Part shown: positions 1 to 64,000 of the stretch, piece by piece
How positions within the stretch are numbered: position 1 is the first letter of the stretch
How the letters are laid out: each line of letters begins with the position of its first letter
IMG/VR virus record: IMGVR_UViG_3300020162_001876
Span: 32,001 to 96,000 of that record
Origin: a virus
Direction: 5' to 3' (one strand)
DNA length: 64,000 nucleotides
The notes under the pieces: generated by a model
What the model saw: the letters and a program-made list of their open reading frames with translations, nothing else
Databases searched by the model: none
What the model was told of the DNA's origin: nothing
Made by a program: the position numbers and the translations under genes

Positions 1-639
1 GGAGACAAGTGCCTAGCCTTAGTAAGAGGGTCAGCAGCTAGTGGATACGAAGAGTGCACCATATTAGGAATGGATCCATCAGGAGTAGCTGTAGTTCAGA
101 ATAAAGATGGAATATCTGATGAAGTATATACTAAAGATCTTAGGCCAATTGGCAGTAAAGCAGTCAATGAAGACGAAACAACAAAAGAATCATTATCATC
201 TACCCCAGGCTTAATGTTTGAAGATAAAGTAACTAAAGACAAATATGTTTATTTAGTTAAAGAAGCTATGAATGAATCTACTGAAAAGAATTTAGTTGAG
301 AAAAAATTATTATTAGATTTAATTGGTGAAGGGTATAAAGGTGCTTATCTAAATGAAGCTACCGCTATGAAAGCAGCTAAAACTGCTATTAAAGAGCGAG
401 AAACTTTAATGAAAGAAAATGTTAAAAAAGGTCAAGCTAAAGTAGGTGGTTTAGAAAAACAAGTAGCTAATTTAAAAGCTGAAATGGCTAAACTAATTGA
501 TAATCCTGAAATGAGAGGTGAATTATCAAACTATACTGCTAAATTAGAAAAAGCTGAACAAGTATTAGAAAAATTAAAAGCAGCATTAGAAAAATCTTCT
601 CCTAAAAAAGAAAAGAAAGAAAAAAAAGATGACGAATAA
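1..639 (+). CDS. Hypothetical protein, 5'-partial (frame open from base 1); Lys/Glu-rich coiled C-terminus, probable internal head protein
   Basis: Frame 1 has no stop from 1 to the ORF-track ATG at 70; several LxE-type motifs (MFE, MNE, LVE, LNE). Confidence 0.6.
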   Translation, partial: GDKCLALVRGSAASGYEECTILGMDPSGVAVVQNKDGISDEVYTKDLRPIGSKAVNEDETTKESLSSTPGLMFEDKVTKDKYVYLVKEAMNESTEKNLVEKKLLLDLIGEGYKGAYLNEATAMKAAKTAIKERETLMKENVKKGQAKVGGLEKQVANLKAEMAKLIDNPEMRGELSNYTAKLEKAEQVLEKLKAALEKSSPKKEKKEKKDDE

Positions 640-2365
640 TATCGAACTTTTAAAAAACCATCTTTATAAACTAATTAAGGAGGAACTTGAAGATGAAAAT
701 CCTGATGAGAATCCTACTGGGAATGTATCCTTAAAAGATATTACTATTGGCTATAGTATTATAACAGATGATCCTAATAAAGTAGAAAAATCTATAAATA
801 ATTTAGATAACTATGGTGATAAACAAAGACAAGCTGTTACTATAGCTCAACATATAAAAAAATTATCAGGAGGAGAATCCAAAACAATGAAACTTGTACC
901 TTCAGGTAACGCCGCAGGTCGTAATAATATTGTTAAATGGTCTTTAACTAATGTTTGGTCTAAATTAAATAAACAAGAACGTTTAACTAAATTAGATCAA
1001 GTATTTAAAGCATATAGTACTGAAGGAAAAGATATTGGTGAAGCTTTAAAAACTATCATTTTAAAATTTGATAAAGAAGCAGATTTATCTGATGATACTA
1101 AAATAAAAGAATATATAGCTAATTTAGAAGCTAGTAGTCCTATTTTTACTAAAGTTGGAGGGGGTAATAATATTGGTTATCCTATATTTAGGAAAGGTTA
1201 TTTTTATCCTGCTTTTACTCAAAAAGAGCTTGAAAGATCTTCTTTAAGAAAAGGTAATGAATATACTATTGAAGATAAAGATGGTAAATCAGAATTTGTT
1301 TTCTTAGTAAAAAATAATCCCTTAGTTGATGTTAATATGGGTAATACTGACGCTTATAGAGATTTACTTAAAAGAATAGCTAAAGATGCTGGAGAAAAAT
1401 TAAACACCCTTTCCAAACAAGTATTCTCAGATACTGGAGAAGATGCAAGTGCACCTACTAAAGCAGCTCCTATTAAAGAACCTTCATCTGAAAAATCTAA
1501 TTTTATTAAGACATTTTCTGATGATGAAGGGGCACCTGATGAAGATAGCGCAGATTTATTTTACGCTACCATATTAGGGGATTTCCCTGGAGCAGAAATT
1601 ACAGATAATAAAATATCAGTTAATGATATAACACCTGCTGAGAAAAAAGATTTGATTAACAGATATTTAAAATTTCAACAATCCAATAAACTTTACGAAA
1701 ATAAACTACCAATGAAAGATCAATTAAAAGGACAATTAACTTCTATAATTAAGGAAGTTCTTTTAGAGAAAAAATTAACTCCTGCTAAACTTAAAAAAAG
1801 AAATAAAAACGCTGAAAAAATAAAAAAAGCAAATCCTAAAATGGATAAAGGAGAGGCTTTTGCTATTGCTACTAAACATTTAAAAGAAGGAGAAGGATCT
1901 CTTAAAAATTGGAAAACTGAACCTGTTAAATGGGATAGTGTAAAACCTGATGATTTTATAGCGGATGGTCCTAATGTTGGAGAAGTTTCTCAAGTTATAA
2001 GTAATAGTAGAAGTGGACTTGAATTAAAACGAGTTTGGACCAACTCTAAAAAGTACCCAGTAGGCGAAGAGTTTTTTATTAAACATGATCATGAAGCTAT
2101 GAAAGATGGAAAAGATAATAACATATTTAAAGTAACTAACTATATTAAAGAACCTAACTCACTATCAGAAAGTAATACATCAATGGATGATATTTTATTA
2201 GCTTTTCAAGCTGCTTTAGATATTGAAGATGATGTTAAGCAAGAAGAAGCTTTAAAAGCAGTTTATAATGAATTAAAAAATAAAGTAAAAACTGGAGCTA
2301 GTAATTTATATCAAAAAGCTAGAACAAGTTTTGCTAAAAGTCAAGGTATAGATTTAGATGAGTAA
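629..2365 (+). CDS. Multi-module hypothetical protein, probable internal head protein
   Basis: N-term LYKLIKEELEDE leader and a second internal leader MKDQLKGQLTSIIKEVLLE. Confidence 0.6.
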   Translation: MTNNIELLKNHLYKLIKEELEDENPDENPTGNVSLKDITIGYSIITDDPNKVEKSINNLDNYGDKQRQAVTIAQHIKKLSGGESKTMKLVPSGNAAGRNNIVKWSLTNVWSKLNKQERLTKLDQVFKAYSTEGKDIGEALKTIILKFDKEADLSDDTKIKEYIANLEASSPIFTKVGGGNNIGYPIFRKGYFYPAFTQKELERSSLRKGNEYTIEDKDGKSEFVFLVKNNPLVDVNMGNTDAYRDLLKRIAKDAGEKLNTLSKQVFSDTGEDASAPTKAAPIKEPSSEKSNFIKTFSDDEGAPDEDSADLFYATILGDFPGAEITDNKISVNDITPAEKKDLINRYLKFQQSNKLYENKLPMKDQLKGQLTSIIKEVLLEKKLTPAKLKKRNKNAEKIKKANPKMDKGEAFAIATKHLKEGEGSLKNWKTEPVKWDSVKPDDFIADGPNVGEVSQVISNSRSGLELKRVWTNSKKYPVGEEFFIKHDHEAMKDGKDNNIFKVTNYIKEPNSLSESNTSMDDILLAFQAALDIEDDVKQEEALKAVYNELKNKVKTGASNLYQKARTSFAKSQGIDLDE

Positions 2366-3587
2366 TTTAGATATAAAATTCTTAATTAGAGAAACTCTAG
2401 AGTTAATATTACAAGAAGACAATTCAAAACAACTTCAAGAAAATGTTTTATTAACTGAAGATAAAGTCTCTAAAAACTTACAATACCATTTAGATAAAGG
2501 CATTCCATTACATGAGAATGCTTTTAGATATGGTACTGAGGCCCAACTTCAATTATTTAAAGAAGTTAGAAAACTCTACAATGAGGAAAAATTATATCTG
2601 AATCCTGAAGATAGATGGTTAATTGAAAATACTGACATTGGGAACTATGGTATTTATGAAGACCAATTTGTGGCTTTAGATGTACCAATGGTTGAAGAAG
2701 AAACTAATCCAACTGATAAAATTACTATGGATGTTCCTTTATTTATTCGTATGTTAGAGTACGCTAAAGAAGATGCTAAAACAGATATGGATTTACACTC
2801 GGTAACTGAAAAAGCATTAGATTTAGGTACTGAAGGTAAAACTTTAACTATGAATGATTATGCTACTATAGTAGGTGATCAATCTTTAAATGAAGTAATT
2901 GATTTTAACTTTTATAATTATGTTCCTCATTCTTTTTCACCTGATACTAATGCCTTAAATAAAGAAGAGCATGAAGTTATGATGAAAGATTTAAGAAAGG
3001 AAAGAATGGGTCTTGTAGATTATATTAAATTTGCGGGTTCTATGATAAATAATGAACCTATATATAAAAGTATTTTTAATAAATTAGCTAATTCTAATAA
3101 GAAAAAAATAGAGTTTGCAATAGATCAAAATGAAATTTTAAAATATCAAGATGAAACTAATTTAGATCCTATTAAACTTCAAAAATTTAAAGCTTTTTAT
3201 GAAAAATATAAAGAAATATTCCCTAGCTGGGCTTCTGAAAATGAAAGATTGTATAAAGATGTAATGCAAGCATTAAACCCTTCTTTAAATGAAGCTAAAT
3301 ATCAAGGTAAAGAAGTATCTTTAAATAAACCTAAGCGTGGTGGTTCTAAAAAATTCTATGTTTATGTTAAAAATGGAGATAAAGTTAAAAAAGTACAATT
3401 TGGTGCAGCTGGTGGAGGACAAAATTTAGCAGTTAAAATTAGAGATCCTAAAGCTAGAAAAGCATTCGCTTCTCGTCAAAACTGTGATAAGAAAAAAGAT
3501 AAAACTACTCCTGGATACTGGTCTTGTAATATAGGACGTTATTGGAAATCATTAGGTGGAGGTTCAAACTTTAGCGGATACTGGTAA
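2358..3587 (+). CDS. Multi-module hypothetical protein, probable internal head polyprotein
   Basis: Leader FLIRETLELILQE; modules separated by SLNE; basic C-terminal module with KVQFG...F.SRQNC...YWSC. Confidence 0.65.
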   Translation: MSNLDIKFLIRETLELILQEDNSKQLQENVLLTEDKVSKNLQYHLDKGIPLHENAFRYGTEAQLQLFKEVRKLYNEEKLYLNPEDRWLIENTDIGNYGIYEDQFVALDVPMVEEETNPTDKITMDVPLFIRMLEYAKEDAKTDMDLHSVTEKALDLGTEGKTLTMNDYATIVGDQSLNEVIDFNFYNYVPHSFSPDTNALNKEEHEVMMKDLRKERMGLVDYIKFAGSMINNEPIYKSIFNKLANSNKKKIEFAIDQNEILKYQDETNLDPIKLQKFKAFYEKYKEIFPSWASENERLYKDVMQALNPSLNEAKYQGKEVSLNKPKRGGSKKFYVYVKNGDKVKKVQFGAAGGGQNLAVKIRDPKARKAFASRQNCDKKKDKTTPGYWSCNIGRYWKSLGGGSNFSGYW

Positions 3588-3649
3588 TGGAAAATTTAAA
3601 CGAAAAAGAAAAACGTACGAATTGGTGGGAACCTATAACTAAATAAATT

Positions 3650-3991
3650 ATGATAAAATTAAGCAACCTATTAAACGAATCTCAGGATGAAATCTACCAT
3701 TTAGATGGTGTCCTTATAACAGATGGAGCAATACGTAATCAAAAAGATATCTTATCTGATATTCGCTCTTTACTTGCTGTTACTATTGTACGTAGTATAG
3801 ATATGGAAAATGACCCTACTTCAAAATATGATAGAACTAGAATTGAAGTAAAAATAGACCCATACCCTTATTCAAAACAAGAAAATATTAGTAAAGAGGC
3901 TATAGCTAAAAAAGTATCAGAAAGTATCAGAAAAGTGCCTGGTGTAATAGGATTTAGAAGTTCTGATGAAATATCTGCAACAGGAATATAA
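3650..3991 (+). CDS. Hypothetical protein with MIKLSNLLNE leader
   Basis: ORF track; leader motif. Confidence 0.65.
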   Translation: MIKLSNLLNESQDEIYHLDGVLITDGAIRNQKDILSDIRSLLAVTIVRSIDMENDPTSKYDRTRIEVKIDPYPYSKQENISKEAIAKKVSESIRKVPGVIGFRSSDEISATGI

Positions 3992-4254
3992 TGAAGCCTT
4001 ACCAAGAAATTCTAAATGGTAATTCTCGTTTACGTGAATTTAAACTTGATATAGATAATGATGAATTAAAATGGCATAGAGATAAAAAAGATCGTTATGT
4101 TACTATATTAGAAGGAGAAAATTGGCAATTTCAAAAAGATAATGAATTACCTTTAGCTCTTCAAAAAGGAGACACTATATTTATACCAAAAGAAACATAT
4201 CACAGGGTGATAAAAGGTACAACAGATTTATTAATAACTATAATAGAAAAATAA
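3991..4254 (+). CDS. Small cupin-fold protein
   Basis: WHRD...ILEG...GDTIFIPKETYHRV matches the two cupin motifs. Confidence 0.7.
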   Translation: MKPYQEILNGNSRLREFKLDIDNDELKWHRDKKDRYVTILEGENWQFQKDNELPLALQKGDTIFIPKETYHRVIKGTTDLLITIIEK

Positions 4255-4985
4255 TGTTAGAATTAACACTATCACAAATAAGAGATAAAATAGGTATGTT
4301 TCCTGTTAGATTTAAACATGATCCTAAAATGACTTATTATTTAAATAATGCTCAAAATAATGATTATGGGTTTTTTAAAGATAAAAACAATATTACTAAA
4401 AAGAAATTTTTTAAAGATGTGATAAGTATTAATGGTAAAGAAATTAAACTTAAATCTTCACTTGAAGAATTAAAAAAATTAATTAGAGAAGAAATTGAAG
4501 CTATTAAAGTTTCTGAACCTTTAACTTTTGAAGGTAATCCATTAGAATTTATTCTAAATAAATATTCTTCTTTAAATGATACTATGATAGACTTATTAAC
4601 ACCTTCATTTAGAGATTATTTAACAGGAATATTTATAATAGCCCCTAAACCTACTACATTTAGAATTTTATTACATAATAATCAAGAATTTTATTTAATA
4701 TATGCTCCTGATGGTTATGTAGCAAAAATAGCTGGTAAAAAATATGATTTAAGAAACTTATCTGAAGAGGAGTATGCTATTAATTCAATATCACAACTTT
4801 TAGAATTAGGTATACCTCCAGCAGCTGAAGGACCAAATTCTGAAATTGATAATCAAGCTGATTTACAAGGAGAAACTCCTGCTGAAACTCCATCTGAAGA
4901 AACTACACCTACTGAAGAGACTCCACCTGAAAACTTAGCAGAGTTAAAACTTCCTTTAAGAATAAAATTAATCCGAAAAAAATAA
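4254..4985 (+). CDS. Hypothetical protein; internal LKKLIREE motif and E/T/P-rich tail
   Basis: ORF track; TAATG coupling to upstream gene. Confidence 0.6.
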   Translation: MLELTLSQIRDKIGMFPVRFKHDPKMTYYLNNAQNNDYGFFKDKNNITKKKFFKDVISINGKEIKLKSSLEELKKLIREEIEAIKVSEPLTFEGNPLEFILNKYSSLNDTMIDLLTPSFRDYLTGIFIIAPKPTTFRILLHNNQEFYLIYAPDGYVAKIAGKKYDLRNLSEEEYAINSISQLLELGIPPAAEGPNSEIDNQADLQGETPAETPSEETTPTEETPPENLAELKLPLRIKLIRKK

Positions 4986-4992
4986 AAATAAG

Positions 4993-5023
4993 TTTGGCTC
5001 TTTAAAAGAGCCTTCTTATATTG
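4993..5023 (+). promoter_or_regulatory. Early/middle promoter (TTTG-N20-TATATT) with 17-bp palindromic spacer
   Basis: TTTG 4993-4996; GGCTCTTT-A-AAAGAGCC 4996-5012; TATATTG 5017-5023. Confidence 0.75.
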
Positions 5024-5043
5024 TATAAATTTAACTATATGTT

Positions 5044-5829
5044 ATGAATAAATTTAATAAAAAAAGATTATTTTTTGATATCGAAACTAGCCCAAATGTT
5101 GGTTTCTTTTGGTCTGCAGGTTACAAATTGAATGTACCTTATAGTAATATTATCAAAGAAAGAGCAATAATTTGTATATGTTACAAATGGGAAGATGAAG
5201 ATAAAGTATATTCTTTACAATGGGATAAAGACCAAAATGATAAAGATTTACTAGAAAAATTTATATTAGTAGCTAATGATGCTAAAGAATTAGTAGGTCA
5301 TAATGGTGATAAATTTGATTTACCTTGGATTAGAACACGATGTTTATTCCATGGTATACCTTGTTTTCCTAACTATACTACAATTGATACTTTAAAACAA
5401 GCACGTTCTAAATTTAGATTTAATAGTAATCGTTTAGATTATATAGCCCAATATTTAAATGTAGGTGAAAAATCTGAAACTGGAGGATTTGATTTATGGA
5501 AAGATATTGTACTAAACAATAGTCAAACTGCTATGAAAACTATGATTGAATATTGTAAAAATGATGTTGTAATTTTAGAGAAAGTATTCCATCATCTTAA
5601 AAATTATGTTCCTCATAAAACTCATTTTGGAGCATTAGAGACAGGAGAAAAAACCACTTGTCCTGAATGTGGTTCAGATGATTTAAGACATTCTCAAACT
5701 CGATACACCGCGGCAGGAACGCCTCGTGTTCAAGTACAATGCAATGATTGTCACAAATATCATACAGTAGCTAATAGGACATATGAAGCTATAACTGCTA
5801 ATCAATTGCAGAAAAAAATTAAAGAGTAA
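5044..5829 (+). CDS. DnaQ/RNase H-like 3'-5' exonuclease with C-terminal Zn ribbon
   Basis: FDIETS, HNGDKFDLP and YCKNDV Exo motifs; CPECG...CNDC. Confidence 0.8.
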   Translation: MNKFNKKRLFFDIETSPNVGFFWSAGYKLNVPYSNIIKERAIICICYKWEDEDKVYSLQWDKDQNDKDLLEKFILVANDAKELVGHNGDKFDLPWIRTRCLFHGIPCFPNYTTIDTLKQARSKFRFNSNRLDYIAQYLNVGEKSETGGFDLWKDIVLNNSQTAMKTMIEYCKNDVVILEKVFHHLKNYVPHKTHFGALETGEKTTCPECGSDDLRHSQTRYTAAGTPRVQVQCNDCHKYHTVANRTYEAITANQLQKKIKE

Positions 5830-5836
5830 TATTTAT
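5828..5836 (+). promoter_or_regulatory. Putative late promoter AATATTTAT
   Basis: Recurrent intergenic motif. Confidence 0.5.
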
Positions 5837-5841
5837 TTAAG

Positions 5842-6066
5842 ATGAAACTAAACGAATACCTTAAAGAAGTACAAGAAGTCCAAATTAAAATTGGAGATGA
5901 TTTCACCTTAAGAGGTGATATAGGTGTATTTAAAAAAGGAGAGATGGTTACAATTACTAATAAAAAATTAGTAGGTAATGATATTGAATTAACTTTATCA
6001 AATGGTAAAGGTAAAGAAGATAAGTTTTATTTAGATAAAAACGATGACTTTGAAGAATTAGGATAA
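5842..6066 (+). CDS. Small beta-rich hypothetical protein with MKLNEYLKE leader
   Basis: ORF track; leader motif. Confidence 0.6.
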   Translation: MKLNEYLKEVQEVQIKIGDDFTLRGDIGVFKKGEMVTITNKKLVGNDIELTLSNGKGKEDKFYLDKNDDFEELG

Positions 6067-6524
6067 TGAAACTAACCTTATTAAAAGAAATTATTAAAGA
6101 AGAATTAAAAAAGCTCTTCGAAATAGAACCAGATCCTAATTCAGAACCTGAACTTAATATAGGAGATAAAATAGAACCAGAACCTGAAGCAGAACCTACT
6201 CCTGAACCTGATCAACCTGAATCTACTTTACCCTCAGAACAACCTCTTCAAAACATTTCAAAACAAGAGGCTGCTCAAAAGATAAGAGAAACTAAAGGAA
6301 GAATGTTTACTGTTACTTTTATTAAAAAGTCTAATGGGCAAAAAAGAACAATGAATGCTCGTTTAGGTGTTAAGGCTTATTTAAGAGGAGGAGTACTCCC
6401 ATATGATCCTAATACTAAAGGATTAATACCTTGCTATGATGTCCAAACAAAAGACTATAGAATGATTAATATTCAGGGTATAGTTAATTTAAAAACTGGT
6501 GGAGTAGAATATAATGTAGTATAA
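6066..6524 (+). CDS. Leader + PE-rich linker + SH3/WYL-like (DUF2693-like) domain
   Basis: FTVTFIKKSNGQKRTMNARLG...YDVQTKDYRMINI. Confidence 0.6.
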   Translation: MKLTLLKEIIKEELKKLFEIEPDPNSEPELNIGDKIEPEPEAEPTPEPDQPESTLPSEQPLQNISKQEAAQKIRETKGRMFTVTFIKKSNGQKRTMNARLGVKAYLRGGVLPYDPNTKGLIPCYDVQTKDYRMINIQGIVNLKTGGVEYNVV

Positions 6525-6542
6525 AATAAACTAATTAGTAAG

Positions 6543-6574
6543 TTTGGCTCCTAATAGGAGCCTTCTTATATTTA
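6543..6574 (+). promoter_or_regulatory. Early/middle promoter with palindromic spacer
   Basis: TTTG; GGCTCCT-AAT-AGGAGCC 6546-6562; TATATTTA 6567-6574. Confidence 0.75.
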
Positions 6575-6594
6575 AAAGTTAAAAATTATACAAT

Positions 6595-7071
6595 ATGAAT
6601 ATATTTTATATTAATGAAGATCCAATTATTGCTGCCCAAGAATTAGCAGATGATCATATTCGTAAAATGCAAATTGAATCTGCACAAATGTGTTGTACAG
6701 CTCATTGGGAAACTGGAACTGAAGCTCCTTATAAGCGAGCTCATTGGAATCATCCATCAACAAAATGGGTTAGAGAATCCATTCAGCATTATAATTGGTT
6801 AGTAGAACATGGTTTAGAAATTTGTGACCAATTTACTAAACGTTATGGTAAATTGCATAAAACACAAAGTGTATTAGAGTGGTTAAAACAAAACAAACCT
6901 CAAATTTCAGATAATGGTTTTACACCTCCCCCACAATGTATGCCTGAAGAATTTAGAATGGAAGATACAATAGAGGCTTATAAAAACTTTTATATTAATG
7001 ACAAAATTAAAATTAAAAAATTAACTTATAATAAACTAAATAATAAACCTGAATGGATAAACATATTGTAA
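6595..7071 (+). CDS. Pyrimidine-dimer DNA glycosylase (T4 endonuclease V/DenV-like family)
   Basis: MNIF...DP..AA..L.D.H..KM..E.AQM and H.NHPST.W.R motifs. Confidence 0.75.
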   Translation: MNIFYINEDPIIAAQELADDHIRKMQIESAQMCCTAHWETGTEAPYKRAHWNHPSTKWVRESIQHYNWLVEHGLEICDQFTKRYGKLHKTQSVLEWLKQNKPQISDNGFTPPPQCMPEEFRMEDTIEAYKNFYINDKIKIKKLTYNKLNNKPEWINIL

Positions 7072-8390
7072 TTGTAGGAGCTGGAGTAGCTGGTATTAAT
7101 GCTGCAACTAAACTAGTAGATAACAACTATAAAGGTAAAATTACTATTATTGATATGGGGAAAGATCCTCATAAAAGATTACCAAGTGAAGTAATGACTG
7201 GTATGTTAGGTGCTGGTGGTTGGTCTGATGGTAAATTAACTTATCATACAGCTATTGGTGGTCAATTAAAAAAATACTGTGGAGAAGATAAAGCAATGGA
7301 GTTAATGGATCAAGTTATAACTAACTTTAAACGTTTTCATCCTAAACCAGAAGAAGTACAATGTTCAAATCCTGATGCTGAACCTGATTTTATTAAACCA
7401 TATTTTGGTTTACGCTTATTCCCAGTATGGCACGTTGGAACTGATTATCTATTAGAAATAGCTAAAAATTGGTATTCATATTTAGTTGATAAAGGTGTTA
7501 ACTTTCAATGGGAAACTAAAGTAACTGATATTAATTTTAATCCATCTACTCCTGAATATAAAGTAATGATTCATTTAAATCTATTATCTGAACCTGATAA
7601 AACATATTATTTAGGAGGTGATAAACTTATCTTTGCTGTAGGTAAATCAGGTATTGACTTTGGTAAATCACTAGCAGATGAATATGAATTACCAACTGAA
7701 CCTAAATCAGTACAAATAGGTGTTCGTTTTGAAGCACCACAACATCACTTCCAAAAATTAATTGATATTTCATATGACTTTAAGTTATATAGAAAATTTG
7801 ATGATAAAGGAGTATCATTACGTTCATTCTGTACTAACAATAATGCAGCATATGTTGCAGTAGAAGAAACATACGGAAACTATACTTACAATGGTCATGC
7901 TAAAAAAGATGAACGTTATAGAAACAATATGACTAACTTCGGAATCATTATGGAGTTAAATGGTATTGAAAATCCATTTGAATGGTCAAGAAATGTTGTA
8001 TCACAATTGCAATCAGTAGATGGTAAAGGTTTATATTACTCTCCATCTCGTAAAGTATCACTTACCTCTGAAGGAGGTCATGTAGAAGCACATCAAATAA
8101 CAGAGGCTGATATGGTTGATGTAAGACACACTTTTGAAGGTTACTTTAAATATGTTGATGATTTTATTGATGATATGAAAAAAGTATTTCCAACATTAAA
8201 AGATGATTGGGGAATATATATTCCTGAAGTAAAATATCTATCACCTGAGCCACTTGTTGATTATACCAACTTAGCCCTGACTAAGTATCCTAACATACAT
8301 TTTGTTGGTGATGCACTTTCCGCTAGAGGTATAACAGTAAGTGGTGCACAAGGAATTTATGTCGCAGAAGATATATTAAAATATAATTAA
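7053..8390 (+). CDS. FAD-dependent oxidoreductase (uncharacterised dehydrogenase family)
   Basis: IVGAGVAG Rossmann motif; GAGGWSDGKL; C-terminal FVGD..ARGI. Confidence 0.85.
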   Translation: MDKHIVIVGAGVAGINAATKLVDNNYKGKITIIDMGKDPHKRLPSEVMTGMLGAGGWSDGKLTYHTAIGGQLKKYCGEDKAMELMDQVITNFKRFHPKPEEVQCSNPDAEPDFIKPYFGLRLFPVWHVGTDYLLEIAKNWYSYLVDKGVNFQWETKVTDINFNPSTPEYKVMIHLNLLSEPDKTYYLGGDKLIFAVGKSGIDFGKSLADEYELPTEPKSVQIGVRFEAPQHHFQKLIDISYDFKLYRKFDDKGVSLRSFCTNNNAAYVAVEETYGNYTYNGHAKKDERYRNNMTNFGIIMELNGIENPFEWSRNVVSQLQSVDGKGLYYSPSRKVSLTSEGGHVEAHQITEADMVDVRHTFEGYFKYVDDFIDDMKKVFPTLKDDWGIYIPEVKYLSPEPLVDYTNLALTKYPNIHFVGDALSARGITVSGAQGIYVAEDILKYN

Positions 8391-8396
8391 TTAAAA

Positions 8397-8419
8397 GGGA
8401 GGCTTGGCCTCCCATTTTT
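8397..8419 (+). terminator. Intrinsic terminator overlapping the -33 element of the next promoter
   Basis: GGGAGGC-TTG-GCCTCCC followed by ATTTTT. Confidence 0.6.
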
Positions 8420-8434
8420 GTCTTAGTATATTTA
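8403..8434 (+). promoter_or_regulatory. Early/middle promoter (CTTGGC-...-TATATTTA, 20-nt spacer)
   Basis: Same spacing as other copies; near-repeat of 8730-8761. Confidence 0.7.
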
Positions 8435-8450
8435 AGTAAATAAAAAGGTT

Positions 8451-8753
8451 ATGGAATATCAAAAACTTCATGTTATAACTGAAGAAATATATCAACAGTT
8501 ACTTGATATGATTTTTTCTAAAGATGAAAATGATTTACATCTAGCGGAAGAAATTATATTAAATGCTGATACAGATGATTTAAATACTTGTCATTATATT
8601 GAGGACATATGTTTGACTTTTGTTATAACTAAACCTCAATCACCTCTTCATCATTATTATCTAGAATTAAGAAAACAACCAAATTGGAAATTAGTCCAAG
8701 AAGTCCATTTAGCCTTTCGAGACGAAGCGTTTGGCCTCTCATTTTTACCTTAG
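8451..8753 (+). CDS. Hypothetical protein carrying L..M..SKD....LA.EI motif
   Basis: ORF track; motif shared with 9972..11039. Confidence 0.65.
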   Translation: MEYQKLHVITEEIYQQLLDMIFSKDENDLHLAEEIILNADTDDLNTCHYIEDICLTFVITKPQSPLHHYYLELRKQPNWKLVQEVHLAFRDEAFGLSFLP

Positions 8754-8761
8754 TATATTTA
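8730..8761 (+). promoter_or_regulatory. Early/middle promoter (TTTGGC-...-TATATTTA, 20-nt spacer)
   Basis: TTTG 8730-8733, TATATTTA 8754-8761. Confidence 0.7.
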
Positions 8762-8788
8762 AGCATTATTAATTTATAAATAAAAGTT

Positions 8789-9964
8789 ATGTCAAAACAA
8801 AATCTAGTATCGGTTAATGTAACCGAATTAAAAGAATTCTTAACACATATTGTTGAAAACAATCGTTTCCTACAAAGTCAAGGCAAACTACCAGTATCAA
8901 CTGAAGTCATTGGAGAATCCGGAATAGGTAAAACTTCAGCCATCGTTCAATTAGCTAAAGAGTTAGATTTAAATTTCGTTAAATTAAATTTAGCACAAAT
9001 TGAAGAAATTGGTGATTTAGTAGGTTTTCCAATTCGTCAATTTGAAGTAAAAGATGATAAAGAGACTATTTGGATTGATGAACATGCGTTTGATGAATAC
9101 CTTAAATTAGGTTATAAATCAACTGGTCAGAATCGAATGTCATATTGTCCACCTGAATGGATTGCTAACAAATCTAATGGTGGTATTTTATTATTAGATG
9201 ACTGGAATAGAGCTGATATAAGATTTATACAAGCTGTGATGGAGTTAATTGATAGACAACAATATATTAGTTGGTCTTTACCTAAAGATTGGCATATTAT
9301 ATTAACTGCTAATCCTGATAATGGAGATTATTTAGTTAATAGTATAGACAACGCACAAAAAACACGTTTTATTTCAGTACAATTAAAATATGATATTGAT
9401 TGTTGGGCTAAATGGGCTGAAGAAAATCATATTGATGGTAGATGTATTAACTTTTTATTAATGCATCCCGAATTAGTAACTAAAGATGTTAATAGTAGAA
9501 GCATATCAATGTTCTTTAATTCAATTTCATCTATTAAGAATTTTGATGACTCATTACCATTAATTCAAATGATAGGTGAAGGATCAGTAGGTCCAGAATT
9601 TAGTTCAATGTTTACTATGTTTATTAATAATAAACTAGATAAAATGATTTCACCTGAAAACATAATGAATCAAGACGAACAATATGTTTTAAATACTTTA
9701 AAATCATTAACTGGCAAAGAAGAAAAATATAGAGCTGATATCGCATCAACATTATCAACTAGAATTATTAATTTCTTAGATTTATTTGCTAAAACAAATA
9801 CTGTAGATAAACCAATCACTGAAAGATTATCTAAAATTGTAAATGAAAAAGTATTTACAACTGATATCTGCTATAATATGGTAAAATCAGTTTATAATAA
9901 TAACCCATCTAAATTCAAAACAATGATGATGGATAAGTCATTAGTTGAATTTATAATGAAATAA
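8789..9964 (+). CDS. MoxR-type AAA+ ATPase
   Basis: Walker A GESGIGKT; Walker B LLLDDWNRA; LTANP; D.AQKTRF. Confidence 0.85.
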   Translation: MSKQNLVSVNVTELKEFLTHIVENNRFLQSQGKLPVSTEVIGESGIGKTSAIVQLAKELDLNFVKLNLAQIEEIGDLVGFPIRQFEVKDDKETIWIDEHAFDEYLKLGYKSTGQNRMSYCPPEWIANKSNGGILLLDDWNRADIRFIQAVMELIDRQQYISWSLPKDWHIILTANPDNGDYLVNSIDNAQKTRFISVQLKYDIDCWAKWAEENHIDGRCINFLLMHPELVTKDVNSRSISMFFNSISSIKNFDDSLPLIQMIGEGSVGPEFSSMFTMFINNKLDKMISPENIMNQDEQYVLNTLKSLTGKEEKYRADIASTLSTRIINFLDLFAKTNTVDKPITERLSKIVNEKVFTTDICYNMVKSVYNNNPSKFKTMMMDKSLVEFIMK

Positions 9965-9971
9965 TAAAATT

Positions 9972-11039
9972 ATGATAGTAAAATGTTTAGGAATATACCA
10001 AAATTCCAGTAATAATATAGATACTAGTTGGTACGGAACAACTGATTATATTATAATAGAAGATAAAACTAAATATGAAAATCTAATAGAAAAACTATTA
10101 AATCAATCCCCTAATACTAATTTAGGGGATAAAGTTTATCTAGGTAAATTATCTAATATTCCAAGACATCGAGTTAAGGAATATTTTGAAAATTCTACAA
10201 GTAAAAAAACTTCTAGAATAGAACAAGCTAATACTATTATTTTTAGTAGAGAATATTTAACTAAATTTAAAATTTTTTTAAAAAAATTAGAATTAAAAGA
10301 ATTATTACCTTTAGAAAAAACCCAAATATTACAAGATTATATAAGAAGAAATTCAAATGAATGGACTTATAAAAAAATAGCACCTGTTTTTGAGGATAAT
10401 ACTTTATTACTTATTACAAATTATTATAAAAATACCAATTTAAATGATAATTTAGTACCTAACTTTAAAAGAATAATTGACACTACCAAAATTAAAACCC
10501 AATATATAGAGGCTTTATATCGTGATAATTATACAAAAGAAGTATTAACCTACCTAGATTTAATTTTACAAAATCCATCAATTAATATATTATTTGATGA
10601 AGATTTTCTAACCGATTTAAATTCAGATGGTATTGAATTAGATAATGATTATTTATCTACTTTAAATAGTATGTTTGAAAGTAAAGAACAAGCTAATATT
10701 AACTTAGCTTTAGAAATGTTATCTAATGTTAATATTGAAAAAAATTATTTTACTATTGCTTTACTTTTAAATAGATATCAAAATCTATTCTCATGGGGTA
10801 GTGGTTTAAGTATGTCTCAAAATAAAAGTTTTAAAAGTATTGAAAAATTCTTAAAAGATAAAGGAATCAATTATCAAGCTGATTGGAGAATATTTAATGC
10901 CGCTTTATATAAAAATGCCCAAAATGATCCTGAAAAAGTTGAAATAATAATTCGTTCAGTTTTAGATAATCTAAATAAATATATGAAAGAAGGTGGTGGA
11001 AGTGGTTTAAATTTATCAAGTATAAAATTGGCCTCTTAA
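9972..11039 (+). CDS. Hypothetical protein between MoxR and vWA genes
   Basis: ORF track; C-terminal motif shared with 8451..8753. Confidence 0.7.
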   Translation: MIVKCLGIYQNSSNNIDTSWYGTTDYIIIEDKTKYENLIEKLLNQSPNTNLGDKVYLGKLSNIPRHRVKEYFENSTSKKTSRIEQANTIIFSREYLTKFKIFLKKLELKELLPLEKTQILQDYIRRNSNEWTYKKIAPVFEDNTLLLITNYYKNTNLNDNLVPNFKRIIDTTKIKTQYIEALYRDNYTKEVLTYLDLILQNPSINILFDEDFLTDLNSDGIELDNDYLSTLNSMFESKEQANINLALEMLSNVNIEKNYFTIALLLNRYQNLFSWGSGLSMSQNKSFKSIEKFLKDKGINYQADWRIFNAALYKNAQNDPEKVEIIIRSVLDNLNKYMKEGGGSGLNLSSIKLAS

Positions 11040-11057
11040 AGAGGCCTTTGTATATTA
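11027..11057 (+). promoter_or_regulatory. Early/middle promoter with palindromic spacer
   Basis: ATTG; GGCCTCTT-A-AAGAGGCC 11030-11046; TATATTA 11051-11057. Confidence 0.7.
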
Positions 11058-11073
11058 TTAAAAAATAAAAGTT

Positions 11074-12252
11074 ATGTCTATATATCATGAAATTACAAAG
11101 TTTTCTAAAACTTTAATGTTAAAAGAACCATTTTATGGTTTATTTTTAATTTCACTTAATAAGGAATTAAATACTTCAATTCCTACAGCGTGTGTAACAC
11201 CTGATAAACTTAATATTAAGTTATGTGTTAATCCTGAATTTTGGGAAAAATTAGATGAAAATACAAAATTAGCAGTTTTAAAACATGAATTGTTACATAT
11301 TGCATTTTTTCATTTACAACATTTTGATCGTTTCCCTAATAAAAAGTTATATAACGTAGCTGCTGATTTAGAAATCAATCAATATATTCAAGATGAATAT
11401 AAAGGTGAAAAATGGGATGGATTAGAATTTGATGAAGGTATTTATAAACCTTTAAATTTATTACCTAAACAAGGTACTAAATATTATTATGATAAATTGC
11501 AAGATGAATTAGATAATAATCCTGATGGTGATTTTGCTAATTATATGAATGGAATGGAGATTGATATTCATGATTTATGGGAAGCTATGGAAGGAATGGG
11601 TGAAGCAGAACGTAAATTAATAGGTAAACAAGTTGACCATCAATTAAAAGCAATTGCAGAAGAATTAGAAAAGCGCTCTAAAGGTCGAGGATTAATACCT
11701 TCTGAAATGAAGGACTATATAGACTCGTTATTTGAAATAACTGAACCTGTTTTAGATTGGAAAGCATACTTAAGAAGATTTAGTAATACCTCAAATAAAA
11801 TTATTACTAAAAAGACTAGACGTAAATTAAATAAACGTTACTCAGACAATCCCGCATTAAAAATTAAACTTAAAAAATCTACATTAGTAGCAATTGATAC
11901 ATCAGGTTCAGTTTCAAATAGTGAATTAGCAGAATTTTTTAATGAAATTTACCACATTTATAAAACTGGTACTAAAGTAACAGTAGTAGAATGTGATGCT
12001 AATATTCAAAGAGTTTACGAATATAAAGGTAAATTAGAAGATTTATCTGTTCAAGGTAGAGGTGGTACGGATTTTGAACCTGTAATGAAGTATTTAGTAG
12101 AACATAAAAATGAATTTGATAATTTAATTTATTTAACTGATGGTGAATGCAGTTCACCTGCTACTAAACCCTTAAAACCTATATTATGGGTGCATAGCTC
12201 AAAATCAAGAATAAACGAAGAATTACCAGGTACTAAAATTAAAATACAATAA
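11074..12252 (+). CDS. Metallopeptidase-vWA protein (DUF2201-like)
   Basis: HELLH (HExxH), N.A.DLEINQ, MIDAS DTSGS, GGGT-like GRGGTDF, LTDG. Confidence 0.85.
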   Translation: MSIYHEITKFSKTLMLKEPFYGLFLISLNKELNTSIPTACVTPDKLNIKLCVNPEFWEKLDENTKLAVLKHELLHIAFFHLQHFDRFPNKKLYNVAADLEINQYIQDEYKGEKWDGLEFDEGIYKPLNLLPKQGTKYYYDKLQDELDNNPDGDFANYMNGMEIDIHDLWEAMEGMGEAERKLIGKQVDHQLKAIAEELEKRSKGRGLIPSEMKDYIDSLFEITEPVLDWKAYLRRFSNTSNKIITKKTRRKLNKRYSDNPALKIKLKKSTLVAIDTSGSVSNSELAEFFNEIYHIYKTGTKVTVVECDANIQRVYEYKGKLEDLSVQGRGGTDFEPVMKYLVEHKNEFDNLIYLTDGECSSPATKPLKPILWVHSSKSRINEELPGTKIKIQ

Positions 12253-12255
12253 GTT

Positions 12256-12957
12256 ATGTCACCAATGGGAATATTAAATAAAATACAAGAGTTTATCAAT
12301 CCTGATAAAAATAATGTTAAAACATTACCTCAAAAATATGATGATATTATATTTGCCCTAACTAATATTAATGATAAATTAGTATTAGGTGGTAGTTTAG
12401 GATTATATGTAATGGGTGTTATAGATTATGATTTTAAAAATCGTAAACCTGATATAGATTTTAGTTTAACTGAACAATTAACTGAAGAAGAATTACTTAC
12501 TCTTAAAGATTTTTTCAATTTAGAATTAGTAATCACCAGTGGGGATTATGATATAATTCCAGTTTCTGAGAATGGTTATGAACATAAACTTCCTAAAACT
12601 AAATCTATTTCACATTTTATTCAAAAAGAATTAATTCAACTAAGAAAAACATCTACTGAATGGATTACACCTGCAGGTGATAGTGGTTACATAGAATATA
12701 CTGTAGACTTTTTTAATAGCCAATATATTAAAAAAAGAGATATTATTTATGTTGATTATAATGGGGTAAAACTTAAAGTTAATCATCCATCTATCACATT
12801 ATCTTATAAATCAAGATACGCCTATGATAATAGAGTAGGTAAACAATACAAACACTTTAAAGATATTGGTGATATTAATTGGAAAAAATACTTTCAAATA
12901 GTAAAAAGTATTAAATCCCAATGGGTAGAAGATACATGGTTTAATGAATTTTCTTAA
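12256..12957 (+). CDS. Putative nucleotidyltransferase (Pol beta superfamily)
   Basis: LGGSLGL...PDIDF (G-S-x-DxD) plus later VDFF. Confidence 0.6.
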   Translation: MSPMGILNKIQEFINPDKNNVKTLPQKYDDIIFALTNINDKLVLGGSLGLYVMGVIDYDFKNRKPDIDFSLTEQLTEEELLTLKDFFNLELVITSGDYDIIPVSENGYEHKLPKTKSISHFIQKELIQLRKTSTEWITPAGDSGYIEYTVDFFNSQYIKKRDIIYVDYNGVKLKVNHPSITLSYKSRYAYDNRVGKQYKHFKDIGDINWKKYFQIVKSIKSQWVEDTWFNEFS

Positions 12958-12964
12958 AATATTT

Positions 12965-12974
12965 AATATTTATA
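12965..12974 (+). promoter_or_regulatory. Putative late promoter AATATTTATA
   Basis: Recurrent intergenic motif. Confidence 0.55.
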
Positions 12975-12989
12975 GAAAAATAATTATAA

Positions 12990-13472
12990 ATGTCTACTAT
13001 TGTATTGCTAAGTTGTACTAAATCTAAATTAGATAAACCCTCACAGGCGCAAGATTTATATTCTGCGTCTCCTACGTTTAAAAAAACATTAGAGTACGGT
13101 AAATCACTTAAGCCCGATAAAATGTATATTCTATCGGCAAAGCATTATTTAGTGCCTTTAACCAAAGTTTTGGCGCCATATGATAAAACTCTTAAAGAAA
13201 TGCCTAAAGAAGAAAAAGAGGCTTGGGGTGAAAAAGTATTAAATCAAATGAAACAAGTAGGAATTAATCCTGAAAAGGATCATTTTATATTTTTAACAGG
13301 TACAGAATATATGAAACCTCTATTAAAATACATTCCTGAAAATCATACTGAAATGCCTATGTCAGGTAAACGTATGGGTGAACGTATGAAATGGTTAAAC
13401 CAACAAATACAAGGTATTAAAGAAATAGTAAATTACGTTAAAAAAACATTATATGAATACTTCTCAAAATAA
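12990..13472 (+). CDS. DUF6884-like protein
   Basis: LLSCTKSK...A.DLY...ILSAKH.LV....PYD.TL pattern. Confidence 0.65.
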   Translation: MSTIVLLSCTKSKLDKPSQAQDLYSASPTFKKTLEYGKSLKPDKMYILSAKHYLVPLTKVLAPYDKTLKEMPKEEKEAWGEKVLNQMKQVGINPEKDHFIFLTGTEYMKPLLKYIPENHTEMPMSGKRMGERMKWLNQQIQGIKEIVNYVKKTLYEYFSK

Positions 13473-13698
13473 ATTACAAGAATATATTACTTTATATTTA
13501 AATGATTTAGAAGATTATGGAGATCAAGTTGATTGGTTATTAGCTGAGAGTGCTTTAAATCCTCTTAAAAAACTTCTTGTAGAATCCTTGGATACCTCGA
13601 ATCTTAATACTATATTGTATGAAGCTTATCAAAAAGCATCACCTGTAAAACAACATATTATCAAAGATTTTATATCTTATATAAAACAAATAAATTAA
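13453..13698 (+). CDS. Hypothetical protein
   Basis: ORF track; LxE-rich. Confidence 0.55.
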   Translation: MNTSQNKLQEYITLYLNDLEDYGDQVDWLLAESALNPLKKLLVESLDTSNLNTILYEAYQKASPVKQHIIKDFISYIKQIN

Positions 13699-13704
13699 TT
13701 CCTT

Positions 13705-13956
13705 ATGGAAACAGTTACAAATAATGATTATAGAACACGCACTATAAAAACGCCTGATAAAATACAAATTACCTTTTTTGATAATAAATTTCACTGTTGG
13801 GATCATGCAGCAATTAAATATCCTAAAGAAATGAAGAAAAAAGATGAATACTACCTTTATGGTTTTCAATATACTAAAGAAGATTGGGTTGAAGCACGTA
13901 AAGATAGAAATGGAGTGCCTCCAGATAAGAACCCACAAGTTAAATCAAGATTTTAA
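13705..13956 (+). CDS. Small hypothetical protein (H.WD.AAI.Y...EYYLYG pattern)
   Basis: ORF track. Confidence 0.6.
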   Translation: METVTNNDYRTRTIKTPDKIQITFFDNKFHCWDHAAIKYPKEMKKKDEYYLYGFQYTKEDWVEARKDRNGVPPDKNPQVKSRF

Positions 13957-13964
13957 TAAATAAA

Positions 13965-13996
13965 TTTGGCTCCTGTAAGGAGCCTTATTATATTAA
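13965..13996 (+). promoter_or_regulatory. Early/middle promoter with palindromic spacer
   Basis: TTTG; GGCTCCT-GTA-AGGAGCC 13968-13984; TATATTAA 13989-13996. Confidence 0.75.
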
Positions 13997-14019
13997 TATA
14001 TTATAAAAATTAAAGTTAT

Positions 14020-14550
14020 ATGAAAATAGGTTTATGTGGTACAGTAAGTGTTGGAAAAACAACATTAGTTAATGCTTTAAAAGAATTACCACAATTTAAA
14101 GATTATTATTTTGCTACTGAACGTAGTAAATATTTAAGAGATTTAGGCATTCCTCTAAATACTGATTCAACATTAAAAGGTCAGACAATATTCTTATCAG
14201 AACGTTGTGCTGAATTAATGCATGAAAATATGATTACTGATAGAACAGTTATTGATGTAATGTCATTTACACAAGCTGCTAAATCAATAAAAGTAGCAGA
14301 TAAAATTTCATATGAGGAATATGCTCGTAATTTCATTAATGAGTATGATTATATTTTTTATGTATCTCCTGATGGGGTAGAAATAGAAGATAATGGAGTA
14401 AGAGAAACTAATGCTGAATATAGAGATCAAATTGATTTTCTTATTAAAGGTATTCTTACAATTTACTCACATAGAATCAAAAATTTACATACAATATCAG
14501 GTAGTACTGAGGAAAGAATTAAACAAATAATAGAAACCATTTCTTTATAA
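14020..14550 (+). CDS. P-loop nucleoside/nucleotide kinase (NadR/AAA_28-like)
   Basis: GTVSVGKTT; ITDRTVID; EDNGVR. Confidence 0.75.
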   Translation: MKIGLCGTVSVGKTTLVNALKELPQFKDYYFATERSKYLRDLGIPLNTDSTLKGQTIFLSERCAELMHENMITDRTVIDVMSFTQAAKSIKVADKISYEEYARNFINEYDYIFYVSPDGVEIEDNGVRETNAEYRDQIDFLIKGILTIYSHRIKNLHTISGSTEERIKQIIETISL

Positions 14551-14558
14551 TATTTATA
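14549..14558 (+). promoter_or_regulatory. Putative late promoter AATATTTATA
   Basis: Recurrent intergenic motif. Confidence 0.55.
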
Positions 14559-14591
14559 TCAAAAATATTAAATTTAAAACCCTAAAATAAA

Positions 14592-15629
14592 ATGAATTTT
14601 AACGACAATTTTGATTTAAAAAAAGCTAAATCTTTTTTATTATCTGAAAATTTTCAAATGGATGAAACAGAAAATTTGGAAGAAATGGCATCCTTTTATA
14701 GTATCAAACCTGATGTAGATGAAGACGAAGCTAAAGAAGCTATAGCAGCTATAAAAGCTAAATTAAGACCTGGAACTGCTTTTTACCAAACATTAGACTC
14801 ATTAGAAAAAACTGGTGAAGCTGATTATATAAAATTTAAAAAAGAAACTGGTAAAGATATTGCTACTTGGAATAAACCTGAAACTAGAGCTATACTACAA
14901 AATGACGGTCCGTTAGCTCAATATTTAAATGCGGGTTCATCTCCATTAGCTAATAGATCAGGTCGTCCTAAAATGGATAAAGAAATGGGTGATAAAGAAG
15001 AAACAGATCCTAATCAATTAAGTTTTGATTTAGAAGAAAATGAAATGTTAGATGAAATGGCTACATTTTATAAAATCAAACCAGGTATGGAAGATGAAGC
15101 TAAAGATGCTATCGCAGCTGAAAAAGCTAAACTAAGACCTGGAACTAATTTTTATAATACTTTAGATTCATTAGAAAATACTGGTGAAGCTGATTATATA
15201 AAATTTAAAAAAGCTACTATTAGCCCTGAACTTCCTCAAGGAAAAGATGTAGCAACTTGGAATAATCCCGCGACTAGAGGAGTATTAGAAAAAGATGGTC
15301 CTTTAGCTCAATTTCTTGATGCAGGTTCATCACCTAGCGTTAATAAATCAGGTCGTCCTAAAAGTGAAAAAGGTGAAGAAACAGCAACCCCTAAAGCTCC
15401 TACTAAACCTAAAGAAGATAAGATTAAAATTACTACTCCTAAAACCTCATCGACATCAGCTGAAAAATCACCTGCTAAAGAAAGAGATTTAGCTCAAGAA
15501 ATAAAAGATGCTGAAGCTGAAGTGAAAAAATTAGGAACAGCCGCTTTAAAAAGTCAAGATCCAAAAGATATGGCTAAAGCTAAAGCAGCGACTGCTAAAC
15601 TAAAAGCTTTAAGAGCTGAGGTAAAATAA
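14592..15629 (+). CDS. Probable internal head protein with tandemly duplicated ~95-aa domain and Lys/Ala-rich tail
   Basis: Two copies MA.FY.IKP...KLRPGT.FY.TLDSLE.TGEADYIKFKK...SGRPK, each after L(E/D)E. Confidence 0.7.
   Translation: MNFNDNFDLKKAKSFLLSENFQMDETENLEEMASFYSIKPDVDEDEAKEAIAAIKAKLRPGTAFYQTLDSLEKTGEADYIKFKKETGKDIATWNKPETRAILQNDGPLAQYLNAGSSPLANRSGRPKMDKEMGDKEETDPNQLSFDLEENEMLDEMATFYKIKPGMEDEAKDAIAAEKAKLRPGTNFYNTLDSLENTGEADYIKFKKATISPELPQGKDVATWNNPATRGVLEKDGPLAQFLDAGSSPSVNKSGRPKSEKGEETATPKAPTKPKEDKIKITTPKTSSTSAEKSPAKERDLAQEIKDAEAEVKKLGTAALKSQDPKDMAKAKAATAKLKALRAEVK
14685..15362 (+). repeat. Intragenic direct repeat (copies start at 14685 and 15057)
   Basis: Shared nucleotide blocks such as ACTGGTGAAGCTGATTATATAAAATTTAAAAAAG. 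Confidence 0.85.
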
Positions 15630-15652
15630 TACTTTATAAAATTAAAGAAAGT

Positions 15653-15679
15653 AGCCTAACATTTACGTTAGGCTTTTTT
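15653..15679 (+). terminator. Intrinsic terminator
   Basis: AGCCTAAC-ATTTAC-GTTAGGCT + T run. Confidence 0.75.
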
Positions 15680-15709
15680 CTCCTTTATATAGTTATATAA
15701 AAAATTACA

Positions 15710-17308
15710 ATGAGTGATCAACAACTTCCATTAAAGGAAATCATAAAACAAGAATGGTTAAGATGTCATCAGGACCCAGTTTATTTTATGAAAAAATATT
15801 ATTGGATTCAACATCCTCAACGAGGAAGAATTCAATTTAATTTATACCCATTCCAAGAAAAAGTATTACAGCAAATTCAAAAGAATGAGTATACAATTAT
15901 TAACAAATCAAGACAGCTAGGTATATCAACATTAGCATCAGCTTATGCTTTATGGTTAATGTTATTTAATAAAGATAAAAACATACTTTGTATAGCAACC
16001 AAGCAAGAAACTGCTAAAAATATGGTTACTAAAGTACGTTTTGCTTATGATAACTTACCTAAATGGATGAAATCTGGTGAGAAACCAGCTGAGAATAATA
16101 AATTATCTCTTAAGTTAACTAATGGTTCTCAAATTAAAGCTGTTGGTGCAACAGCAGATGCTGGTAGATCTGAAGCTGTTTCTTTTCTTATTATTGATGA
16201 GGCAGCGTTTATTGAGGGAATCGATGAGATATTCGCATCAGCACAACAAACCTTAGCAACTGGGGGACAATGTTTAGCGTTATCTACGCCTTATGGTACA
16301 GGTAATTGGTTTCATAAATCTTTTACTAAAGCCCAAGCTAAAGAAAATAAATTTGTCCCTTTAAGATTACCTTGGACAGTACATCCTGAACGAGATCAAA
16401 CTTGGAGAGATGCCCAAGATGAAATTTTAGGGCTTAGACATGCAGCTCAAGAATGTGATTGTGATTTTAGCACATCAGGAGATACTGTTATTGAACCTGA
16501 TATGCTTAATTTCTTAGAATCTACTTTTGTAACAGAACCTATTGAAAGACGAGGAATAGATGGATCTTTATGGATATGGGAACAACCTGATTATTCAAAA
16601 TCTTATATGGTTGTAGCCGATGTTGCTAGAGGTGATGGAAGTGATTACTCAGCATTTCATATTTTTGATATAGCTGAAGCTAAACAAGTAGCTGAATTTA
16701 AATCTCAAGTAACAACTAAAGATTATGCTCATATTTTATTTTCAATAGCTACAGAATATAATGATGCCTTATTAGTAGTAGAAAATGCTAATATTGGTTG
16801 GAGTGTATTAGAACAATTAATAGATAGAGGGTATAGAAATTTATATTATTCTTCTAAAGCAGATACAACAATGGGTGCTAACGAAAACCAACTAGCAAGA
16901 ATGGAAAACGGCCAAGGTATGCTCCCAGGCTTTACTACTTCAATGAAGACAAGACCACTTTGTATCTCAAAATTAGTTTCGTACATTCAAGAAAAATCAG
17001 TTACAATACAATCTAAAAGATTATTAGATGAATTAAGAACTTTTGTTTGGAAAAATGGTAAAGCCCAATCACAAAATGGATACAATGATGACTTAGTAAT
17101 GTCATTCAGTATTGGTTTATTTTTACGTGATACTGCTCTTCGTTTTAGACAACAAGGTTTAGATTTAACTAGAGCTACTTTAGGAAGTTTTCATGTTTCA
17201 AGTCAACAAGCTCCAAGTGTATTCTCATATAATAATCATACAGATAACCCTTACAAAATGGATAATGGGGTAGGAGGAACTGAAGACTTTAGTTGGCTTC
17301 TTGGTTAA
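15710..17308 (+). CDS. terL: Terminase large subunit (T4 gp17-like)
   Basis: LYPFQ; KSRQLGIST; IIDEAAF; STPYG; nuclease DVARGDG.DYS and DDLVMS. Confidence 0.95.
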   Translation: MSDQQLPLKEIIKQEWLRCHQDPVYFMKKYYWIQHPQRGRIQFNLYPFQEKVLQQIQKNEYTIINKSRQLGISTLASAYALWLMLFNKDKNILCIATKQETAKNMVTKVRFAYDNLPKWMKSGEKPAENNKLSLKLTNGSQIKAVGATADAGRSEAVSFLIIDEAAFIEGIDEIFASAQQTLATGGQCLALSTPYGTGNWFHKSFTKAQAKENKFVPLRLPWTVHPERDQTWRDAQDEILGLRHAAQECDCDFSTSGDTVIEPDMLNFLESTFVTEPIERRGIDGSLWIWEQPDYSKSYMVVADVARGDGSDYSAFHIFDIAEAKQVAEFKSQVTTKDYAHILFSIATEYNDALLVVENANIGWSVLEQLIDRGYRNLYYSSKADTTMGANENQLARMENGQGMLPGFTTSMKTRPLCISKLVSYIQEKSVTIQSKRLLDELRTFVWKNGKAQSQNGYNDDLVMSFSIGLFLRDTALRFRQQGLDLTRATLGSFHVSSQQAPSVFSYNNHTDNPYKMDNGVGGTEDFSWLLG

Positions 17309-17314
17309 AATCCA

Positions 17315-17324
17315 AATATTTATA
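17315..17324 (+). promoter_or_regulatory. Putative late promoter AATATTTATA
   Basis: Recurrent intergenic motif before portal. Confidence 0.6.
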
Positions 17325-17341
17325 ATATATAATAAAATTTT

Positions 17342-19270
17342 ATGGTAGATACTTCATTCTTTGGTAGATTACAAAGATTATTTTCAACAGATGTAATAAT
17401 AAGAAATGTTGGAGGTAATCAATTAAAAGTAATGGATACAGATCGTATCCAACAACTTGGTACTATCCAAACAAACTCACTTTATGATAGATATAATAAA
17501 GTTTATACTACTACAGGTGGACTAAATTTTAATTATAATAATGATTTATCATATCCTACTACACGTATTCAGTTATACACTGATTATGAATTAATGGATA
17601 GTGATTCAATTATTGCTTCTACATTAGATATATTAGCTGATGAAACTTGTTTAAGAAATGATTTAGGAGAAGTATTACAAATACGATCTTCAGATGAAAC
17701 CATACAAAAAATACTTTATAATTTATTTTATGATGTATTAAATATCGAGTTTAATCTTTGGTCTTGGACTCGTAATATGTGTAAGTATGGCGATTTTTAT
17801 CTTAAATTAGAAATATCAGAGAAATTTGGTGTATATAATGTAATACCATTTTCTTCTTATTCTATTATTAGATTAGAAGGTAAAAATCCTGAAAAGCCGC
17901 AAGAAGTAAAATTCAAATATGATCCAACTTTTACATCTCAACAATCACCATTAGGTCCTCAAGTTATTTCTAATTATAATCGCAATACTAATGAAGGTAT
18001 AATTTTTGATAATTATGAAATGGCTCACTTCAGATTATTATCTGATTTTAATTATTTACCTTATGGTAGATCTTATATTGAGCCTGCTCGTAAAATTTTC
18101 AAACAATTAACTTTAATGGAAGACGCGATGTTAATACATCGTATTGTAAGAGCACCTGAAAAACGTACATTCTTTATTAATGTTGGTAATATTCCACCTA
18201 ATGAGGTAGAAAATTACATGCAAAAGACTATTAATAAGATGAAGAAAACTCCGCATATTGATCATCAAACTGGTGAATACAATTTAAAATATAATATGCA
18301 AAACATTCTTGAGGATTTTTACATTCCAGTAAGAGGTGGAGATGCAACTACAAGAATTGAGACTACAAAAGGATTAGAATACACTGCTATAGAAGATGTT
18401 ACTTATTTAAGAGATAAATTATTCGCTGCTCTTAAAGTTCCAAAAGCTTATTTTGGATTTGAAAAAGATTTAACAGGTAAAGCAACTTTAGCTGCTGAAG
18501 ATATTCGTTTTGTAAGAACTGTAGAGAGAATTCAAAGAATATTAATATCTGAATTAACCAAAATTGCTTTAGTTCATTTATACTCACAAGGATATGATGG
18601 GGAGTCATTAACTAATTTTGAATTATCATTAACAGTTCCTTCAATTATATATGAACAAGAAAAAGTAGCCTTATTAAAAGAAAAATCTGGATTAGCTACT
18701 GAATTATTACAAAATAAAATTGTTCCTACTGACTGGATTTATGATAATATTTTCCATTTTAGTGAAGATCAATATGATGAATATAGAGATTTAATACTTG
18801 AAGACGCTAAACGTAAGTTTAGAATAGATCAAATTGAAACTGAAGGTAATGATCCTTATAAAACAGGTGAAGCTTATGGTACGCCACATGCTTTAGCATC
18901 ACTTTATGGTTCTAGTAGATATCCTGGTACAGAAGGTGTGCCAAAAGGGTATAATGAAGATGGTGATACTTATCCTGATCAAGTATTAGGACGTCCTAAA
19001 GAAAGATCATCAAATATTAATACTCAAGATAGTGCTCTAGGTAAAGATAGATTAGGTAGAATTGGAATGAAAAAAGATGATTCTGAATCTAAAGGATTTA
19101 AAACTTCTTATAAAGGTGGTTCTCCATTAGCTTTAGAAAATGTTGCAACACAAGCAATTTATCATCAAATTTCAAATAATTTAAAAAATATGTTCCCTCA
19201 ACGTAAAATAAAATTGTATGAAGAGAGCGATTTATTAAATGAAGATAACCTTTTAAAAGAAGATAAATAA
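17342..19270 (+). CDS. Portal protein (T4 gp20-like)
   Basis: L.LMEDAMLIHRI.RAPE.R.F.I.VGN.P; EDFYIP.RG; ALKVPK. Confidence 0.95.
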   Translation: MVDTSFFGRLQRLFSTDVIIRNVGGNQLKVMDTDRIQQLGTIQTNSLYDRYNKVYTTTGGLNFNYNNDLSYPTTRIQLYTDYELMDSDSIIASTLDILADETCLRNDLGEVLQIRSSDETIQKILYNLFYDVLNIEFNLWSWTRNMCKYGDFYLKLEISEKFGVYNVIPFSSYSIIRLEGKNPEKPQEVKFKYDPTFTSQQSPLGPQVISNYNRNTNEGIIFDNYEMAHFRLLSDFNYLPYGRSYIEPARKIFKQLTLMEDAMLIHRIVRAPEKRTFFINVGNIPPNEVENYMQKTINKMKKTPHIDHQTGEYNLKYNMQNILEDFYIPVRGGDATTRIETTKGLEYTAIEDVTYLRDKLFAALKVPKAYFGFEKDLTGKATLAAEDIRFVRTVERIQRILISELTKIALVHLYSQGYDGESLTNFELSLTVPSIIYEQEKVALLKEKSGLATELLQNKIVPTDWIYDNIFHFSEDQYDEYRDLILEDAKRKFRIDQIETEGNDPYKTGEAYGTPHALASLYGSSRYPGTEGVPKGYNEDGDTYPDQVLGRPKERSSNINTQDSALGKDRLGRIGMKKDDSESKGFKTSYKGGSPLALENVATQAIYHQISNNLKNMFPQRKIKLYEESDLLNEDNLLKEDK

Positions 19271-19274
19271 AATT

Positions 19275-19284
19275 AATATTTATA
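19275..19284 (+). promoter_or_regulatory. Putative late promoter AATATTTATA
   Basis: Recurrent intergenic motif. Confidence 0.6.
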
Positions 19285-19311
19285 ATTAGTAGTTAACTAT
19301 ATATTGAATAA

Positions 19312-20169
19312 ATGGCTAATATAAAGCATAACAAATATAAAAACACTGGAATATTATTCGAATTGCTGGTAAGAAAAATTACAGCAGATACTATGTCTAG
19401 TCATGATTCTAAAGCTGTATCTTTAATTAAAAAGTATTTTGTTAATACTGAATTAGCTAAGGAAAATAAGCTTTACCAATCTATATCTAAATCACAAAAC
19501 ATTAGTGAGGCTCAAGCAGAGTCGATTCTTTCAACCATTTTGGAGGTAAGTAAATCCTTAGATAAAACACAATTATCTAAGGAAAAATACAATTTGATTA
19601 AAGAAATTAAATCAAATTTTGATATTGATGACTTTTTTAAGGCTAAGATTAATAATTATAAATTATTATCTTCAACATATACATTATTAGAGGCCAATAT
19701 ATCTCCTACTAAAAATTTAGAGGATATTCTTAGTTCTAAAATGAATATCCTAGAACATATAGCTCAAATTAATAATATAAACTCACCACTACCTTCTGTA
19801 AGTGAATTTGAAACTTTAGATAAAGGAACTCGTGCGTTAGTTTATAAAATAATGTTAGAAAAATTTAATAATAGATTTAATACTTTATCTAATGATCAAA
19901 AAGATGTATTAAAAGAATATATTAATCATATTTCTAATACTACTAATTTAAAAAAATATGTAGATTCTAAATTTACATTATTAAAAGAATCTCTTTTAAA
20001 ATTTCTGCCTAAAATAGAAGATACTACTATTAAAATCAAAGTAAATGAGACAATAAATCTTATTAACCCTATTTTAGAATCTAAAACTCTAAAAGACGAT
20101 AATATAGTTACATTATTACAGTATCAAGAATTATATAGTGAATTAATAAAAATTCATAATGAACAATAA
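19312..20169 (+). CDS. Hypothetical head-module protein (possible prohead core component)
   Basis: Position between portal and protease; helical. Confidence 0.6.
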   Translation: MANIKHNKYKNTGILFELLVRKITADTMSSHDSKAVSLIKKYFVNTELAKENKLYQSISKSQNISEAQAESILSTILEVSKSLDKTQLSKEKYNLIKEIKSNFDIDDFFKAKINNYKLLSSTYTLLEANISPTKNLEDILSSKMNILEHIAQINNINSPLPSVSEFETLDKGTRALVYKIMLEKFNNRFNTLSNDQKDVLKEYINHISNTTNLKKYVDSKFTLLKESLLKFLPKIEDTTIKIKVNETINLINPILESKTLKDDNIVTLLQYQELYSELIKIHNEQ

Positions 20170-20830
20170 TTTAAAAGAACTAGTATTAAAACATTTAGCT
20201 GAACTTCTAGATGAAGAATCAGCTTCCAGTGGTGCTGGTGGATATTTAACTAAAGCTTTTGTTAGAAAACCAACTAATCAAGACAAAAATTCACCTACAG
20301 GGTTTGAAAAAATGCCTAAATCTGGTGATGTTTATAAAAAAATGGGATTTAGAATTATTAAGCCTAATGAAAGAATTGATGCTAAAGATTTATGGAAGGG
20401 ACAACATTTAGAAGAAAAAATGGGATACCCTACTCCTAAAGCTTTTAGAAAAATTAAAAAACAACATGAAATTTCTAAATCGGGGCATGAAGATTTACCT
20501 AACCCTGATAAATACTTTGAACTAGTGAAATTTAAAATAGTTGAACCTGAAAAAGAAAAAAAAGAACCAATTAATGAAGTTCGTTACTCTCAATTTAAAA
20601 ATGAAACTAGGACTAGAAAACCTCAAGAGCAATTACATATAGGAATTAAAAAAATTCAACATACTTTAGACGAAGTAAATAAATTAGTTGAGTTTGCTAC
20701 TAGAATGAAAACAGAATTAAAAGGTGATGCCGAACAAATGAATTACTTAAAACGTACTCATAATGCATTAATTAAAATCAATGAAAAAATACAATCAATT
20801 AACGAAAAAATTAAAGGTTTAACAGAATAA
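20159..20830 (+). CDS. Hypothetical head-module protein with LKELVLKHLAELLDE leader
   Basis: ORF track; leader motif. Confidence 0.65.
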   Translation: MNNNLKELVLKHLAELLDEESASSGAGGYLTKAFVRKPTNQDKNSPTGFEKMPKSGDVYKKMGFRIIKPNERIDAKDLWKGQHLEEKMGYPTPKAFRKIKKQHEISKSGHEDLPNPDKYFELVKFKIVEPEKEKKEPINEVRYSQFKNETRTRKPQEQLHIGIKKIQHTLDEVNKLVEFATRMKTELKGDAEQMNYLKRTHNALIKINEKIQSINEKIKGLTE

Positions 20831-20979
20831 TGGCAGCCGTAAAATCAAAATCAAGTTCTACACCAACTAAAATAGATAAACCTAAAAGAAAAAGACCTGG
20901 TGTTCATTCTAAATCTAAAACTTCTAAGTTAAAAGGTTCTAAGAATTATAAAAAATTATATAGAGGACAAGGACTTTAA
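20830..20979 (+). CDS. 49-aa very basic protein missed by ORF track (MAAVKSKS...KKLYRGQGL)
   Basis: TAATG-coupled ATG at 20830, TAA at 20977-20979; fills the gap exactly. Confidence 0.7.
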   Translation: MAAVKSKSSSTPTKIDKPKRKRPGVHSKSKTSKLKGSKNYKKLYRGQGL

Positions 20980-20980
20980 A

Positions 20981-20990
20981 AATATTTATA
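20981..20990 (+). promoter_or_regulatory. Putative late promoter AATATTTATA
   Basis: Recurrent motif, 3 nt before ATG. Confidence 0.5.
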
Positions 20991-20993
20991 CCC

Positions 20994-22280
20994 ATGACAG
21001 TACAAAATTTATACACGCAATACTTAGATGGTAAGGTAACCAAACAAAAATTTCTTTATGAAGTACGTAGAGATCAAAATCTTACTATGATATCTCCCAG
21101 CAATTCATTTGAAGATGTTGTTAAGATATTAAAAAATAAATCTATTATATCAGAAAAAGCTCATAAAGAAGCTAAACAATCTACTGGAAAGCAAGAAGTT
21201 GATATTATATCTAAAACTATTGATATGGTTAACCCATATGAGTATGCTAATGGTATGGATTATGAATTAGGAATTATAGATGTTCCTGTAACTGAGGGGG
21301 ATTTAGATGAAGAAAATGTACTTAAAGTACAGAAAAAAGTATTAGCTAATCTTACTAAAAATCCTTCATATTATACTGAAAAATTGTATGGTAGAGTTAA
21401 ATTCGATGGTGATAAAACTATTGAAATTAACAAAAAATCAATGGATGCTATTGGTAAAGGTAAAAATGCTAAAATAATCAGAGAAGGATTAGGAGACAAA
21501 CAATACTTTGATGCTCTCCGCAATTCAGATGCAAATAGTATAGAATCTGCTAAAAAAGTTTTAAAAAGAAAATTTAAAGATTTAGGTGATAAGAATATAG
21601 AATATTTAGCTAAAGAATGGGCTAAAAGAGCATTAGATGAACATGGGCAATATGCTGATAAAGTAGCTGATGTAAACCCACTTTCACAAAATGAATTAAA
21701 AGAAAATTACACTCCATTTTCTATAAATGAAGAACAAGAAGCCGTACTCCAAAGATATGCTGAAGCTACAGGTATACCATTAGACAATTTAAAAAATATG
21801 GTTGCTGAAGCTAGAGCAAAGAAAGCTAAAAAAGATTATGATGGAGATGGAACAATAGAATTACCTGAAGAAGAATATATGGGGTCTCGTAATAAATCTA
21901 TTAAACAATCTATGGCAGAAGATATAGATTTAGGTCATCAAGATAATGAACCTCGTATGATTAAAGGTGAATTATATCAAATAGCTAAACAAGCTACTGA
22001 ATTGTACAAAATGATTGATTCCGTAGATAATATGGGAGAAATTGATTTTCCTCATTGGTGGCAGGCAAAAATTGTTTTAGCTAAAAATTATTTAACTGGA
22101 GCTAAAGATTATTTGGATAGTGCTTTAACAGTAGGTAATGAAGAAGGAGAAATGGATGAAGCAGTTGCTTTAAAAGATAAAGCAGGTAATACTCAATATG
22201 CTAAAGATTCAACTGAAGCTTCAAATATAGAAAGAGCAGCTCGAACTAAAGGTGTAATCTTAACTAAAATGAATGTATAA
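20994..22280 (+). CDS. Multi-module probable internal head protein with DxDGDG loop
   Basis: DYDGDGTIE motif; modules bounded by ISE/IRE/LDE/LKE/INE/MAE/MDE. Confidence 0.65.
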   Translation: MTVQNLYTQYLDGKVTKQKFLYEVRRDQNLTMISPSNSFEDVVKILKNKSIISEKAHKEAKQSTGKQEVDIISKTIDMVNPYEYANGMDYELGIIDVPVTEGDLDEENVLKVQKKVLANLTKNPSYYTEKLYGRVKFDGDKTIEINKKSMDAIGKGKNAKIIREGLGDKQYFDALRNSDANSIESAKKVLKRKFKDLGDKNIEYLAKEWAKRALDEHGQYADKVADVNPLSQNELKENYTPFSINEEQEAVLQRYAEATGIPLDNLKNMVAEARAKKAKKDYDGDGTIELPEEEYMGSRNKSIKQSMAEDIDLGHQDNEPRMIKGELYQIAKQATELYKMIDSVDNMGEIDFPHWWQAKIVLAKNYLTGAKDYLDSALTVGNEEGEMDEAVALKDKAGNTQYAKDSTEASNIERAARTKGVILTKMNV

Positions 22281-22897
22281 TGAGTAAATCATTATTAATA
22301 GAATACGCCTTATTTACACCTAAATCAACAGTATTAACTGAAGGTAAAGGTGATAGAAACTTAGTAGTTCAAGGTGTTATTCAAAGAGCAGATGCTAAAA
22401 ACCAAAACGGTAGAATTTACCCTAAAGATATTTTAGCACGTGAAGTTGAAAAATACATTGAAGGGCCTGTATCTGAAAACAGAGCATTAGGTGAATTAGA
22501 TCACCCAGAATCAATGGTAATTAATTTAAAAAACGTATCTCATAACATCAAACAATTATGGTGGGATGGAGATGATTTAATGGGTAAAGTAGAAGTATTA
22601 CCAACACCTTCAGGTAACATCTTAAAAGAATTATTCTTAAATAAAATTACAGTAGGTATTTCTTCCCGCGGTATGGGTTCAGTTCAACCATTAGGAGAAG
22701 GTACAGTTGAAGTACAAGACGATTTCGAACTATTATGTTGGGATTTTGTTTCTACACCATCAACACAAGGGGCTTTTATGACTCCAACAGGATTAAGCGA
22801 AGGATATAAACCACAACATACAAGCAAATACTCAAAAATTAACTCACTAGTATCAGACATTATCTGTTCTCAATCAGGTATATGTTGTATTAGATAA
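22280..22897 (+). CDS. Prohead core protease (T4 gp21-like)
   Basis: NQNGRIYP; ALGELDHP; VSH; GISSRG.GS; D.VSTPS. Confidence 0.95.
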   Translation: MSKSLLIEYALFTPKSTVLTEGKGDRNLVVQGVIQRADAKNQNGRIYPKDILAREVEKYIEGPVSENRALGELDHPESMVINLKNVSHNIKQLWWDGDDLMGKVEVLPTPSGNILKELFLNKITVGISSRGMGSVQPLGEGTVEVQDDFELLCWDFVSTPSTQGAFMTPTGLSEGYKPQHTSKYSKINSLVSDIICSQSGICCIR

Positions 22898-22914
22898 CCT
22901 TAAAAAAAATAAAC

Positions 22915-23157
22915 ATGGAAAACTTTAACTTTAAAAAATATCTTTCTGAAAGTAAATTATTAAAAGAGGATTTACAAAGCGACTTATTGTTAGCTAATGA
23001 TGGACCTTTAGGAACATTTGGAGTAATACAGAGAGCTATAGAAATGGCAGCTAGTAATAAAGTATCAACAGAAGAGTTATCAAACGCACTATATGAAGCC
23101 CTAACTGAAATAGGAGCTCTCACAGATGTAGAGATCCCGTCAACAGAATTCCGATAG
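22915..23157 (+). CDS. Small protein with MENFNFKKYLSESKLLKE leader
   Basis: ORF track; leader resembles T4 capsid-targeting sequence. Confidence 0.65.
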   Translation: MENFNFKKYLSESKLLKEDLQSDLLLANDGPLGTFGVIQRAIEMAASNKVSTEELSNALYEALTEIGALTDVEIPSTEFR

Positions 23158-23201
23158 AATAAAAATTCTCTCTTAATTTTACCTAATTATTTTAAAAAAT
23201 C

Positions 23202-23230
23202 AAGCGCTTCCTAAAAAGAAGCGCTTTTTT
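23202..23230 (+). terminator. Intrinsic terminator
   Basis: AAGCGCTTC-CTAAAAA-GAAGCGCTT + T run. Confidence 0.8.
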
Positions 23231-23242
23231 ACTTCTCCTTAT

Positions 23243-23348
23243 ATATTTATGGATATCTCAATGATAGATTATCTCAATATAATCTCCCTCATAATCAAAA
23301 CATTCTATATTACTTCCTAATAAGTAATCAAAACAATCACAAATTATT
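23243..23348 (+). promoter_or_regulatory. Late promoter ATATTTAT followed by a ~95-nt leader with three stem-loops
   Basis: Hairpins at 23254-23266, 23267-23284, 23309-23328 with loops TCAAT/CTCAAT/CCTAAT. Confidence 0.55.
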
Positions 23349-24287
23349 ATGGCAAACGAAAACACTAAAATTTTTAGTGAAGCAATCGCTGAAGCAAAAG
23401 CTATTAGAGAAACCGCAATGGCTAATGCTAAATTAGCTCTTGAAGAAGCTTTCGCTCCTCGTATCCAAGAAATGATGAACAATAAACTTGCATCATTATC
23501 TGAAGATGAAGGAGAGATAGAAGAAGAATTTAAATCATCTAATGGAGCTATGCCTGGGACTGATTCAATGGAAGAAATTTCATTAGAAGAGTTACTAGCA
23601 GAATTAGAAGGTCTTGAAGAAGGTCAAGAAGAAGAACAACCAATAGAAGAAAACGAACTTTTTGAATTCGAAGAAGAAGATACAGTAGCTGAAATTACAG
23701 TTGAAGATCTTAAAGATATCGTTAGAGAAGTAGTATCAGATTTATTAGGAGGTTCAGAAGAAACAGACGAAGAAGAAATGGCTGGCGAAGATGGAGAAAT
23801 GGATGGAGAAGAAGAAATAACAGATGAAGAAGATGAATTAAGTTTAGAAGAAATTTTAGCTGAACTTGATTTAGAAGAAACTTATGCTTATGATGATGTT
23901 CCTGAAGACAATCCAGATGATATTGAAGATGATAAAGAACTTGAAGAAGCTATGTCAACTATTGCGGAATTACGTTCTGAACTTAACGAAGTTAATCTTT
24001 TAAATTCTAAATTACTTTATGTTAACAAGTTGTTTAAATCTAAAAATTTAACAGAAGCTCAAAAAATAAAAGTTATTAACGCTTTTGATAGAGCTGAAAC
24101 AGTTAAAGAGTCTAAAAACATCTATGAAACGTTACAAGAATCATTAACAGCTACTCAAATTAAGAAGAATCCAATTAAAGAATCTCTTTCATTTGCTTCT
24201 AAACCAGCAGGGGTCGCTGATAGAAAACCAATCGTTGAAAATAACGATTTTATTGCAAGAATGCAAAAACTTGCAGGAATTATTTAA
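23349..24287 (+). CDS. Prohead core scaffold protein (T4 gp22 position)
   Basis: Highly acidic coiled-coil protein directly upstream of MCP; ends RMQKLAGII. Confidence 0.85.
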   Translation: MANENTKIFSEAIAEAKAIRETAMANAKLALEEAFAPRIQEMMNNKLASLSEDEGEIEEEFKSSNGAMPGTDSMEEISLEELLAELEGLEEGQEEEQPIEENELFEFEEEDTVAEITVEDLKDIVREVVSDLLGGSEETDEEEMAGEDGEMDGEEEITDEEDELSLEEILAELDLEETYAYDDVPEDNPDDIEDDKELEEAMSTIAELRSELNEVNLLNSKLLYVNKLFKSKNLTEAQKIKVINAFDRAETVKESKNIYETLQESLTATQIKKNPIKESLSFASKPAGVADRKPIVENNDFIARMQKLAGII

Positions 24288-24323
24288 AAAATTAAAAACA
24301 ACAAAAATTAAAAAATTAAAAAC

Positions 24324-26006
24324 ATGTCAAATTTAGTAAATTCACTATTAGAGACTGCTAACCCATATACATCTATTCAAAAAGATGCAGCTAGATTAGC
24401 TGGAAAATGGGGTAGATCAGGTCTTTTAGAAGGTATTTCTAATGAAACTGATAAGTCTAACATGGCTATCATCTTAGAAAACCAAGCAAAACAATTAGTA
24501 GTAGAGTCTTCAAACACAGGTACTGGAGCATCTTTTACTGCGGGAACAGGTGAGCAATATGCAGCTGTAGCATTACCATTAGTACGTAAAGTATTTGGTC
24601 AATTAGCTGCTAAAGAATTTGTTTCTGTTCAACCAATGAGCTTACCAGCTGGTTTAGTATTCTTCTTAGATTTCCAATATGGAACTGATGTAGCTCCATT
24701 CTCAACAGCAGCAGGTACTAACTCAATGTACGGTAATAACTCAGCTAACTTCGGTAACGAAAGAGCAGGTGGTTTATATGGTGCAGGTAGATTCGGATAT
24801 TCATCTAACCAATTCTCAGGATCTCATGCAAGTGGTACAATTGGGCAAGCTGCTTCAACAAAAGCAACTCTTACATGTACAACAGCTTCATGGAGTGATA
24901 TTTCTTTTGATGCTGATTTATCTGGTTCTGTAGCTGCAGGTACTATTAAAGCTTTAACATTACCAACTTCAAGTATTACAAGTTGTGATGTAAACGCTAT
25001 TCGTGCTTTTGCAGTAAGTGGTTCAGGTGCTTTCACACCAGCTAAACAATTACCTCAATTTACACAATTAAATTTAGTTCCTGGTAATATTACTTATTTC
25101 TTTACTGCTTCTCAAGCTGAGGTTACAACAGCTGTAGCTGCTTTAACTACTATATTCTATAGTAAACAAACTGCTGATAACGCAAGAGGTGACTTCGAAG
25201 ATGCTTCAGGTGCTGGATATCCAAACGCTGAATCATCTACTGAGATTAAAATTCCTGAGATTAACGTTCAAATGAGATCAGAAGCTATTGTTGCTAAAAC
25301 AAGAAAATTAAAAGCTCAATGGACTCCAGAATTCTCTCAAGATTTAAACGCTTTCCATTCATTAGATGCTGAAGCTGAATTAACTTCTATCTTATCAGAG
25401 TACATCTCATTAGAGATTGATCTTGAAATCTTAGATATGTTAATCCAAAACGTTCCAACTAACCAAGTTGAAGTATGGTCGGCTAAAATTGGTAACCAAT
25501 TAGTGAATGGTACTATGCAATCAAACACATCAGGTGCTTACTACACTCAAATGTCTTGGTTCCAAACTTTAGGAATTAAATTACAAAAGATTTCTAACAT
25601 TATTCACCAAAGAACTTTAAGAGGTGGTGCTAACTTCATGGTAGTATCTCCAACTGTAGCTACAATCTTAGAATCAATCCCAGGATTCGCTGCTGATACA
25701 GATGGTGATGTAACTAAAGCTTCATACGCGTTTGGTGTTCAGAAAATCGGTGCTTTAAACTCTAGATATAAAGTTTACAAAAACCCTTACATGTTAGAAA
25801 ACACTATCTTGTTAGGATTTAGAGGTAACCAATTCTTAGAATCAGGTGCTGTTTATGCTCCATATGTTCCACTTATCATGACTCCATTAGTGTATGATCC
25901 AAATACTTTCACTCCTAGAAAAGGTATCATGACTCGTTACGCTAAGAAAATGGTAAGACCAGAATTCTATGGTAAAGTATTAGTAGCTGATACTAACATT
26001 ATCTAA
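24324..26006 (+). CDS. Major capsid protein (T4 gp23-like)
   Basis: VQPMSLPAGLVFFLDF; KTRKLKAQWTPE..QDL.A.H.LDAEAEL; YAPYVPL; GIMTRY. Confidence 0.97.
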   Translation: MSNLVNSLLETANPYTSIQKDAARLAGKWGRSGLLEGISNETDKSNMAIILENQAKQLVVESSNTGTGASFTAGTGEQYAAVALPLVRKVFGQLAAKEFVSVQPMSLPAGLVFFLDFQYGTDVAPFSTAAGTNSMYGNNSANFGNERAGGLYGAGRFGYSSNQFSGSHASGTIGQAASTKATLTCTTASWSDISFDADLSGSVAAGTIKALTLPTSSITSCDVNAIRAFAVSGSGAFTPAKQLPQFTQLNLVPGNITYFFTASQAEVTTAVAALTTIFYSKQTADNARGDFEDASGAGYPNAESSTEIKIPEINVQMRSEAIVAKTRKLKAQWTPEFSQDLNAFHSLDAEAELTSILSEYISLEIDLEILDMLIQNVPTNQVEVWSAKIGNQLVNGTMQSNTSGAYYTQMSWFQTLGIKLQKISNIIHQRTLRGGANFMVVSPTVATILESIPGFAADTDGDVTKASYAFGVQKIGALNSRYKVYKNPYMLENTILLGFRGNQFLESGAVYAPYVPLIMTPLVYDPNTFTPRKGIMTRYAKKMVRPEFYGKVLVADTNII

Positions 26007-26030
26007 GAATAACGATTCTTAATATTAAAG

Positions 26031-26059
26031 AGACCTAGCGAAAGCTAGGTCTTTTTTTT
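26031..26059 (+). terminator. Intrinsic terminator
   Basis: AGACCTAGC-GAAA-GCTAGGTCT + T run. Confidence 0.9.
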
Positions 26060-26069
26060 ATTACTTATT

Positions 26070-26079
26070 AATATTTATA
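26070..26079 (+). promoter_or_regulatory. Putative late promoter AATATTTATA
   Basis: Recurrent intergenic motif. Confidence 0.6.
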
Positions 26080-26100
26080 ATAAATTAAAACAATAAAAAA

Positions 26101-26364
26101 ATGGCAGATATTTTTGAAGGACACTTACCAAGACTAGAATCCCCATTAAGTAGATTAGAAGTAGTATCTTCTAGTTATACAAGCAGTGGGTATATTTTTG
26201 AACAAACTCCAAGAGCAATTAATTGTAGCTCAGATGGTACCTTATTAGTAACTATGGGTAGCTCTGTAACAGCATCTCTTTATGTAAATGCAGGACTAAA
26301 CCCATACCGAATAGAAAAAATTCATTCAGGATCTTCAGCAGGAACTATAGTAGGATTATATTAA
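26101..26364 (+). CDS. Small putative virion (decoration/spike-base-like) protein
   Basis: Follows MCP; beta-rich; ends TIVGLY. Confidence 0.55.
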   Translation: MADIFEGHLPRLESPLSRLEVVSSSYTSSGYIFEQTPRAINCSSDGTLLVTMGSSVTASLYVNAGLNPYRIEKIHSGSSAGTIVGLY

Positions 26365-26370
26365 GATATT

Positions 26371-26529
26371 ATGATAGGATCAAATATTTACATAACAAAT
26401 AGGTTTACAGTAGGTGATAAAATTACATCACGTATTAGTGCTTTCAAATCAAGAGTATTAGCAAATGGAGGAACTTTTGAAAGTGAGACCTGCTTAAAAA
26501 ACACACTAACAACATTAAACAACCTATAA
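26371..26529 (+). CDS. 52-aa protein missed by ORF track; homologous to N-terminus of 35012..36943
   Basis: MIGSNIY...SAFKSRVLANGGTFESETCLKNTL vs QAFKTRVLGDGSLFEAESCLETQL. Confidence 0.75.
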   Translation: MIGSNIYITNRFTVGDKITSRISAFKSRVLANGGTFESETCLKNTLTTLNNL

Positions 26530-27788
26530 TGAGTTTACTAGATTCAGCTTCGTTAATTTTAACACCAAACGCTTACTCATCTTCAAAAATATATAGTATA
26601 ATTCCATCTAACGGGAATGGTGATGCAGTATTTCAAAGAAATAGTCAAGCTATAGTAACTAATTCATCAAATTTGCTAACTTTACAACCTAGCACACTAC
26701 CTAGAATACAATATCCTAACACAGGATCAGGTTGCCCTAGTTTCTTATTTGAATATGTCAAAACCCAACAAGTAACATATAGTACTACACCGTACTCTAG
26801 TTCTACCTTCTGGAATCAAGGTTCAGGGTCAACATCACAAGTATCAACTATAAATTCACCCGAAGGTATAGCCAATGCTTCTGAAATAATAGCATCAGGT
26901 TCAGGGGAGCATTACCTAAGATCACATACATTAGGGGCAGCAACTTCAGGATCTATGTATACTGTATCAGCATACGTAAAACAAAAAGAATATGAGTTTG
27001 TTCAATTAAGAACTGCAAATGCAATAACATCCGTGAGTACTTTTGACTTTACTACTAAAACTATAACTGCTGGAAATAACGCTGTAAGTGCGAGTTTTGA
27101 GGAACTTCCCAACGGTTGGTATAGAATATGGCACCGAACAACCCCAATTACATCAGGGTCATTCCGTGTTGGTATACACTTATTAAGTGGATCTTCTACA
27201 ACTACTAATTTTACAGCGCCTGAAGGTAATACTGATGGAGTGTATTTTTACGGACCTCAACTAGAGCTAGGAAATTTAACAAGTTACATACCTACTACAA
27301 GTAGCGCAACTGCTACAAGAGTTGGCGAACCCCTAACAATATCTAATTTATATACAAATGATATAATAACCAACCAAGGAGGTACATGGTATGTAGAATT
27401 GGATAATACTCAAACTCCCATAGTAAGAGATGCAGCTTTTGGAATAAGGTTAGATACAACATCAAGTCTGGGTAACCCAGCAACTAATTTTAGAATATCA
27501 CCTCAAACTAATGGGAAAATGAGTATAATATCAGGTTCTACTGCTGTTTCAAATAATCTAGGAACTACTGATACTCTTAAAATTGCAATGAAATGGAATG
27601 GTACTAACTTAGTAAGTTTTTTTAACAATAATCAATCAGCATCAGTTGCATTTACCGCAACAAATATGGAATATTTACACATAGGTGGTTCTAATGGGCC
27701 TGGTGTTCCAATGTATCTAAAGAAATTATATATATTTCCAAAACCATTAACTGACGATGAATGTAGATCTTTAATACAATTACAATAA
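26529..27788 (+). CDS. Putative head/tail fibre or spike protein, beta-sandwich carbohydrate-binding-like
   Basis: LLDSASLILTPN, NGWYRI, G.QLE.G..TSYIPT; paralogue of 35012..36943. Confidence 0.7.
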   Translation: MSLLDSASLILTPNAYSSSKIYSIIPSNGNGDAVFQRNSQAIVTNSSNLLTLQPSTLPRIQYPNTGSGCPSFLFEYVKTQQVTYSTTPYSSSTFWNQGSGSTSQVSTINSPEGIANASEIIASGSGEHYLRSHTLGAATSGSMYTVSAYVKQKEYEFVQLRTANAITSVSTFDFTTKTITAGNNAVSASFEELPNGWYRIWHRTTPITSGSFRVGIHLLSGSSTTTNFTAPEGNTDGVYFYGPQLELGNLTSYIPTTSSATATRVGEPLTISNLYTNDIITNQGGTWYVELDNTQTPIVRDAAFGIRLDTTSSLGNPATNFRISPQTNGKMSIISGSTAVSNNLGTTDTLKIAMKWNGTNLVSFFNNNQSASVAFTATNMEYLHIGGSNGPGVPMYLKKLYIFPKPLTDDECRSLIQLQ

Positions 27789-27789
27789 T

Positions 27790-28080
27790 ATGCATATTTA
27801 TAAATTAAAATACCAGGACAAAACAAAAGCTACACAAGATTTTGTTAAAAAAGGAATATACTTAGAAACATCTGAAGGGATACAGTGGAGTGATTTTATA
27901 TTAGCTATAGTTGATATAGGATTAATTGTAGATATAGATGGCACTTACGATTCTAATGATAATATAATTACACCACCTACTTTTATTCCTGGATATCATT
28001 ATGATATAATGAGTACATTGGAAATAGATTTTGGAGATAATGAAATTTTTCCAAACAATCCTAAACATGGATTTCTATAA
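27790..28080 (+). CDS. Small fibre-associated protein; paralogue of 36940..37254
   Basis: KLKY.D, GYH.D.MS, NNPKH.F shared. Confidence 0.7.
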   Translation: MHIYKLKYQDKTKATQDFVKKGIYLETSEGIQWSDFILAIVDIGLIVDIDGTYDSNDNIITPPTFIPGYHYDIMSTLEIDFGDNEIFPNNPKHGFL

Positions 28081-28085
28081 AATGC

Positions 28086-28110
28086 AAAGAGGACATAAGT
28101 CCTCTTTTTT
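28086..28110 (+). terminator. Intrinsic terminator
   Basis: AAAGAGGAC-ATAA-GTCCTCTTT + T run. Confidence 0.8.
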
Positions 28111-28128
28111 ATTCAACATATTTTGTCT

Positions 28129-28137
28129 ATATTTATA
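28129..28137 (+). promoter_or_regulatory. Putative late promoter ATATTTATA
   Basis: Recurrent intergenic motif. Confidence 0.55.
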
Positions 28138-28159
28138 ATAAACAAATAAACGTTTCACT

Positions 28160-28846
28160 ATGGCATCCAACCGTCACACTGATGAGGTTTTCACACAAAA
28201 AAGAAAACCAAAAAATCCAATTAAGTTCCAACTCCAACTTAATGAAGAACAAAAATTAGCAAAAGCACTTATTATAGAAAATCCAGTAGTCGTTTTGAAA
28301 GGAATGGCAGGATCAGGAAAAACTTTAGTAGCAGTACAAGCTGCGCTAGATATGCTGTTTAGTAGAGAAGTAGAGAAAATTATTATAACAAGACCTACAG
28401 TAGCTAAAGAAGAATTAGGTTTTTTACCAGGGGATATTAAAGAAAAGATGGATCCGTGGTTAGCACCAATATATCACAACTTATACATGCTATACGGTAA
28501 GGATAAAGTTGATAAAGAATTAGAACAAGGTAATATTGAAATTGTACCATTTGCATTTATGAGAGGTAGAACATTTGTAAACTCTTTTGTAATAGTGGAT
28601 GAGGCGCAAAACGTTACTCAAGATCAAATGGAAACTGTTTTAGGAAGACTTGGTAAAGGATCTAAAATGGTAATATGCGGGGATTTAGCTCAAATAGATT
28701 TAAAAGTAAAAAAAGAAACTGGATTTTCTTTCTTAACAAGAGTCGAAGAACAAGTAGCAGGATTTAAAATATTTGCTTTAAAACAAAACCACAGACATGA
28801 AATTGTATCTCCAATATTAAAAGTATACCAAGACTTTAGAGATTAG
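28160..28846 (+). CDS. phoH: PhoH-family ATPase
   Basis: GMAGSGKT; LGFLPGD..EKMDPW; FMRGRTF; DEAQN; GDLAQ.DL. Confidence 0.95.
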   Translation: MASNRHTDEVFTQKRKPKNPIKFQLQLNEEQKLAKALIIENPVVVLKGMAGSGKTLVAVQAALDMLFSREVEKIIITRPTVAKEELGFLPGDIKEKMDPWLAPIYHNLYMLYGKDKVDKELEQGNIEIVPFAFMRGRTFVNSFVIVDEAQNVTQDQMETVLGRLGKGSKMVICGDLAQIDLKVKKETGFSFLTRVEEQVAGFKIFALKQNHRHEIVSPILKVYQDFRD

Positions 28847-28856
28847 AATATTTATA
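28847..28856 (+). promoter_or_regulatory. Putative late promoter AATATTTATA
   Basis: Recurrent intergenic motif. Confidence 0.55.
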
Positions 28857-28870
28857 TTAAATAATTTAAT

Positions 28871-30037
28871 ATGGCTAATTCACAAGTTTGGACAGGAACT
28901 GCTACTTTTATTCAAGGCGCAGCTACTCCATTTGGATTTTATGATAATGACTACCAATTTCAGATAGATGCTGTAAAAGTAGCAAAATTTTGTGCTCAAC
29001 GTTTAGGATATCCTTCAATGGATATTGAAATGGATAGTGGTTCATTCTTTGCTTGTTTTGAAGAAGCTGTAACAACATATGGCAATGAACTTTATTTATA
29101 TCAAATTAGAAATAATTTTATATCTTTAGAAGCTAATCCAAATCAAACTGTTTTAAACAACATTGTAATCCAACCTTCATTAGGAAATTTAATTAGAATA
29201 GCGTCTGATTATGGTAGTGAAGCGGGAGTAGGAGGACATACAAATTACTACTCAGGCTCATTGGATATGACAGCAGGTCAGCAAGATTATGACTTAACCG
29301 CTTGGGCTTCATCTTCAGGAGTAATATCAGGAAATGATTCAATTGAAATAAAAAATATTTTTTATGAAAATGCACCTGCTATTGTAAGATATTTTGACCC
29401 TTATGCGGGAACCGGATACGGTTCACAACAATTATTAGACGCTTTTGGATTTGGTAACCAATCCCCAGCTATTAACTTTATGTTAATGCCTCTTAACTAT
29501 GATCTTGCAACAATTCAAGCGATTGAATTAAATGATCAAATAAGAAGATCAGCATTTTCATTTAATATTGTAAATAATAAATTAAAAATATTTCCTATCC
29601 CTACTCATGATAAAAAACTATATTTTGAATATATCAAAGTATCAGAAAGAGACAGTGTTATACCAACTAGTGGCCCTGGATCTGGAGATAATTTAATTAC
29701 TGATATTTCAAATGTCCCTTATGAAAACCCAACTTATTCTAATATAAACGCTCCAGGTAGATATTGGATATTTGAATATACCCTAGCATTAGCAGCTGAA
29801 ACTCTAGCATTTATTAGAGGTAAATATACTCAAGTACCTATACCAGGCGCAGAAGTAACGTTAAATCAGGCAGATTTATTAGGAAAAGCTAAAGATCTAC
29901 AACTGGCGTTAATTGAAAAATTACGTTTAGATTTAGACGAAGCTTCACGTAAGATGCAATTAGAAAGAAAAAAAGCTGAAAATGATGCTATGCAATCTAC
30001 TTTACAGCAAATACCAATGAATATTTTTATAGGATAA
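28871..30037 (+). CDS. Neck protein (T4 gp13-like)
   Basis: RLGYP..DIE; WI.EYTLAL..E.L...RGKY...P.PG..VTLN. Confidence 0.8.
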   Translation: MANSQVWTGTATFIQGAATPFGFYDNDYQFQIDAVKVAKFCAQRLGYPSMDIEMDSGSFFACFEEAVTTYGNELYLYQIRNNFISLEANPNQTVLNNIVIQPSLGNLIRIASDYGSEAGVGGHTNYYSGSLDMTAGQQDYDLTAWASSSGVISGNDSIEIKNIFYENAPAIVRYFDPYAGTGYGSQQLLDAFGFGNQSPAINFMLMPLNYDLATIQAIELNDQIRRSAFSFNIVNNKLKIFPIPTHDKKLYFEYIKVSERDSVIPTSGPGSGDNLITDISNVPYENPTYSNINAPGRYWIFEYTLALAAETLAFIRGKYTQVPIPGAEVTLNQADLLGKAKDLQLALIEKLRLDLDEASRKMQLERKKAENDAMQSTLQQIPMNIFIG

Positions 30038-30038
30038 T

Positions 30039-30563
30039 ATGGCATATTTTGGAAGAAGTAGAGATATTAATACATTTACTAATATTAATAACGAATTATT
30101 AGGACAAGTAATTGAACAAAAAGTTGGTTACTATCAAGTTATTTTAGATGAAACTACACCTAATATTTATGGTGAAAGTACAAATAAAAAATATAATGGT
30201 CCTGTATTATTAACTTGTTTATTAGAAAGAGGTGATACAACTCCTATAACAGATGATTTTGGAATGGATTTTGAAAGAAAATTAACTGTAAGATTTTTTA
30301 AACCTCATTTAATAATAGCCAATGTAGAACCTTCGGTAGGTGATGTAATTTTATGGAATGAAGATTACTATGAAGTAAATAATGTTAATGAAAATCAATT
30401 AGTAGTTGGTAAAGATCCTGAATATGCTTATACAAGCCAAGATTTCGTCCCTGAAGCAGGTTCAAGTTTATCAATAATATTAGAATGTTTCTATATCCGC
30501 CCAGAAAAAGTTAATATCAGAGAAAATAGATACCCAGGTAATCCTGGTTCTTTAACAGTTTAA
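30039..30563 (+). CDS. Neck/head-closure protein (T4 gp14-like)
   Basis: N.YGE, FG.D, P.VGD.I motifs; gene order. Confidence 0.65.
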   Translation: MAYFGRSRDINTFTNINNELLGQVIEQKVGYYQVILDETTPNIYGESTNKKYNGPVLLTCLLERGDTTPITDDFGMDFERKLTVRFFKPHLIIANVEPSVGDVILWNEDYYEVNNVNENQLVVGKDPEYAYTSQDFVPEAGSSLSIILECFYIRPEKVNIRENRYPGNPGSLTV

Positions 30564-30572
30564 TAATTAATA

Positions 30573-31448
30573 ATGGAAATTAAACCACGTCCCATAAATA
30601 GAAGAGAATTCTTAACATCTCTTTCAGAACCCTACCAAGAACCGGAAGTGGCAATACAACCCTATACTAATCCTAATTCTAAAGAATCCTTAAATGCCCA
30701 ACCTGGACAACCTGAATTTAATAGAGCTTTAGAAACTTCATTAAAAAATGATGAAATTGCTACTATTAATATAGGATTAGAAGATCATGATAATGCTATT
30801 TTATATTATTTAAATAATGTTATAAAACCTACAGTAATTCAAAATGAAAGACAAATAGCAGTTCCAATTATATATGGTTCACCTGAAAGATGGAAGTCAA
30901 TTCAATATGATGGATTTTATCGTGATAAAAATGGAAAGACTATGGTTCCTTTAATTATGTTTAAAAGAGAATCATTTGAAAAGAATAGAACTTTAGGTAA
31001 TAAGTTAGATGGTAATGTAGTTCATAATGTTCAATATTTTGAAAAACAATATTCACAACGAAATGTATATGATAATTTTGACGTTTTAAATAATCAAAAA
31101 CCTCAAAAAGAATATATTTTAGGAATAATACCTGATTATATTACTTTAACTTATAAATTAAGCATTTTTACAGATTATATAGAGCAAATGAATCCTATAA
31201 TAGAAGCATTAGAATTCGCATCAGATTCATATTGGGGAGATCCACAAAAATATCAATTTAGAGCTATAATGAATTCTTTCCCTACTCCTGTATTATTAGA
31301 AAATAATACCGATAGAGCTAGCAAAAGTGAAATTACTTTAATTTTGCAGGGATATATTATACCTAATACTATAAATGTAGCTCAAGCAGGGCCTAATCCT
31401 AAATCATATAATGTTACAAAAACAATTTTTACTGAAAAAATAAAATAA
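30573..31448 (+). CDS. Tail sheath stabiliser/terminator (T4 gp15-like)
   Basis: VPIIYG.PERW; QMN.IIE; gene order. Confidence 0.65.
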   Translation: MEIKPRPINRREFLTSLSEPYQEPEVAIQPYTNPNSKESLNAQPGQPEFNRALETSLKNDEIATINIGLEDHDNAILYYLNNVIKPTVIQNERQIAVPIIYGSPERWKSIQYDGFYRDKNGKTMVPLIMFKRESFEKNRTLGNKLDGNVVHNVQYFEKQYSQRNVYDNFDVLNNQKPQKEYILGIIPDYITLTYKLSIFTDYIEQMNPIIEALEFASDSYWGDPQKYQFRAIMNSFPTPVLLENNTDRASKSEITLILQGYIIPNTINVAQAGPNPKSYNVTKTIFTEKIK

Positions 31449-31449
31449 A

Positions 31450-31839
31450 ATGGCAGCAGGAACATACAATATTACATTAGAACAAGGTTCAACAGTAGAT
31501 TTTCAAATCCAATATAAGGATTCAAATAATAGTCCTATTAATCTAACAGGATATGGAGCTGCTATGCAAATTAGAAGCAATTATGCTGATAATAACCCTA
31601 CAACTTACATAACTCTATCAAGTTCTTTAGCGACAGATGGAACAGGATTAAATATGGCCTCTTCAAGTACAGGATATATAGGAGTATTCATATCTGCCTG
31701 CTCATCATCAGCATTAAATTTTTCAAATGCTAGATATGATTTAGAAATATATTCAGGTAGTGTAGGTTCATGTCCTATAACTACACGTATTTTAGAAGGT
31801 CAAGTTTATTTAAGTAAAGAAACAACAAGATTTATATAA
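31450..31839 (+). CDS. Putative virion structural protein (fibre adaptor-like)
   Basis: YNITLEQGS...PINLTGY...YDLE...RILEG.V. Confidence 0.6.
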   Translation: MAAGTYNITLEQGSTVDFQIQYKDSNNSPINLTGYGAAMQIRSNYADNNPTTYITLSSSLATDGTGLNMASSSTGYIGVFISACSSSALNFSNARYDLEIYSGSVGSCPITTRILEGQVYLSKETTRFI

Positions 31840-33311
31840 TGTCTCAAGTAAATATAACATTAAATACTAACACAGTTGACATTAATACAACTAATAACCA
31901 AATAGTTGTAAATGATCCCTCTAATAATATAGTTAATGTAGTACAACCTGTCACTACAGTAGTAGAAGTAATTACTTCAGGACCACAAGGTCCACCAGGA
32001 ACTAGTTCTATAGCTGATACAGGTTCATTTGTAACAACTTCATCATTTAACGCTTTTACTTCATCTTACAATACAGGAAGTTTTACAGGAAGTTTTACAG
32101 GTTCTTTATTTGGTACATCTTCTTGGGCACAAAACTCAATATCTTCTTCATATCCATTAACAGTAATAGGAAGTAGTTTATTCTCAACTTATGCTCCAGG
32201 AGGAGGTAGCACAACTGGAAGTATTTATATTGGCAGTTCTGCCGGCGGCAATGCCGGAAGATCCAACTACTCAAACTTTATAGGTCAACAAGCTGGGCAA
32301 TTAGCAACAAGTGCCAGCAACTCAAACTTCATAGGTCAAAATGCTGGTACTTTTGCTTCAAATGCTAATAATTCAAACTTTTTAGGTTGGGAAGCTGGCT
32401 ATTCTGCATCATCTGCTAATAATTCAAACTTTTTAGGTAATCAAGCTGGTGATAGGGCACCAAATGCTAACAACTCAAACTTCTTAGGTAATCAAGCTGG
32501 TAAATTTGCAACGACTGCTCAATACTCAAACTTTTTTGGTGCTGGTGCTGGCTATTCTTCATCAACTGCTTATCATTCAAACTTTTTAGGAAACAATGCT
32601 GGATTTCAAGTAAGATCTGGTTACTACTCAAACTTTATGGGTCAAAATGCTGGATTTCAAGCTACAAATGCTGCATATTCAAACTTTATAGGTCATCAAG
32701 CTGGTTTTCAATCAACATATGCAAACAATTCAAACTTTTTTGGTGCTGGTGCTGGCGGGGCTGCAACAGATGCTGCATATTCAAACTTTATAGGTCATCA
32801 AGCTGGTTATAGCGCTACAAATGCTAGCTATTCAACATTAATAGGCTATAGCGTAGGATCAAGTCTCAATTCTGTTAATACTAAAATTGGTGCAAACAAT
32901 ATTATAATAGGTACTAATATTACCTTGGCAAGAGATATATCGAACGCAATTAATTTAGGAGGAATTATATTTGCAACCGGTTCATATTCAGCAATTACAG
33001 GAAACCCATACTCAGGTTCACAATTTGGAACAGGTAGGGTAGGTATAAATGTAGTAAATCCAACATATACTTTAGAGGTAGGAGGAACAGTGGCATTTCC
33101 AAATATATCAAATGCAGCCCATCCAGATGTACTTTACCGTAGTCAAATAAATGGTGAGATAACATATGGAGCAGCACCATCAGCAGCAACCACAGCAAGC
33201 GTAAATCAAATAAACACCCCAAACACTAGTAATGTCTTTATAAGACCTCAAGAACTAGACCAAAGTAAATTTGCAACACATAATATTTATAATAATTTAA
33301 ACTTTACATAA
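31839..33311 (+). CDS. Fibre/adhesin-like protein with 17-aa SNFxGxxAG repeats
   Basis: Short GPQGPPG, TGSFTGSLFGT, about 11 repeats, GRVGIN.VNP. Confidence 0.75.
   Translation: MSQVNITLNTNTVDINTTNNQIVVNDPSNNIVNVVQPVTTVVEVITSGPQGPPGTSSIADTGSFVTTSSFNAFTSSYNTGSFTGSFTGSLFGTSSWAQNSISSSYPLTVIGSSLFSTYAPGGGSTTGSIYIGSSAGGNAGRSNYSNFIGQQAGQLATSASNSNFIGQNAGTFASNANNSNFLGWEAGYSASSANNSNFLGNQAGDRAPNANNSNFLGNQAGKFATTAQYSNFFGAGAGYSSSTAYHSNFLGNNAGFQVRSGYYSNFMGQNAGFQATNAAYSNFIGHQAGFQSTYANNSNFFGAGAGGAATDAAYSNFIGHQAGYSATNASYSTLIGYSVGSSLNSVNTKIGANNIIIGTNITLARDISNAINLGGIIFATGSYSAITGNPYSGSQFGTGRVGINVVNPTYTLEVGGTVAFPNISNAAHPDVLYRSQINGEITYGAAPSAATTASVNQINTPNTSNVFIRPQELDQSKFATHNIYNNLNFT
32264..32855 (+). repeat. Tandem 51-bp coding repeats (about 11 plus one degenerate)
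   Basis: Recurrent TCAAACTTT/C...GGT...GCTGG at 51-bp period. Confidence 0.85.
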
Positions 33312-33784
33312 TGGCCGGAGTAATATTAAACAAACAACCTATATTCACAGCAACACCTTTATTGATTACAAATCAAATTGATCCACAAATACCATCAACA
33401 CTCAGACAACCTGGAATAGATAACTATACTACAATTTATACAGATGCAAGTGATTATGGTTCTCTAATTACTAAAGTAACAGTTGTATCAACTGGTTTAG
33501 TTGGAGATACTGTTACAACTAAGGTAATTTATTTAGGTATAGTAGATACTACCTCTGGTGTAGCATCACTATACCAATCTAAAGTAATGACTGGTATAAG
33601 TGGTTTAACTTCAAATGATATAGTACCATATGTTACTTTTGAATTTGGTGGAGGATTAGTTATGAATAAAAATAAGGGATATCGATTAGTTATAGCCGCT
33701 AGTACTAATAATGATACTACTAGCGAAGCAGGAGACCAAATCAGTGTAATAGTAGAAGGTGGAACATACGACCAACCAGCATAA
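33311..33784 (+). CDS. Putative structural protein
   Basis: ORF track; in fibre operon. Confidence 0.6.
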   Translation: MAGVILNKQPIFTATPLLITNQIDPQIPSTLRQPGIDNYTTIYTDASDYGSLITKVTVVSTGLVGDTVTTKVIYLGIVDTTSGVASLYQSKVMTGISGLTSNDIVPYVTFEFGGGLVMNKNKGYRLVIAASTNNDTTSEAGDQISVIVEGGTYDQPA

Positions 33785-33793
33785 TAAAATCAA

Positions 33794-35008
33794 ATGAACA
33801 ACGGATTTTACGAATTTTCTCGAGGTAAGCAAGAAACTGCTACAACTTCTTCGGTATTTCCATATACCGGATCAGCTATTATTACTGGTTCATTAACAAT
33901 AACAGGATCATTAGAAATAACAGGATCTTTAGATGTAAGTGGAATTATAACAGGTTCATTATTTGGAACAGCATCATTTGCTGCATCAAGCTCGCAAGCT
34001 GTTACCGCATCATATGCTTTGAATGGAGGAGTAACACAACTACTGGCAGGACCTAACATCACTCTAGCCCCTACTAACGGATTAGGGCAAGTTACAATTA
34101 GTGCAGCAGGTAGTGGTGGTTCAAGTTTCAATACTGCAACTGGATCTTATGGATCATTCTATAGTACATCCTCACAAACAAATCCAGTAGCAAACATACC
34201 TCGTTCAATGTCTCTTAACGAAACATATATTACAAATGGAGTATCAGTATCAGGTTCAACAAATCCTTTTAACACTTACATTAAAACAGAAAATGCAGGT
34301 GTGTATAATATACAATTTTCTGCTCAATTAGACAAAACTGATGCAGGAAAAGATGAGATATTAATATGGCTTAGAAAAAATGGAATTGATCTAACTGATA
34401 CTGCTACCACTGTAACATTGACTAATAATAATGATAAGGTTGTTGCTGCTTGGAACTGGTTTACAAATTCAGCAGCAAATGATTATTACCAAATCATGTG
34501 GTTATCTAATGATACTAATATAAGATTACTTGCTGAACCAATCTCAGAAACACATCCAGGTATCCCTTCTGTAATAGTAACAGTAAATAGAGTAGACCAA
34601 TTCTTATCAAATACAGGTTCATTCTCAGGTTCATTTACAGGACAGTTTACAGGTTCATTATTTGGTACAGCTTCTTATGCATTGAATGCTTCAACAGCAT
34701 CTTTTGCTCCTTCATATTTACCAATCACTCTCCCTCAAACTACAGGATTAACAATTTCATTTACTCAAGATAGAGTGTACGGAACCTACTCATCACCTGA
34801 AACAGGAGGTAGTATAACATCTAATACAGGGTCAGCTATTTTAGGAGTTACAAACCTAATAATCCACAGCTCATCAGTAGCTCCAACTTTAGGATCTGAT
34901 TTTAAAAAATTAACAGGAAGTTCTAATTACGTAGCAGGACTAAACTACATCTATTGTACATACATTACAGATAATGAAATTATTTATTCAATAAATCAAG
35001 CAACATAG
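33794..35008 (+). CDS. Putative fibre protein with TGSLFGTAS motifs
   Basis: Repeated TGS/GTAS motifs; GVYNIQFSAQL domain. Confidence 0.65.
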   Translation: MNNGFYEFSRGKQETATTSSVFPYTGSAIITGSLTITGSLEITGSLDVSGIITGSLFGTASFAASSSQAVTASYALNGGVTQLLAGPNITLAPTNGLGQVTISAAGSGGSSFNTATGSYGSFYSTSSQTNPVANIPRSMSLNETYITNGVSVSGSTNPFNTYIKTENAGVYNIQFSAQLDKTDAGKDEILIWLRKNGIDLTDTATTVTLTNNNDKVVAAWNWFTNSAANDYYQIMWLSNDTNIRLLAEPISETHPGIPSVIVTVNRVDQFLSNTGSFSGSFTGQFTGSLFGTASYALNASTASFAPSYLPITLPQTTGLTISFTQDRVYGTYSSPETGGSITSNTGSAILGVTNLIIHSSSVAPTLGSDFKKLTGSSNYVAGLNYIYCTYITDNEIIYSINQAT

Positions 35009-35011
35009 GTT

Positions 35012-36943
35012 ATGGGATTAAGAAGAGTAATGCTCTTTACATTAGGAGCAAAAATAAAGAACTTAGTACAAGCTTTTAAAACTCGAGTATTAGGTGATGG
35101 TAGTTTATTTGAAGCAGAGAGTTGTTTAGAAACCCAATTAAATGTAATAAATGACGAGGGGTTACTAGACTCCGCAAGTTTAGTTATAACACCAAATGGT
35201 TATGAGGAAAATGTATTATATAGTGTTATCCCAAATGATGGAACAACAGATTTAACTTTTACAAGAGCAACAACAGCAATAAGAGTTAATAATAATCACT
35301 TAGTGGAGTTTGTTCCTTATAATATATTTAGTAGAAGTGAAGAGTTTGAGAACGGTTATTGGACTAAACAGGGTACATCAGTAACATCGAACAGTATGGA
35401 AGCACCTGATGGTACAATGACGGCTGATAGTATTATAGGAACATCAGGTAGAGCATATGCATATAATGGTGGAGTAGCGACAAATATTGTTTCAAGTGCT
35501 CTTACTAATAGAAATGAGGTGACGGTTTCTTTCTATTTAAAATATAAAGGATTAAATAGGATTAGAGTTATGTATGGGAATACTACTTCTATAAACAGTT
35601 ATAGATATATAACAGTTAATTTAGAAAATGGGAGTCTTATAGACAATTCCGCAAATATAACCAATCCCTTTATTGAATCTGTTGAAGGGGGTTGGTATAG
35701 AGTTGGATTTAGTAGTATTATGAATGTAGGAACTACCAATAATAGATTTGCTGTTGGTTTAGGAGATACAACAAAAACTACTGGTGATGGTGTTGACGGA
35801 GTTTATATGTGGGGTGCTCAATTAGTAGATGGGGACCAAGCTAAAGAATATTTCAGAGTAACAAACGGATTTAACGTGCCAAGACTTGATTACATATCTG
35901 GATCTGAATGTCCTACACTCCTTACTGAACCACAACTTACAAATAGTTGGACTAATAACAATGTTACAACTGGATATACTACCAATACAAATGCTATTAA
36001 AGGTGCTACTATTTCTAATGCTTTTGGAGAAGGGTTTGATGGGTTTGAGTATAATTTTATTGGTGGTGCAAGTTTTATAGCATCTTCTACTAATATTAGA
36101 GTTTTTGATACAAGAAATTTACCAGTACAAAGACTATGTTTATATGTTAAAGCACCATCATCTGATTTTTTTGGAATTCAATATTCAAATGTTGGGCAAG
36201 TTATATATAAATTTTCAACTTTAGAAGTAAGCAATAGTACTATTGGTGCAATTAAAAAGATAAATAATGACACCTATGCTCTATACATACACACTGATAC
36301 AGCAGTAACGAGTCAGTTTTCACAAGTTAGGGTAGCATTCGTGACATCTCTAACAAATGATGATAATATTGATGGTAGTGCTATTTTAGGTTTAGCATAT
36401 TATCAAGGAGCAGCAACAGGTACTACACTACCTCTAACTTATAACCCAATAATAACAGGCGCATCATCAGTTACAAAAAACGCTGAAACTCTCACTAAGA
36501 CAGGTATTGAAAATCTCATAGGTCAAACAGAAGGTACTTTGTTAGTTAAGGGATACCAGTTCGATAGAGGTATTGTTTTAAGGATAAGGAACAGTGGAAG
36601 TACAACACTTAACAGAATTGCAATATTCTGTTCAAGTAATTCTGGTGTAGTTGAATGTGCTATAACTAAAAATGGTACACCTGTAAATTCAGGTACTTCG
36701 ACATCACCAATTGTTTTTAAAAAAAATATTGCCTTTGTTTATTCAAATTTAGGTTTTAAAGTTTTTATAAATGGTGCTATAATTTTTACGCACACATACG
36801 CAACACCAACAGATTTTACCGCAGCATTAGATACATTAGACTTAGGTTCTGTGTCTGAAAGAGCTACCGCTAGATTTGAATTAGTGGCTTTATGGAAAAC
36901 ACAATTAACAGATGAACAAGCAATACAATTAACTACATTATGA
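35012..36943 (+). CDS. Putative fibre/spike protein; fused paralogue of 26371..27788
   Basis: LLDSASLVITPN, FTRATTA.R, GWYR, WGAQL. Confidence 0.7.
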   Translation: MGLRRVMLFTLGAKIKNLVQAFKTRVLGDGSLFEAESCLETQLNVINDEGLLDSASLVITPNGYEENVLYSVIPNDGTTDLTFTRATTAIRVNNNHLVEFVPYNIFSRSEEFENGYWTKQGTSVTSNSMEAPDGTMTADSIIGTSGRAYAYNGGVATNIVSSALTNRNEVTVSFYLKYKGLNRIRVMYGNTTSINSYRYITVNLENGSLIDNSANITNPFIESVEGGWYRVGFSSIMNVGTTNNRFAVGLGDTTKTTGDGVDGVYMWGAQLVDGDQAKEYFRVTNGFNVPRLDYISGSECPTLLTEPQLTNSWTNNNVTTGYTTNTNAIKGATISNAFGEGFDGFEYNFIGGASFIASSTNIRVFDTRNLPVQRLCLYVKAPSSDFFGIQYSNVGQVIYKFSTLEVSNSTIGAIKKINNDTYALYIHTDTAVTSQFSQVRVAFVTSLTNDDNIDGSAILGLAYYQGAATGTTLPLTYNPIITGASSVTKNAETLTKTGIENLIGQTEGTLLVKGYQFDRGIVLRIRNSGSTTLNRIAIFCSSNSGVVECAITKNGTPVNSGTSTSPIVFKKNIAFVYSNLGFKVFINGAIIFTHTYATPTDFTAALDTLDLGSVSERATARFELVALWKTQLTDEQAIQLTTL

Positions 36944-37254
36944 TAAAGATATCTAAATTAAAATATGATGATAGAGAATCAGGTATAAACGATTTAATAA
37001 ATAAGGAAGTTATAGATAGTGACGGAGTGTTTGGTACAGGTATAAATGCTGTAGTAGAAGTTGGTAGAATACTATTATTAGATGGGGTTTGTGATGATGA
37101 AGGAAACGAGGTTGAACCAACTCAATATTATGATGGGTACCACTTTGATGTAATGAGTGAAAGAGAAATAATATTTGAAAATGAAATACAAGTTAATAAC
37201 CCAAAACATATGTTTGCAGGATATGAAAATTATGACAATCAAATAAATGAATAA
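36940..37254 (+). CDS. Small fibre-associated protein; paralogue of 27790..28080
   Basis: KLKY.D, GYHFDVMS, NNPKH.F. Confidence 0.7.
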   Translation: MIKISKLKYDDRESGINDLINKEVIDSDGVFGTGINAVVEVGRILLLDGVCDDEGNEVEPTQYYDGYHFDVMSEREIIFENEIQVNNPKHMFAGYENYDNQINE

Positions 37255-37516
37255 AATGAAAAAGAAATTATATAATATATTACCAAAATTTATTACCACT
37301 TTAAAACATGGTGATAAAATTGCACATACACTTTACGGAACCTTATTCTACTTAATATTATTATTTATAGTAGGGCCTCATATTTCCTTATTTCTTACAT
37401 GGGCCCTAGCTGTCGGAGTAGAGATATATGATACAAAAACCCATAAAGGAGACATAGTAGACTTTTTATCTACAATAATTTTACCAACTCTAATATATTT
37501 ATTAACAAATCAATAA
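37247..37516 (+). CDS. Small membrane protein (VanZ-like DK..H motif)
   Basis: DKIAH followed by hydrophobic helices, E.YD. Confidence 0.55.
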   Translation: MNKMKKKLYNILPKFITTLKHGDKIAHTLYGTLFYLILLFIVGPHISLFLTWALAVGVEIYDTKTHKGDIVDFLSTIILPTLIYLLTNQ

Positions 37517-37525
37517 AATTATAAT

Positions 37526-38032
37526 ATGAGTACAATTAGTACATCCGGTATATCAGTCTCTCAAGTAATCCGAGCAGAACATTTATTAAGAATAATAGGA
37601 GCATTAAATGGTACTCTTAATAATACTATAATACTATCAGGTTCCCTTTCAGTAACGGGTTCAGCCACTTTTAATAGTGGTATAACCGGATCATTACAAG
37701 GTACAGCATCATTTGCTTTAACCTCTTCAATAACTACAGCGATAACAGGTAGTACAGGGTACATCCCGATGTTTACTGGAAGTAGAGCTTTAAAAAATTC
37801 TAATATATATCAAGATAAGGACGGTAGAGTAGGTATAGGAATAAGTGAACCACAATCATGTGCTTCTTTAGAAATAAGTTCATATGACAGTAAAGCAGGA
37901 TTGATACTACCAATAGTTGAAAGTACAGGATCTATTAATTTACCTGCTAGAGGGTTAATGGTATTTGATATAAGTGTAAAGAAAGTAGCAGTATATGAAA
38001 GCTCAACTTGGAAATACTTAGCATTTCAGTAA
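37526..38032 (+). CDS. Putative structural protein
   Basis: TGSLQGTAS; GRVGIG..P...LEI.S...GLILP. Confidence 0.6.
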   Translation: MSTISTSGISVSQVIRAEHLLRIIGALNGTLNNTIILSGSLSVTGSATFNSGITGSLQGTASFALTSSITTAITGSTGYIPMFTGSRALKNSNIYQDKDGRVGIGISEPQSCASLEISSYDSKAGLILPIVESTGSINLPARGLMVFDISVKKVAVYESSTWKYLAFQ

Positions 38033-38047
38033 TAAATAAATAACGTT

Positions 38048-38299
38048 ATGATAAAACCAACAAAATTAAAACAAGAAGAATTACAAGAGTTACAAGATTT
38101 TCAACAAAAATCTGAATTTTTAATTTCACAACTAGGTCAATTACAATTTAAAAAATTGCAAATTGAAAAAGAAGAATTAATTTTAAAAAATTCTTTTGAC
38201 CATATTACTAAATTAGAAACTGAATTAAGTGAAAAACTTAAAACATTATATGGTGATGTTCAAATAGATTTAAAAACAGGTGAAATAATATATTCCTAA
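38048..38299 (+). CDS. Small coiled-coil protein (fibre chaperone-like)
   Basis: Heptad pattern; ends YG...IDL.TGEI. Confidence 0.6.
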   Translation: MIKPTKLKQEELQELQDFQQKSEFLISQLGQLQFKKLQIEKEELILKNSFDHITKLETELSEKLKTLYGDVQIDLKTGEIIYS

Positions 38300-38323
38300 A
38301 ATATAGGTTTTGAGCCCTTTTTT

Positions 38324-38332
38324 AATATTTAT
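38324..38332 (+). promoter_or_regulatory. Putative late promoter AATATTTAT
   Basis: Recurrent intergenic motif. Confidence 0.55.
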
Positions 38333-38368
38333 TATCAAATGATTAACAATAAAACTAAATAAATAAAA

Positions 38369-40462
38369 ATGGCTGAAACTTTATTATCTCCAGGTGTTCT
38401 AACTAGAGAAAATGACCAATCACAGATTACTCAAGGCCCTATTACTGCGGGTGCAGCTATAATAGGACCTACAGTATCAGGTCCTGTTAGAATTCCAACT
38501 TTAGTTACTTCTTATAGTGACTATTTAAATAAATTCGGTGGGTCTTTCATCAGTGGTGGAACATCCTACGAATACTTAACATCAATCTCTACTTATAATT
38601 ATTTCCAACAAGGTGGAACTACTTTATTAGTAACTAGAGCAGTAAGTGGTACATTCTTACCTGCTACCTCTAGTGCTACAAATAATATAGCTTCTATAGT
38701 TGGAGGATTCGCATCTGCTTCTTTTGTAACACAATCTTCTTCAACAGCTTCATGGAATCAAATTTTAATTACTACTAATACAGCATTTGGTGATGTAAGA
38801 TATACTATTTATAATTATCCTTACTATAGTACTGGTTCTTATTTTTATGATAATACTATTAATACTTTATATGTTGGAGTAGGTAATGGGAATTTTGATG
38901 GAATTAATGCTATAACTTCTACTTCTCAGTGGGCTACATTATTAACTAATGCAGTAAATGCTTCAGGTTCATCTGGAAATGCTCTTTCAAATCTAGTATC
39001 AGCTTCAATATCAGGTAGTAGTATTAGATTCACAGCAGATAATGCAGGAACAATTTATAATAATTTAGCTTTAACTAGTAGTTTTGGATACGGAACTCCA
39101 GTAACATCTAGTTTTAGAGGTGGTACTGATTCAACCCCAAATACAGTATTTGTACTAGAAACATTATCTCAAGGTGCTATTAATAATAGTTTTAGTACTG
39201 AAGGAACTAATAATACTTTACTATCAGGTTCAAATAATAACATTAGATATGAATTATTAAATGTTAGTACAGGAAGTGGTACATTTGATTTATTAATTAG
39301 AAGAGGTAACGATAATATTAATTCTAAAGTAGTATTAGAACAATGGACTGGATTATCATTAGATCCTAACCAGCCAAATTATATTGAAGCAGTAATTGGT
39401 AATCAATCAACAACTACTGATAATGGATATACACAAGTAACTGGTGACTACACTAACAAATCAAGATATGTAAGAGTAAAATCAGTAGCTTACACCACTC
39501 CAAATTACTTTGATAATAATGGTACACCAGTATCTTCTTATACAGCATCTTTACCAATAGCTCAAAGTGGTTCATTCGGCGGAGCTTTAGGAGTTAATTG
39601 TGCAGTTTACGGTTTATCAAACTCAGATTATACTTCATCAATTACTTTATTAAGCAACCCAGATGAATATAAATTTAACATAATCACTACTCCAGGTATC
39701 ACAGCTACAACAGGAAACGCCGTTATTACTTCATTAACTAATATGGCTTCTGATAGAGGAGATTGTATAGCAATTGTTGATATGTCTGCTTTTGGAAACA
39801 ATATAGCTACAGTAATTAATAATGCAACATCAGTTGATAGTTCATATGCAGCGACTTATTACCCATGGGTTCAAATTAGTGCTCCTAATACAGGAAAATT
39901 AACATGGGTTCCACCATCAACAATCATACCAAGTGTTTATGCTTATAATGATAGAATAGGTGCTCCATGGTTTGCTCCTGCAGGATTTACAAGAGGTGGG
40001 TTAAGTGTTATTCAAGCTGAAAGAAAATTATCTCCATCTGATAGAGATGCTTTATATGCTGGTAAAATTAATTCATTAGCTACATTCCCTGGACAAGGTG
40101 TAGTAGCGTATGGTCAGAAAACTCTACAGAAAAAAGCATCAGCTTTAGATAGAATTAATGTTAGAAGATTATTAATTGAATTAAAATCTTATATTGGACA
40201 AATAGCTGATGGATTAGTGTTTGAACAAAATACAGCTGCTACAAGAAATAGATTCTTAAGACAAGTAAATCCATACTTAGATTCAATTCAACAAAGACAA
40301 GGTGTGTATGCTTATAAAGTAGTAATGGATGAATCAAATAATACAGCTGATGTAATTGATAGAAATCAATTATTAGGTCAAATTTTTATTCAACCTACTA
40401 GAACTGCTGAGTTTATTATATTAGACTTTAATGTTACACCAACCGGTGCAACTTTCGCGTAA
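38369..40462 (+). CDS. Tail sheath protein (T4 gp18-like)
   Basis: LLSPGV..RE.D; WFAPAG..RG; DRINVRRL; FE.N; PTRTAEFI. Confidence 0.95.
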   Translation: MAETLLSPGVLTRENDQSQITQGPITAGAAIIGPTVSGPVRIPTLVTSYSDYLNKFGGSFISGGTSYEYLTSISTYNYFQQGGTTLLVTRAVSGTFLPATSSATNNIASIVGGFASASFVTQSSSTASWNQILITTNTAFGDVRYTIYNYPYYSTGSYFYDNTINTLYVGVGNGNFDGINAITSTSQWATLLTNAVNASGSSGNALSNLVSASISGSSIRFTADNAGTIYNNLALTSSFGYGTPVTSSFRGGTDSTPNTVFVLETLSQGAINNSFSTEGTNNTLLSGSNNNIRYELLNVSTGSGTFDLLIRRGNDNINSKVVLEQWTGLSLDPNQPNYIEAVIGNQSTTTDNGYTQVTGDYTNKSRYVRVKSVAYTTPNYFDNNGTPVSSYTASLPIAQSGSFGGALGVNCAVYGLSNSDYTSSITLLSNPDEYKFNIITTPGITATTGNAVITSLTNMASDRGDCIAIVDMSAFGNNIATVINNATSVDSSYAATYYPWVQISAPNTGKLTWVPPSTIIPSVYAYNDRIGAPWFAPAGFTRGGLSVIQAERKLSPSDRDALYAGKINSLATFPGQGVVAYGQKTLQKKASALDRINVRRLLIELKSYIGQIADGLVFEQNTAATRNRFLRQVNPYLDSIQQRQGVYAYKVVMDESNNTADVIDRNQLLGQIFIQPTRTAEFIILDFNVTPTGATFA

Positions 40463-40476
40463 GGATAGATTCGTTT

Positions 40477-40486
40477 AATATTTATA
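40477..40486 (+). promoter_or_regulatory. Putative late promoter AATATTTATA
   Basis: Recurrent intergenic motif. Confidence 0.6.
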
Positions 40487-40502
40487 ATAAAATAAAAACA
40501 AC

Positions 40503-40991
40503 ATGGCAGTATTAAACCCTAACGAAATAATGTTCACTGCATTTGAACCTAAAGTATCAAATAGATTCATAATGTATATTGATGGAATTCCAGCTTATAT
40601 GATTAAAAAAGCTTCAGCTCCAGGATTCGATGCAGGTGAAATCACACTAGATCACATAAATGTTTACCGTAAAATAAAAGGTAAAATTAAATGGAATGAT
40701 GTTAATATCTCATTATATGATCCAATTGCTCCAGCAGGATCACAAGCTGTAATGGAGTGGATGCGTCTATCTCACGAATCTGTAACGGGTAGAGATGGAT
40801 ACTCAGATTTCTATAAAAAAGACTTAACATTTAATGTTTTAGGTCCTGTAGGTGATGTAGTTGGTGAATGGATTATAAAAGGTGCATTTGTTAAAACCGC
40901 AACATTTGGGGATTATGATTGGTCTCAAGGAGAAACAGCAATTGAAATCAATTGTACTTTAGCAATGGATTATTGTATCTTAAACTTCTAA
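40503..40991 (+). CDS. Tail tube protein (T4 gp19-like)
   Basis: EPK..NRF; W..KGAF; follows sheath. Confidence 0.9.
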   Translation: MAVLNPNEIMFTAFEPKVSNRFIMYIDGIPAYMIKKASAPGFDAGEITLDHINVYRKIKGKIKWNDVNISLYDPIAPAGSQAVMEWMRLSHESVTGRDGYSDFYKKDLTFNVLGPVGDVVGEWIIKGAFVKTATFGDYDWSQGETAIEINCTLAMDYCILNF

Positions 40992-41012
40992 TTAAGAAAA
41001 ATAAAAAGAAAA

Positions 41013-41041
41013 GAGCTCACATTTATTTGTGAGCTTTTTTT
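41013..41041 (+). terminator. Intrinsic terminator
   Basis: AGCTCACA-TTTATT-TGTGAGCT + T run. Confidence 0.85.
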
Positions 41042-41049
41042 ATTTTACT

Positions 41050-41058
41050 ATATTTATA
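41050..41058 (+). promoter_or_regulatory. Putative late promoter ATATTTATA
   Basis: Recurrent intergenic motif. Confidence 0.55.
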
Positions 41059-41078
41059 TATAAACACAAATAAAATTT

Positions 41079-41825
41079 ATGGAAAACCAAGTTACAAAAC
41101 CAAAATTCCCTACAGAAATTGTAGAACTTCCTTCAAAGGGTCTTTTATATGATAAAGATAATCCTCTTTCAAGTGGTCAAATTGAAATGAAATATATGAC
41201 TGCTAGAGAAGAAGATATTTTAACTAACTCAAATTATATCCAACAAGGTATTGTTTTAGATAAATTATTAGAATCACTTATTGTTTCTAAAGTAGATTTA
41301 AAAGATATTATTATTGGAGATAAAAACGCAATTTTAATTGCTTCTCGTATCTTGGGATATGGGCAAGAATATGAGTTTGAATCTGGAGGTAAACATTATA
41401 AAGTAGATTTAACAACTTTAAAAGATAAAGAATTACCTAAAGATGTAGACTATACTAAAAGTAATCAATTTTATTATACCTTACCAGCATCAGGTGTTGA
41501 AGTAGGTTATAAAATTTTAACTCATGGTGATGAATTAGCTATAGAAGCTGAATTAAAAGGATTAAAGAAAATTTATCCTAATGGTGGTTTACCTGAAGTT
41601 TCTACTCGTTTAAAATATATTGTTAATACTATTAATGGAAATACTGATAGAAAAGTAGTTAGAGAATTTATTGATAATGAATTATTAGCTAGAGACGCAA
41701 GATCATTACGTCAAGAAATCAAAAGAGTATCACCAGATATTGATTTAACTATTCAAGGTGATGGCGGGGAGGACATCACAGTACCTATTAGTCTTAACTT
41801 TTTTTGGCCTGACTACGAGTTATAG
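41079..41825 (+). CDS. Baseplate hub / tail assembly chaperone (T4 gp26-like)
   Basis: VELPSKG..Y; MTA.EEDIL; GD...IL...R...YG; ends NFFWP. Confidence 0.75.
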   Translation: MENQVTKPKFPTEIVELPSKGLLYDKDNPLSSGQIEMKYMTAREEDILTNSNYIQQGIVLDKLLESLIVSKVDLKDIIIGDKNAILIASRILGYGQEYEFESGGKHYKVDLTTLKDKELPKDVDYTKSNQFYYTLPASGVEVGYKILTHGDELAIEAELKGLKKIYPNGGLPEVSTRLKYIVNTINGNTDRKVVREFIDNELLARDARSLRQEIKRVSPDIDLTIQGDGGEDITVPISLNFFWPDYEL

Positions 41826-42078
41826 AATAAATTTATTTTCTCAAATGAATGAAATAGTATTTCATGGTAAAGGAGGGTATACTTGGGATACAGTTTATAA
41901 TTGGCCTATTTGGCTTCGAAATTTTACCTTTAAAAAATTAAAAGAATGGTATGATAAAGAACAAGCACAAGCCGAAGCCCAAAATAATCAATTAACAAAT
42001 AATAATGTAGCTGAAGTAGCTAGACCTAATATTCTTCCAACAAGTACATATAATGCAACAGTGCCTACCAAAAAGTAG
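41758..42078 (+). CDS. Downstream chaperone ORF (gp51/gpT-like); probably reached by frameshift at 41796-41808 or started at ATG 41845
   Basis: Overlaps upstream gene across a T7 run; W..VYN.PIWLR motif. Confidence 0.65.
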   Translation: MMAGRTSQYLLVLTFFGLTTSYRINLFSQMNEIVFHGKGGYTWDTVYNWPIWLRNFTFKKLKEWYDKEQAQAEAQNNQLTNNNVAEVARPNILPTSTYNATVPTKK

Positions 42079-42085
42079 GCACTTT
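42062..42085 (+). terminator. Terminator hairpin, left copy of 24-bp direct repeat
   Basis: TGCCTAC-CAAAAA-GTAGGCA-CTTT. Confidence 0.75.
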
Positions 42086-42095
42086 TTATCTATTC

Positions 42096-42105
42096 AATAT
42101 TTATA
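42096..42105 (+). promoter_or_regulatory. Putative late promoter AATATTTATA
   Basis: Recurrent intergenic motif. Confidence 0.6.
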
Positions 42106-42119
42106 TTAAAATTAAAATA

Positions 42120-42821
42120 ATGATATATTTAAAAGAAATAATTAAAGAAATTCTTATACAAGAGTTTACTCAAACTGATTTTAATAAAGCAAAAACCTGG
42201 GATGAAATTGTAAACTTATTTTCTCAATATAAAAGAGATTTAACCCCTTTTACTAAATATAAAGAAGAACATTCATTTTTAGGAAGCGGAAAAAACGGAA
42301 AAGTATTTAAAATAGAAAACTCAGATAAAGTTATTAAAATTACTAAAAATATATATGATATTTATATAGCTGATGATTTATTAGGAACCTCATATAAACA
42401 TTTACCTAAAATTTATAACGTAGTTGGATATGAAGAAGGAGTAAAAAACCCTTATTCTAAAAGAAGCAAATACGCAGGTGTTATAGTAATGGAATATTTA
42501 AATGAACTTCCAAAAGACTTATTCAAATTATTTTTAATGATGTTCCCTAATTATAATAAAAAAGGATTTTGGATGACAGATTTTTTAGATGGTATTTTAG
42601 ATAGTAATGAAATAGGACAGTTATTAATAGAACTAGACCCTACAATTGAATCTACTATTAAAAAATATGATTTTTTAAATCAATTAGAAGGAATAAAAAA
42701 TGATTTAAATCAAGCATTTGATTTAGAAGAAATAAGTGACCAACTAGACCCAACTCCAGGTAATTTCTTAATGAGAGGAAATACAATAGTATTTACTGAT
42801 ATAGTACAATCTGATAATTAA
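42120..42821 (+). CDS. Protein kinase-like protein with N-terminal LKEIIKEILIQE leader
   Basis: LGSGKNGKVF, VIKIT, HLPKIY, IVMEYL, DPTPGN, FTDI. Confidence 0.8.
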   Translation: MIYLKEIIKEILIQEFTQTDFNKAKTWDEIVNLFSQYKRDLTPFTKYKEEHSFLGSGKNGKVFKIENSDKVIKITKNIYDIYIADDLLGTSYKHLPKIYNVVGYEEGVKNPYSKRSKYAGVIVMEYLNELPKDLFKLFLMMFPNYNKKGFWMTDFLDGILDSNEIGQLLIELDPTIESTIKKYDFLNQLEGIKNDLNQAFDLEEISDQLDPTPGNFLMRGNTIVFTDIVQSDN

Positions 42822-42847
42822 AATTTAATTTTATTTTAATATAATAA

Positions 42848-42871
42848 TGCCTACTAAAAAGTAGGCACTTT
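42848..42871 (+). terminator. Terminator hairpin, right copy of 24-bp direct repeat
   Basis: TGCCTAC-TAAAAA-GTAGGCA-CTTT, one mismatch to left copy. Confidence 0.75.
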
Positions 42872-42873
42872 CT

Positions 42874-42882
42874 ATATTTATA
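42874..42882 (+). promoter_or_regulatory. Putative late promoter ATATTTATA
   Basis: Recurrent intergenic motif. Confidence 0.55.
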
Positions 42883-42899
42883 CTATATACTAAGTTATT

Positions 42900-45251
42900 A
42901 TGGCTACAACACCTAATCAAAATTCACTAGAACAAGACTTAATTGACTTATTAAATCGTCGTAGGGGAATTGAAGAAGCAAGTCTAGATGATGCTAGGGA
43001 TTTGGCTAATATTTTACAATCTCAAACTAAAGAAATTAAATTTCAAATAATAGAAAGAAATCAACTTCGTTCTATAGGGAGAGATATAGTTAAAATATCA
43101 ACAGAAGCCTATACTATTCAAGATAAAGAATTAGGTACTACTAAAAGTTTAACAGATTTAGCTAAACAAAGACAAGCTTTAGAAAAAAATATTTTACTTT
43201 TATCTTCTTTAAAAAACAAAAATTACTCCAGTGACGCTAAAATCAACCAGGATATAAAAAATTCCATCCAGGAACAAATTGAAGTCGCTATTAAGTTAAA
43301 ACAAGAAATAGAAGGTATTGAAAAACTTTCTGAAAGTATATATAATAATTTTGGAGTTAAAACCTTTGGAGCTCTATCAGATATAGCAAAAGCTATACCT
43401 GGATTAAAAAGATTCTCAGAACCCTTTAATGCCGCAGCGGAAGCCTCAAGAAAAGCAGCAGTTCTTAGTAAAGAATATATTAAAAATGAAAATTTAAAAT
43501 TAGCGGCAGCTACTAAAGGTAATGGATTAGATAGAGATAGAATTAAGCAATTAGGTTTAGAAAATGAATTACTAGATCGTAATGGCAATGCTATTCAAGG
43601 ATCCGCAGCTGCCATGAAAGCCCAAGCGTTAATAAATAAAGATTTAGCTAAACCCCAAAATTCCTTTTTAGCTGGTGTTAAATCATTAGGTCCTGCTCTA
43701 ACCAAAGCGTTTGGGCCTATGTTTATATTACTTGAAGTCTTTAATGCTTTTAAAGGGATAGATAAAGCTATAGGTGATACTGCTAAACAATTAGGTATTT
43801 CTTATGAATCATCTGCTAAATTAAGTAGAGAATTTAACTCTATAGCTAATAATAGTAATAATGTATTTGTTACTACTAAAGGGCTACATGAGTCATTTAA
43901 TCAAATAAATGCTGCTTTAGGCACTAACTCAGTTTTAAATGAAGAATTATTATTAACTCAAACTGAACTTACCAAACAAGCTGGTTATAGTGTTGAAGCT
44001 GCTACTCAAATTTCTAAATTATCTTTAGCTACAGGAAAGCCTGCTAAAGAAATCACTACAGCTTTTTTAGGACAAGCTAAAGCTTTAAATTTAACTAACA
44101 AAACTGCTATTAATGAAAAATCATTATTAGAAAGTATAGCTAAAACTTCAAAAGCCACTTTAATTACATTTGCCGCTCAACCTGGTAAATTAGCTGAAGC
44201 GGCATATGAAGCTAAAAGGGTAGGATTAGAATTAGAGTCAATAAAAGGAATACAAGATTCATTACTTAATATTGAATCCTCAATTGCCTCTGAATTTGAA
44301 GCAGAAGTAATAACTGGTAAACAATTAAATTTAGAAAGAGCAAGATATTATGCTTTAACTAATAATATAGCAGGAGTAGCAAAAGAATTAGGAAATCAAG
44401 GTATTGACCAAAATAGATTTGCTAAAATGAACCTTCTACAACAAGAATCTATAGCTAAAGCTATGGGTATGAGTAGAGATCAAATGGCAGAAATGTTAAT
44501 GGATCAAACTGCTATGAGTAGATTATCACAAGTTGATGGAAATACTGCTAAAGAAAAATTTGATAACTTAGTAAAACAAGTTGGGTTAGAAGAAGCTAAA
44601 AAACAATTAGGAGATGAAACTTTAGCCCAACAAATGGCATCTGCTTCTATCCAAGACAGATTCTTAGCATCTGTTGAAAAATTAAAAGAAGTATTTGTAA
44701 CTTTAGCTGAACCTTTAATACCTGTAGTAAGTGCATTTGCAAACGCTTTTGCTTACCTAGCAAAAATGCCAGGATTATTAACTACTATATCAGTTTTATT
44801 AGCTGGAATGGCAGCACGAAGTATAGCTACAGCTATAGCTAGTATATTCACTAGTAGCGCTATGTTAGGTCCTATAGGAATAGCTGCAGGAATAGCAGGA
44901 TCTATAGGAATGATGGCTATGATAGCAAAAAGTGAATCAGCGGTTCCTGTAGGAGATATCAATTCCCCAGCTAGTGGCAAAACTCAGGTTTCTACTAAAG
45001 AAGGAGGATTATTTAATTTAAGTGAAAATGATGATTTAGTAGCATTTCCAGGAGCATCTCAAATGATGAGACAACCCAAAACTGTAGTGGTTAATAATTC
45101 TCAATCTCCTATGATTGATTATGAAAAATTGGGAATGCATGTTGCTAAAGCTGTAACAGCTAATCCCATCCAAGCTGTAGCTAATATAGATGGAGTTAGT
45201 ATAACAAGGGAAATGCAAACCCCAATGGGAATAACTACACGCAAAATATAA
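42900..45251 (+). CDS. Tape measure protein
   Basis: Long Ala-rich helical protein with hydrophobic segments, downstream of tube and chaperones. Confidence 0.8.
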   Translation: MATTPNQNSLEQDLIDLLNRRRGIEEASLDDARDLANILQSQTKEIKFQIIERNQLRSIGRDIVKISTEAYTIQDKELGTTKSLTDLAKQRQALEKNILLLSSLKNKNYSSDAKINQDIKNSIQEQIEVAIKLKQEIEGIEKLSESIYNNFGVKTFGALSDIAKAIPGLKRFSEPFNAAAEASRKAAVLSKEYIKNENLKLAAATKGNGLDRDRIKQLGLENELLDRNGNAIQGSAAAMKAQALINKDLAKPQNSFLAGVKSLGPALTKAFGPMFILLEVFNAFKGIDKAIGDTAKQLGISYESSAKLSREFNSIANNSNNVFVTTKGLHESFNQINAALGTNSVLNEELLLTQTELTKQAGYSVEAATQISKLSLATGKPAKEITTAFLGQAKALNLTNKTAINEKSLLESIAKTSKATLITFAAQPGKLAEAAYEAKRVGLELESIKGIQDSLLNIESSIASEFEAEVITGKQLNLERARYYALTNNIAGVAKELGNQGIDQNRFAKMNLLQQESIAKAMGMSRDQMAEMLMDQTAMSRLSQVDGNTAKEKFDNLVKQVGLEEAKKQLGDETLAQQMASASIQDRFLASVEKLKEVFVTLAEPLIPVVSAFANAFAYLAKMPGLLTTISVLLAGMAARSIATAIASIFTSSAMLGPIGIAAGIAGSIGMMAMIAKSESAVPVGDINSPASGKTQVSTKEGGLFNLSENDDLVAFPGASQMMRQPKTVVVNNSQSPMIDYEKLGMHVAKAVTANPIQAVANIDGVSITREMQTPMGITTRKI

Positions 45252-45257
45252 CTTTAC

Positions 45258-45266
45258 AATATTTAT
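45258..45266 (+). promoter_or_regulatory. Putative late promoter AATATTTAT
   Basis: Recurrent intergenic motif. Confidence 0.55.
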
Positions 45267-45289
45267 TATAAACAATAAAATATAACACA

Positions 45290-45577
45290 ATGGGATTATT
45301 AACATTATTAAACTCAGGAGTAAGTAATTTAGGATATGATGGAACACCTGTTCCTTCAACTATAAATAACAACCCTCCAGGATTTACTCGTCATAATTTA
45401 TTTTCTACTAATGGTCAACCTAACGTAGCATCTAATATTATAGTTGGAGGAGTGACAGGATTACAGGCACCTCCTGTAACTTATATTCCTTCAAATTTAG
45501 AAGAAAGAGATCCATTAAATACTAGCATTTACAGAAATGCTCCAGGACAAGGATACCTAGACAACTTACCAGGATAA
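45290..45577 (+). CDS. Hypothetical tail/baseplate protein
   Basis: ORF track; ends YLDNLP. Confidence 0.6.
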   Translation: MGLLTLLNSGVSNLGYDGTPVPSTINNNPPGFTRHNLFSTNGQPNVASNIIVGGVTGLQAPPVTYIPSNLEERDPLNTSIYRNAPGQGYLDNLPG

Positions 45578-45581
45578 TTAA

Positions 45582-47522
45582 ATGGCTTTAAGATATCTTC
45601 GAACTAGTCTAAAGTCTCTCCAGTTCGGTAACGATACTCCTGGAGGTGGCTCTAGTGGTCTTCCATATATTAAAACGGGTTTACCTGAAGACTCACCTGC
45701 GGGTGAGTACTTAGCAGGAATCGCACGAAATAGTATGGATTGGCCGCTTAGAGGTGGGGCTTACTCAACTGTAGCGTCTACTATAGACTCGGTTAGAATA
45801 TCGCGTTTTTTAACTGATCTTCCTAGAGGATATGTATTTACCTCTAAACAAGTTCAATTACAAAAATCTAATCCTAAAATTGAGACAGGAGGTTTTGCTT
45901 CTAGATTAAATACTCAAACTTACAATTTAAATGCTAATTTACTAGCACAAGTTTTTGAACAAGGTACTGGTGTTCATATACCAAGACCGGGTGCTAATGC
46001 TAATGAATTAGGGCCTGACAATCCTCAAGCTAAATATGAGTGGATTGTATCTCATAAAGACACAAATCAAAACAGATTAGTAGCACTTTATGGTTCTAAA
46101 ATTCAACAAAATTCAACTGGATTATTTCTTGATTCTGCTGTAACTAAATTAGGAATCTCTACTGATGATAATATTTTATTTGATTATGAAATGGGACCTG
46201 ATTCATTGTATGGAGATGGTAACACAACTATATTTAGAACTACAAATACTACTACAGCTTTTAAAGGGTATACTTCTAAAGGATTTATTAAAACTGGATA
46301 TAATCCTATTTTTAAAACATTATCTCAAGATACTCCTTATAGTTCAAGTTATATAGCGTCTTTATATAATACTTCTAATGTAGATGCCTTCATACAATCA
46401 TCTATAGTAGCACAATCATTTGGTATTCCTAGTAATGCCCAAACAGTAAATCTTATAAGAGATGAATTTAATTCTGAAGATAATACAAGTTATCAACAAT
46501 CATCTCCCGATTATATAAGGCCTGAATTTGTACCTGTAGGTACGTCTCCTATAAATTACTTTGGTAATACAATGGGTTATAGTGCTTTATTAGCATCTGA
46601 ACCTGGTAAATTACAGGATTTTAGAACAGCTACTATAGATCTTAATCCTTTAGCTGAAGATTATACTGATTTTTATGTTCCAATGATTACTAGAATTGGA
46701 ATAGGAAGTCCCGGAGCCAGAAAAGATAGAAGTAATCCTTATATTCCTTTTGCAGAAGGGCAGGATAAGATTAATATGTCTCCTATTTATAGAAGTGATA
46801 TTAATGATAGAGTTGAAGACGATAGCCCATCTGTTAGAGATTTAATTAAGTTTTGTATAGAAGTTATAGATAATGATAATCCCAATATAACAGATAGAAT
46901 GCATTTTAGAGCATTTATTACTAATTTCTCTGATGATATAGGAGCTGAATGGGATTCAAAAAAATACATGGGTAGAGGTGAAAACTTTTACACTTACCAA
47001 GGATTTACAAGAGAAGTAGGATTTACTTTTATAGTAGCAGCCCAGTCAGTTCAAGAAATGGAAAAACTTTACCAAAAAACTAACTACTTAGCTTCTACAT
47101 TATTACCTGATTATCAATTAGGCACAGGATTTATGAGGGGTAGTCTTCATAAATTAACTATAGGAGAATATTTTTATAGAGTTCCTGGAGTTATTACATC
47201 TATGAATATAAGTGTAGAGGACAATTATGCTTGGGAAATTAAAATGAAACAACCTGAATTAAGAAAACAAAATAATGATAAAGGGGTAGGTAAAGATCAA
47301 CTTCAAATGGAAGTTCCGCAAATATTAAAAATTCAAATGCGTTTTAAACCTATAATGGGTAAATTACCACAAAAAGGTCTTAAAGAACCTGTCATAGTTT
47401 CTGAAGCTATAGCTAATAATTATTTATTAAGAGAAGATTTTAATTATGAATATAAGTTTCCTAAACCATCAGCAATAACTAATCCTACAGATTTAAAAGA
47501 AATTTCTCCAGAATTAAATTAG
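45582..47522 (+). CDS. Baseplate protein (tube-initiator-like C-terminal domain)
   Basis: FRAFIT.FSD...A.W....Y.GR.E.FY.Y.GF.R...F.F; LTIG. Confidence 0.65.
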   Translation: MALRYLRTSLKSLQFGNDTPGGGSSGLPYIKTGLPEDSPAGEYLAGIARNSMDWPLRGGAYSTVASTIDSVRISRFLTDLPRGYVFTSKQVQLQKSNPKIETGGFASRLNTQTYNLNANLLAQVFEQGTGVHIPRPGANANELGPDNPQAKYEWIVSHKDTNQNRLVALYGSKIQQNSTGLFLDSAVTKLGISTDDNILFDYEMGPDSLYGDGNTTIFRTTNTTTAFKGYTSKGFIKTGYNPIFKTLSQDTPYSSSYIASLYNTSNVDAFIQSSIVAQSFGIPSNAQTVNLIRDEFNSEDNTSYQQSSPDYIRPEFVPVGTSPINYFGNTMGYSALLASEPGKLQDFRTATIDLNPLAEDYTDFYVPMITRIGIGSPGARKDRSNPYIPFAEGQDKINMSPIYRSDINDRVEDDSPSVRDLIKFCIEVIDNDNPNITDRMHFRAFITNFSDDIGAEWDSKKYMGRGENFYTYQGFTREVGFTFIVAAQSVQEMEKLYQKTNYLASTLLPDYQLGTGFMRGSLHKLTIGEYFYRVPGVITSMNISVEDNYAWEIKMKQPELRKQNNDKGVGKDQLQMEVPQILKIQMRFKPIMGKLPQKGLKEPVIVSEAIANNYLLREDFNYEYKFPKPSAITNPTDLKEISPELN

Positions 47523-47543
47523 GTTCCATTAGGAACCTTTTTT
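47521..47543 (+). terminator. Intrinsic terminator
   Basis: AGGTTCC-ATTA-GGAACCT + T run. Confidence 0.8.
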
Positions 47544-47550
47544 ATTTTGC

Positions 47551-47559
47551 ATATTTATA
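47551..47559 (+). promoter_or_regulatory. Putative late promoter ATATTTATA
   Basis: Recurrent intergenic motif. Confidence 0.55.
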
Positions 47560-47574
47560 TTAAAATGTAAAAGT

Positions 47575-47895
47575 ATGCCAAGTAGATACCAAATGATCTC
47601 TACAATGAAATCAGATACAGGTGTTACCTCAACCTCAGGTAAAACTATGTATAAACCAACTTATTACCCTAATATTGAAGCTCAATCTGATGATAATTAT
47701 ATTTTAACAGGAGTAGCTGATAGGCTAGATAATATAGCTTTTGATTTTTATGGAGATTCCACTTTATGGTGGGTCATATCTATGGTTAATAATTTAGAAG
47801 GTGATTCTATTTATCCTCCATTAGGAATGTATTTAAGAATACCTAAGGATTTAGCTAATATTTTATCTAAATATAATCAATCAAATAATATATAA
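47575..47895 (+). CDS. LysM-like baseplate protein (gp53/tail X-like)
   Basis: DRLD.IA..FYGD..LWWVI...N...G..LRIP. Confidence 0.85.
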   Translation: MPSRYQMISTMKSDTGVTSTSGKTMYKPTYYPNIEAQSDDNYILTGVADRLDNIAFDFYGDSTLWWVISMVNNLEGDSIYPPLGMYLRIPKDLANILSKYNQSNNI

Positions 47896-47901
47896 TAAGT
47901 T

Positions 47902-50445
47902 ATGGCCGATTTAGATTACACTAATATCGCAGGTTCACCCTTTCAACCTTATGTTGCTACTCAAATAGAGAAACGTAAAGCTTTAGTTAATAAAGACTAT
48001 AGAAGTTCATCTGAACTAAATTGGTTATCTAATAAAAATGTTTGGATTAGAGTAAGTTCTGGAGCTAATGTTAAATATGGTAACATGGGTTATCAAGGAT
48101 TACAAGGAGACGAATTATCTAAAAAATACATCCTGCAAGGAGGATTATTAAATCATCTCCCAGGAGCGGACATCTACTCATTACGTTCAGGAATAGGCCC
48201 TGATGGAGCTTATGGTATAGGTGGAACTGATTTTGGTTTGACTCCTATGCCAGGTATGACTAACATTTCTATTAAAACTGGTGGTAAATTAGGTACTTTA
48301 AAAGAAACAACTATTGACTTTGTATGCCATAATATGGAGCAACTTAATATAATGGAAGCTCTATATATGAAATTAGGTTTTGGTTTATTAGTAGAATGGG
48401 GGCATACTTATTATATTGATAATAAAACTGAAAAAATAGAAAATGTTCCTCAACCCCTTCCTTTTTATGGCATTCATACCAAAGAAGAACTAATGGGAGC
48501 TATTACAACTCATAGAAAATTGCATAGTGGTAATTATGATGCTTCTTGGGGTACTATTAAAAATTTCACTTATTCTTTATCTAAAAACGGTACATTTAAT
48601 TGCCAAGTCCAATTAGTAGGAGCAGGAGACATTTTAGAATCCTTAAAAGTTAACATATCAGGAGATTATTCAGGTAGTGCTCCTACAGATAATGAATTAT
48701 CAGGTTCAATATATCCAGTAGTTTCAGATTTTAATAAATCATTATTAAATAAAGCTTTATATAAAATATATTCTAAAGATGTAATTAATGCTCCTGATGA
48801 TACTAGTGGTTTAGAAAAACTAGCTAATAAAGCAGCTGATTTTTTATTTGGAGATAATATAGTAAGGGATAACTATACTATAGAAACTAATATTAATTAT
48901 CTAAATTATATTCAACCTTTTTATTCTAATATAAATCTTAATTTATTAAATTGGGGTAATAATACAGAATTACAAAGAAAAGGATATCATTATAGATTAG
49001 TTAATGAGCCCGGTGTATCTACTAATTATGATGGAGATATAGATACTAAAGTACCAGCTATTACAGTTTCTAATTATTTCGCTCGATTAGTGATGGATTA
49101 CGAATTATCAGGAGAAGAAGAAGCTAATACTACAGATATTACTAAACCAGGTTTAGCTCAAGTGTATATAACTTTAGGTAATTTATTACTATTAATAAAA
49201 TCTACAGGAATGTTATATCAAAGAAATGACGGGGAAGGGTCAGATAAACAACGTCCTTACATCTATATAGATGTAAACCCAGATACTAATAGATGTTTTA
49301 CTTTCCAAGGACATTGCTCTTTAGATCCTTCAATATGTTTAATAGGTTCAGATACTTTACCATTTGGAATAACTTCTCAAGTATTTTATGATATAAGAGC
49401 TAATTTTCCTTGGCATAATGATAATTCAAATTTGGGTGGTAGATTTATGTGGACTTTAGTAAATGTAGATTGGGTAGCTAGTTTAATAAAAAAATGGAGA
49501 GCAAATGATAAAAAAGGAAATGTTTATTTTGTAGATTTAGTTAAAGATATTTTAGATGGAATTTCTAAAGCTACTGGGGGATATAATGAATTTAGAATTG
49601 TACCTGATGATGATTCAAGATGTGTAAGAATACTAGATGATAGAAGAATGATAAATCCTGGGGCAACTATTCCTGATAATTATTATACTGAAATACCTAT
49701 ATTAGGTAAAAGAAGTATAGTTTATGATTTTAATTATACTTCTAAAATTGCACCTAATACTGCTGCTATGATTGTAGTAGCTGCCCAAGCACAACCTTAT
49801 GGAGTTCAAGGAACCGAAAACGCCTTAGCTTTTTCTCATTTAAATAAAGGATTATATAATAGATTAGATACAGTAGTAGTAGATTCGGGGACTGAAAGTA
49901 ATAAAAATACTAATCCTAATAGTAATGTTATTGAAAGATATGTTGAATTAAGAGATTTTATAAAAGAAATTTACAGCGGGGAAGGAGGAGTTAACGCCAT
50001 ATCTGATCCTAATGAAGCTAATAAAATATTAGAACAAAACGAAGCATCAGGTTCAGTAAATTCAGCTTTAGTAAAAGAAGCATTACCTACAGCCTTAAAA
50101 ACTCTTTACTTTGAATTAGTAGCTGAAGCTACAAAAATTGACTCTAATTTTGCAAATACTGAAGAAGCAGTGGCTTTACAAAACTCATATAATGATGCTC
50201 TTAAATGGTTGCAAAATTCTAAAGCAGAAGATTTAGTAGATAGATTAGAATCCTATAAAATCCTATCAGAGTCTACTAAAAAATATAGATATTTAGTAGC
50301 CGATATAATATCAGGTCCTGGTTCAGTAGTAGGAAGTTATCCTACTAGATTTTATAAATCTCCTAATACTTTAGATAGTGATATAGAAAGTGCTTGGGAA
50401 GCATATATTGATAAAATATTTGTAAATTCTAAATCTAATTTCTAA
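47902..50445 (+). CDS. Baseplate hub protein (gp27-like), N-terminal and main part
   Basis: PMPG.T.I, G...L.EWG, GNYDA..G.I.NF; gene order. Confidence 0.65.
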   Translation: MADLDYTNIAGSPFQPYVATQIEKRKALVNKDYRSSSELNWLSNKNVWIRVSSGANVKYGNMGYQGLQGDELSKKYILQGGLLNHLPGADIYSLRSGIGPDGAYGIGGTDFGLTPMPGMTNISIKTGGKLGTLKETTIDFVCHNMEQLNIMEALYMKLGFGLLVEWGHTYYIDNKTEKIENVPQPLPFYGIHTKEELMGAITTHRKLHSGNYDASWGTIKNFTYSLSKNGTFNCQVQLVGAGDILESLKVNISGDYSGSAPTDNELSGSIYPVVSDFNKSLLNKALYKIYSKDVINAPDDTSGLEKLANKAADFLFGDNIVRDNYTIETNINYLNYIQPFYSNINLNLLNWGNNTELQRKGYHYRLVNEPGVSTNYDGDIDTKVPAITVSNYFARLVMDYELSGEEEANTTDITKPGLAQVYITLGNLLLLIKSTGMLYQRNDGEGSDKQRPYIYIDVNPDTNRCFTFQGHCSLDPSICLIGSDTLPFGITSQVFYDIRANFPWHNDNSNLGGRFMWTLVNVDWVASLIKKWRANDKKGNVYFVDLVKDILDGISKATGGYNEFRIVPDDDSRCVRILDDRRMINPGATIPDNYYTEIPILGKRSIVYDFNYTSKIAPNTAAMIVVAAQAQPYGVQGTENALAFSHLNKGLYNRLDTVVVDSGTESNKNTNPNSNVIERYVELRDFIKEIYSGEGGVNAISDPNEANKILEQNEASGSVNSALVKEALPTALKTLYFELVAEATKIDSNFANTEEAVALQNSYNDALKWLQNSKAEDLVDRLESYKILSESTKKYRYLVADIISGPGSVVGSYPTRFYKSPNTLDSDIESAWEAYIDKIFVNSKSNF

Positions 50446-51419
50446 TGGCTTTAATTTTAGATCTCGGAAAAACAGATTCATGTTTAAATACTTATAGAGA
50501 AGTATTCTCTGATCCTTATAAATCAGGAGATGATAACTCCTTCAATGCTGGGGTTATATTACCTTTAGATTTTAGTTTAGAAATGGATGGATTAAGTGGA
50601 ATAATCCCTCATTCGGCCTTTGTAATCCCTTCAAATTCATTACCACAATCATATCTAATCCAATCAGGTTCTGAAGCTGGTAAACAAAAAATTGCTTTTA
50701 TTCTTCATACAATAGATCAAAATTTTAATAATAATAAATGGACAACTAAAATTACAGGACAAACTCTTAATATTAGATTTGAACCACTAACTGAAGAAGA
50801 AAAGGCAGCTATTAAAAAAGCTCAAGAAGCTAATAAAGAACCAAGTTTATCAGATTATGGAAGTGCTGGAAATCAAACTTCTAGTAAAAATAAACAGGTA
50901 GCTTATGATAAAATGGAAGCTACATTCCCTGGATTTAAAACTAAATTAAAACAAGTAGCAGCTAATATAGGAGTGACAGAAGATATCTTAACTACAGTAA
51001 TGTACAAAGAATCGGGTATAAGAACCAATATCAGAAATAGTATAGGGTGTGTAGGATTAATTCAATTTTGTCCTGATAAAGGAGGAGGAATTACTAAAAC
51101 TATAAGTGGTAAAACTTATAATCTATCATTTGTTCAAAATATGAATGGTTTAGATCAATTAGATGTAGTTGAAAGATACTTTAAAGCTTTAGGTTTTAAT
51201 AGTAGTAAAAATTCTAATGCTGGTGAGTTATATGGAGCTACTTTTTATCCTATTTCTAAAGGAAAACCTCAAAATTGGATTATGGGTAGTGAAAAAAGTG
51301 CAGAGTATGCTATCAAAGTAGCCACTCAAAATCCTGGCATAACTAAATTTAGTACTGCTAGATTAAATGGTCAAACTGTAATTGATAAAGCAGCATTTGA
51401 GAAATATGTTTATTCTTAA
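50445..51419 (+). CDS. Hub C-terminal-like domain fused to lytic transglycosylase/lysozyme domain
   Basis: LPL..SLEMDGLSGI...W.T.I.G then MYKESG...VGLIQF...QLD.V..YF. Confidence 0.75.
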   Translation: MALILDLGKTDSCLNTYREVFSDPYKSGDDNSFNAGVILPLDFSLEMDGLSGIIPHSAFVIPSNSLPQSYLIQSGSEAGKQKIAFILHTIDQNFNNNKWTTKITGQTLNIRFEPLTEEEKAAIKKAQEANKEPSLSDYGSAGNQTSSKNKQVAYDKMEATFPGFKTKLKQVAANIGVTEDILTTVMYKESGIRTNIRNSIGCVGLIQFCPDKGGGITKTISGKTYNLSFVQNMNGLDQLDVVERYFKALGFNSSKNSNAGELYGATFYPISKGKPQNWIMGSEKSAEYAIKVATQNPGITKFSTARLNGQTVIDKAAFEKYVYS

Positions 51420-51425
51420 TAAATT

Positions 51426-52022
51426 ATGAAATACTTTCCAAAATCAAGAGTAATAACTAACCAAAAATCATCCCCAGGTCAATTTAAAACAACTAATGGG
51501 GATGAATATAATGGGCTCTATTATACTACATTTAAAGGAGAATCATTCACCGGAGAAAGTCCTACTAATGGTTTTTCAGCTCCCTTAACTGATACCCCTC
51601 CGGTAGCTAGTTTCGATTTTAGTAATCCTACAATTGAAAATTATAAACAATTAAAACCTGTTAATATTAATTTAGTTGATCCTACCCCTTTTACTCCACG
51701 TCCTACTGAAGAAGATTATAGAATTGGTAAAATAACAAGATATTTTGCTAGACAAAGAAATGGCACTACCTTTAGGTTAATGGAAATTGATAAAGCAACA
51801 TATAATGCTTTTGCAAATGGTGTTGGTAATGCTAATACTTCATTATGGAAAGTAGTCTCAATATTTTGGCAGATATCAGGTCCACTTTATAATGAGAAAA
51901 CAAATAATATAACAATTAGAGCTGGTATAATAGATACTAATCAAAGAATATTAGATAAAACTGAACCTAATTTTATTGGTATAAAACAGTATTTAACTGA
52001 TTTAAAACAATTTTCAAGATAA
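51426..52022 (+). CDS. Hypothetical baseplate-module protein
   Basis: ORF track; P.PT..DY..G...RYF, W.ISGP. Confidence 0.6.
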   Translation: MKYFPKSRVITNQKSSPGQFKTTNGDEYNGLYYTTFKGESFTGESPTNGFSAPLTDTPPVASFDFSNPTIENYKQLKPVNINLVDPTPFTPRPTEEDYRIGKITRYFARQRNGTTFRLMEIDKATYNAFANGVGNANTSLWKVVSIFWQISGPLYNEKTNNITIRAGIIDTNQRILDKTEPNFIGIKQYLTDLKQFSR

Positions 52023-52033
52023 TTAAAAAATTA

Positions 52034-52043
52034 AATATTTATA
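52034..52043 (+). promoter_or_regulatory. Putative late promoter AATATTTATA
   Basis: Recurrent intergenic motif. Confidence 0.6.
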
Positions 52044-52087
52044 ATAAACTAGTTTTTTAATAATAGTTAAACATAAATAATTAAAAT

Positions 52088-52780
52088 ATGTCTCATATCA
52101 AATTGCAAGATCTTCTTAATGAAATCGATTGGATAATTAACTCTAAAACAGCCTCTAGTGGAGGAGGTGGTAAAAGATTTATCCCTACAGAAGGAAAAGT
52201 TCCTAGTAAAGTATTTACAAGTTTACCTGACCATTTTAAATTAAGAGGAAGTAGAGTATTAATATCTCCTGATGCTATTATTGCTATAAATTCTATCCAA
52301 AGAGGTAGAGGTGGGGCGACTAATTATAAAGAATTAGTAGGCAAAATCCAACAAGCTTTTGCTGTAAAAAGAGAAAAAGCAGACCTTAATATAGGACCCG
52401 CAGATACTACTAGTGATTTATCTACTTTTAAAAAAGGATTAATAGGTAGACTAGACTCAGCTGTTATAAATGGTAAAGAATTTAAAGTATGGAATGGAGA
52501 AGGTAAAGCTAAAGAAGATGGTAGTTTTATATTTCCATTAAGTCAATTTAAAACTTCTTCCTTACAAGAAAATGAAGAAGGTCTTACTTCACAACTATAT
52601 ACCCTTATTAGTAATGAAATGAGATTAGGTAAAAGAGCAAATATGACTGGGGCATCCCATCATATAGAAGAACATGAAAAAGCAGAAAAAGCAGTTGAAA
52701 ATTTTCTTAGAATGAACCCATCTATGGAAGAACAACGAGATAGAATTGAAGATCATTTTTATAAACAACTATTTAAATAA
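52088..52780 (+). CDS. Hypothetical protein with MSHIKLQDLLNE leader and internal SLQE site
   Basis: ORF track; leader motif. Confidence 0.65.
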   Translation: MSHIKLQDLLNEIDWIINSKTASSGGGGKRFIPTEGKVPSKVFTSLPDHFKLRGSRVLISPDAIIAINSIQRGRGGATNYKELVGKIQQAFAVKREKADLNIGPADTTSDLSTFKKGLIGRLDSAVINGKEFKVWNGEGKAKEDGSFIFPLSQFKTSSLQENEEGLTSQLYTLISNEMRLGKRANMTGASHHIEEHEKAEKAVENFLRMNPSMEEQRDRIEDHFYKQLFK

Positions 52781-52800
52781 AATCTTAAATAATAAATTAA

Positions 52801-52832
52801 TTTGGCTCCTATAAGGAGCCTTTTTATATTTA
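52801..52832 (+). promoter_or_regulatory. Early/middle promoter with palindromic spacer
   Basis: TTTG; GGCTCCT-ATA-AGGAGCC 52804-52820; TATATTTA 52825-52832. Confidence 0.75.
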
Positions 52833-52851
52833 ATTAAATAAAGGTTATAAT

Positions 52852-54183
52852 ATGTTTTATATAGTAGAATCACAAGAGCAATTATCGCAATTACATCCAC
52901 AAGAAAGTTGTTATATTAATACAATCCCATTATCATCTAACTACCACCCAGTATTAACTGAAGTATCATTAATTTATTATAAACCAAAATATGGTAAGGG
53001 ATTAGTATTTACTATAAATCACAGTGAGGGATTTTACTTAAGTTTAGATAAAGTAAAAGAATTTATTTTAAACCATAAAATAATTTATGTTTTAGATAAA
53101 AAAACCACTTCTCATTTAATAGGAGAGGAATTTTTACAAAGTAAAGTACAAGATATTAATTTATTGTCATTACACGCCTCCCCAATCACTCCGTATATAC
53201 AAGATTGTGAAACAAGCATTCACACTCATTTCCAAAGACTTTATAAGGATAAACCATATTTAAACTCTATTATTCCTATTTGTAAACATTATGACACTCA
53301 AGAAAAAATTTATAATGTAATACAAGAATGGGTAGAAAAACAACATGAAATCAAGTATTATAACGAGGAATATATTAAAGTGTTCTATCACATCGAAAAG
53401 CAAGGTATAACGTTAGATTTACCGGTTTTTAATGAAAGTTTTAATTTAAGTAATCCTAAATTTAATATAAAAGATGATAAAATTTATACACAATTTAACT
53501 TAAATAATTTTACTTCTCGTCCTTCAAATTCATTTAATGGAATAAATTTTGCAGCTTTAAATAAACATAATGGACAACGAGCCTCTTTTATACCTCAAAA
53601 TGATTACTTATTTGAATTTGATTATGATTCATATCATCCTCGTATTTTAGCTAAATTAATTGGATATGAATTTGAGGAAGAATCAGTTCATACTCATTTA
53701 GGGCAAATGTATTTTAAAACCAATATATTAACAGAGGAACAATACCAACAATCTAAAGAGTTAACATTTAAACAACTATATGGAGGGGTTTTTGAACAAT
53801 ATAAAGATATTCCATATTTTGCTAAAATTATCCAATATACTGATAAAATATATAAAGATTTTAATTCCCTGGGATATATTGAATTAATAGGAGGGAGAAA
53901 ACTATATAATATAGAAAATGCAACTCCACAAAAACTATTAAATTATATAATACAATCAGGAGAAACTTTTTATAATGTAAATTCTATAAAGAAAGTATTA
54001 GAATATTTGGAGAATAAAAAAAGTAATATTATCTTATATACCTACGATTCTATATTAATAGATTATGATAAAGAAGATGGAAAAGAAACTCTAAAAGGTA
54101 TTAGAAATATATTAGAAAATAGTTTTGGATTTAAAATAAACGCTAGTTATGGGACAAATTACAATAATTTAACAAAAATATAA
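52852..54183 (+). CDS. Compact, divergent family A DNA polymerase
   Basis: TSRPSN; motif A FDYDSYHPRILA; motif B SKELTFKQLYG; NY.IQ; motif C YTYDSILID. Confidence 0.8.
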   Translation: MFYIVESQEQLSQLHPQESCYINTIPLSSNYHPVLTEVSLIYYKPKYGKGLVFTINHSEGFYLSLDKVKEFILNHKIIYVLDKKTTSHLIGEEFLQSKVQDINLLSLHASPITPYIQDCETSIHTHFQRLYKDKPYLNSIIPICKHYDTQEKIYNVIQEWVEKQHEIKYYNEEYIKVFYHIEKQGITLDLPVFNESFNLSNPKFNIKDDKIYTQFNLNNFTSRPSNSFNGINFAALNKHNGQRASFIPQNDYLFEFDYDSYHPRILAKLIGYEFEEESVHTHLGQMYFKTNILTEEQYQQSKELTFKQLYGGVFEQYKDIPYFAKIIQYTDKIYKDFNSLGYIELIGGRKLYNIENATPQKLLNYIIQSGETFYNVNSIKKVLEYLENKKSNIILYTYDSILIDYDKEDGKETLKGIRNILENSFGFKINASYGTNYNNLTKI

Positions 54184-54192
54184 ATAAAAATT

Positions 54193-54660
54193 ATGATTAA
54201 TACACAGGTTATAGATCCTTCATATATTTATTTCAAATACGACATTGATGTCACATGCCCTGATTTAAAAGATATGAATAAATTATTTTGCACATTTTCT
54301 AGCAAAAATGACTTAGAGGAAACTCTTTCAAAAATACAATCTCAATACAAAATTTTATTTAGTAAAATATTTGTACTATACATAGAATCTACTGAGGAAT
54401 ATGTTTGTACTTATAATATAGATCATAATAATATGACTAATAACTTATTATATAATACTATTTTATTACATAGAAAGAAAGAAAGTAATACTCTTTATAC
54501 TATTAATGCTTTAAATGATTTGATTAAATCATTAAATGGTGGTGTGTTAGATAATAGTTTTATGATTAATTGGAGAGATTATCAAAATAGTATATTACTT
54601 ACTCATACAGGAGCATTGAAAAAACTTGATACTAAGATTTACAAAATAATCACTTTATAA
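54193..54660 (+). CDS. Conserved-looking hypothetical protein (true start may be ATG 54274)
   Basis: MNKLFCTF...HRKKE.NTLYTINALN. Confidence 0.65.
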   Translation: MINTQVIDPSYIYFKYDIDVTCPDLKDMNKLFCTFSSKNDLEETLSKIQSQYKILFSKIFVLYIESTEEYVCTYNIDHNNMTNNLLYNTILLHRKKESNTLYTINALNDLIKSLNGGVLDNSFMINWRDYQNSILLTHTGALKKLDTKIYKIITL

Positions 54661-54665
54661 AAACA

Positions 54666-54697
54666 TTTGGCTTCCTTAGGAAGCCTTATTATATTTA
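54666..54697 (+). promoter_or_regulatory. Early/middle promoter with palindromic spacer
   Basis: TTTG; GGCTTCCT-T-AGGAAGCC 54669-54685; TATATTTA 54690-54697. Confidence 0.75.
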
Positions 54698-54738
54698 CGA
54701 ATACAAATTAGTTTTAACATTTTAAATTTAAAAAAGTT

Positions 54739-55566
54739 ATGAATTTAGACTTGATTCAAAACAAGCTTAATGAATTGTCTGCACCTAAAGGGGGAGGACA
54801 AAAAACAAACGATAAAGCACTTAGCTTTTGGAAACCACCTGTTGGGAAAGCCTTAGTAAGGTTTGTACCTTCAAAATTTAATCCTGAAAATCCATTTAGA
54901 GAATTATACTTCCATTATGGTATAGGGAAAAGAACAATTATTTCACCTTCAAACTTTGGTGAAAAAGATCCAATTATTGAATTTGCAAAAGAGCTTCGCA
55001 AAACTAAAGAACCTGAAAACTGGAAATTAGCTAAAAAACTTGAACCTAAAATGAGAGTTTTTGCCCCTGTTATTGTTAGAGGTGAAGAAGAAAAAGGAGT
55101 TCGTTTATGGGAATTTGGTAAAGAAATTTACCAATCATTATTATCACTAGCAGCTGATGAGGATATCGGAGATTTCACAGATGTGATGGAAGGTAGAGAT
55201 ATGAAAGTTGAAACAGTAGGTCCTGAAACTACAGGAACTGATTATAATAAATCTCGTATTATGCCTGCTCTTAAAACTTCACCATTATGTAATGACAATA
55301 GTGAATTAACTAAATGGTTAGAAACTCAACCAGATCCAACTTCATTCTCTAAAAAGTATACTTTTGATGAGATTAAACAATTTTTAGCTGAATGGTTAAA
55401 TCCTGAAGAAGAAACTAAAGAAGAAGGAAGTATTATAGATGGTCCTGCTACAGATTTCGAACCATCTACTCCAGTAGAATCTAAATTTGAATTAGATACT
55501 AAACCAAAAGCTAAAAGGGAAATTCCAACAGCAGATGAGTTTGAGGATTTATTTAACGAAGACTAA
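54739..55566 (+). CDS. Single-stranded DNA-binding protein (T4 gp32-like)
   Basis: FWKP..G...VRF.P; W.FGK.IY; D...GRD; acidic tail EFEDLFNED. Confidence 0.85.
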   Translation: MNLDLIQNKLNELSAPKGGGQKTNDKALSFWKPPVGKALVRFVPSKFNPENPFRELYFHYGIGKRTIISPSNFGEKDPIIEFAKELRKTKEPENWKLAKKLEPKMRVFAPVIVRGEEEKGVRLWEFGKEIYQSLLSLAADEDIGDFTDVMEGRDMKVETVGPETTGTDYNKSRIMPALKTSPLCNDNSELTKWLETQPDPTSFSKKYTFDEIKQFLAEWLNPEEETKEEGSIIDGPATDFEPSTPVESKFELDTKPKAKREIPTADEFEDLFNED

Positions 55567-55573
55567 TTAATTT

Positions 55574-56644
55574 ATGGCCAGTAAAAAAGAAGAAAGCCTT
55601 TCCGGCAAAGTCGGAAAGGCAGTTACTGGAACTTTTTCACTTGATAAGTTCAAAAAAGGTAAAAATTTAGGACAGGGTGCTTCAAATTTTAAACCACAAG
55701 CGTGGATTAAATTTACTGAACCGGTTGCTGAAACATTAGAAATGCCTGGTATCCCTAAAGGGCATATCTCATTAGTGAGGGGTCATAGTAATACAGGTAA
55801 AACAACCTTATTAATTGAAGCGGCTATTGAAGCTCAAAAAACCAACGTACTTCCAGTTATTATAATTACTGAGATGAAACACAGTTGGGAACATTGGTCA
55901 GCAATGGGATTTGATTTAGGGGAAACTGTAGATACAGATGGTAATAAGGAATATGCTGGATTTTTCTTATATGCTGATAGAGAACAACTTCAATCAATTG
56001 AAGATGTAGCAGCATTTATTGCTGATTTATTAGATGAACAGAAAAAAGGAAATTTACCTTATGATTTATTATTCTTATGGGATTCAATTGGTTCTATTCC
56101 CTGCCAAATGTCATTAGAGAAAAATTCTAATTCTCCAATGTGGAATGCTGGAGCGATGTCTCAGCAGTTTAGTAATTTTATTAATCAAAGAATTGTAATG
56201 TCTCGTAAGGAATCACAACCTTATACTAATACAATGCTTTGTGTAAATAAAGTATGGGTAGAACCCGCTTTAATGCCTATGGCTCAACCTAAATTACGTA
56301 ATAAAAACGGTGATAGTATGTTTTTTGATGCTTCATTTATTATTACTTTTGGTAACGTAACTAGTCCTGGTACTCAAAAAGTTAAAGCTACTAGAAATGG
56401 TAAAGAAATTGAGTTTGCATTAAAAACTAAAATATCTTGTGATAAAAATCACGTAACAGGTGTAACCGCTAAAGGGACTATTGTAAGTACAGCTCACGGG
56501 TTTATTAAAAATTCACCTAATGAAATAAATAAGTATAAAAAAGAACATTCTAAAAATTGGGCTAGCATTTTAGGTAGTGATGATTTTGACATTGTTGAAG
56601 AAGAAAATACAGATTTTGTTGGGATAGATACATCAGAAATTTAA
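55574..56644 (+). CDS. RecA/UvsX-like recombinase
   Basis: Walker A GHSNTGKT; catalytic E in ITEMK; Walker B LWDSIG. Confidence 0.85.
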   Translation: MASKKEESLSGKVGKAVTGTFSLDKFKKGKNLGQGASNFKPQAWIKFTEPVAETLEMPGIPKGHISLVRGHSNTGKTTLLIEAAIEAQKTNVLPVIIITEMKHSWEHWSAMGFDLGETVDTDGNKEYAGFFLYADREQLQSIEDVAAFIADLLDEQKKGNLPYDLLFLWDSIGSIPCQMSLEKNSNSPMWNAGAMSQQFSNFINQRIVMSRKESQPYTNTMLCVNKVWVEPALMPMAQPKLRNKNGDSMFFDASFIITFGNVTSPGTQKVKATRNGKEIEFALKTKISCDKNHVTGVTAKGTIVSTAHGFIKNSPNEINKYKKEHSKNWASILGSDDFDIVEEENTDFVGIDTSEI

Positions 56645-56646
56645 TT

Positions 56647-57675
56647 ATGAATTATAAAGATCTTTTAAATAATATAAAAGAAGATTCAACTAGTGAGGCC
56701 CTGCATTTAAATAGTAGGGTCTTACTTGTCGATAGTATGAATACCTTCTTAAGATCATTTGCTGTTATAAACAGTACAAATACTCAAGGAACTCAAATAG
56801 GAGGTATGGTTGGATTTTTAAGATCATTAGCTTATGTAGTTAACTTAATACAACCTACTAGGGTAATATGTGTTTTTGATGGTGAAGGAAATACTACAAG
56901 TAGAAAAAATTTATATTCTGATTATAAAGCTAATCGTAAATTAAAAAGAGTGACAAATTGGTCCTCATTTGATAATTTAGAAGAAGAATCTGCTTCATTA
57001 TCACAACAAATGTTAAGATTAATTGATTATTTAAAAACGCTACCTATAAACATTATAACAAGGGATAAATTAGAAGCAGATGATATTATAGGTTATTTAT
57101 CCCCTAGATTCGATTCTACTATTATAATGTCAGCGGACCAGGATTTTTTACAATTATGTAGTGATAAAGTGCAAGTATATTCACCAATTAAGAAAAAATT
57201 TTATGGTCCTAAAGAAGTGTTCGATGAATATGGGTTATGGCCTCAAAACTTTATAAATTATAAAGTATTAATGGGTGACACATCAGATAATTTACCTGGA
57301 GTTAAAGGTTTAGGTCCTAAAAAATTATATAAATTATTTCCTGAAATAACAGGAGATAGACAAGTACCTTTACAAGAAATTATTCAAAAAGGATATGATA
57401 ATAGTGAGGTAAATGGTCTTTATGGTAATGTTTATTTATTTAGAAAACAGTTGGAAATCAACGAGAAACTAATGTCATTAGCAAACCCCAATATGCCTGA
57501 CTATGATATCAAAGTACTTAAAGATCTAATTAAAGAAGAACCTTATACTCTAAATCAAACAAGATTCTTACAATTACATCAATCAGATTTACTAGAAATT
57601 CAAATCTCTCCTAATATAGAGTTTTGGGTCTCAAATAATTTTTCATATCTTACAAAATATAAACATAAAAAATAA
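56647..57675 (+). CDS. 5'-3' exonuclease / RNase H (FEN-like)
   Basis: LVDSMN; VFDG; YKANR; EADD; S.DQDF.QL; GD.SDN.PGV.G.G.K. Confidence 0.9.
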   Translation: MNYKDLLNNIKEDSTSEALHLNSRVLLVDSMNTFLRSFAVINSTNTQGTQIGGMVGFLRSLAYVVNLIQPTRVICVFDGEGNTTSRKNLYSDYKANRKLKRVTNWSSFDNLEEESASLSQQMLRLIDYLKTLPINIITRDKLEADDIIGYLSPRFDSTIIMSADQDFLQLCSDKVQVYSPIKKKFYGPKEVFDEYGLWPQNFINYKVLMGDTSDNLPGVKGLGPKKLYKLFPEITGDRQVPLQEIIQKGYDNSEVNGLYGNVYLFRKQLEINEKLMSLANPNMPDYDIKVLKDLIKEEPYTLNQTRFLQLHQSDLLEIQISPNIEFWVSNNFSYLTKYKHKK

Positions 57676-57686
57676 AAGTTATATAA

Positions 57687-59072
57687 ATGGTTGCATTTTC
57701 AAGTTTAAAGGATTATGGTCCTACTTTTCAAATAAAAGTTATAAGTTCCTTGTTAAAAAATAAGGGATTTTTACTTAATGTTAGAGACATTATTGATGAT
57801 AATCATTTTGAACATCCTGGCCATAAATGGATTTTAACTGAAGCATTAAAATATTTTGATAAATTTCATACTACTCCTACTCTTGATTCATTAAAAATAG
57901 AAGTTAAGAAAATTGATAATGATATTTTACAAACAGCTGTAAAAGAGCAATTAAAATTAATTTACACCACTCAATATGATGATCAAGAATATGTTGAAGA
58001 AGAATTTGCTAACTTCTGTAAAAATCAATTACTAAAAAACGCATTACTTGATTCAGTAGATTTATTAAAAAGTGGTCATTACGATGATATTAGATTATTA
58101 ATTGATAATGCTTTAAAAGCAGGGGCCGATAAAAATCTAGGTCACGAGTATAAAAAAGATGTTGAATCTCGTTATAGAGAATCAAGTAGAAAAGTAGTAC
58201 CTACACCTTGGGCCATATTAAATACATTACTACAAGGTGGATTAGGTGGAGGTGATTATGGTTTAATCTATGGTGGTCCTGGTGGTGGTAAATCATGGGA
58301 TTTAGTAGCCTTAGGAGCATTTGCTGGTTCATTAGGTTATAAAGTAATTCATTATACTTTAGAATTAGGTGAAGATTATGTTGGTAAAAGATATGATGCC
58401 TACTACACAGGGATTTCTGTAAGTGATGTTCACAATTTTCAAGATAAAATTAAGGAAATGTTAGATGAATATGATGATAATATTATTATTAAAGAATATC
58501 CATCTAAAGGAGCATCTTTAACTACAATTAAATCGCATATTCAAAAAACAATGGATTTAGGTTTTACTCCTGATTTAATTTTAATTGATTATGTAGATTT
58601 ATTAAAACCTCCTTCAAGACGTAAAGAAAAAAAAGAAGAAATTGATGATTTACATTATGGAACTAAAGGTTTAGCCAAAGAATTAAATTTGCCTATTTGG
58701 TCTGTTTCACAAGTAAATAGAGCAGGTGCTAAAGATGAAATTGTAGAAGGTGATAAATCAGCAGGTTCATATGAAAAACAAGCCATTGTAGATTTTGGTA
58801 TGTCTCAATCTAGGTTGAAAAAAGATAAAACTGAAGGTACAGGTAGATGGCATATTCAAAAGAATCGTTATGGTCCTGATGGTATGACTTACAATGTCAA
58901 TATTGATACATCTTGTGGTCATATTGAAGTGCTAGGAGAATATGATGATACTGAAGATTATAAAAATCAACCACAAGCTTCTGCATCTAAATTTGGAGGA
59001 ATTACTTCTAATGAGAAAAATACAATGAGTAATTTATTTAAAAATTTTACTTTAAACACTGATACTGAATAA
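57687..59072 (+). CDS. DnaB-like replicative helicase (T4 gp41-like)
   Basis: GGPGGGKS; TLEL; IDYVDLL; SQVNR; KNRYGPDG. Confidence 0.9.
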   Translation: MVAFSSLKDYGPTFQIKVISSLLKNKGFLLNVRDIIDDNHFEHPGHKWILTEALKYFDKFHTTPTLDSLKIEVKKIDNDILQTAVKEQLKLIYTTQYDDQEYVEEEFANFCKNQLLKNALLDSVDLLKSGHYDDIRLLIDNALKAGADKNLGHEYKKDVESRYRESSRKVVPTPWAILNTLLQGGLGGGDYGLIYGGPGGGKSWDLVALGAFAGSLGYKVIHYTLELGEDYVGKRYDAYYTGISVSDVHNFQDKIKEMLDEYDDNIIIKEYPSKGASLTTIKSHIQKTMDLGFTPDLILIDYVDLLKPPSRRKEKKEEIDDLHYGTKGLAKELNLPIWSVSQVNRAGAKDEIVEGDKSAGSYEKQAIVDFGMSQSRLKKDKTEGTGRWHIQKNRYGPDGMTYNVNIDTSCGHIEVLGEYDDTEDYKNQPQASASKFGGITSNEKNTMSNLFKNFTLNTDTE

Positions 59073-59080
59073 TATTTATA
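59071..59080 (+). promoter_or_regulatory. Putative late promoter AATATTTATA
   Basis: Recurrent intergenic motif. Confidence 0.5.
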
Positions 59081-59107
59081 ACCACGTCTTTTAAATTTTA
59101 AAAATTT

Positions 59108-60058
59108 ATGTTAACAATACCTCGCCATTATTATAAACCATTTGAATATCAAGAAGCTTTTGATTTTTATTTAAATCAACAAAGAGCTCACTGGTTAGCA
59201 GATGAAGTTCCTTTAGCATCTGATTTAAATGATTGGAAATTAAAACTAACAGAAGAAGAAAAAAACCTAATAGGTAACATTTTAAAATCATTTGCTCAAA
59301 CTGAAGTACATGTAAATGATTATTGGTCATCAAATGTATCTAAATGGTTCCCAAAACCTGAAATAGTAGCAATGACTTCTACATTTGGTTCTTTTGAAGC
59401 AATTCATGCTCAAGCATATGCTCGATTAAACGAAGAATTAGGATTAGAAGATTTTGCAGCCTTTTTGGAAGATGAAGCATCAGCTGCTAAAATTGATAGA
59501 TTATTAAATACTCCTAATGAAACTTTAGAAGAAAAAGCGCAATCTTTAGCAATATTTTCTGCTTTTACTGAAGGTGTTAATTTGTTTTCTTCATTCGCTA
59601 TATTAATGTCTTTTCAATTAAGAAATTTAATGAAAGGTACCGGACAAATTGTAGAATGGAGTGTAAGAGATGAATCTTTACATTCAAAAGCTGGGTGTTG
59701 GCTATTTAGAACTTTATTAAATGAGAATCCTAAATTAAACACTGATGATTTACGTAATAAAATAACTGAAGCTTGTCATTTATCAGTAAAATTAGAATTT
59801 GATTTTATTGATAAAGCTTTTGAAATGGGTGATATTGAAGGTTTAAATAAAGATCAATTAAAAAACTTTATTAAAGCTAGAGCAAATGAAAAAATAGTTG
59901 AATTGGGTTATCATGCTATATATAATGATATTGACCCAAATTTATTAAAACAAATGGAGTGGTTTGGTCATTTAACATCAGGTAAAACACATCAAGATTT
60001 TTTCGCAGGTAGAGTAACAAGTTATGCAAAATCCACAGCCGATTGGGATGATTTATAA
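59108..60058 (+). CDS. nrdB: Class I ribonucleotide reductase beta subunit
   Basis: W...EV.L..D..DW; EAIH..AY; EG..LFSSF; RDESLH; DFF..RV..Y. Confidence 0.95.
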   Translation: MLTIPRHYYKPFEYQEAFDFYLNQQRAHWLADEVPLASDLNDWKLKLTEEEKNLIGNILKSFAQTEVHVNDYWSSNVSKWFPKPEIVAMTSTFGSFEAIHAQAYARLNEELGLEDFAAFLEDEASAAKIDRLLNTPNETLEEKAQSLAIFSAFTEGVNLFSSFAILMSFQLRNLMKGTGQIVEWSVRDESLHSKAGCWLFRTLLNENPKLNTDDLRNKITEACHLSVKLEFDFIDKAFEMGDIEGLNKDQLKNFIKARANEKIVELGYHAIYNDIDPNLLKQMEWFGHLTSGKTHQDFFAGRVTSYAKSTADWDDL

Positions 60059-60072
60059 ATAAATAATTAAAA

Positions 60073-61800
60073 ATGAGTATACAAGTAGATACAAGTACAT
60101 GGGTTAAAGGAAAACAATACCCAACATGGGCTGATGAAATTTCATTAAGTATTATTTCTAAAGGGTATTTATTACCTGAAGAAGATATGTTTAAGGCTTT
60201 TACTAGAGTTAGCAAAGCATCAGCACGAAGATTAAAAAGAAAAGACTTACAACCATTCTTTTATGAAGCAATGGTTAAAAATTGGTTATGTTTAGCATCA
60301 CCTGTATTTTCAAATATGGGAACTGAAAGAGGTATGCCTATTTCATGTTTTGGAATTGATGTAGATGATTCAATTGAAGGAATTGCTCATTCTAATTCTG
60401 AATTAATGAGATTATCTTCACAAGGGGGTGGAGTAGGAGTAGGTTTATCTCGTATTAGAGGTAGAGGTAAAACTATTAAAGATAACGGTGTAAGTGAAGG
60501 AGTAGTACCTTGGGCTAAAATATTTGATTCAACTATATTAGCAACTAATCAAGGCTCAGTACGTAGAGGAGCAGCATCTGTTAATTTAAGTATTAATCAT
60601 CCTGATATCGAAGAATTTATGAGTATTCGTAGACCAAAAGGTGATGTTAATAGACAATGCTTAAATCTTCATCAATGTGTTATAATTGATGATGAATTTA
60701 TGAATAAACTTGAAGAAAGAGATCCTAAATCATTAAAATTATGGGGAGAAATTCTTAAAACTCGTTTAGAAACAGGTGAACCCTATATAATGTTTGAGGA
60801 TAATATTAATAATACTAACCCTCAACCCTATAAAAATAATAATCTTAAAGTAACAATGACAAACATTTGTTCTGAAATTGCACTTTATACAGATGAATTA
60901 CACTCATTCATATGTTGTTTATCCTCATTAAATTTAGCAAGATGGGATGAATGGAAAGATTATAAATTTGAAAATGGTATGACCTTACCCGAGTTATCTA
61001 CTTGGTTTTTAGAAGGAGCATTACAAGAATTTATTGATAGAGCAAAACATATTAAGTTTTTTGAAAATACTGTACGTTCCGCTACTAAAGGAAGAGCAAT
61101 TGGCTTAGGGGTTTTAGGATGGCATACATTTTTACAATCTAAAAATTTACCATTTATCGGAATACAAGCAGATACTTATACTAGAATGATGTTTGATTTT
61201 ATTGAACAAGAATCTATTAAAGCCTCTAAAGCTCAAGCATTAGAATATGGTGAACCTGAATGGTGTAAAGGAACCGGATTACGTCATACACATTTAATGG
61301 CTATAGCTCCAACAGTATCAAATGCCCATATTTCAGGGGGTGTTTCACCTTCAATTGAACCAATTCCTGCTAATGTTTTTAATTTAAAAACAGCTAAAGG
61401 AGTATTTATTAAGAAAAATCCAATATTAGAAAAATTATTAGAAAGTAAAGGATTTAATATTGATAGTGTTTGGGATCAAATATTAAAAGATCAAGGTTCA
61501 GTATTAGGATTACCTGATTATATTTTATCAGATGAAGAAAAAGAAGTATTTTTAACTTTTAAAGAGATTAACCAGTTAGAAATTGTAAAACAAAATGCTA
61601 TTAGACAAAAATATGTTGATCAAGCAATTTCTTTAAATTTATCTTTTGATCCTAACGATACACCTAAATGGATTAGTACTGTACATAAAGAAGCACATGC
61701 TTTAGGGATTAAAACCTTATACTATTTAAGAACTGAATCAGTATTAAGAGGAGATAATTTACAACGTACCGCTGAAAGTTGTGTTAGTTGTGAAGGTTAA
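60073..61800 (+). CDS. nrdA: Class I ribonucleotide reductase alpha subunit, no evident ATP cone
   Basis: PISCF; GGGVG; TNICSEI; AIAPT; DQAISLN; KTLYYLR; C-terminal CVSCEG. Confidence 0.95.
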   Translation: MSIQVDTSTWVKGKQYPTWADEISLSIISKGYLLPEEDMFKAFTRVSKASARRLKRKDLQPFFYEAMVKNWLCLASPVFSNMGTERGMPISCFGIDVDDSIEGIAHSNSELMRLSSQGGGVGVGLSRIRGRGKTIKDNGVSEGVVPWAKIFDSTILATNQGSVRRGAASVNLSINHPDIEEFMSIRRPKGDVNRQCLNLHQCVIIDDEFMNKLEERDPKSLKLWGEILKTRLETGEPYIMFEDNINNTNPQPYKNNNLKVTMTNICSEIALYTDELHSFICCLSSLNLARWDEWKDYKFENGMTLPELSTWFLEGALQEFIDRAKHIKFFENTVRSATKGRAIGLGVLGWHTFLQSKNLPFIGIQADTYTRMMFDFIEQESIKASKAQALEYGEPEWCKGTGLRHTHLMAIAPTVSNAHISGGVSPSIEPIPANVFNLKTAKGVFIKKNPILEKLLESKGFNIDSVWDQILKDQGSVLGLPDYILSDEEKEVFLTFKEINQLEIVKQNAIRQKYVDQAISLNLSFDPNDTPKWISTVHKEAHALGIKTLYYLRTESVLRGDNLQRTAESCVSCEG

Positions 61801-61824
61801 ATAATATTATAAATCTTTAAAAAG

Positions 61825-61850
61825 AAGCCCTAGATATTCTAGGGCTTTTT
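61825..61850 (+). terminator. Intrinsic terminator
   Basis: AAGCCCTAGA-TAT-TCTAGGGCTT + T run. Confidence 0.8.
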
Positions 61851-61859
61851 ATATTTATA
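61851..61859 (+). promoter_or_regulatory. Putative late promoter ATATTTATA
   Basis: Recurrent intergenic motif. Confidence 0.55.
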
Positions 61860-61927
61860 TTAAAATAGTTCTTGTTAATATGGTTTTATTATTAGGTTAT
61901 AATTAATCAATTTAAAAACATATTATT

Positions 61928-62167
61928 ATGGGATTTTTTAGCATTTTTAAGAAATCAAATGATTACAACGAAAAAGTTGTAATAGGATTTCTATCTTTTA
62001 TGGTAATGGTTATCGCAATCGCAATAGACCTAATTACAGGATACATGGGCAAGGCATTGGAATTAAATGAATACATATTTGATGCATTCATGTATATAAC
62101 TCTTGGCAGTTTTCTTCCTGATGTAATTGAAAAGTTTGCCGGTTTTAGAAATAATAAACCAGAATAA
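61928..62167 (+). CDS. Small two-TM membrane protein (holin-like)
   Basis: Two hydrophobic helices; ends EKF + basic tail; upstream of endolysin. Confidence 0.6.
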   Translation: MGFFSIFKKSNDYNEKVVIGFLSFMVMVIAIAIDLITGYMGKALELNEYIFDAFMYITLGSFLPDVIEKFAGFRNNKPE

Positions 62168-62573
62168 ACTTAAAATCTTGAAAAACTTAAATGAATTTAT
62201 ACCTGCATTTCTAAATGGGGGATGGGTAGTATTATTAATAGGGGCAGCAGGAATGATTGCCCGATTAGTGACTTCCTCTTCTCCTGAAGAAACCAGTACC
62301 AATAATATTGTTAAAAATATCATAGCAGCTATGATTACTTCTTTATTGGCTTGGTTTATCCTAGAACAATTTGAAATTGACTCATTATATAAGGCTTTAA
62401 TTTACGGTTTAGGAGGTCTAAATTCACCAGAAATCTTAAGTGGAATTTTAAAAATATCTACATCATTCTCAAATAACCCAGGTGAGTTCCTTTCAAATAT
62501 AAAATCAGGTAAGGTACAAACATCTCCTAAAAGAAATACAAAAGTCATAAAAAGACCAGTTAAAAGAAAATAA
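62127..62573 (+). CDS. Three-TM holin-like protein (start possibly TTG 62178)
   Basis: GAAGMIARL, AAMITSLLAWF, GLGGL.SPEIL; basic C-tail. Confidence 0.6.
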   Translation: MKSLPVLEIINQNKLKILKNLNEFIPAFLNGGWVVLLIGAAGMIARLVTSSSPEETSTNNIVKNIIAAMITSLLAWFILEQFEIDSLYKALIYGLGGLNSPEILSGILKISTSFSNNPGEFLSNIKSGKVQTSPKRNTKVIKRPVKRK

Positions 62574-62577
62574 TTAT

Positions 62578-63279
62578 ATGAACAACCAAAAGACATTTAT
62601 GTTAGTTTTAACCTCAATCGTTCTACTTATTGCAGGTTATGGAATTTATGTAGAGAAGAGTATTAAAGCTTCTGCTACAACAATCTTAGAGGATAGGCTA
62701 AAACCTGTACCTCTTATCTCTCACAGATTCGATTACTATGGAACTACCATCCAGGATAACTTTTCCAGTAATGTAGTTAACTATGAACAATTACTAGCCA
62801 ATAGAGGGGAAATGGAAAGAGTAAAGAGAGAAACTGAAGAAGGTTGGAATGCTTACAAAGAAACTTACTTAACTCCTGAAGAAGCAAAATTAGTAGAACG
62901 TGCTCAAAAGGGAATGGATGAGGCTGATGCTTTGGTTAGTTTATTATTAGAAAAAGCAGTTACTGATAGAAAAGCAGTAGATAGTATTCTAAAAACTGGA
63001 ATATTAAATGAAAAAATCACTCCTGTACTTGACGATACCAATGCTTTAATGGATTTACAAACTGAGGTTGGTAAACAAGAAACTATCAAAATGATTGAGT
63101 TACTTAAAAACTTTTCAAATTTTATGATGGGTGCCTTAGCTTTAGCAATTGTATTACTAGGTTCTATAGTATATCCAATGATAAAGAAGCCAAAAGAACA
63201 ACCTAAAACAAGAAGAAAAGCTCCTGTTAAAAAACCAGCGGCTAGAAAAACAACACCTAGAAAAACTGTTAAAAAATAA
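62578..63279 (+). CDS. Membrane protein with chemoreceptor-type four-helix-bundle (4HB_MCP-like) periplasmic domain and no signalling domain
   Basis: TM1, TILEDRLKP, WNAYKETYLTPEEAKL, LMDLQ.EVG, TM2, Lys/Arg/Pro tail. Confidence 0.7.
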   Translation: MNNQKTFMLVLTSIVLLIAGYGIYVEKSIKASATTILEDRLKPVPLISHRFDYYGTTIQDNFSSNVVNYEQLLANRGEMERVKRETEEGWNAYKETYLTPEEAKLVERAQKGMDEADALVSLLLEKAVTDRKAVDSILKTGILNEKITPVLDDTNALMDLQTEVGKQETIKMIELLKNFSNFMMGALALAIVLLGSIVYPMIKKPKEQPKTRRKAPVKKPAARKTTPRKTVKK

Positions 63280-63719
63280 TGAAAAAACTTTTTATCTTTT
63301 TTATATTTTTAATATCTTTTATGAGCTATTCTCAAGCTAAATATTATATATGTTTTGCCCCAAATATAGCTTTTAATTCAACCACCCAAGATCCCAAAAA
63401 CTTATTAGGATGTAACATAGAAATAGGTAAGTATGTAGGAAATACTTCTATAGGAATTACAACAGGTTTATACTCTATAGAGAGTAAATCATTATACTCA
63501 GAATTAATTGTCACTGTACCTATCAGTAAAGAATATCCAATTTCAATATCAGCAGGAGTAGGATGGTTTTATTTCCAAAAAGATATTACAATGGAGTATG
63601 ATATTAACTATGCTTTTAAACTTAAAGATGATTTATCACTTATAATAACATTAAATAATCAAAGTGCTTTTGGTACTACTTCACAAGCTTTTTGCATAGG
63701 GTTAAATAAGGATTTTTAA
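63279..63719 (+). CDS. Secreted small outer-membrane beta-barrel-like protein
   Basis: MKK + hydrophobic signal peptide (SYSQA); alternating beta strands; C-terminal Phe. Confidence 0.55.
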   Translation: MKKLFIFFIFLISFMSYSQAKYYICFAPNIAFNSTTQDPKNLLGCNIEIGKYVGNTSIGITTGLYSIESKSLYSELIVTVPISKEYPISISAGVGWFYFQKDITMEYDINYAFKLKDDLSLIITLNNQSAFGTTSQAFCIGLNKDF

Positions 63720-63722
63720 TTA

Positions 63723-63731
63723 AATATTTAT
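63723..63731 (+). promoter_or_regulatory. Putative late promoter AATATTTAT
   Basis: Recurrent intergenic motif. Confidence 0.55.
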
Positions 63732-63752
63732 TATAAATAAAAACCACATAAT

Positions 63753-64000
63753 ATGAGTTTAACATCACTACAGACTAAAATTGGAGTAGCAGCTGACGGA
63801 GCATTTAGCCCAGGCACAATGAAAAAAGCAATGGAGTTTTATAAATTAACTCCAGTAAGAGCAGCACATTTCTTTGCTCAAACCTCTCACGAAACAGGAG
63901 GGTTTAAAGCATTCTCGGAAAATTTAAACTACTCAGCACAAGGTCTACAAGGTATATTTGGAAAATATTTTCCAGGTAATTTAGAAGAATCTTACGCTAG
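63753..64000 (+). CDS. GH19-family endolysin, 3'-partial (absent from ORF track)
   Basis: MSLTSLQTKIGVAADGAFSPGT...AAHFFAQTSHETGGF..FSENLNYSA; open to window end. Confidence 0.85.
   Translation, partial: MSLTSLQTKIGVAADGAFSPGTMKKAMEFYKLTPVRAAHFFAQTSHETGGFKAFSENLNYSAQGLQGIFGKYFPGNLEESYA

Follow-up and report, generated by a model that had tools for sequence, protein, structure and literature searches.

The stretch of DNA analysed here, called the window (64,000 nucleotides), is part of a 111-kb phage genome of 29% GC that carries T4-type head genes. The source phage is uncultured and T4-related, and its nearest cultured relative infects Flavobacterium. Pfam matches identify the prohead protease (Peptidase_S77, 2e-30), the major capsid protein (Gp23, 1.4e-74) and the Gp20 portal (Portal_T4, 7e-68). 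About 100 related contigs, with 1264 unique proteins in 254 body families, served for comparison, and position matrices for the N-terminal leaders were trained solely on the relatives' leaders, which makes them out-of-sample for this genome. In the list below, partners are proteins sharing an N-terminus and families are the non-homologous bodies behind it.

1..639, + strand: C-terminal part of a 244-aa protein (genome 31905-32639), its leader lying just outside the window
629..682, + strand: class II-like leader MTNNIELLKNHLYKLIKE of a 578-aa protein (gene 629-2365); class II matrix 16.8
2358..2417, + strand: class II leader MSNLDIKFLIRETLELILQE of a 409-aa protein (gene 2358-3587); class II matrix 21.4, residue 6
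3650..3679, + strand: class I leader MIKLSNLLNE of a 113-aa protein (gene 3650-3991); out-of-sample class I matrix 31.6
5842..5868, + strand: possible short leader MKLNEYLKE, weak (gene 5842-6066); motif only
6066..6122, + strand: class II leader MKLTLLKEIIKEELKKLFE, then a Pro/Glu-rich linker (gene 6066-6524); class II matrix 23.8
14592..14648, + strand: class III variant leader MNFNDNFDLKKAKSFLLSE (gene 14592-15629); 16 partners, 6 non-homologous families
20159..20215, + strand: N-terminus MNNNLKELVLKHLAELLDE, helical and rich in Lys, Glu and Leu, of a protein of the head module (gene 20159-20830); a weak candidate for a portable tag
22280..22897, + strand: prohead protease of the T4 gp21 type (S77)
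22915..22968, + strand: class III leader MENFNFKKYLSESKLLKE of an 80-aa protein directly after the protease gene (gene 22915-23157); 35 partners, 15 families
23349..24287, + strand: scaffold protein, assigned by position, cut-site motif density and conserved ends
24324..24506, + strand: predicted propeptide, residues 1-61, of the major capsid protein (gene 24324-26006)
42097..42105, + strand: putative late promoter motif ATATTTATA, one example of 21 copies in the window
42120..42164, + strand: class II leader MIYLKEIIKEILIQE of a 233-aa protein (gene 42120-42821); late motif 23 nt upstream
52088..52123, + strand: class I variant leader MSHIKLQDLLNE of a 230-aa protein (gene 52088-52780); class I matrix 23.3

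The protease is 34% identical to T4 gp21 (E 4e-25). The capsid protein propeptide contains LLE10, LLE36 and QLVVE61, all kept across relatives, and the T4 gp23 cleavage site E65|A66 aligns with the column of E61|S62, reading V-V-E|S where T4 has L-T-E|A. An earlier sequence-only reading had pointed to L-x-E at the N-termini of the capsid protein and the protease; the motif is there, but by the gp23 alignment the main maturation site of the capsid protein would be QLVVE61|S and not LLE10. The scaffold holds 26 [LIV]xE sites in 312 aa, 4.6-fold above the proteome density of 1.8% (p 2e-10). Its last 12 residues are FIARMQKLAGII (24249-24284), and this C-terminal motif is kept in all related scaffolds.

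The ten ORFs that the sequence-only reading had described as starting with one similar leader are all present, with the N-termini it quoted. The N-terminal enrichment stands and eight of the ten are individually supported, but the leaders form three distinct classes, and for 5842 and 20159 the evidence is the motif. The consensus is MIKLSNLLNE for class I, MKKSELKxIIKEEIxxxLxE for class II and MENFDφKKYLxE..LLKE for class III. Relatives have a class IV (..RMQKLAGIITE), carried by 8 body families, which duplicates the conserved scaffold C-terminus RMQKLAGII at the N-terminus and continues with I/L-T-E; it is absent from this genome's cargo. The leaders finish in LNE, FE, QE, SE, KE or DE after L, I, F or Y, giving segments of about 10-20 residues with an aliphatic-x-Glu end, as in the T4 capsid-targeting sequence (CTS). 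The T4 N-termini of gp24 (MAKINELLRE, a propeptide that the 3650 leader resembles), gp21 (MNEPQLLIE, compared with MSKSLLIE in the protease here) and Alt follow a similar pattern, although such tags are too short to establish homology.

The N-termini of 3650, 6066, 14592, 22915, 42120 and 52088 are each common to 3-15 non-homologous body families in relatives: 15 proteins in 11 families for 3650, 17 partners in 6 families for 6066, and 5 partners in 4 families for 52088, which has the late motif 53 nt upstream and whose C-terminal domain reappears after a class III leader in two relatives (L002 and L003). The 14592 body, with the late motif 42 nt upstream, consists of two repeats, each beginning after L-x-E|MA, a junction kept in relatives. 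In the slot occupied by 22915, relatives encode unrelated bodies of 74-190 aa behind this leader. The 629 leader is kept in orthologues (L082-L085) and weakly shared, with 2 non-homologous body families; its gene joins without a gap the gene at -95 (genome 31905), whose class II leader MKNQTLKNIIKESITDYLSE (matrix 22.7; 4 partners, 3 families) has the late motif 23 nt upstream. Orthologues of 2358 retain φ-x-E at the leader end and remoter homologues bear other class II leaders; for this ORF the individual support comes solely from the class II matrix. Neither 5842, which has the late-motif variant ATATTTATT 13 nt upstream, nor 20159 has non-homologous partners among relatives. Gene 20159 lies inside the late head operon; its orthologues show variable helical leaders ending in E and then a conserved (M/T/E)S-x-(S/T)G-x-G..Y.TKYAF, and in more distant homologues the residue three before Glu is not hydrophobic. 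Beyond the window, the genome has further leader genes at its positions 12447, 31905 and 96372.

The resemblance could be compositional: Lys, Glu, Ile, Leu and Asn are favoured in an AT-rich genome, as are AT-rich codons at gene starts, and L, I, K, N and E do rank with the most frequent residues. The bare [LI]xE motif is enriched just 1.4-fold at N-termini, and pattern-only look-alikes occur in proteins that are surely not cargo (LKEIIKQEW at the terminase N-terminus, DLIKFLSE in an early gene). The longer pattern φ-x-x-φ-φ-x-E, which was picked post hoc, falls within the N-terminal 22 residues in 17 of the 134 proteins; among internal windows its share is 3.1%, so that the N-termini are enriched 4-fold (p 1e-6). 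The same test gave enrichments of 3.4-fold for a T4 head region and 14.7-fold for Flavobacterium phage immuto, and no N-terminal enrichment (0.72-fold) in 50 kb of Staphylococcus phage K, which is AT-rich, has the same GC content and is without an S77 protease. Shuffled N-termini and internal segments yielded far fewer high-scoring pairs than real N-termini, and the relatives-only matrices hit N-terminal positions of this genome more densely than internal ones, by factors of about 100 (class I), 9 (class II) and 17 (class III). The leader motifs are confined to N-termini; all 36 occurrences of the class III core among 1549 ORFs fall inside the first 12 residues. These controls largely refute the compositional explanation, which we regard as very improbable.

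The leaders also behave as portable units, as had been proposed. Among the related contigs, 1226 protein pairs combine similar N-terminal 28-mers with non-homologous bodies; the corresponding figure for internal 28-mers is 80 (~15x fewer). A single N-terminal cluster covers about 55 body families, and over the whole set leaders occur on 125 of the 1264 unique proteins and in 55 of the 254 body families. As with the CTS, the tag is the sole conserved part of unrelated proteins and is transferable. Orthologues of 42120 keep the body from FTQTDFNKAKTW onward behind either a class II or a class III leader, swapped exactly after φ-x-E, and a head-module family exchanges III and IV at ..TEGE|AAYEYEKGK. 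In a relative's canonical Fe/Mn SOD, MIKLTDILKE and a linker precede Pfam position 1, so that the leader is, on its sequence, an add-on to a canonical enzyme. The leader bodies are mutually unrelated at BLAST level in this genome, in agreement with the sequence-only reading, but some of them share domains in relatives.

The motif ATATTTATA, to which we assign the role of a late promoter from its placement, occurs 21 times in the window, always on the + strand; the expectation for the two strands together is 8.3. Besides the listed example, copies lie at 14550, 17316, 19276, 20982, 26071, 40478, 52035 and elsewhere, 12-53 nt upstream of structural and leader genes, including the portal, tube and other structural genes. 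It is the nearest putative promoter upstream of 13 of 13 leader genes, compared with 84 of 128 other genes (p 0.0095), in line with the earlier remark that several tagged ORFs sit directly behind the late motif. This arrangement would also be expected if the shared 5′ ends were a by-product of DNA-level cassette shuffling, with promoter and start region acting as recombination linkers and the peptide being functionless. The promoter-early stem-loop cassettes of T4 offer a model for such linkers, many leader genes begin at this short distance past the conserved late motif, and bodies and domains are visibly shuffled among relatives. However, leaders on non-homologous bodies retain their amino acids although their synonymous differences approach saturation (pS 0.53-0.75), with the caveat that the pN/pS figures are biased because leaders were chosen by amino-acid pattern. 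Class-specific residues and the fixed φ-x-E end, moreover, persist where bodies are no longer recognisably homologous. With the same ascertainment caveat on pS, these comparisons indicate that conservation acts on the peptide and not on the DNA, and we consider functionless linkers improbable.

A conserved peptide could instead be a general-purpose N-terminal helix without a capsid link, serving oligomerisation, docking to tail, baseplate or membrane, or as a pro-segment that holds an enzyme inactive. The leaders are amphipathic and Lys/Glu-rich, like many coiled-coil starts, and several tagged genes (42120, 52088 and genome 12447) lie amid tail and baseplate genes and not head genes. Set against this are the identity of class IV with the scaffold C-terminus and its swapping with class III on the same body, a junction that is always φ-x-E, the T4-type protease site, and the same motif at the protease and capsid protein N-termini. 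In addition, wherever the closer relatives (L002-L017) have the slot after the protease filled, the gene in it is a tagged one. By copying the scaffold C-terminus, class IV ties the leader system to the prohead, and it is the one class that matches a head protein directly; classes I-III would be linked to the head only through their exchangeability and by analogy with T4. We judge general-purpose helices to be unlikely, though less so than recombination linkers, and favour capsid-targeting propeptides of the T4 CTS kind, for prohead loading and trimming, as the likely function of the leaders on sequence grounds.

In T4, CTS propeptides of 10-20 residues are taken off by gp21 (PMC5694885); they occur on the internal proteins IPI-III and Alt, alongside the gp24 propeptide, and gp21 is a prohead protease of MEROPS family S77 (PMC3012670, PMC5694885). 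The present system shares with it a homologous protease, capsid protein and portal, a short N-terminal tag ending in aliphatic-x-Glu as the only conserved part of diverse proteins, tagged genes in variable head-module slots, and probably late expression. It differs in its number of leader classes, three in this genome and four across the clade where T4 has one, in leaders of up to ~20 residues that often contain two cut-site motifs, and at least 11-13 tagged proteins (~9% of genes) compared with a handful in T4. Tagged genes are also spread here over tail, baseplate and lysis-proximal regions, the relatives' cargo includes Fe/Mn SOD and a zeta-toxin/AAA_33-type kinase, and the system is known from sequence alone. 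In the giant phages phiKZ and SPN3US, head and ejection proteins bear long propeptides that an S80 protease removes at (S/A/G)-x-E (PMC5694885, PMC7411985). There too many internal head proteins are processed after x-Glu by a gp21-related protease, and the N-termini of diverged paralogues are conserved, with a targeting role proposed. Their propeptides, however, are mostly >100 residues, belong to families of paralogues and obey another P3 rule, whereas the tags here are short, portable and common to non-homologous proteins. We found no published description of this leader system, and a search for proteomics of this phage or its cultured relatives returned none.

CpmB of SaPI1 mimics the capsid-binding C-terminus of the 80alpha scaffold, the P22 scaffold has a C-terminal coat-binding domain, and encapsulins use cargo-loading peptides. 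As in these cases, a peptide matching the scaffold end would direct a foreign protein inside an HK97-fold shell, and the class IV leader of relatives suggests loading by scaffold mimicry. The copy is N-terminal in relatives, unlike in those systems, and class IV is not on cargo in this genome; with a protease site after it, the copy would be removed after loading.

The bodies themselves give few leads. That of 6066 matches phrog_2267, a family without an assigned function, at 8e-13. The WYL_2 domain (PF10902) proposed for it scored 16.7 bits against a gathering cut-off of 26.7 (E 0.009). The 42120 body has no Pfam match even at E 10. Its hhalign alignment to T7 gp0.7 is non-significant (E 0.23) and covers the Gly-loop and Lys region only, and its AlphaFold model (pLDDT 45) is too poor to use. 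In the ESM Atlas, PF27024 occurs on 17-23% of members in two of the three top neighbour clusters, and the family has the invariant motifs GSGKNGKVF, VIKI, DPTPGN and FTD. 'Kinase' for 42120, like 'WYL' for 6066, is an unproven lead.

In the reading that we favour, a tagged protein would be made late in infection with a 10-20-residue amphipathic N-terminal helix of class I, II or III, by which it would dock to the scaffold and shell of the assembling prohead. The gp21-type S77 protease would then cleave after the final hydrophobic-x-Glu; the same enzyme would trim the capsid protein at about E61, degrade the scaffold at many [LIV]xE sites and probably trim itself. The mature body would be retained inside the capsid and may be delivered to the next host together with the DNA. 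The phage thus probably loads at least a dozen unrelated late proteins into its capsid and trims them there, on a larger scale than T4. More tentatively, and with less confidence than we place in capsid targeting itself, the several non-homologous leader classes of the clade may dock at different prohead sites, class IV at the scaffold's shell-binding site, and so load about a tenth of the proteome as an injected toolkit for the first minutes of infection. The copy number or position of a cargo protein would depend on its leader class, and a leader repeated internally would be the sign of a polyprotein cut apart in the head. If so, that toolkit would comprise SOD, nucleotide and protein kinases, a nucleotidase and many unknowns.

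By its family matches, the head module of this phage is T4-type. The window covers bases 32001-96000 of a single contig of 110,998 bp, with 29% GC and nearly all genes on the + strand. Genes are named here by their window start, and three leader genes start outside the window: -95 (genome 31905), -19553 (genome 12447) and 64372 (genome 96372). The head genes are as follows.

15710, large terminase
17342, portal protein (Portal_T4, Pfam 7e-68)
22280, Peptidase_S77 protease (Pfam 2e-30; T4 gp21 34% identity, E 4e-25)
23349, acidic scaffold
24324, Gp23-type capsid protein (Pfam 1.4e-74)

The closest cultured relative is Flavobacterium phage vB_FspM_immuto (immuto; host Flavobacterium sp. LMO8), with 56% identity in the capsid protein, and IMG/VR contains over 580 protease relatives.

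The sequence-only reading held that ten otherwise unrelated ORFs begin with one common leader, and all ten, with their quoted N-termini, are present as it described. What they share is a type of tag, a short N-terminal peptide ending in φ-x-E (φ, hydrophobic), but not one common motif; the leaders fall instead into four classes, the last found in relatives only.

Class I, MIKLSNLLNE
Class II, MKKSELKxIIKEEIxxxLxE
Class III, ME(N)NFDφKKYLxE
Class IV, ..RMQKLAG(I/L)ITE

Within the first 22 residues, the bare [LI]xE motif shows an enrichment of only 1.4-fold. The pattern φ-x-x-φ-φ-x-E, which was picked post hoc, is found in that stretch in 17 of 134 proteins versus 3.1% of internal windows (4-fold, p 1e-6). 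The same test gave 3.4-fold enrichment in a T4 head region and 14.7-fold in that of immuto; in 50 kb of Staphylococcus phage K, with equal GC and a different protease, there was no excess (0.72-fold). Composition therefore does not account for the pattern. Comparison with shuffled controls, which the earlier reading had proposed, yielded no more than a modest excess: 12 N-terminal pairs within the genome scored at least 35, versus 4 internal pairs and 1 shuffled pair. Paralogy as the source of the common N-termini was rejected, since an all-against-all BLAST within the genome found none among the leader proteins, and whole-gene shared descent therefore does not explain them. Look-alike motifs also occur at the terminase N-terminus and in one early gene; two of the ten ORFs, 5842 and 20159, carry the motif but have no support beyond it.

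The decisive leader signal comes from relatives, beyond within-genome pairwise scores. Position matrices built from the relatives' leaders only were run on this genome and recovered the N-termini of 3650 and 52088 (class I), of 6066, -95, 42120, 2358, 629 and -19553 (class II) and of 22915 and 64372 (class III), with a match density 9 to 100 times higher at N-terminal than at internal positions. Leaders of classes II, III and IV are also present in the cultured immuto. A tblastn search with a 22-residue class III leader gave no match among 50,697 phage records, the query being either too short or lost to filtering.

The exchange of leaders between proteins was followed in about 100 loci from relatives that surround the protease or one of three leader genes. 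In closer relatives, the gene slot after the protease starts with MENFD(L/I/F)KKYL(A/S)E(G/S)xLLKE and continues into unrelated bodies of 74-190 aa, the body being the part of the protein after the leader. The class III core occurs 36 times in 1549 ORFs, in every case within the first 12 residues. Among 1264 unique proteins, similar N-terminal 28-mers on non-homologous bodies formed 1226 pairs versus 80 for internal 28-mers, and a single N-terminal cluster covers about 55 body families; by pattern, 125 proteins belonging to 55 of 254 body families have a leader. As read from these comparisons, the leaders are portable modules.

The converse, one body behind different leaders, was also found. 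In orthologues of 42120, the body is constant from FTQTDFNKAKTW on and is preceded by a class II (..ILIQE, ..NILNE) or a class III (MENSFNLKKFLAEGKMLKE) leader, the switch falling exactly after φ-x-E. A head-module family has class III (..RLKTEGE) or class IV (MNNQFKRMQKLAGLITEGE) ahead of AAYEYEKGKEAGEK, and the C-terminal domain of 52088 is found again behind a class III leader in the related loci L002 and L003. Since class IV swaps with III and III with II, we infer that the classes are equivalent in function. Recent spread of a DNA cassette might be considered as the origin of the leaders; the synonymous differences between leaders on non-homologous bodies, 0.53-0.75 per site with the amino acids kept, argue against it, even allowing for the leaders having been picked by amino-acid pattern.

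Most leader-bearing bodies have no family match. For the body of 42120, labelled a kinase, the Gly-loop, the Lys and the D-x4-N and D motifs are invariant in the family alignment, and an ESM Atlas lead points to T7-type kinases. No Pfam kinase family was matched even with the E limit raised to 10, the hhalign comparison with T7 gp0.7 fell short of significance, and an AlphaFold2 model from a 10-sequence alignment was unusable (pLDDT 45). The label "WYL-like" for 6066 was not borne out, the WYL_2 match lying below threshold; this body matches phrog_2267. In relatives, a complete Fe/Mn superoxide dismutase (L087:8822-9523, Pfam match from residue 31) and an AAA_33/Zeta_toxin-type P-loop kinase (L084:1254-2006) stand behind class I leaders, which indicates that the tag is an addition onto ordinary enzymes.

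Several bodies have features of their own. The protein at 14592-15629 contains two copies of a unit of about 90 residues (MASFYSIKP..AGSSP), each directly after L-x-E|MA, a junction kept in relatives, as if cut sites bounded the units of a small polyprotein. The protein at 4254-4985 has a class II-like leader in its interior, at residues 62-86 (..KLKSSLEELKKLIREEIEAIK), whereas in L084 the same element stands at the very N-terminus of the homologous body (MTKLAILRQLIKEEIEDF..). The gene thus resembles a fusion whose tag has come to lie inside. In 2358, residues 113-180 (window 2694-2897) hold a domain of about 65 residues (..DVPLFIRMLEYAKEDAKTDMDLH..) that recurs in several different head-module and leader-bearing proteins of relatives, including homologues of 629 and 20159 and a large protein before the protease. 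Three homologues of 2358 (L086:5911-6774, L090:5893-7002 and L091:5863-6951) have a Cys-rich insert, DCGCGCxGKCG, between class II leader and conserved body that is absent in the window's copy. A Ser/Thr/Gly-rich stretch directly follows the leader in the 20159 family (20216-20260, SASSGAGGY.TKAF) and in 52088 (52145-52180, TASSGGGGKRF); in relatives its form is E|MS-TTG-x-GASVTPG..KYAF, and one relative's ORF begins at this Met without a leader.

The leader genes also share an upstream motif with structural genes. The window has 21 copies of ATATTTATA, all of them on the + strand, versus 8.3 expected on both strands, and the motif lies 12-53 nt upstream of the portal, tube and other structural genes as well as of 14592, 42120, 52088 and -95, the last heading the run -95/629/2358. 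We infer that it is a late promoter. It is the nearest upstream promoter for 13 of 13 leader genes versus 84 of 128 other genes (p 0.0095). A second promoter-like class (TTTGGC, a GC-rich palindrome, then (C/T)TT(A/C/T)TTATATT) lies upstream of genes for replication and nucleotide metabolism and is probably the mark of early units; at the far-left genome end, CTTCGTATATT cassettes stand ahead of small ORFs instead. The second class was found at the following positions.

5000-5043
6540-6594
13965-14019
52790-52851
54665-54738

Further links lead to the head itself. The class I leader resembles the T4 gp24 propeptide (MAKINELLRE), and the protease begins MSKSLLIE where T4 gp21 begins MNEPQLLIE. 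The propeptide of T4 gp23 has 65 residues (PMC5694885), and in the alignment with gp23 the T4 cut E65|A66 (FLTE|AE) falls on QLVVE61|S. LLE10 of the capsid protein was accordingly rejected as the maturation site in favour of E61, and may be an extra cut within the propeptide. The portal (window 18800-19270) runs about 155 residues past its Pfam domain, and its C-terminal tail, ..LFEESxLLNEDNLLKEDK, kept in relatives down to about 50% identity, looks like a class I leader. Its T4 counterpart, gp20, escapes processing (PMC5694885), and the tail may be either a cut site or a docking element. In the scaffold, 312 residues hold 26 [LIV]xE sites (p 2e-10), in keeping with a core destined for degradation. 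The scaffold's C-terminus is F(I/V)ARMQKLAGII in every relative, and class IV leaders carry this motif plus (I/L)TE; such copying of the scaffold tail suggests how tagged proteins may dock. Some post-protease proteins (L029:10643-11503, L036:10627-11418, L042:10627-11418 and similar) combine a class I-like N-terminus (MRIKLIDLLKE) with a C-terminal tail like that of the scaffold (..RLQKLAGIK), so that each end bears an address.

The T4 capsid-targeting sequence (CTS), removed by gp21, is the classic example of phage proteins packed along with the DNA; in T-even phages, just a handful of proteins are known to have one. In contrast, this genome has several interchangeable tags and far more predicted tagged proteins. 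We consider it probable that the leaders form a CTS-like system that loads proteins into the prohead and trims them. On the T4 model (PMC3012670, PMC5694885), the tagged proteins would be packaged, cleaved and injected. No publication on the proteomics of phages Mel-JY01 or immuto was found in the literature; immuto, cultured and with leaders of classes II, III and IV, makes this reading testable. A distant, environmentally common T4-like branch appears to have expanded the CTS principle into several exchangeable tags and dozens of cargo families. The tags would serve as natural clip-off peptides for putting foreign proteins into capsids. If confirmed, they would also allow candidate injected proteins of uncultured phages to be listed straight from sequence, possibly with anti-defence and host-takeover factors among them.

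Follow-up and report, generated by a model that had tools for sequence, protein, structure and literature searches.

What does a perfect palindrome do when it lies between the two boxes of a phage promoter? In the window (the whole stretch of 64,000 nucleotides that was analyzed), TTGGC-N18-TATATT is present on the plus strand at eight intergenic sites with invariant spacing, and six of these sites hold a 17-nt inverted repeat with the G of TTG as its first base. The elements are probably composite, each a host-type early or middle promoter, with an intrinsic terminator nested in six of the eight. We infer promoter activity, termination activity and its efficiency, and early or middle timing from sequence.

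The phage and its host group

We classify the phage as a T4-like myovirus only distantly related to T4. It is related to Flavobacterium phage immuto, with a large terminase that is 60% identical; in the immuto record, gp20-like and gp23-like proteins are annotated beside the terminase gene, and the portal protein encoded in the window matches a PHROGs portal family. The closest relative in culture, vB_FspM_immuto, grows on Flavobacterium sp. LMO8, so flavobacteria are the likely host group. A megablast search of the window against cultured phages returned no match.

A promoter motif with strict spacing

The arrangement TTG-N20-TATATT corresponds to a -35 hexamer, a 17-bp spacer, and a -10 hexamer, with TTGGCY as the -35. 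A total of 14 matches to it were found, compared to 4.18 ± 2.19 in shuffled sequences (at least 14 matches in 0 of 100 shuffles), while the wrong-spacing controls TTG-N17-TATATT and TTGGC-N15-TATATT had no matches against 4.19 and 0.10 expected, respectively. Across the whole 111-kb viral record, TTGGC-N18-TATATT occurs 17 times in the forward and once in the reverse orientation, with none for the control; alongside the 17 exact motif sites, the record holds seven copies with a hairpin in the spacer and three with a hairpin over the -35. Early promoters of the phage were defined as TTGG-N19-TATATT. The phage -10 box reads TATATT(T/A)(A/G), and two conserved extras, the GC that follows TTG and a TT(C)G ahead of the box, are specific to the phage promoters. 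The earlier note had described the same eight sites, with 20 nt from TTG to TATA, at coordinates 1 base upstream of TTG (Table 1).

Table 1. Promoter elements in the window and the hairpins that they carry (dG of the RNA fold in kcal/mol)
TTG start	Element	Strand	Promoter and hairpin	dG	z	Downstream gene	Remarks
4994	4994..5022	+	TTGGCT-17-TATATT; hairpin 4996-5012 (7-bp stem, loop of 3)	-12.2	-3.98	DNA polymerase exonuclease subunit, 5044-5829	Tail TTCTTATATT
6544	6544..6572	+	Promoter; hairpin 6546-6562	-14.9	-3.85	DNA-binding protein, 6595-7071	
8404	8397..8432	+	Promoter 8404-8432; hairpin 8397-8413 straddling the -35, TTG in the loop	-13.9			Second geometry: ATTTTTG after the hairpin, within the spacer
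8731	8731..8759	+	Promoter without hairpin		+0.38		Near-duplicate of the 8404 promoter (about 34 bp, 3 mismatches)
11028	11028..11056	+	Promoter; hairpin 11030-11046	-14.1	-4.64	HNH-like gene, 11074-12252	Hairpin loop is the stop codon of upstream ORF 9972-11039
13966	13966..13994	+	Promoter; hairpin 13968-13984			Thymidylate kinase, 14020-14550	
52802	52802..52830	+	Promoter; hairpin 52804-52820			Polymerase-domain gene, 52852-54183	
54667	54667..54695	+	Promoter; hairpin 54669-54685			SSB gene block	

Hairpin-class sites cluster at replication genes. The statement that non-virion genes follow the elements was borne out by polymerase parts, the DNA-binding protein, the HNH-like protein, thymidylate kinase, SSB, and a further product, an ATPase. 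The element at 52802 marks the border between the block of virion genes and the DNA polymerase (polymerase-domain) gene, and the block after 54667 runs SSB, UvsX-like, exonuclease, DnaB, and RNR from 54739 onwards. The promoter copies at 8404 and 8731 bracket an ORF of 100 aa (8451-8753), the stop of which lies inside the 8731 promoter. The 13966 element is missing at the orthologous junction in the closest complete relative (G001).

Pairing and the T-rich flank

All six inverted repeats are exact 17-nt palindromes, as had been reported, and each begins at the G of TTG and ends 4 nt ahead of the -10. The claim that the palindrome makes up the entire spacer was inexact: it covers 13 of the 17 spacer bases and leaves TTnT free before the -10, and its remaining 4 bases are the last 4 of the -35 hexamer. 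RNA folds of the hairpins range from -11.2 to -14.9 kcal/mol (z of -2.5 to -4.6). An independent terminator scan returned each of these palindromes among its top terminator-like hairpins, on the plus strand and coincident with TTGGCT-17-TATATT promoters; in total, the scan found 23 terminator-like sites, compared to 5.5 ± 2.8 expected. A search of the window for Rfam families found none.

The compensatory changes of inner bases that had been proposed from the window extend to both paralogues and orthologues. Among 34 distinct paralogous and orthologous sites, a set chosen for pairing, double changes affect five of the seven stem pairs (25 cells), a value matched in 0 of 500 shuffles. Seven of ten G-U cells on the sense strand fall at the two outer pairs, and nonpairs occur solely next to the loop. 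The outer bases of the palindrome, GGCTC/GAGCC, are well conserved. Pyrimidine-rich in every case, the left arm (GGCTCC) could also owe its constancy to common descent or to some sequence requirement.

The base ahead of the -10 box is G in 2 of 18 hairpin sites versus 58 of 92 others (Fisher P = 5e-5); hairpin-class sites have T in its place, and their tail is richer in T (P = 1e-6), both statistics being drawn from sites that include nonindependent orthologues. This enrichment could instead reflect two promoter subclasses and not a need of the terminator. The U-tract is interrupted (e.g., UUCUUAUAUU) and the 7-bp stem is short, such that termination may be partial.

Promoter conservation and optional hairpins in relatives

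At the orthologue of the SSB gene, TTG-N20-TAnnTT is kept in 61 of 63 distinct relatives (gathered via neighboring proteins). The hairpin is in the spacer in 9 of them, shifted over the -35 with a T-run after it in 12, and lacking in 40. In relatives, the box varies at the nn positions only, as TACATT, TATGTT, or TACGTT. Hairpin loops in relatives include UUCG and GAAA, other stems (GGATAC/GTATC and GGAGTCTC/GAGACTCC) occupy the same place, and in every register the order of hairpin and then T-run is constant. Within the TTG-N20-TATATT family as a whole, most promoters of this phage and its relatives have no palindrome. In the immuto record (NC_055915), for example, 39 TTG-N20-TATATT sites are present, of which two, at 33322 and 67962, have a spacer hairpin with a UUCG loop. 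Conservation of the promoter alongside a hairpin that is optional and changes register argues against a hairpin-dependent promoter as in N4 and against a structural switch that is obligatory. The geometry, put forward as fixed in the earlier note, is thus variable across relatives.

A hairpin-specific pattern was found at five loci in IMG/VR, in a search from which near relatives were left out. For the background pattern TTTGGC-N15-TTNTTATATT, a 17-nt palindrome was present in 0 of the 119 IMG/VR matches listed, which came mostly from unrelated contigs, and a hairpin of -6 kcal/mol or lower was present in 2 of them.

Proposed mechanism

We propose that the eight sites act as host sigma-A-type early or middle promoters (-35 TTGGCY, 17-bp spacer, TATATT) and that in six of them the promoter also encloses a terminator that serves the upstream transcription unit. 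An RNA hairpin with a 7-bp stem and a 3-nt loop would have the GGC of the -35 at its base, and TTnT-TATATT, ending in the -10 box, would be the U-tract of that hairpin. A polymerase arriving from upstream would give up its RNA within the -10 box, and transcription would begin anew about 7 nt past the box. A complete stop-restart-leader unit would thus take up no more than the 58 to 78 bp that separate the genes. In the late region, canonical terminators directly adjoin a separate late motif, ATATTTATA, so the abutment of terminators and promoters is a general feature of this genome.

It is conceivable, if improbable, that the polymerase itself is handed off, with release inside the -10 leaving the enzyme on the next promoter. 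One account describes bacterial RNA polymerase as often staying on the DNA after termination and as able to restart at a nearby promoter (PMC6978380). Were hand-off to occur, the expression of each replication operon would be coupled to that of the preceding one while the messages stayed separate units, and only then would a new mechanistic question be opened. In a weaker variant, a supercoiling-sensitive cruciform could tune the promoters during phage DNA replication.

Alternative explanations

The pairing evidence at the RNA level (covariation and folds) applies equally to a post-transcriptional role, in which the hairpin would cap and protect the 3' end of read-through transcripts or mark them for processing, and the imperfect U-tract, which does not assure strong termination, also favors such a role. 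We nonetheless consider it unlikely, given that T-enrichment right after the stem, together with the constant order of hairpin and T-run, is a signature of intrinsic termination; moreover, a promoter-early stem-loop (PeSL) tested in Escherichia coli stopped transcription about as well as rrnB T1 (PMC2839356). The palindrome could also be an operator, bound between the -35 and -10 by a dimeric phage or host regulator that represses replication-gene promoters late. A palindrome over the promoter spacer is a classic repressor position, and the conserved outer bases and the concentration of hairpin-class sites at replication genes would both suit an operator. However, the two arms change in concert, which preserves pairing, and G-C gives way to G-U, neither of which is expected for identical half-sites read by a protein; wholly different stems stand at the same place in relatives; and the GGC is explained by the -35 motif, being present in promoters without the palindrome as well. 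An operator thus appears very unlikely.

Placement of the palindrome exactly between the two promoter boxes would also be expected of a structure at the DNA level, a cruciform or hairpin formed under supercoiling that serves as an N4-type promoter or as a topology switch shutting early genes off. The early-promoter hairpins of N4 are similar in size to a 7-bp stem with a 3-nt loop, which favors this reading. It is still highly improbable. An N4-type hairpin promoter was rejected on the orthologous upstream regions, where the boxes are kept in 61 of 63 and a spacer hairpin is found in 9, such that the structure appears dispensable for the promoter; in other relatives the hairpin lies over the -35, and the T-run still comes after it. 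In a cruciform, each G-U pair of the sense strand would correspond to an A-C mismatch in the opposite strand. A search for a sigma gene in the phage found none, and a search for T7-like RNA polymerase (PF00940) had no matches in the phage or in any of the 14 control genomes. As a polymerase candidate, the largest ORF was considered as well, which encodes 1876 aa and lies outside the window. It matched nothing in Pfam, PHROG, or PDB; the proteins that resemble it are viral, including one cluster with Laminin_G_3, and it looks like a virion appendage protein. No support was found for the cruciform, supercoiling switch, or shut-off protein site that the earlier note had offered, while its other suggestion, of a terminator joined to a promoter, is favored by the terminator scan, the covariation with G-U pairs, and the T-rich 3' flank.

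Implications

If the composite reading is correct, PeSL-type elements extend from T4-type phages of Proteobacteria to a widespread group of T4-like Bacteroidota phages from freshwater and the sea, whose promoter grammar is a different one. Three classes of signal would be available for annotation, namely, early promoters, hairpin-carrying promoters of replication genes, and the late motif. The 29-bp stop-and-restart unit could also be a genetic part for flavobacteria, in which few terminators have been characterized.

Comparison with known systems

In Bacteroidota sigma-A promoters, the spacing between the -33 and -7 boxes is 19 to 21 nt. The phage promoters resemble that consensus (TTTG at -33, TAnnTTTG at -7) in their (T)TTG-N20-TATATT arrangement, short leaders, and absence of a Shine-Dalgarno sequence, but their box is without the final TG. 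In flavobacteria, the sigma-A box has been placed as TAnnTTTG at -12 to -5 (PMC9723704).

The small hairpin with its 3-nt loop is shared with the early promoters of N4, DNA hairpins that are read by a virion RNA polymerase. In contrast to N4, the hairpin here appears dispensable, lies between canonical boxes, accepts G-U pairs, and has a T-run after it, and a virion RNA polymerase was not recognized in the phage by a search that was also silent in the 14 control genomes.

PeSLs have been described in the T4-type phages RB49/phi1, PST, and nt-1 (PMC2839356, PMC4122927). In RB49/phi1, the stem-loop is mostly between the -35 and -10, and lacZ fusions showed both activities (PMC2839356). The novelty implied by the earlier note was therefore overstated, a stem-loop between these boxes being the commonest PeSL form (PMC2839356). 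Indel edges relative to two relatives gave no overall excess of elements that would point to PeSL-style gene shuffling: an element lies within 70 bp of an edge in 12 of 21 indels and in 16 of 29, compared to approximately 63% expected for edges placed at random gene junctions, of which 39% have an element. Single cases do fit, namely, the 8404/8731 duplicate around the 100-aa ORF, a 5.6-kb block (8390-14018) bounded by elements, and a 1-kb insertion in G001 exactly at 54653-54658.

Like PeSLs, the elements combine an intergenic early promoter for the host primary sigma factor with a probable terminator stem-loop, and they share an AT-rich stretch upstream, many copies per genome, a T4-like phage, and copies that bracket single small genes (8404 and 8731). 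Unlike PeSLs, they have a Bacteroidota-type promoter (TTG / TAnnTT), the leader that follows it is short and lacks a Shine-Dalgarno sequence, their stems are GGCTCC/GGAGCC and not G-run/C-run, and the copies with hairpins are found mainly before core replication genes and not at ORFans in hyperplastic regions.

Promoter motif and genomic setting

The eight + strand copies of TTGGC-N18-TATATT listed in the earlier note lie where it placed them, and the six palindromes that it quoted are exact. Its claim of fixed spacing held as well: in the window, TTG-N20-TATATT occurs 14 times (4.18 ± 2.19 in shuffles), TTG-N17-TATATT 0 times (4.19 expected), and TTGGC-N15-TATATT 0 times. Across the whole record, TTGGC-N18-TATATT has 17 forward matches, 1 reverse match, and 0 matches in a backwards control; the forward sites are all intergenic, with an ATG 17 to 43 nt downstream. 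The sole exact minus-strand match, within a + strand gene, is either chance or an antisense promoter. TTG-N20-TATATT parses as −35 (TTGGCT) and −10 hexamers separated by a 17-bp spacer, and a generic sigma-70 scan recovers the same sites as "TTGGCT 17 TATATT." The Bacteroidota promoter form (TTTG, ~20 nt, TAnnTT), named in the earlier note, fits equally well. The Flavobacterium psychrophilum sigma-A box is TAnnTTTG at −12 to −5 (PMC9723704), and the box in relatives of this phage varies at the nn positions only (TACATT, TATGTT, TACGTT). A search for sigma-70 region-2 domains was negative for this phage and for two complete relatives; one for a T7-like polymerase had no match in this phage, but it also missed all 14 control genomes and so carries no information. 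The TTGGC sites are thus most simply predicted to be host sigma-A promoters.

The window spans bases 32001 to 96000 of the record (IMG/VR; 110,998 bp; 68% complete by CheckV); GC content is ~29%, and the + strand carries essentially all long ORFs. In the large terminase, identity with Flavobacterium phage vB_FspM_immuto (a 160-kb phage of the genus Immutovirus that infects Flavobacterium sp. LMO8) is 60%; the record of that phage has T4-like gp20 and gp23 proteins annotated beside its terminase gene. Replication and nucleotide-metabolism genes, including those for a split DNA polymerase, SSB, a UvsX-like recombinase, DnaB, RNR, and thymidylate kinase, occupy window positions 1 to 14.5 kb and 52.8 kb onwards, and virion protein genes lie at 15.7 to 52 kb. 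The two parts of the apparently split polymerase gene, ~47 kb apart, flank the virion-gene block, and a hairpin-carrying promoter precedes each. A 1,876-aa ORF ~10 to 15 kb before the window is conserved in relatives and had no match in Pfam, PHROG, and PDB sequence searches; its language-model look-alikes are viral hypothetical proteins, one cluster with Laminin_G_3, and it is probably a virion appendage protein.

Conservation of the promoter and turnover of the hairpin

The palindrome is absent from most promoters of the TTGGC family in the record, and palindrome-less copies with the typical sequence TTGGnnnGTATAAAATAACTTCGTATATT lie in small-gene arrays at record 1 to 5.5 kb and 101 to 109 kb. 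The folding energies of the spacers in 226 pattern matches from five related genomes have a bimodal distribution: 155 are no better than −1 kcal/mol, and 19 reach −6 or lower, nearly all of these in a single register. As a control for chance, the palindrome was absent among the 119 unrelated IMG/VR matches listed for TTTGGC-N15-TTNTTATATT. In the cultured phage immuto, the promoter pattern matches 39 times on the forward strand and twice in the control; a hairpin occupies the spacer at two of the 39 sites (GGCTC-TTCG-GAGCC and GCCTC-TTCG-GAGGC). In the region before the orthologous SSB gene, TTG-N20-TAnnTT is kept in 61 of 63 distinct IMG/VR relatives; the spacer hairpin is present in 9, a terminator-like hairpin is lacking in 40, and in 12 the hairpin lies across the −35, with a T-run after it in the spacer, a geometry also found in this genome. 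Since the promoter is kept while the hairpin is absent or moved, the conserved unit is the promoter. The hairpin varies in presence and register, and the constant feature is its order: hairpin first, then T-rich sequence, both ahead of the −10.

Evidence for a sense-strand RNA hairpin

The six hairpin sites fold as RNA at −11.2 to −14.9 kcal/mol (z of −2.5 to −4.6 versus shuffles); the site at 8731 has a z of +0.4. An independent terminator scan, which found 23 sites (5.5 ± 2.8 expected; 1 to 20 kb), ranks all six hairpins among its best + strand matches, with 7 pairs (4 to 5 G-C), a 3-nt loop, and 5 or more T among the 8 bases that follow. Compensatory change of the inner bases, claimed previously, was borne out in an alignment (A1) of 34 distinct paralogous and orthologous sites, which was selected for pairing and whose orthologues are not independent: both sides change at five of seven pairs, in 25 cells. 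This covariation was matched by 0 of 500 shuffles, and slid registers all score far lower. At the SSB-gene site, for example, a pair that is C-G in this phage is T-A in sequence L250 and in G001, the closest complete relative. Seven of ten G-U cells in A1 fall at the two outer pairs, and non-pairs occur only beside the loop. Read from the other strand, or extruded as a cruciform, a sense-strand G-U would become a mismatched A-C, so these cells speak for sense-strand RNA. Loops in relatives include UUCG and GAAA. G immediately precedes the −10 box in 58 of 92 promoters without a hairpin versus 2 of 18 with one (Fisher P = 5e-5), and T is more frequent in the 8 nt that follow the stem at hairpin promoters (P = 1e-6), with orthologues not independent in either comparison; the T/G difference before the −10 could mark two promoter subclasses. 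On sequence grounds, the hairpin is thus read as behaving as sense-strand RNA.

An A-rich stretch before the −35 (e.g., AATAAG) can also base-pair with the T-rich sequence downstream of the hairpin (CTTAT), adding 5 to 7 weak pairs to the fold, as in A-tract terminators.

Proposed mechanism and alternatives

The hairpin and T-rich tail would form an intrinsic terminator of the upstream unit, nested in the promoter of the downstream unit. The conserved GGC of the −35 would supply the G-C-rich stem base and TTnT-TATATT the U-tract; RNA from upstream would be released within the −10 box, with the following transcript beginning a few bases beyond it. The single register in this clade would follow from two limits on the stem, which has to begin within the −35 and to finish directly ahead of the sole T-rich stretch. 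Stop signal, promoter, and leader span 58 to 78 bp, and the upstream ORF overlaps the element twice, with its stop codon as the hairpin loop in one case and in the spacer in the other. RNA stability, the terminator scan, covariation with G-U pairs, and the T-rich flank all support the terminator-plus-promoter reading of the earlier note; promoter activity, termination efficiency, and timing are predictions.

The structural-switch alternatives of that note are not supported. An N4-like hairpin promoter or an obligatory cruciform switch is contradicted by a hairpin that is dispensable, shifts register, and contains G-U pairs; no phage RNA polymerase was recognised, though the T7-like polymerase search matched none of the control genomes either. 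Were the palindrome an operator for a dimeric repressor, neither the covariation nor unrelated stems at the same place would be predicted. The hairpin may possibly act as a 3′-end protection or processing signal alongside termination. It seems quite improbable that the nested terminator hands recycled polymerase on to the promoter (compare PMC6978380).

Late motif and gene shuffling

ATATTTATA occurs 21 times in the window, on the + strand only (8.3 expected), mostly 10 to 50 nt before virion-gene starts and often immediately preceded by a canonical terminator. It is probably the class of late promoters, with some resemblance to the T4 late box TATAAATA. A separate late class before virion genes supports the early/middle label for the TTGGC class, with timing as inferred. 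Terminators in the virion region directly abut the late motif, so tight terminator-promoter joints seem to be a general habit of this genome.

Features in the window, unless the record is stated
Feature	Position	Strand	Remark
TTGGC-N18-TATATT, hairpin sites	4994, 6544, 11028, 13966, 52802, 54667	+	TTG position; 54667, SSB-gene site
TTGGC-N18-TATATT, other sites	8404, 8731	+	TTG position
TTGGC-N18-TATATT, minus-strand match	12695-12723	−	within gene 12256-12957
A-rich/T-rich extended folds	4986-5020, 6536-6570, 11020-11054, 13958-13993
Hairpin straddling −35	8397-8413; record 1832, 2455
Upstream stop codon	11037-11039		hairpin loop
Upstream stop codon	8751-8753		spacer
ATATTTATA, examples	14550, 17316, 19276, 20982, 26071, 28129, 28848, 40478, 41050, 42097, 42874, 47551, 52035, 59072, 61851	+	late motif
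Terminators abutting late motif, examples	41014, 42060, 47521, 61825
Exonuclease-subunit gene	5044-5829
Polymerase-domain gene	52852-54183
1,876-aa ORF	record 16626-22256		L327:127-5757
Block replaced in G001	8390-14018
Bracketing promoter copies	8404-8437, 8731-8764
Gene missing in G001	6601-7052
Kinase cassette	42089-42837		gene 42120-42821
Repeated terminator hairpins	42060-42083, 42848-42867
Four-gene block	26089-28121		terminators at 26031 and 28086

Compared with G001, a 5.6-kb element-bounded block is replaced by 256 bp, a gene immediately behind a hairpin promoter is missing, and a 1-kb insertion in G001 lies exactly at the 54667 element. Inside the block, two promoter copies (~34 bp, 3 differences) bracket a 100-aa ORF. 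The one-gene kinase cassette between repeated terminators is also absent from G001; on both sides its gene is flanked by a terminator hairpin with ATATTTATA behind it, the two hairpins being near-identical, and the unit looks like a late-type cassette insertion. A 2-kb four-gene block between canonical terminators is absent from G001 and different in the second compared relative (G002). An element lies at most 70 bp from the edge of 12 of 21 indels against G001 and 16 of 29 against G002; an element is present at ~39% of all gene junctions, which gives a chance expectation of ~63% of indels. The G001 cases are suggestive of element-linked gene shuffling, a role that is not established.

Comparison with promoter-early stem-loops

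PeSLs ("promoter-early stem-loops") were described in the T4-type coliphages RB49 and phi1 by Arbiol et al. as intergenic cassettes of a strong sigma-70-like promoter and a stem-loop (PMC2839356) and were extended to the PST and nt-1 phage pairs by Comeau et al. (PMC4122927). The architecture flagged in the earlier note is thus already known, from phages of the same broad lineage. For Bacteroidota phages, the literature searched contained no account of PeSLs, which does not prove their absence. Judged by its sequence, the element is filed as one that would work like a PeSL and has its structural features; on recombination, suggestive cases stand beside indel-edge counts no higher than expected by chance. 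It differs from PeSLs in that the promoter grammar is of the Bacteroidota type, with no Shine-Dalgarno sequence in the leaders; the stem arms are GGCTCC/GGAGCC, in place of the G-run/C-run of PeSLs; and the hairpin copies precede core replication genes, whereas PeSLs precede ORFans.

What the first reader, a model, noticed from the sequence alone, without database searches (positions are those of the whole stretch)
61928..64000. Lysis module containing a chemoreceptor-type sensor with no output domain
Seen: two holin-like membrane genes, then TM-[TILEDRLKP...WNAYKETYLTPEEAKL...LMDLQ]-TM with only a short basic cytoplasmic tail, then a secreted beta-rich protein, then a GH19 endolysin; the first four are tightly packed behind one late motif. 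Established: those motifs typify the four-helix-bundle ligand-binding domain of MCPs and histidine kinases; T4 lysis inhibition works through a periplasmic antiholin. Inference: a periplasmic sensor coupling an external cue to holin triggering, i.e. environment-responsive lysis timing. Alternatives: a non-canonical spanin component, a decoy for host receptors, or a passenger gene taken from the host.
Basis: partly seen in the sequence, partly recalled or inferred. Interest (0 to 1): 0.8.

Follow-up and report, generated by a model that had tools for sequence, protein, structure and literature searches.

The report
Chemoreceptor-type sensor paired with phage holin
A family of uncultivated Flavobacterium-type phages carries, inside its cell-bursting gene cluster, a membrane protein that is just the outward-facing sensor part of a bacterial chemoreceptor. 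It always sits directly after a small holin-like gene, which suggests (unproven) a new way for a phage to tune when it bursts its host.

Summary
ORF 62578-63279 (233 aa) is TM1, a four-helix-bundle sensor, TM2 and a 31-residue basic disordered tail. It passes the Pfam 4HB_MCP_1 threshold. A periplasm-only profile still scores real MCPs and histidine kinases at 58-70 bits. The AF2 model best matches MCP ligand-binding domains. There is no HAMP or output domain in any full-length relative (212-253 aa).

- The second "holin" starts at TTG 62178 (131 aa, not 148).
- The "secreted beta-rich protein" is an 8-stranded outer-membrane barrel.
- The only holin above a Pfam threshold (Phage_holin_4_1) lies after the endolysin, outside the window.
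- The "late" motif also precedes nrdB.

Synteny across 159 IMG/VR loci (73 distinct complete sensor genes):
- The 131-aa protein lies directly upstream in 73/73.
- The barrel follows in 57/72, so it is accessory.
- An endolysin lies within 2.5 kb in 28/30, and four unrelated endolysin types occur.

No copy was found in 50,697 isolated phage genomes or about 185,000 prokaryote genomes.

Best reading (about 0.45): a holin-partner regulator, antiholin-like, whose periplasmic bundle sets lysis timing. Sensing, binding and any timing effect are untested. First readers of this scan flagged the same family in another genome.

The parts
61822..61850 (+). Terminator-like hairpin that ends the nrdA unit, so the module starts a new unit
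   Evidence: 13-pair stem with 5 GC pairs, followed by a T run
61851..61858 (+). ATATTTAT, a copy of a strand-biased promoter-like motif, 77 nt before the first gene
   Evidence: The longer form AATATTTAT lies 18 of 19 times on the + strand, with 19 copies found against 9.3 expected. It also precedes nrdB (59071), so it is not shown to be late-specific.
61928..62167 (+). p79: small membrane protein with one strong TM (18-36) and a weaker hydrophobic stretch; holin-like by form only
   Evidence: No family match. The family was found in 69/78 loci, either before p131 or directly before the endolysin.
62178..62573 (+). p131: two-TM membrane protein (about 13-31 and 44-63) with a +10 C-terminal tail; holin-type and the constant upstream partner of the sensor protein. 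The ORF is open from TTG 62127, but homologues start here.
   Evidence: 13 of 17 family members hit Phage_holin_3_3 below threshold, best E 2.6e-5. phrog_6384 holin E 3.7e-4. Nearest ESM Atlas clusters are named holin or PF16083. hhalign against P1 LydA is weak, probability 2%.
62578..63279 (+). p233: TM1 (aa 7-25), periplasmic four-helix bundle (aa 26-182), TM2 (aa 183-202), basic disordered tail (aa 203-233). It is an MCP-type sensor module without an output domain.
62653..63123 (+). Periplasmic 4HB_MCP_1 domain of p233
   Evidence: A periplasm-only HMM scores MCPs and histidine kinases at 58-70 bits. Shared signature: DR(V/L)xP, W..Y..TYLTPEE, L.(D/E)LQ. Foldseek best hits are the Vc1313, MCP2201, Tar and Tsr ligand-binding domains, TM-score up to 0.83 on the target. 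Omega is 0.04-0.13.
63279..63719 (+). p146: signal peptide plus an 8-stranded outer-membrane beta-barrel ending in NKDF; an accessory member of the module
   Evidence: AF2 pLDDT 87.9 with 8 strands. Foldseek hits: Ail, OmpX, OmpA-TM, NspA, OprF-N, at E 2e-5 to 1e-3. It follows p233 in 57/72 distinct loci.
63723..63731 (+). AATATTTAT motif, 22 nt before the endolysin start codon
63753..64000 (+). 5' part of the GH19 endolysin. It is complete at 203 aa beyond the window and has no signal or TM segment.
   Evidence: Glyco_hydro_19 E 1.2e-8; phrog_181 endolysin E 1.7e-62. 74.6% nt identity to the endolysin of Flavobacterium phage immuto.

Best explanation
p233 is the sensor module of a chemoreceptor or histidine kinase (TM1, periplasmic four-helix bundle, TM2) that a lineage of Flavobacteriia-type phages has kept without any HAMP or kinase-control part. 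It is wired into the lysis cassette as the fixed partner of a small holin-type protein, p131.

Proposed mechanism:
- p233 sits in the inner membrane, probably as an MCP-like dimer.
- Its two TM helices, and possibly its basic tail, contact p131 (and perhaps p79) and hold back or gate hole formation, in the manner of an antiholin.
- The state of the periplasmic bundle, bound or not to a small molecule or a periplasmic protein, shifts helix alpha4-TM2 as in chemoreceptors. That changes the moment of triggering.
- The outer-membrane barrel p146, where present, is an accessory part. It could deliver or modulate the input, or act separately on the outer membrane.

Shown: domain identity, topology, absence of an output domain, the obligate gene pairing with p131, embedding in lysis cassettes, and purifying selection on the periplasmic domain.

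Inferred: the physical contact with p131, the direction of the effect (delay or acceleration), and the existence and nature of a cue.
For: Domain identity:
- Pfam 4HB_MCP_1 above threshold.
- The family profile finds 954 proteins at E<=1e-3. After the family itself, these are MCPs (4HB_MCP_1+HAMP+MCPsignal) and a PAS histidine kinase at E 1e-17 to 1e-11.
- The score stays at 58-70 bits with the TM segments removed, and the signature motifs align.
- The AF2 model (pLDDT 76) is closest to MCP 4HB ligand-binding domains.

No output: only a 31-residue tail of net charge +14, with pLDDT below 50 from residue 209. All full-length relatives are 212-253 aa.

Pairing:
- p131 lies directly upstream in 73/73 distinct complete genes. 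The only loci with p131 but no complete sensor ORF are cut by the contig end.
- Start and stop codons nearly touch.
- p131 has holin form and weak holin-superfamily-III signals.

Lysis context:
- The endolysin next to the module is GH19, Peptidase_M15_3, a phrog_33083-type enzyme or an amidase. It lies within 2.5 kb in 28/30 loci with both flanks present.
- Phage_holin_4_1 lies beside the module in several lineages.

Constraint: omega is 0.036 for alpha1 and 0.066 for alpha4. That is lower than in the TM helices (0.19-0.23) and the tail (0.38), so the periplasmic domain is not a mere spacer. alpha1, lower alpha4 and both TM helices are the most conserved parts.

Precedents:
- T4 RI is a periplasmic antiholin (PMC8385771, PMC11413866).
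- In P1 the gene after holin lydA is its antiholin lydB (PMC9025707).
- GlnX is a 4HB membrane protein that signals by protein contact without an enzymatic output (PMC9769921).
Against: - There is no experiment of any kind, and no isolated phage carries the module.
- p131 is below every family threshold, and hhalign to P1 LydA gives 2% probability. Its holin identity is therefore itself an inference.
- The only periplasmic part of p131 is a variable loop of about 12 residues. Any contact would have to be through the membrane or the cytoplasm.
- Most residues conserved in the phage family are the general signature of this MCP subfamily. They argue for the fold, not for a particular ligand.
- The role of the barrel (57/72 loci) is not explained by this model.
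- The window's phage also has a threshold-passing holin after the endolysin, so p131 and p233 may be accessory to lysis rather than central.
Confidence: 0.45

Rival explanations
1. Two-component holin without sensing. p131 and p233 (perhaps with p79) together form the membrane lesion. The four-helix bundle is only a structural or oligomerising ectodomain, comparable to the large periplasmic domain of T4 holin T. No cue is read.
For: The gene pair is obligate. TM1 and TM2 carry conserved small-residue positions (A19, G22, G185, A188-A190, G195-S196) suited to helix packing. Both proteins have the basic C-terminal tails typical of holins. Several lineages show no other holin next to the endolysin.
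Against: The periplasmic helices are under stronger purifying selection than the TM helices. The domain keeps the full sequence signature of working sensor modules. A plain spacer would be expected to drift. Phage_holin_4_1 is present beside the module in the window's lineage and in the barrel-less lineage.
Confidence: 0.2
2. Envelope-spanning outer-membrane disruptor (non-canonical spanin). p233 is the inner-membrane part and the barrel p146 is the outer-membrane part. Together they break the outer membrane after the wall is degraded.
For: The gene order is inner-membrane helical protein then outer-membrane protein, with overlapping stop and start codons, next to an endolysin. No lipoprotein-type o-spanin is seen in the cassette. 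The barrel is a confident OM fold. An earlier first-reader note (e1-6003261) read the barrel this way.
Against: The barrel is absent in 15/72 distinct loci, while p131-p233 stays intact. p233 has both ends in the inner membrane. Its bundle is about 37 residues per helix, roughly 5-6 nm by my estimate from helix length, which is too short to span a periplasm. A separate overlapping pair follows the endolysin in the window's phage (L003 5378-5743 and 5652-6053) and in barrel-less lineages: a TM-coiled-coil protein and a signal-peptide protein. It has the typical spanin gene layout.
Confidence: 0.1
3. Not a lysis function. The module is an envelope device for superinfection exclusion, receptor masking or envelope remodelling, and it merely travels with the lysis genes.
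For: From general knowledge, phages encode small OM barrels (lambda Lom) and inner-membrane exclusion proteins (T4 Imm, Sp). Timing of expression is unknown, and the promoter-like motif is shared with nrdB.
Against: The module stays beside the endolysin while the endolysin family changes four times and the flanking genes differ. p79 moves between the two ends of the module but stays next to the endolysin. The partner has holin-like features.
Confidence: 0.1
4. Decoy or dominant-negative copy of a host sensor. It would heterodimerise with a host 4HB receptor or kinase and silence it during infection.
For: It is a sensor module cut off exactly after TM2. 4HB sensors act as dimers (established for Tar and Tsr).
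Against: No close cellular relative exists. The best score is E 1e-17, against 1e-60 to 1e-99 within the family. Nothing was found in one genome of each of about 185,000 species. A decoy would be expected to track its host target. This reading does not explain the fixed pairing with p131.
Confidence: 0.05

Closest known systems
4HB_MCP_1 sensor modules of methyl-accepting chemotaxis proteins and sensor kinases (Pfam PF12729; structures such as Vc1313-LBD 8bsa, MCP2201, Tar, Tsr)
   Same: TM1, an up-down four-helix bundle and TM2. Pfam match above threshold. Shared motifs DR(V/L)xP, W..Y..TYLTPEE and L.(D/E)LQ. Predicted fold has TM-score 0.78-0.84 on the solved domains.
   Different: No HAMP, MCPsignal, HisKA or any other output; only a 31-residue basic tail. 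It is encoded by virulent phages inside a lysis cassette. Family-specific motif SHRFDYYG(T/S) stands where MCPs have (I/V)SDxYAV.
T4 antiholin RI (and ICP1 lysis inhibition)
   Same: A phage protein with an alpha-helical periplasmic domain that is thought to read a periplasmic signal and set holin triggering (PMC8385771, PMC11413866, PMC7182436). The proposed role is the same.
   Different: No sequence relation was found (no PHROG or Pfam link). RI is a small soluble periplasmic protein that binds the large periplasmic domain of holin T. p233 has two TM anchors, and p131 has almost no periplasmic part. Function is untested here.
P1 LydA holin / LydB antiholin gene pair
   Same: A holin-superfamily-III-type gene directly followed by its regulator gene. 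p131 family members hit the LydA Pfam model weakly.
   Different: LydB has no TM segment and no 4HB (PMC9025707). hhalign of the p131 family against LydA gives only 2% probability.
GlnX of Corynebacterium glutamicum
   Same: A membrane protein with periplasmic 4HB sensor folds and no enzymatic output. It passes a signal by protein contact (PMC9769921).
   Different: GlnX is cellular, 501 aa, has four TM helices and tandem bundles, and partners with the kinase PknG and the binding protein GlnH. There is no link to lysis.
Two-component spanins (lambda Rz/Rz1)
   Same: A gene for an inner-membrane helical protein is followed, with overlap, by a gene for an outer-membrane protein beside the endolysin.
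   Different: p233 has two anchors and no free periplasmic C-terminus. p146 is a barrel, not a lipoprotein. The barrel is dispensable in 15/72 loci.

Membership tests
4HB_MCP_1 sensory module (PF12729) | Match to the family profile above the curated gathering score | tested here: met
   31.5 bits against a cut-off of 27, E 1.6e-7, covering profile positions 13-174 of 181. PF12729 is precomputed on nearly all relatives.
4HB_MCP_1 sensory module (PF12729) | The domain lies between two transmembrane helices, i.e. it is extracytoplasmic | tested here: met
   Hydropathy peaks at 7-25 and 184-202. Net charge is +1 at the N-terminus, -7 in the domain and +14 in the tail.
4HB_MCP_1 sensory module (PF12729) | Up-down four-helix bundle fold | tested here: met
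   The AF2 model has helices 2-62 (break at 42), 69-94, 100-129 and 142-202, with pLDDT 76. The best Foldseek hits are MCP 4HB domains, but E is only 3e-3.
4HB_MCP_1 sensory module (PF12729) | Homology of the periplasmic part itself to sensor modules of proven MCP or kinase architecture | tested here: met
   A periplasm-only HMM scores 58-70 bits on proteins shown to carry HAMP+MCPsignal or PAS+HATPase. No hit to solved PDB sequences at E<=1.
4HB_MCP_1 sensory module (PF12729) | Binds a ligand or partner and forms a homodimer | not testable with these tools
There is no biochemistry.
Methyl-accepting chemotaxis protein / sensor kinase (whole receptor) | Cytoplasmic HAMP plus a signalling or kinase domain | tested here: not met
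   Only 31 residues follow TM2. No other Pfam match at E<=1. All full-length relatives are 212-253 aa.
Antiholin / holin regulator (functional class) | Encoded with, and specific for, a holin | tested here: inconclusive
   The partner p131 is upstream in 73/73 loci. But p131 is holin-like only by form and by sub-threshold matches.
Antiholin / holin regulator (functional class) | Binds the holin and changes lysis timing | not testable with these tools
   Needs expression and lysis curves.
Two-component spanin | The i-spanin has a single N-terminal anchor and a free periplasmic coiled-coil C-terminus | tested here: not met
   Two TM helices, with the C-terminus in the cytoplasm.
Two-component spanin | The o-spanin is an outer-membrane lipoprotein with a lipobox cysteine, and it always co-occurs with the i-spanin | tested here: not met
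   p146 has a signal peptide ending YSQ without a lipobox and folds as a barrel. It is absent in 15/72 loci.
Holin superfamily III, LydA type (PF16083), for p131 | Match to the family profile above the gathering score | tested here: not met
   20 bits against a cut-off of 28.4. 13 of 17 members hit below threshold, best E 2.6e-5. hhalign to P1 LydA gives 2% probability.

The most novel reading that the evidence does not exclude
These phages have turned a chemoreceptor sensor module into the input device of their lysis clock. A periplasmic cue would be read by the four-helix bundle and passed through TM2 directly to a holin, with no enzyme in between. Candidate cues are a metabolite, a wall fragment, or a product of superinfection that enters through or is reported by the phage's own outer-membrane barrel. 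This would be a ligand-gated holin system and a lysis-inhibition-type decision outside the T-even, N4 and ICP1 phages.
Probability: 0.25. Interest if true: 0.85.

Novelty: new variant of a known kind. Interest (0 to 1): 0.62.

Why it matters
Lysis timing sets burst size and is one of the few points where a virulent phage is known to take in information; T4 lysis inhibition is the classic case. A holin partner built from a bona fide ligand-sensor module would make "what does a phage sense before it lyses?" directly testable. The periplasmic domain (residues 27-182) can be produced and screened for ligands.

It would also show that a receptor module can signal without any enzymatic output, which is of interest for engineered, ligand-triggered lysis.

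The family is common in environmental Flavobacteriia-type phages (more than 100 contigs of up to 322 kb) and absent from cultured phages. It therefore also points to a gap in what isolates tell us about lysis in Bacteroidota, where canonical lipoprotein spanins are not evident.

Tried and rejected
Synteny was taken from IMG/VR loci instead.
- tblastn of p233, p131 and p146 against 50,697 isolated phage genomes gave no match.
- The scan of genome contigs with the family alignment found no relative. This rejects a prophage or recent host origin.
- The profile search of PDB sequences gave nothing at E<=1. I therefore could not map the ligand-binding residues of Tar, Tsr or Vc1313 onto p233.
- hhalign of the p131 family against P1 LydA (2%) and against the phage's own Phage_holin_4_1 holin (0.8%) shows no usable relation.
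- A cleavable signal peptide in p233 (ASA at 31-33) was considered and rejected. Position -3 is K, E, T or Q in relatives, so it is not a conserved signal-peptidase site.
- An early impression that conservation is confined to the membrane-proximal half was dropped. alpha1 is conserved along its whole length, and most conserved residues are the generic MCP-subfamily signature.
- Literature searches for 4HB_MCP with phage and lysis, and for antiholin with four-helix bundle, found no description of such a protein.
Full report
**What is there.** The window is bases 32001-96000 of a 110,998-bp IMG/VR virus record estimated to be 68% complete. Its nearest cultured relative is Flavobacterium phage immuto, a 160-kb phage. 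NrdA is 62.5% identical at the protein level and the endolysin is 74.6% identical at the DNA level.

After a terminator-like hairpin at 61822-61850, five genes follow on the + strand:
- p79 (61928-62167)
- a second membrane protein
- p233 (62578-63279)
- p146 (63279-63719)
- a GH19 endolysin starting at 63753

The gaps are 10 nt and 4 nt, then a 1-nt overlap, then 33 nt. Fetching the DNA beyond the window (L003) shows that the endolysin is 203 aa. It is followed by a 196-aa protein of unknown function and a 141-aa holin that passes the Pfam Phage_holin_4_1 threshold (28.7 vs 22.2 bits). Then comes an overlapping gene pair, a TM-coiled-coil protein (121 aa) and a signal-peptide protein (133 aa), laid out like spanin genes. 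So the only threshold-passing holin of this phage lies outside the finding.

**The sensor protein.**
- p233 matches Pfam 4HB_MCP_1 above the gathering score and matches nothing else.
- Hydropathy and charge give the MCP topology: N-in, TM1 7-25, an acidic periplasmic domain, TM2 184-202, and a tail of net charge +14.
- The AF2 model (pLDDT 76; tail below 50 from residue 209) is a four-helix bundle continuous with both TM helices.
- Its best structural neighbours are the 4HB ligand-binding domains of Vc1313, MCP2201, Tar, Tsr, a sensor kinase and NarQ. TM-scores reach 0.83, although the Foldseek E-values are only 3e-3.
- A profile of 21 family members, searched against 1.84 billion representatives, finds eight full-length family clusters (212-239 aa, E below 1e-60). 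The score then drops sharply to E 1e-17 and weaker.
- Ten of these weaker hits were scanned against Pfam, and all ten carry 4HB_MCP_1. Three are full MCPs (4HB_MCP_1+HAMP+MCPsignal) and one is a PAS histidine kinase. The rest are shorter (187-267 aa), with or without HAMP.
- Because TM segments can inflate such scores, I rebuilt the profile from residues 27-180 only. The same proteins still score 58-70 bits.
- No member of the phage family has an output domain.
- The periplasmic helices are under the strongest purifying selection in the protein. Omega is 0.036 for alpha1 and 0.066 for alpha4, against 0.19-0.23 for the TM helices. dS is about 1, so these values are rough.

**The neighbours.**
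- Homologues fix the start of the second gene at TTG 62178, giving 131 aa. It has two TM helices, a 12-residue periplasmic loop and a +10 tail.
- 13 of 17 p131 family members hit the LydA holin model below threshold. The nearest ESM Atlas clusters are holin-named. hhalign to P1 LydA itself is negative. I therefore call it holin-type, not LydA.
- p79 has no family.
- p146 is a confident 8-stranded outer-membrane barrel.

**Synteny.** Two IMG/VR scans gave 159 loci, which I analysed with family HMMs and BLAST. After removing identical sensor genes, 73 distinct complete genes remain.
- p131 is directly upstream in 73/73. The five loci with p131 but no complete sensor ORF are all cut by the contig end.
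- The barrel follows in 57/72. In 15/72 it is missing while p131-p233 is intact. This includes a whole lineage with the order Phage_holin_4_1, p131, p233, p79-like, endolysin, then the overlapping TM-coiled-coil and signal-peptide pair.
- The 133-aa signal-peptide protein of the window's phage is homologous to its counterpart in that lineage (35% identity, E 4e-9).
- p79 relatives lie either before p131 or just before the endolysin.
- The adjacent endolysin is GH19, Peptidase_M15_3, a phrog_33083-type enzyme or an amidase. It lies within 2.5 kb in 28 of the 30 loci with both flanks present.
- A module that stays beside the endolysin while the endolysin family is exchanged four times is strong contextual evidence that it belongs to lysis.
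- Immuto has the same endolysin-holin core but lacks the module.
- No isolated phage and no prokaryote genome carries it.

**Interpretation.** The constant unit is p131 plus p233. That fits a holin with a dedicated partner better than it fits a spanin. p233 has both ends in the inner membrane, the barrel is optional, and a better spanin-like pair exists elsewhere in the cassette.

The domain is a genuine, strongly constrained sensor module, and precedents exist:
- a periplasmic antiholin, T4 RI (PMC8385771, PMC11413866)
- the lydA-lydB gene order in P1 (PMC9025707)
- GlnX, a 4HB protein that signals without an enzymatic output (PMC9769921)

I therefore commit to a holin-partner regulator that couples the state of its periplasmic bundle to hole formation. 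Confidence is about 0.45 for "regulates lysis through p131". It is lower, about 0.25, for the stronger claim that a specific cue is sensed.

The weak points are real:
- The holin identity of p131 is inferred.
- The periplasmic loop of p131 is tiny, so contact must be through the membrane.
- The conserved residues largely define the fold rather than a ligand site.
- The barrel is unexplained.

The rivals, in order of my confidence, are a non-sensing two-component holin, a barrel-linked outer-membrane disruptor, an exclusion device and a decoy. They are set out above with their tests.

**Novelty.** Literature searches found no description of a 4HB_MCP-type protein in a phage lysis cassette. First readers of this scan flagged the same family in another genome (e1-5805517, e1-5805540) and flagged the barrel here (e1-6003261). 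Those notes are unchecked and do not count as evidence. I rate this a new variant of a known kind: a holin regulator built from a chemoreceptor sensor. It is real, widespread in uncultivated phages and testable, but no function has been shown.

Noticed in passing
L003:5378-5743 and L003:5652-6053 (G000 97377-98052, beyond the window end): An overlapping gene pair lies after the holin. One gene encodes a 121-aa protein with an N-terminal TM and a coiled coil. The other encodes a 133-aa protein with a signal peptide (no lipobox cysteine) and a hydrophobic C-terminus. The layout is spanin-like but there is no lipoprotein. In a barrel-less lineage the second protein is 155 aa and ends in EYNLF, like an outer-membrane beta-signal (35% identity, E 4e-9).
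   Followed up: partly
window, 19 sites, e.g. 59071, 63723; ATATTTAT at 61851: AATATTTAT occurs 19 times against 9.3 expected, and 18 of 19 copies are on the + strand. It sits shortly upstream of genes, including nrdB and the endolysin. This is probably a phage promoter element, and it is not specific to late genes.
   Followed up: partly
L003:4373-4963 (beyond the window end): A 196-aa protein with no family match is inserted between the endolysin and the Phage_holin_4_1 holin. tblastn found it in only two other loci (L008, L020), so it is a lineage-specific insertion in the cassette.
   Followed up: no
L014:61-2445 (contig of 322,477 bp), also L013, L015, L016: A close relative (sensor 78-79% identical), one copy of it on a jumbo-size contig, has only GH19, p131 and p233. 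The barrel and p79 are missing, and a very acidic 219-aa protein follows instead.
   Followed up: partly
L064:5054-5596 and L023:4949-5554: In the M15-endolysin lineages, a 180-200-aa protein with an N-terminal anchor and a beta-rich C-terminal half (ending YSLKL or WKIKLK) sits just upstream of p131. It could be another envelope-spanning lysis component. No family match was found.
   Followed up: no
L132:2677-2994 and relatives (L135, L153, L156): A 105-aa protein with a coiled coil and a C-terminal TM (tail-anchored; from memory, XhlA-like in form) lies directly upstream of p131 in some barrel-less loci, at the position where L141 has a Phage_holin_4_1 gene.
   Followed up: no
window 62127-62177: The p131 reading frame is open 51 nt upstream of its conserved start and overlaps the end of p79. 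A longer 148-aa form from TTG 62127 cannot be excluded in this phage, but it is not conserved in relatives that start with ATG.
   Followed up: partly
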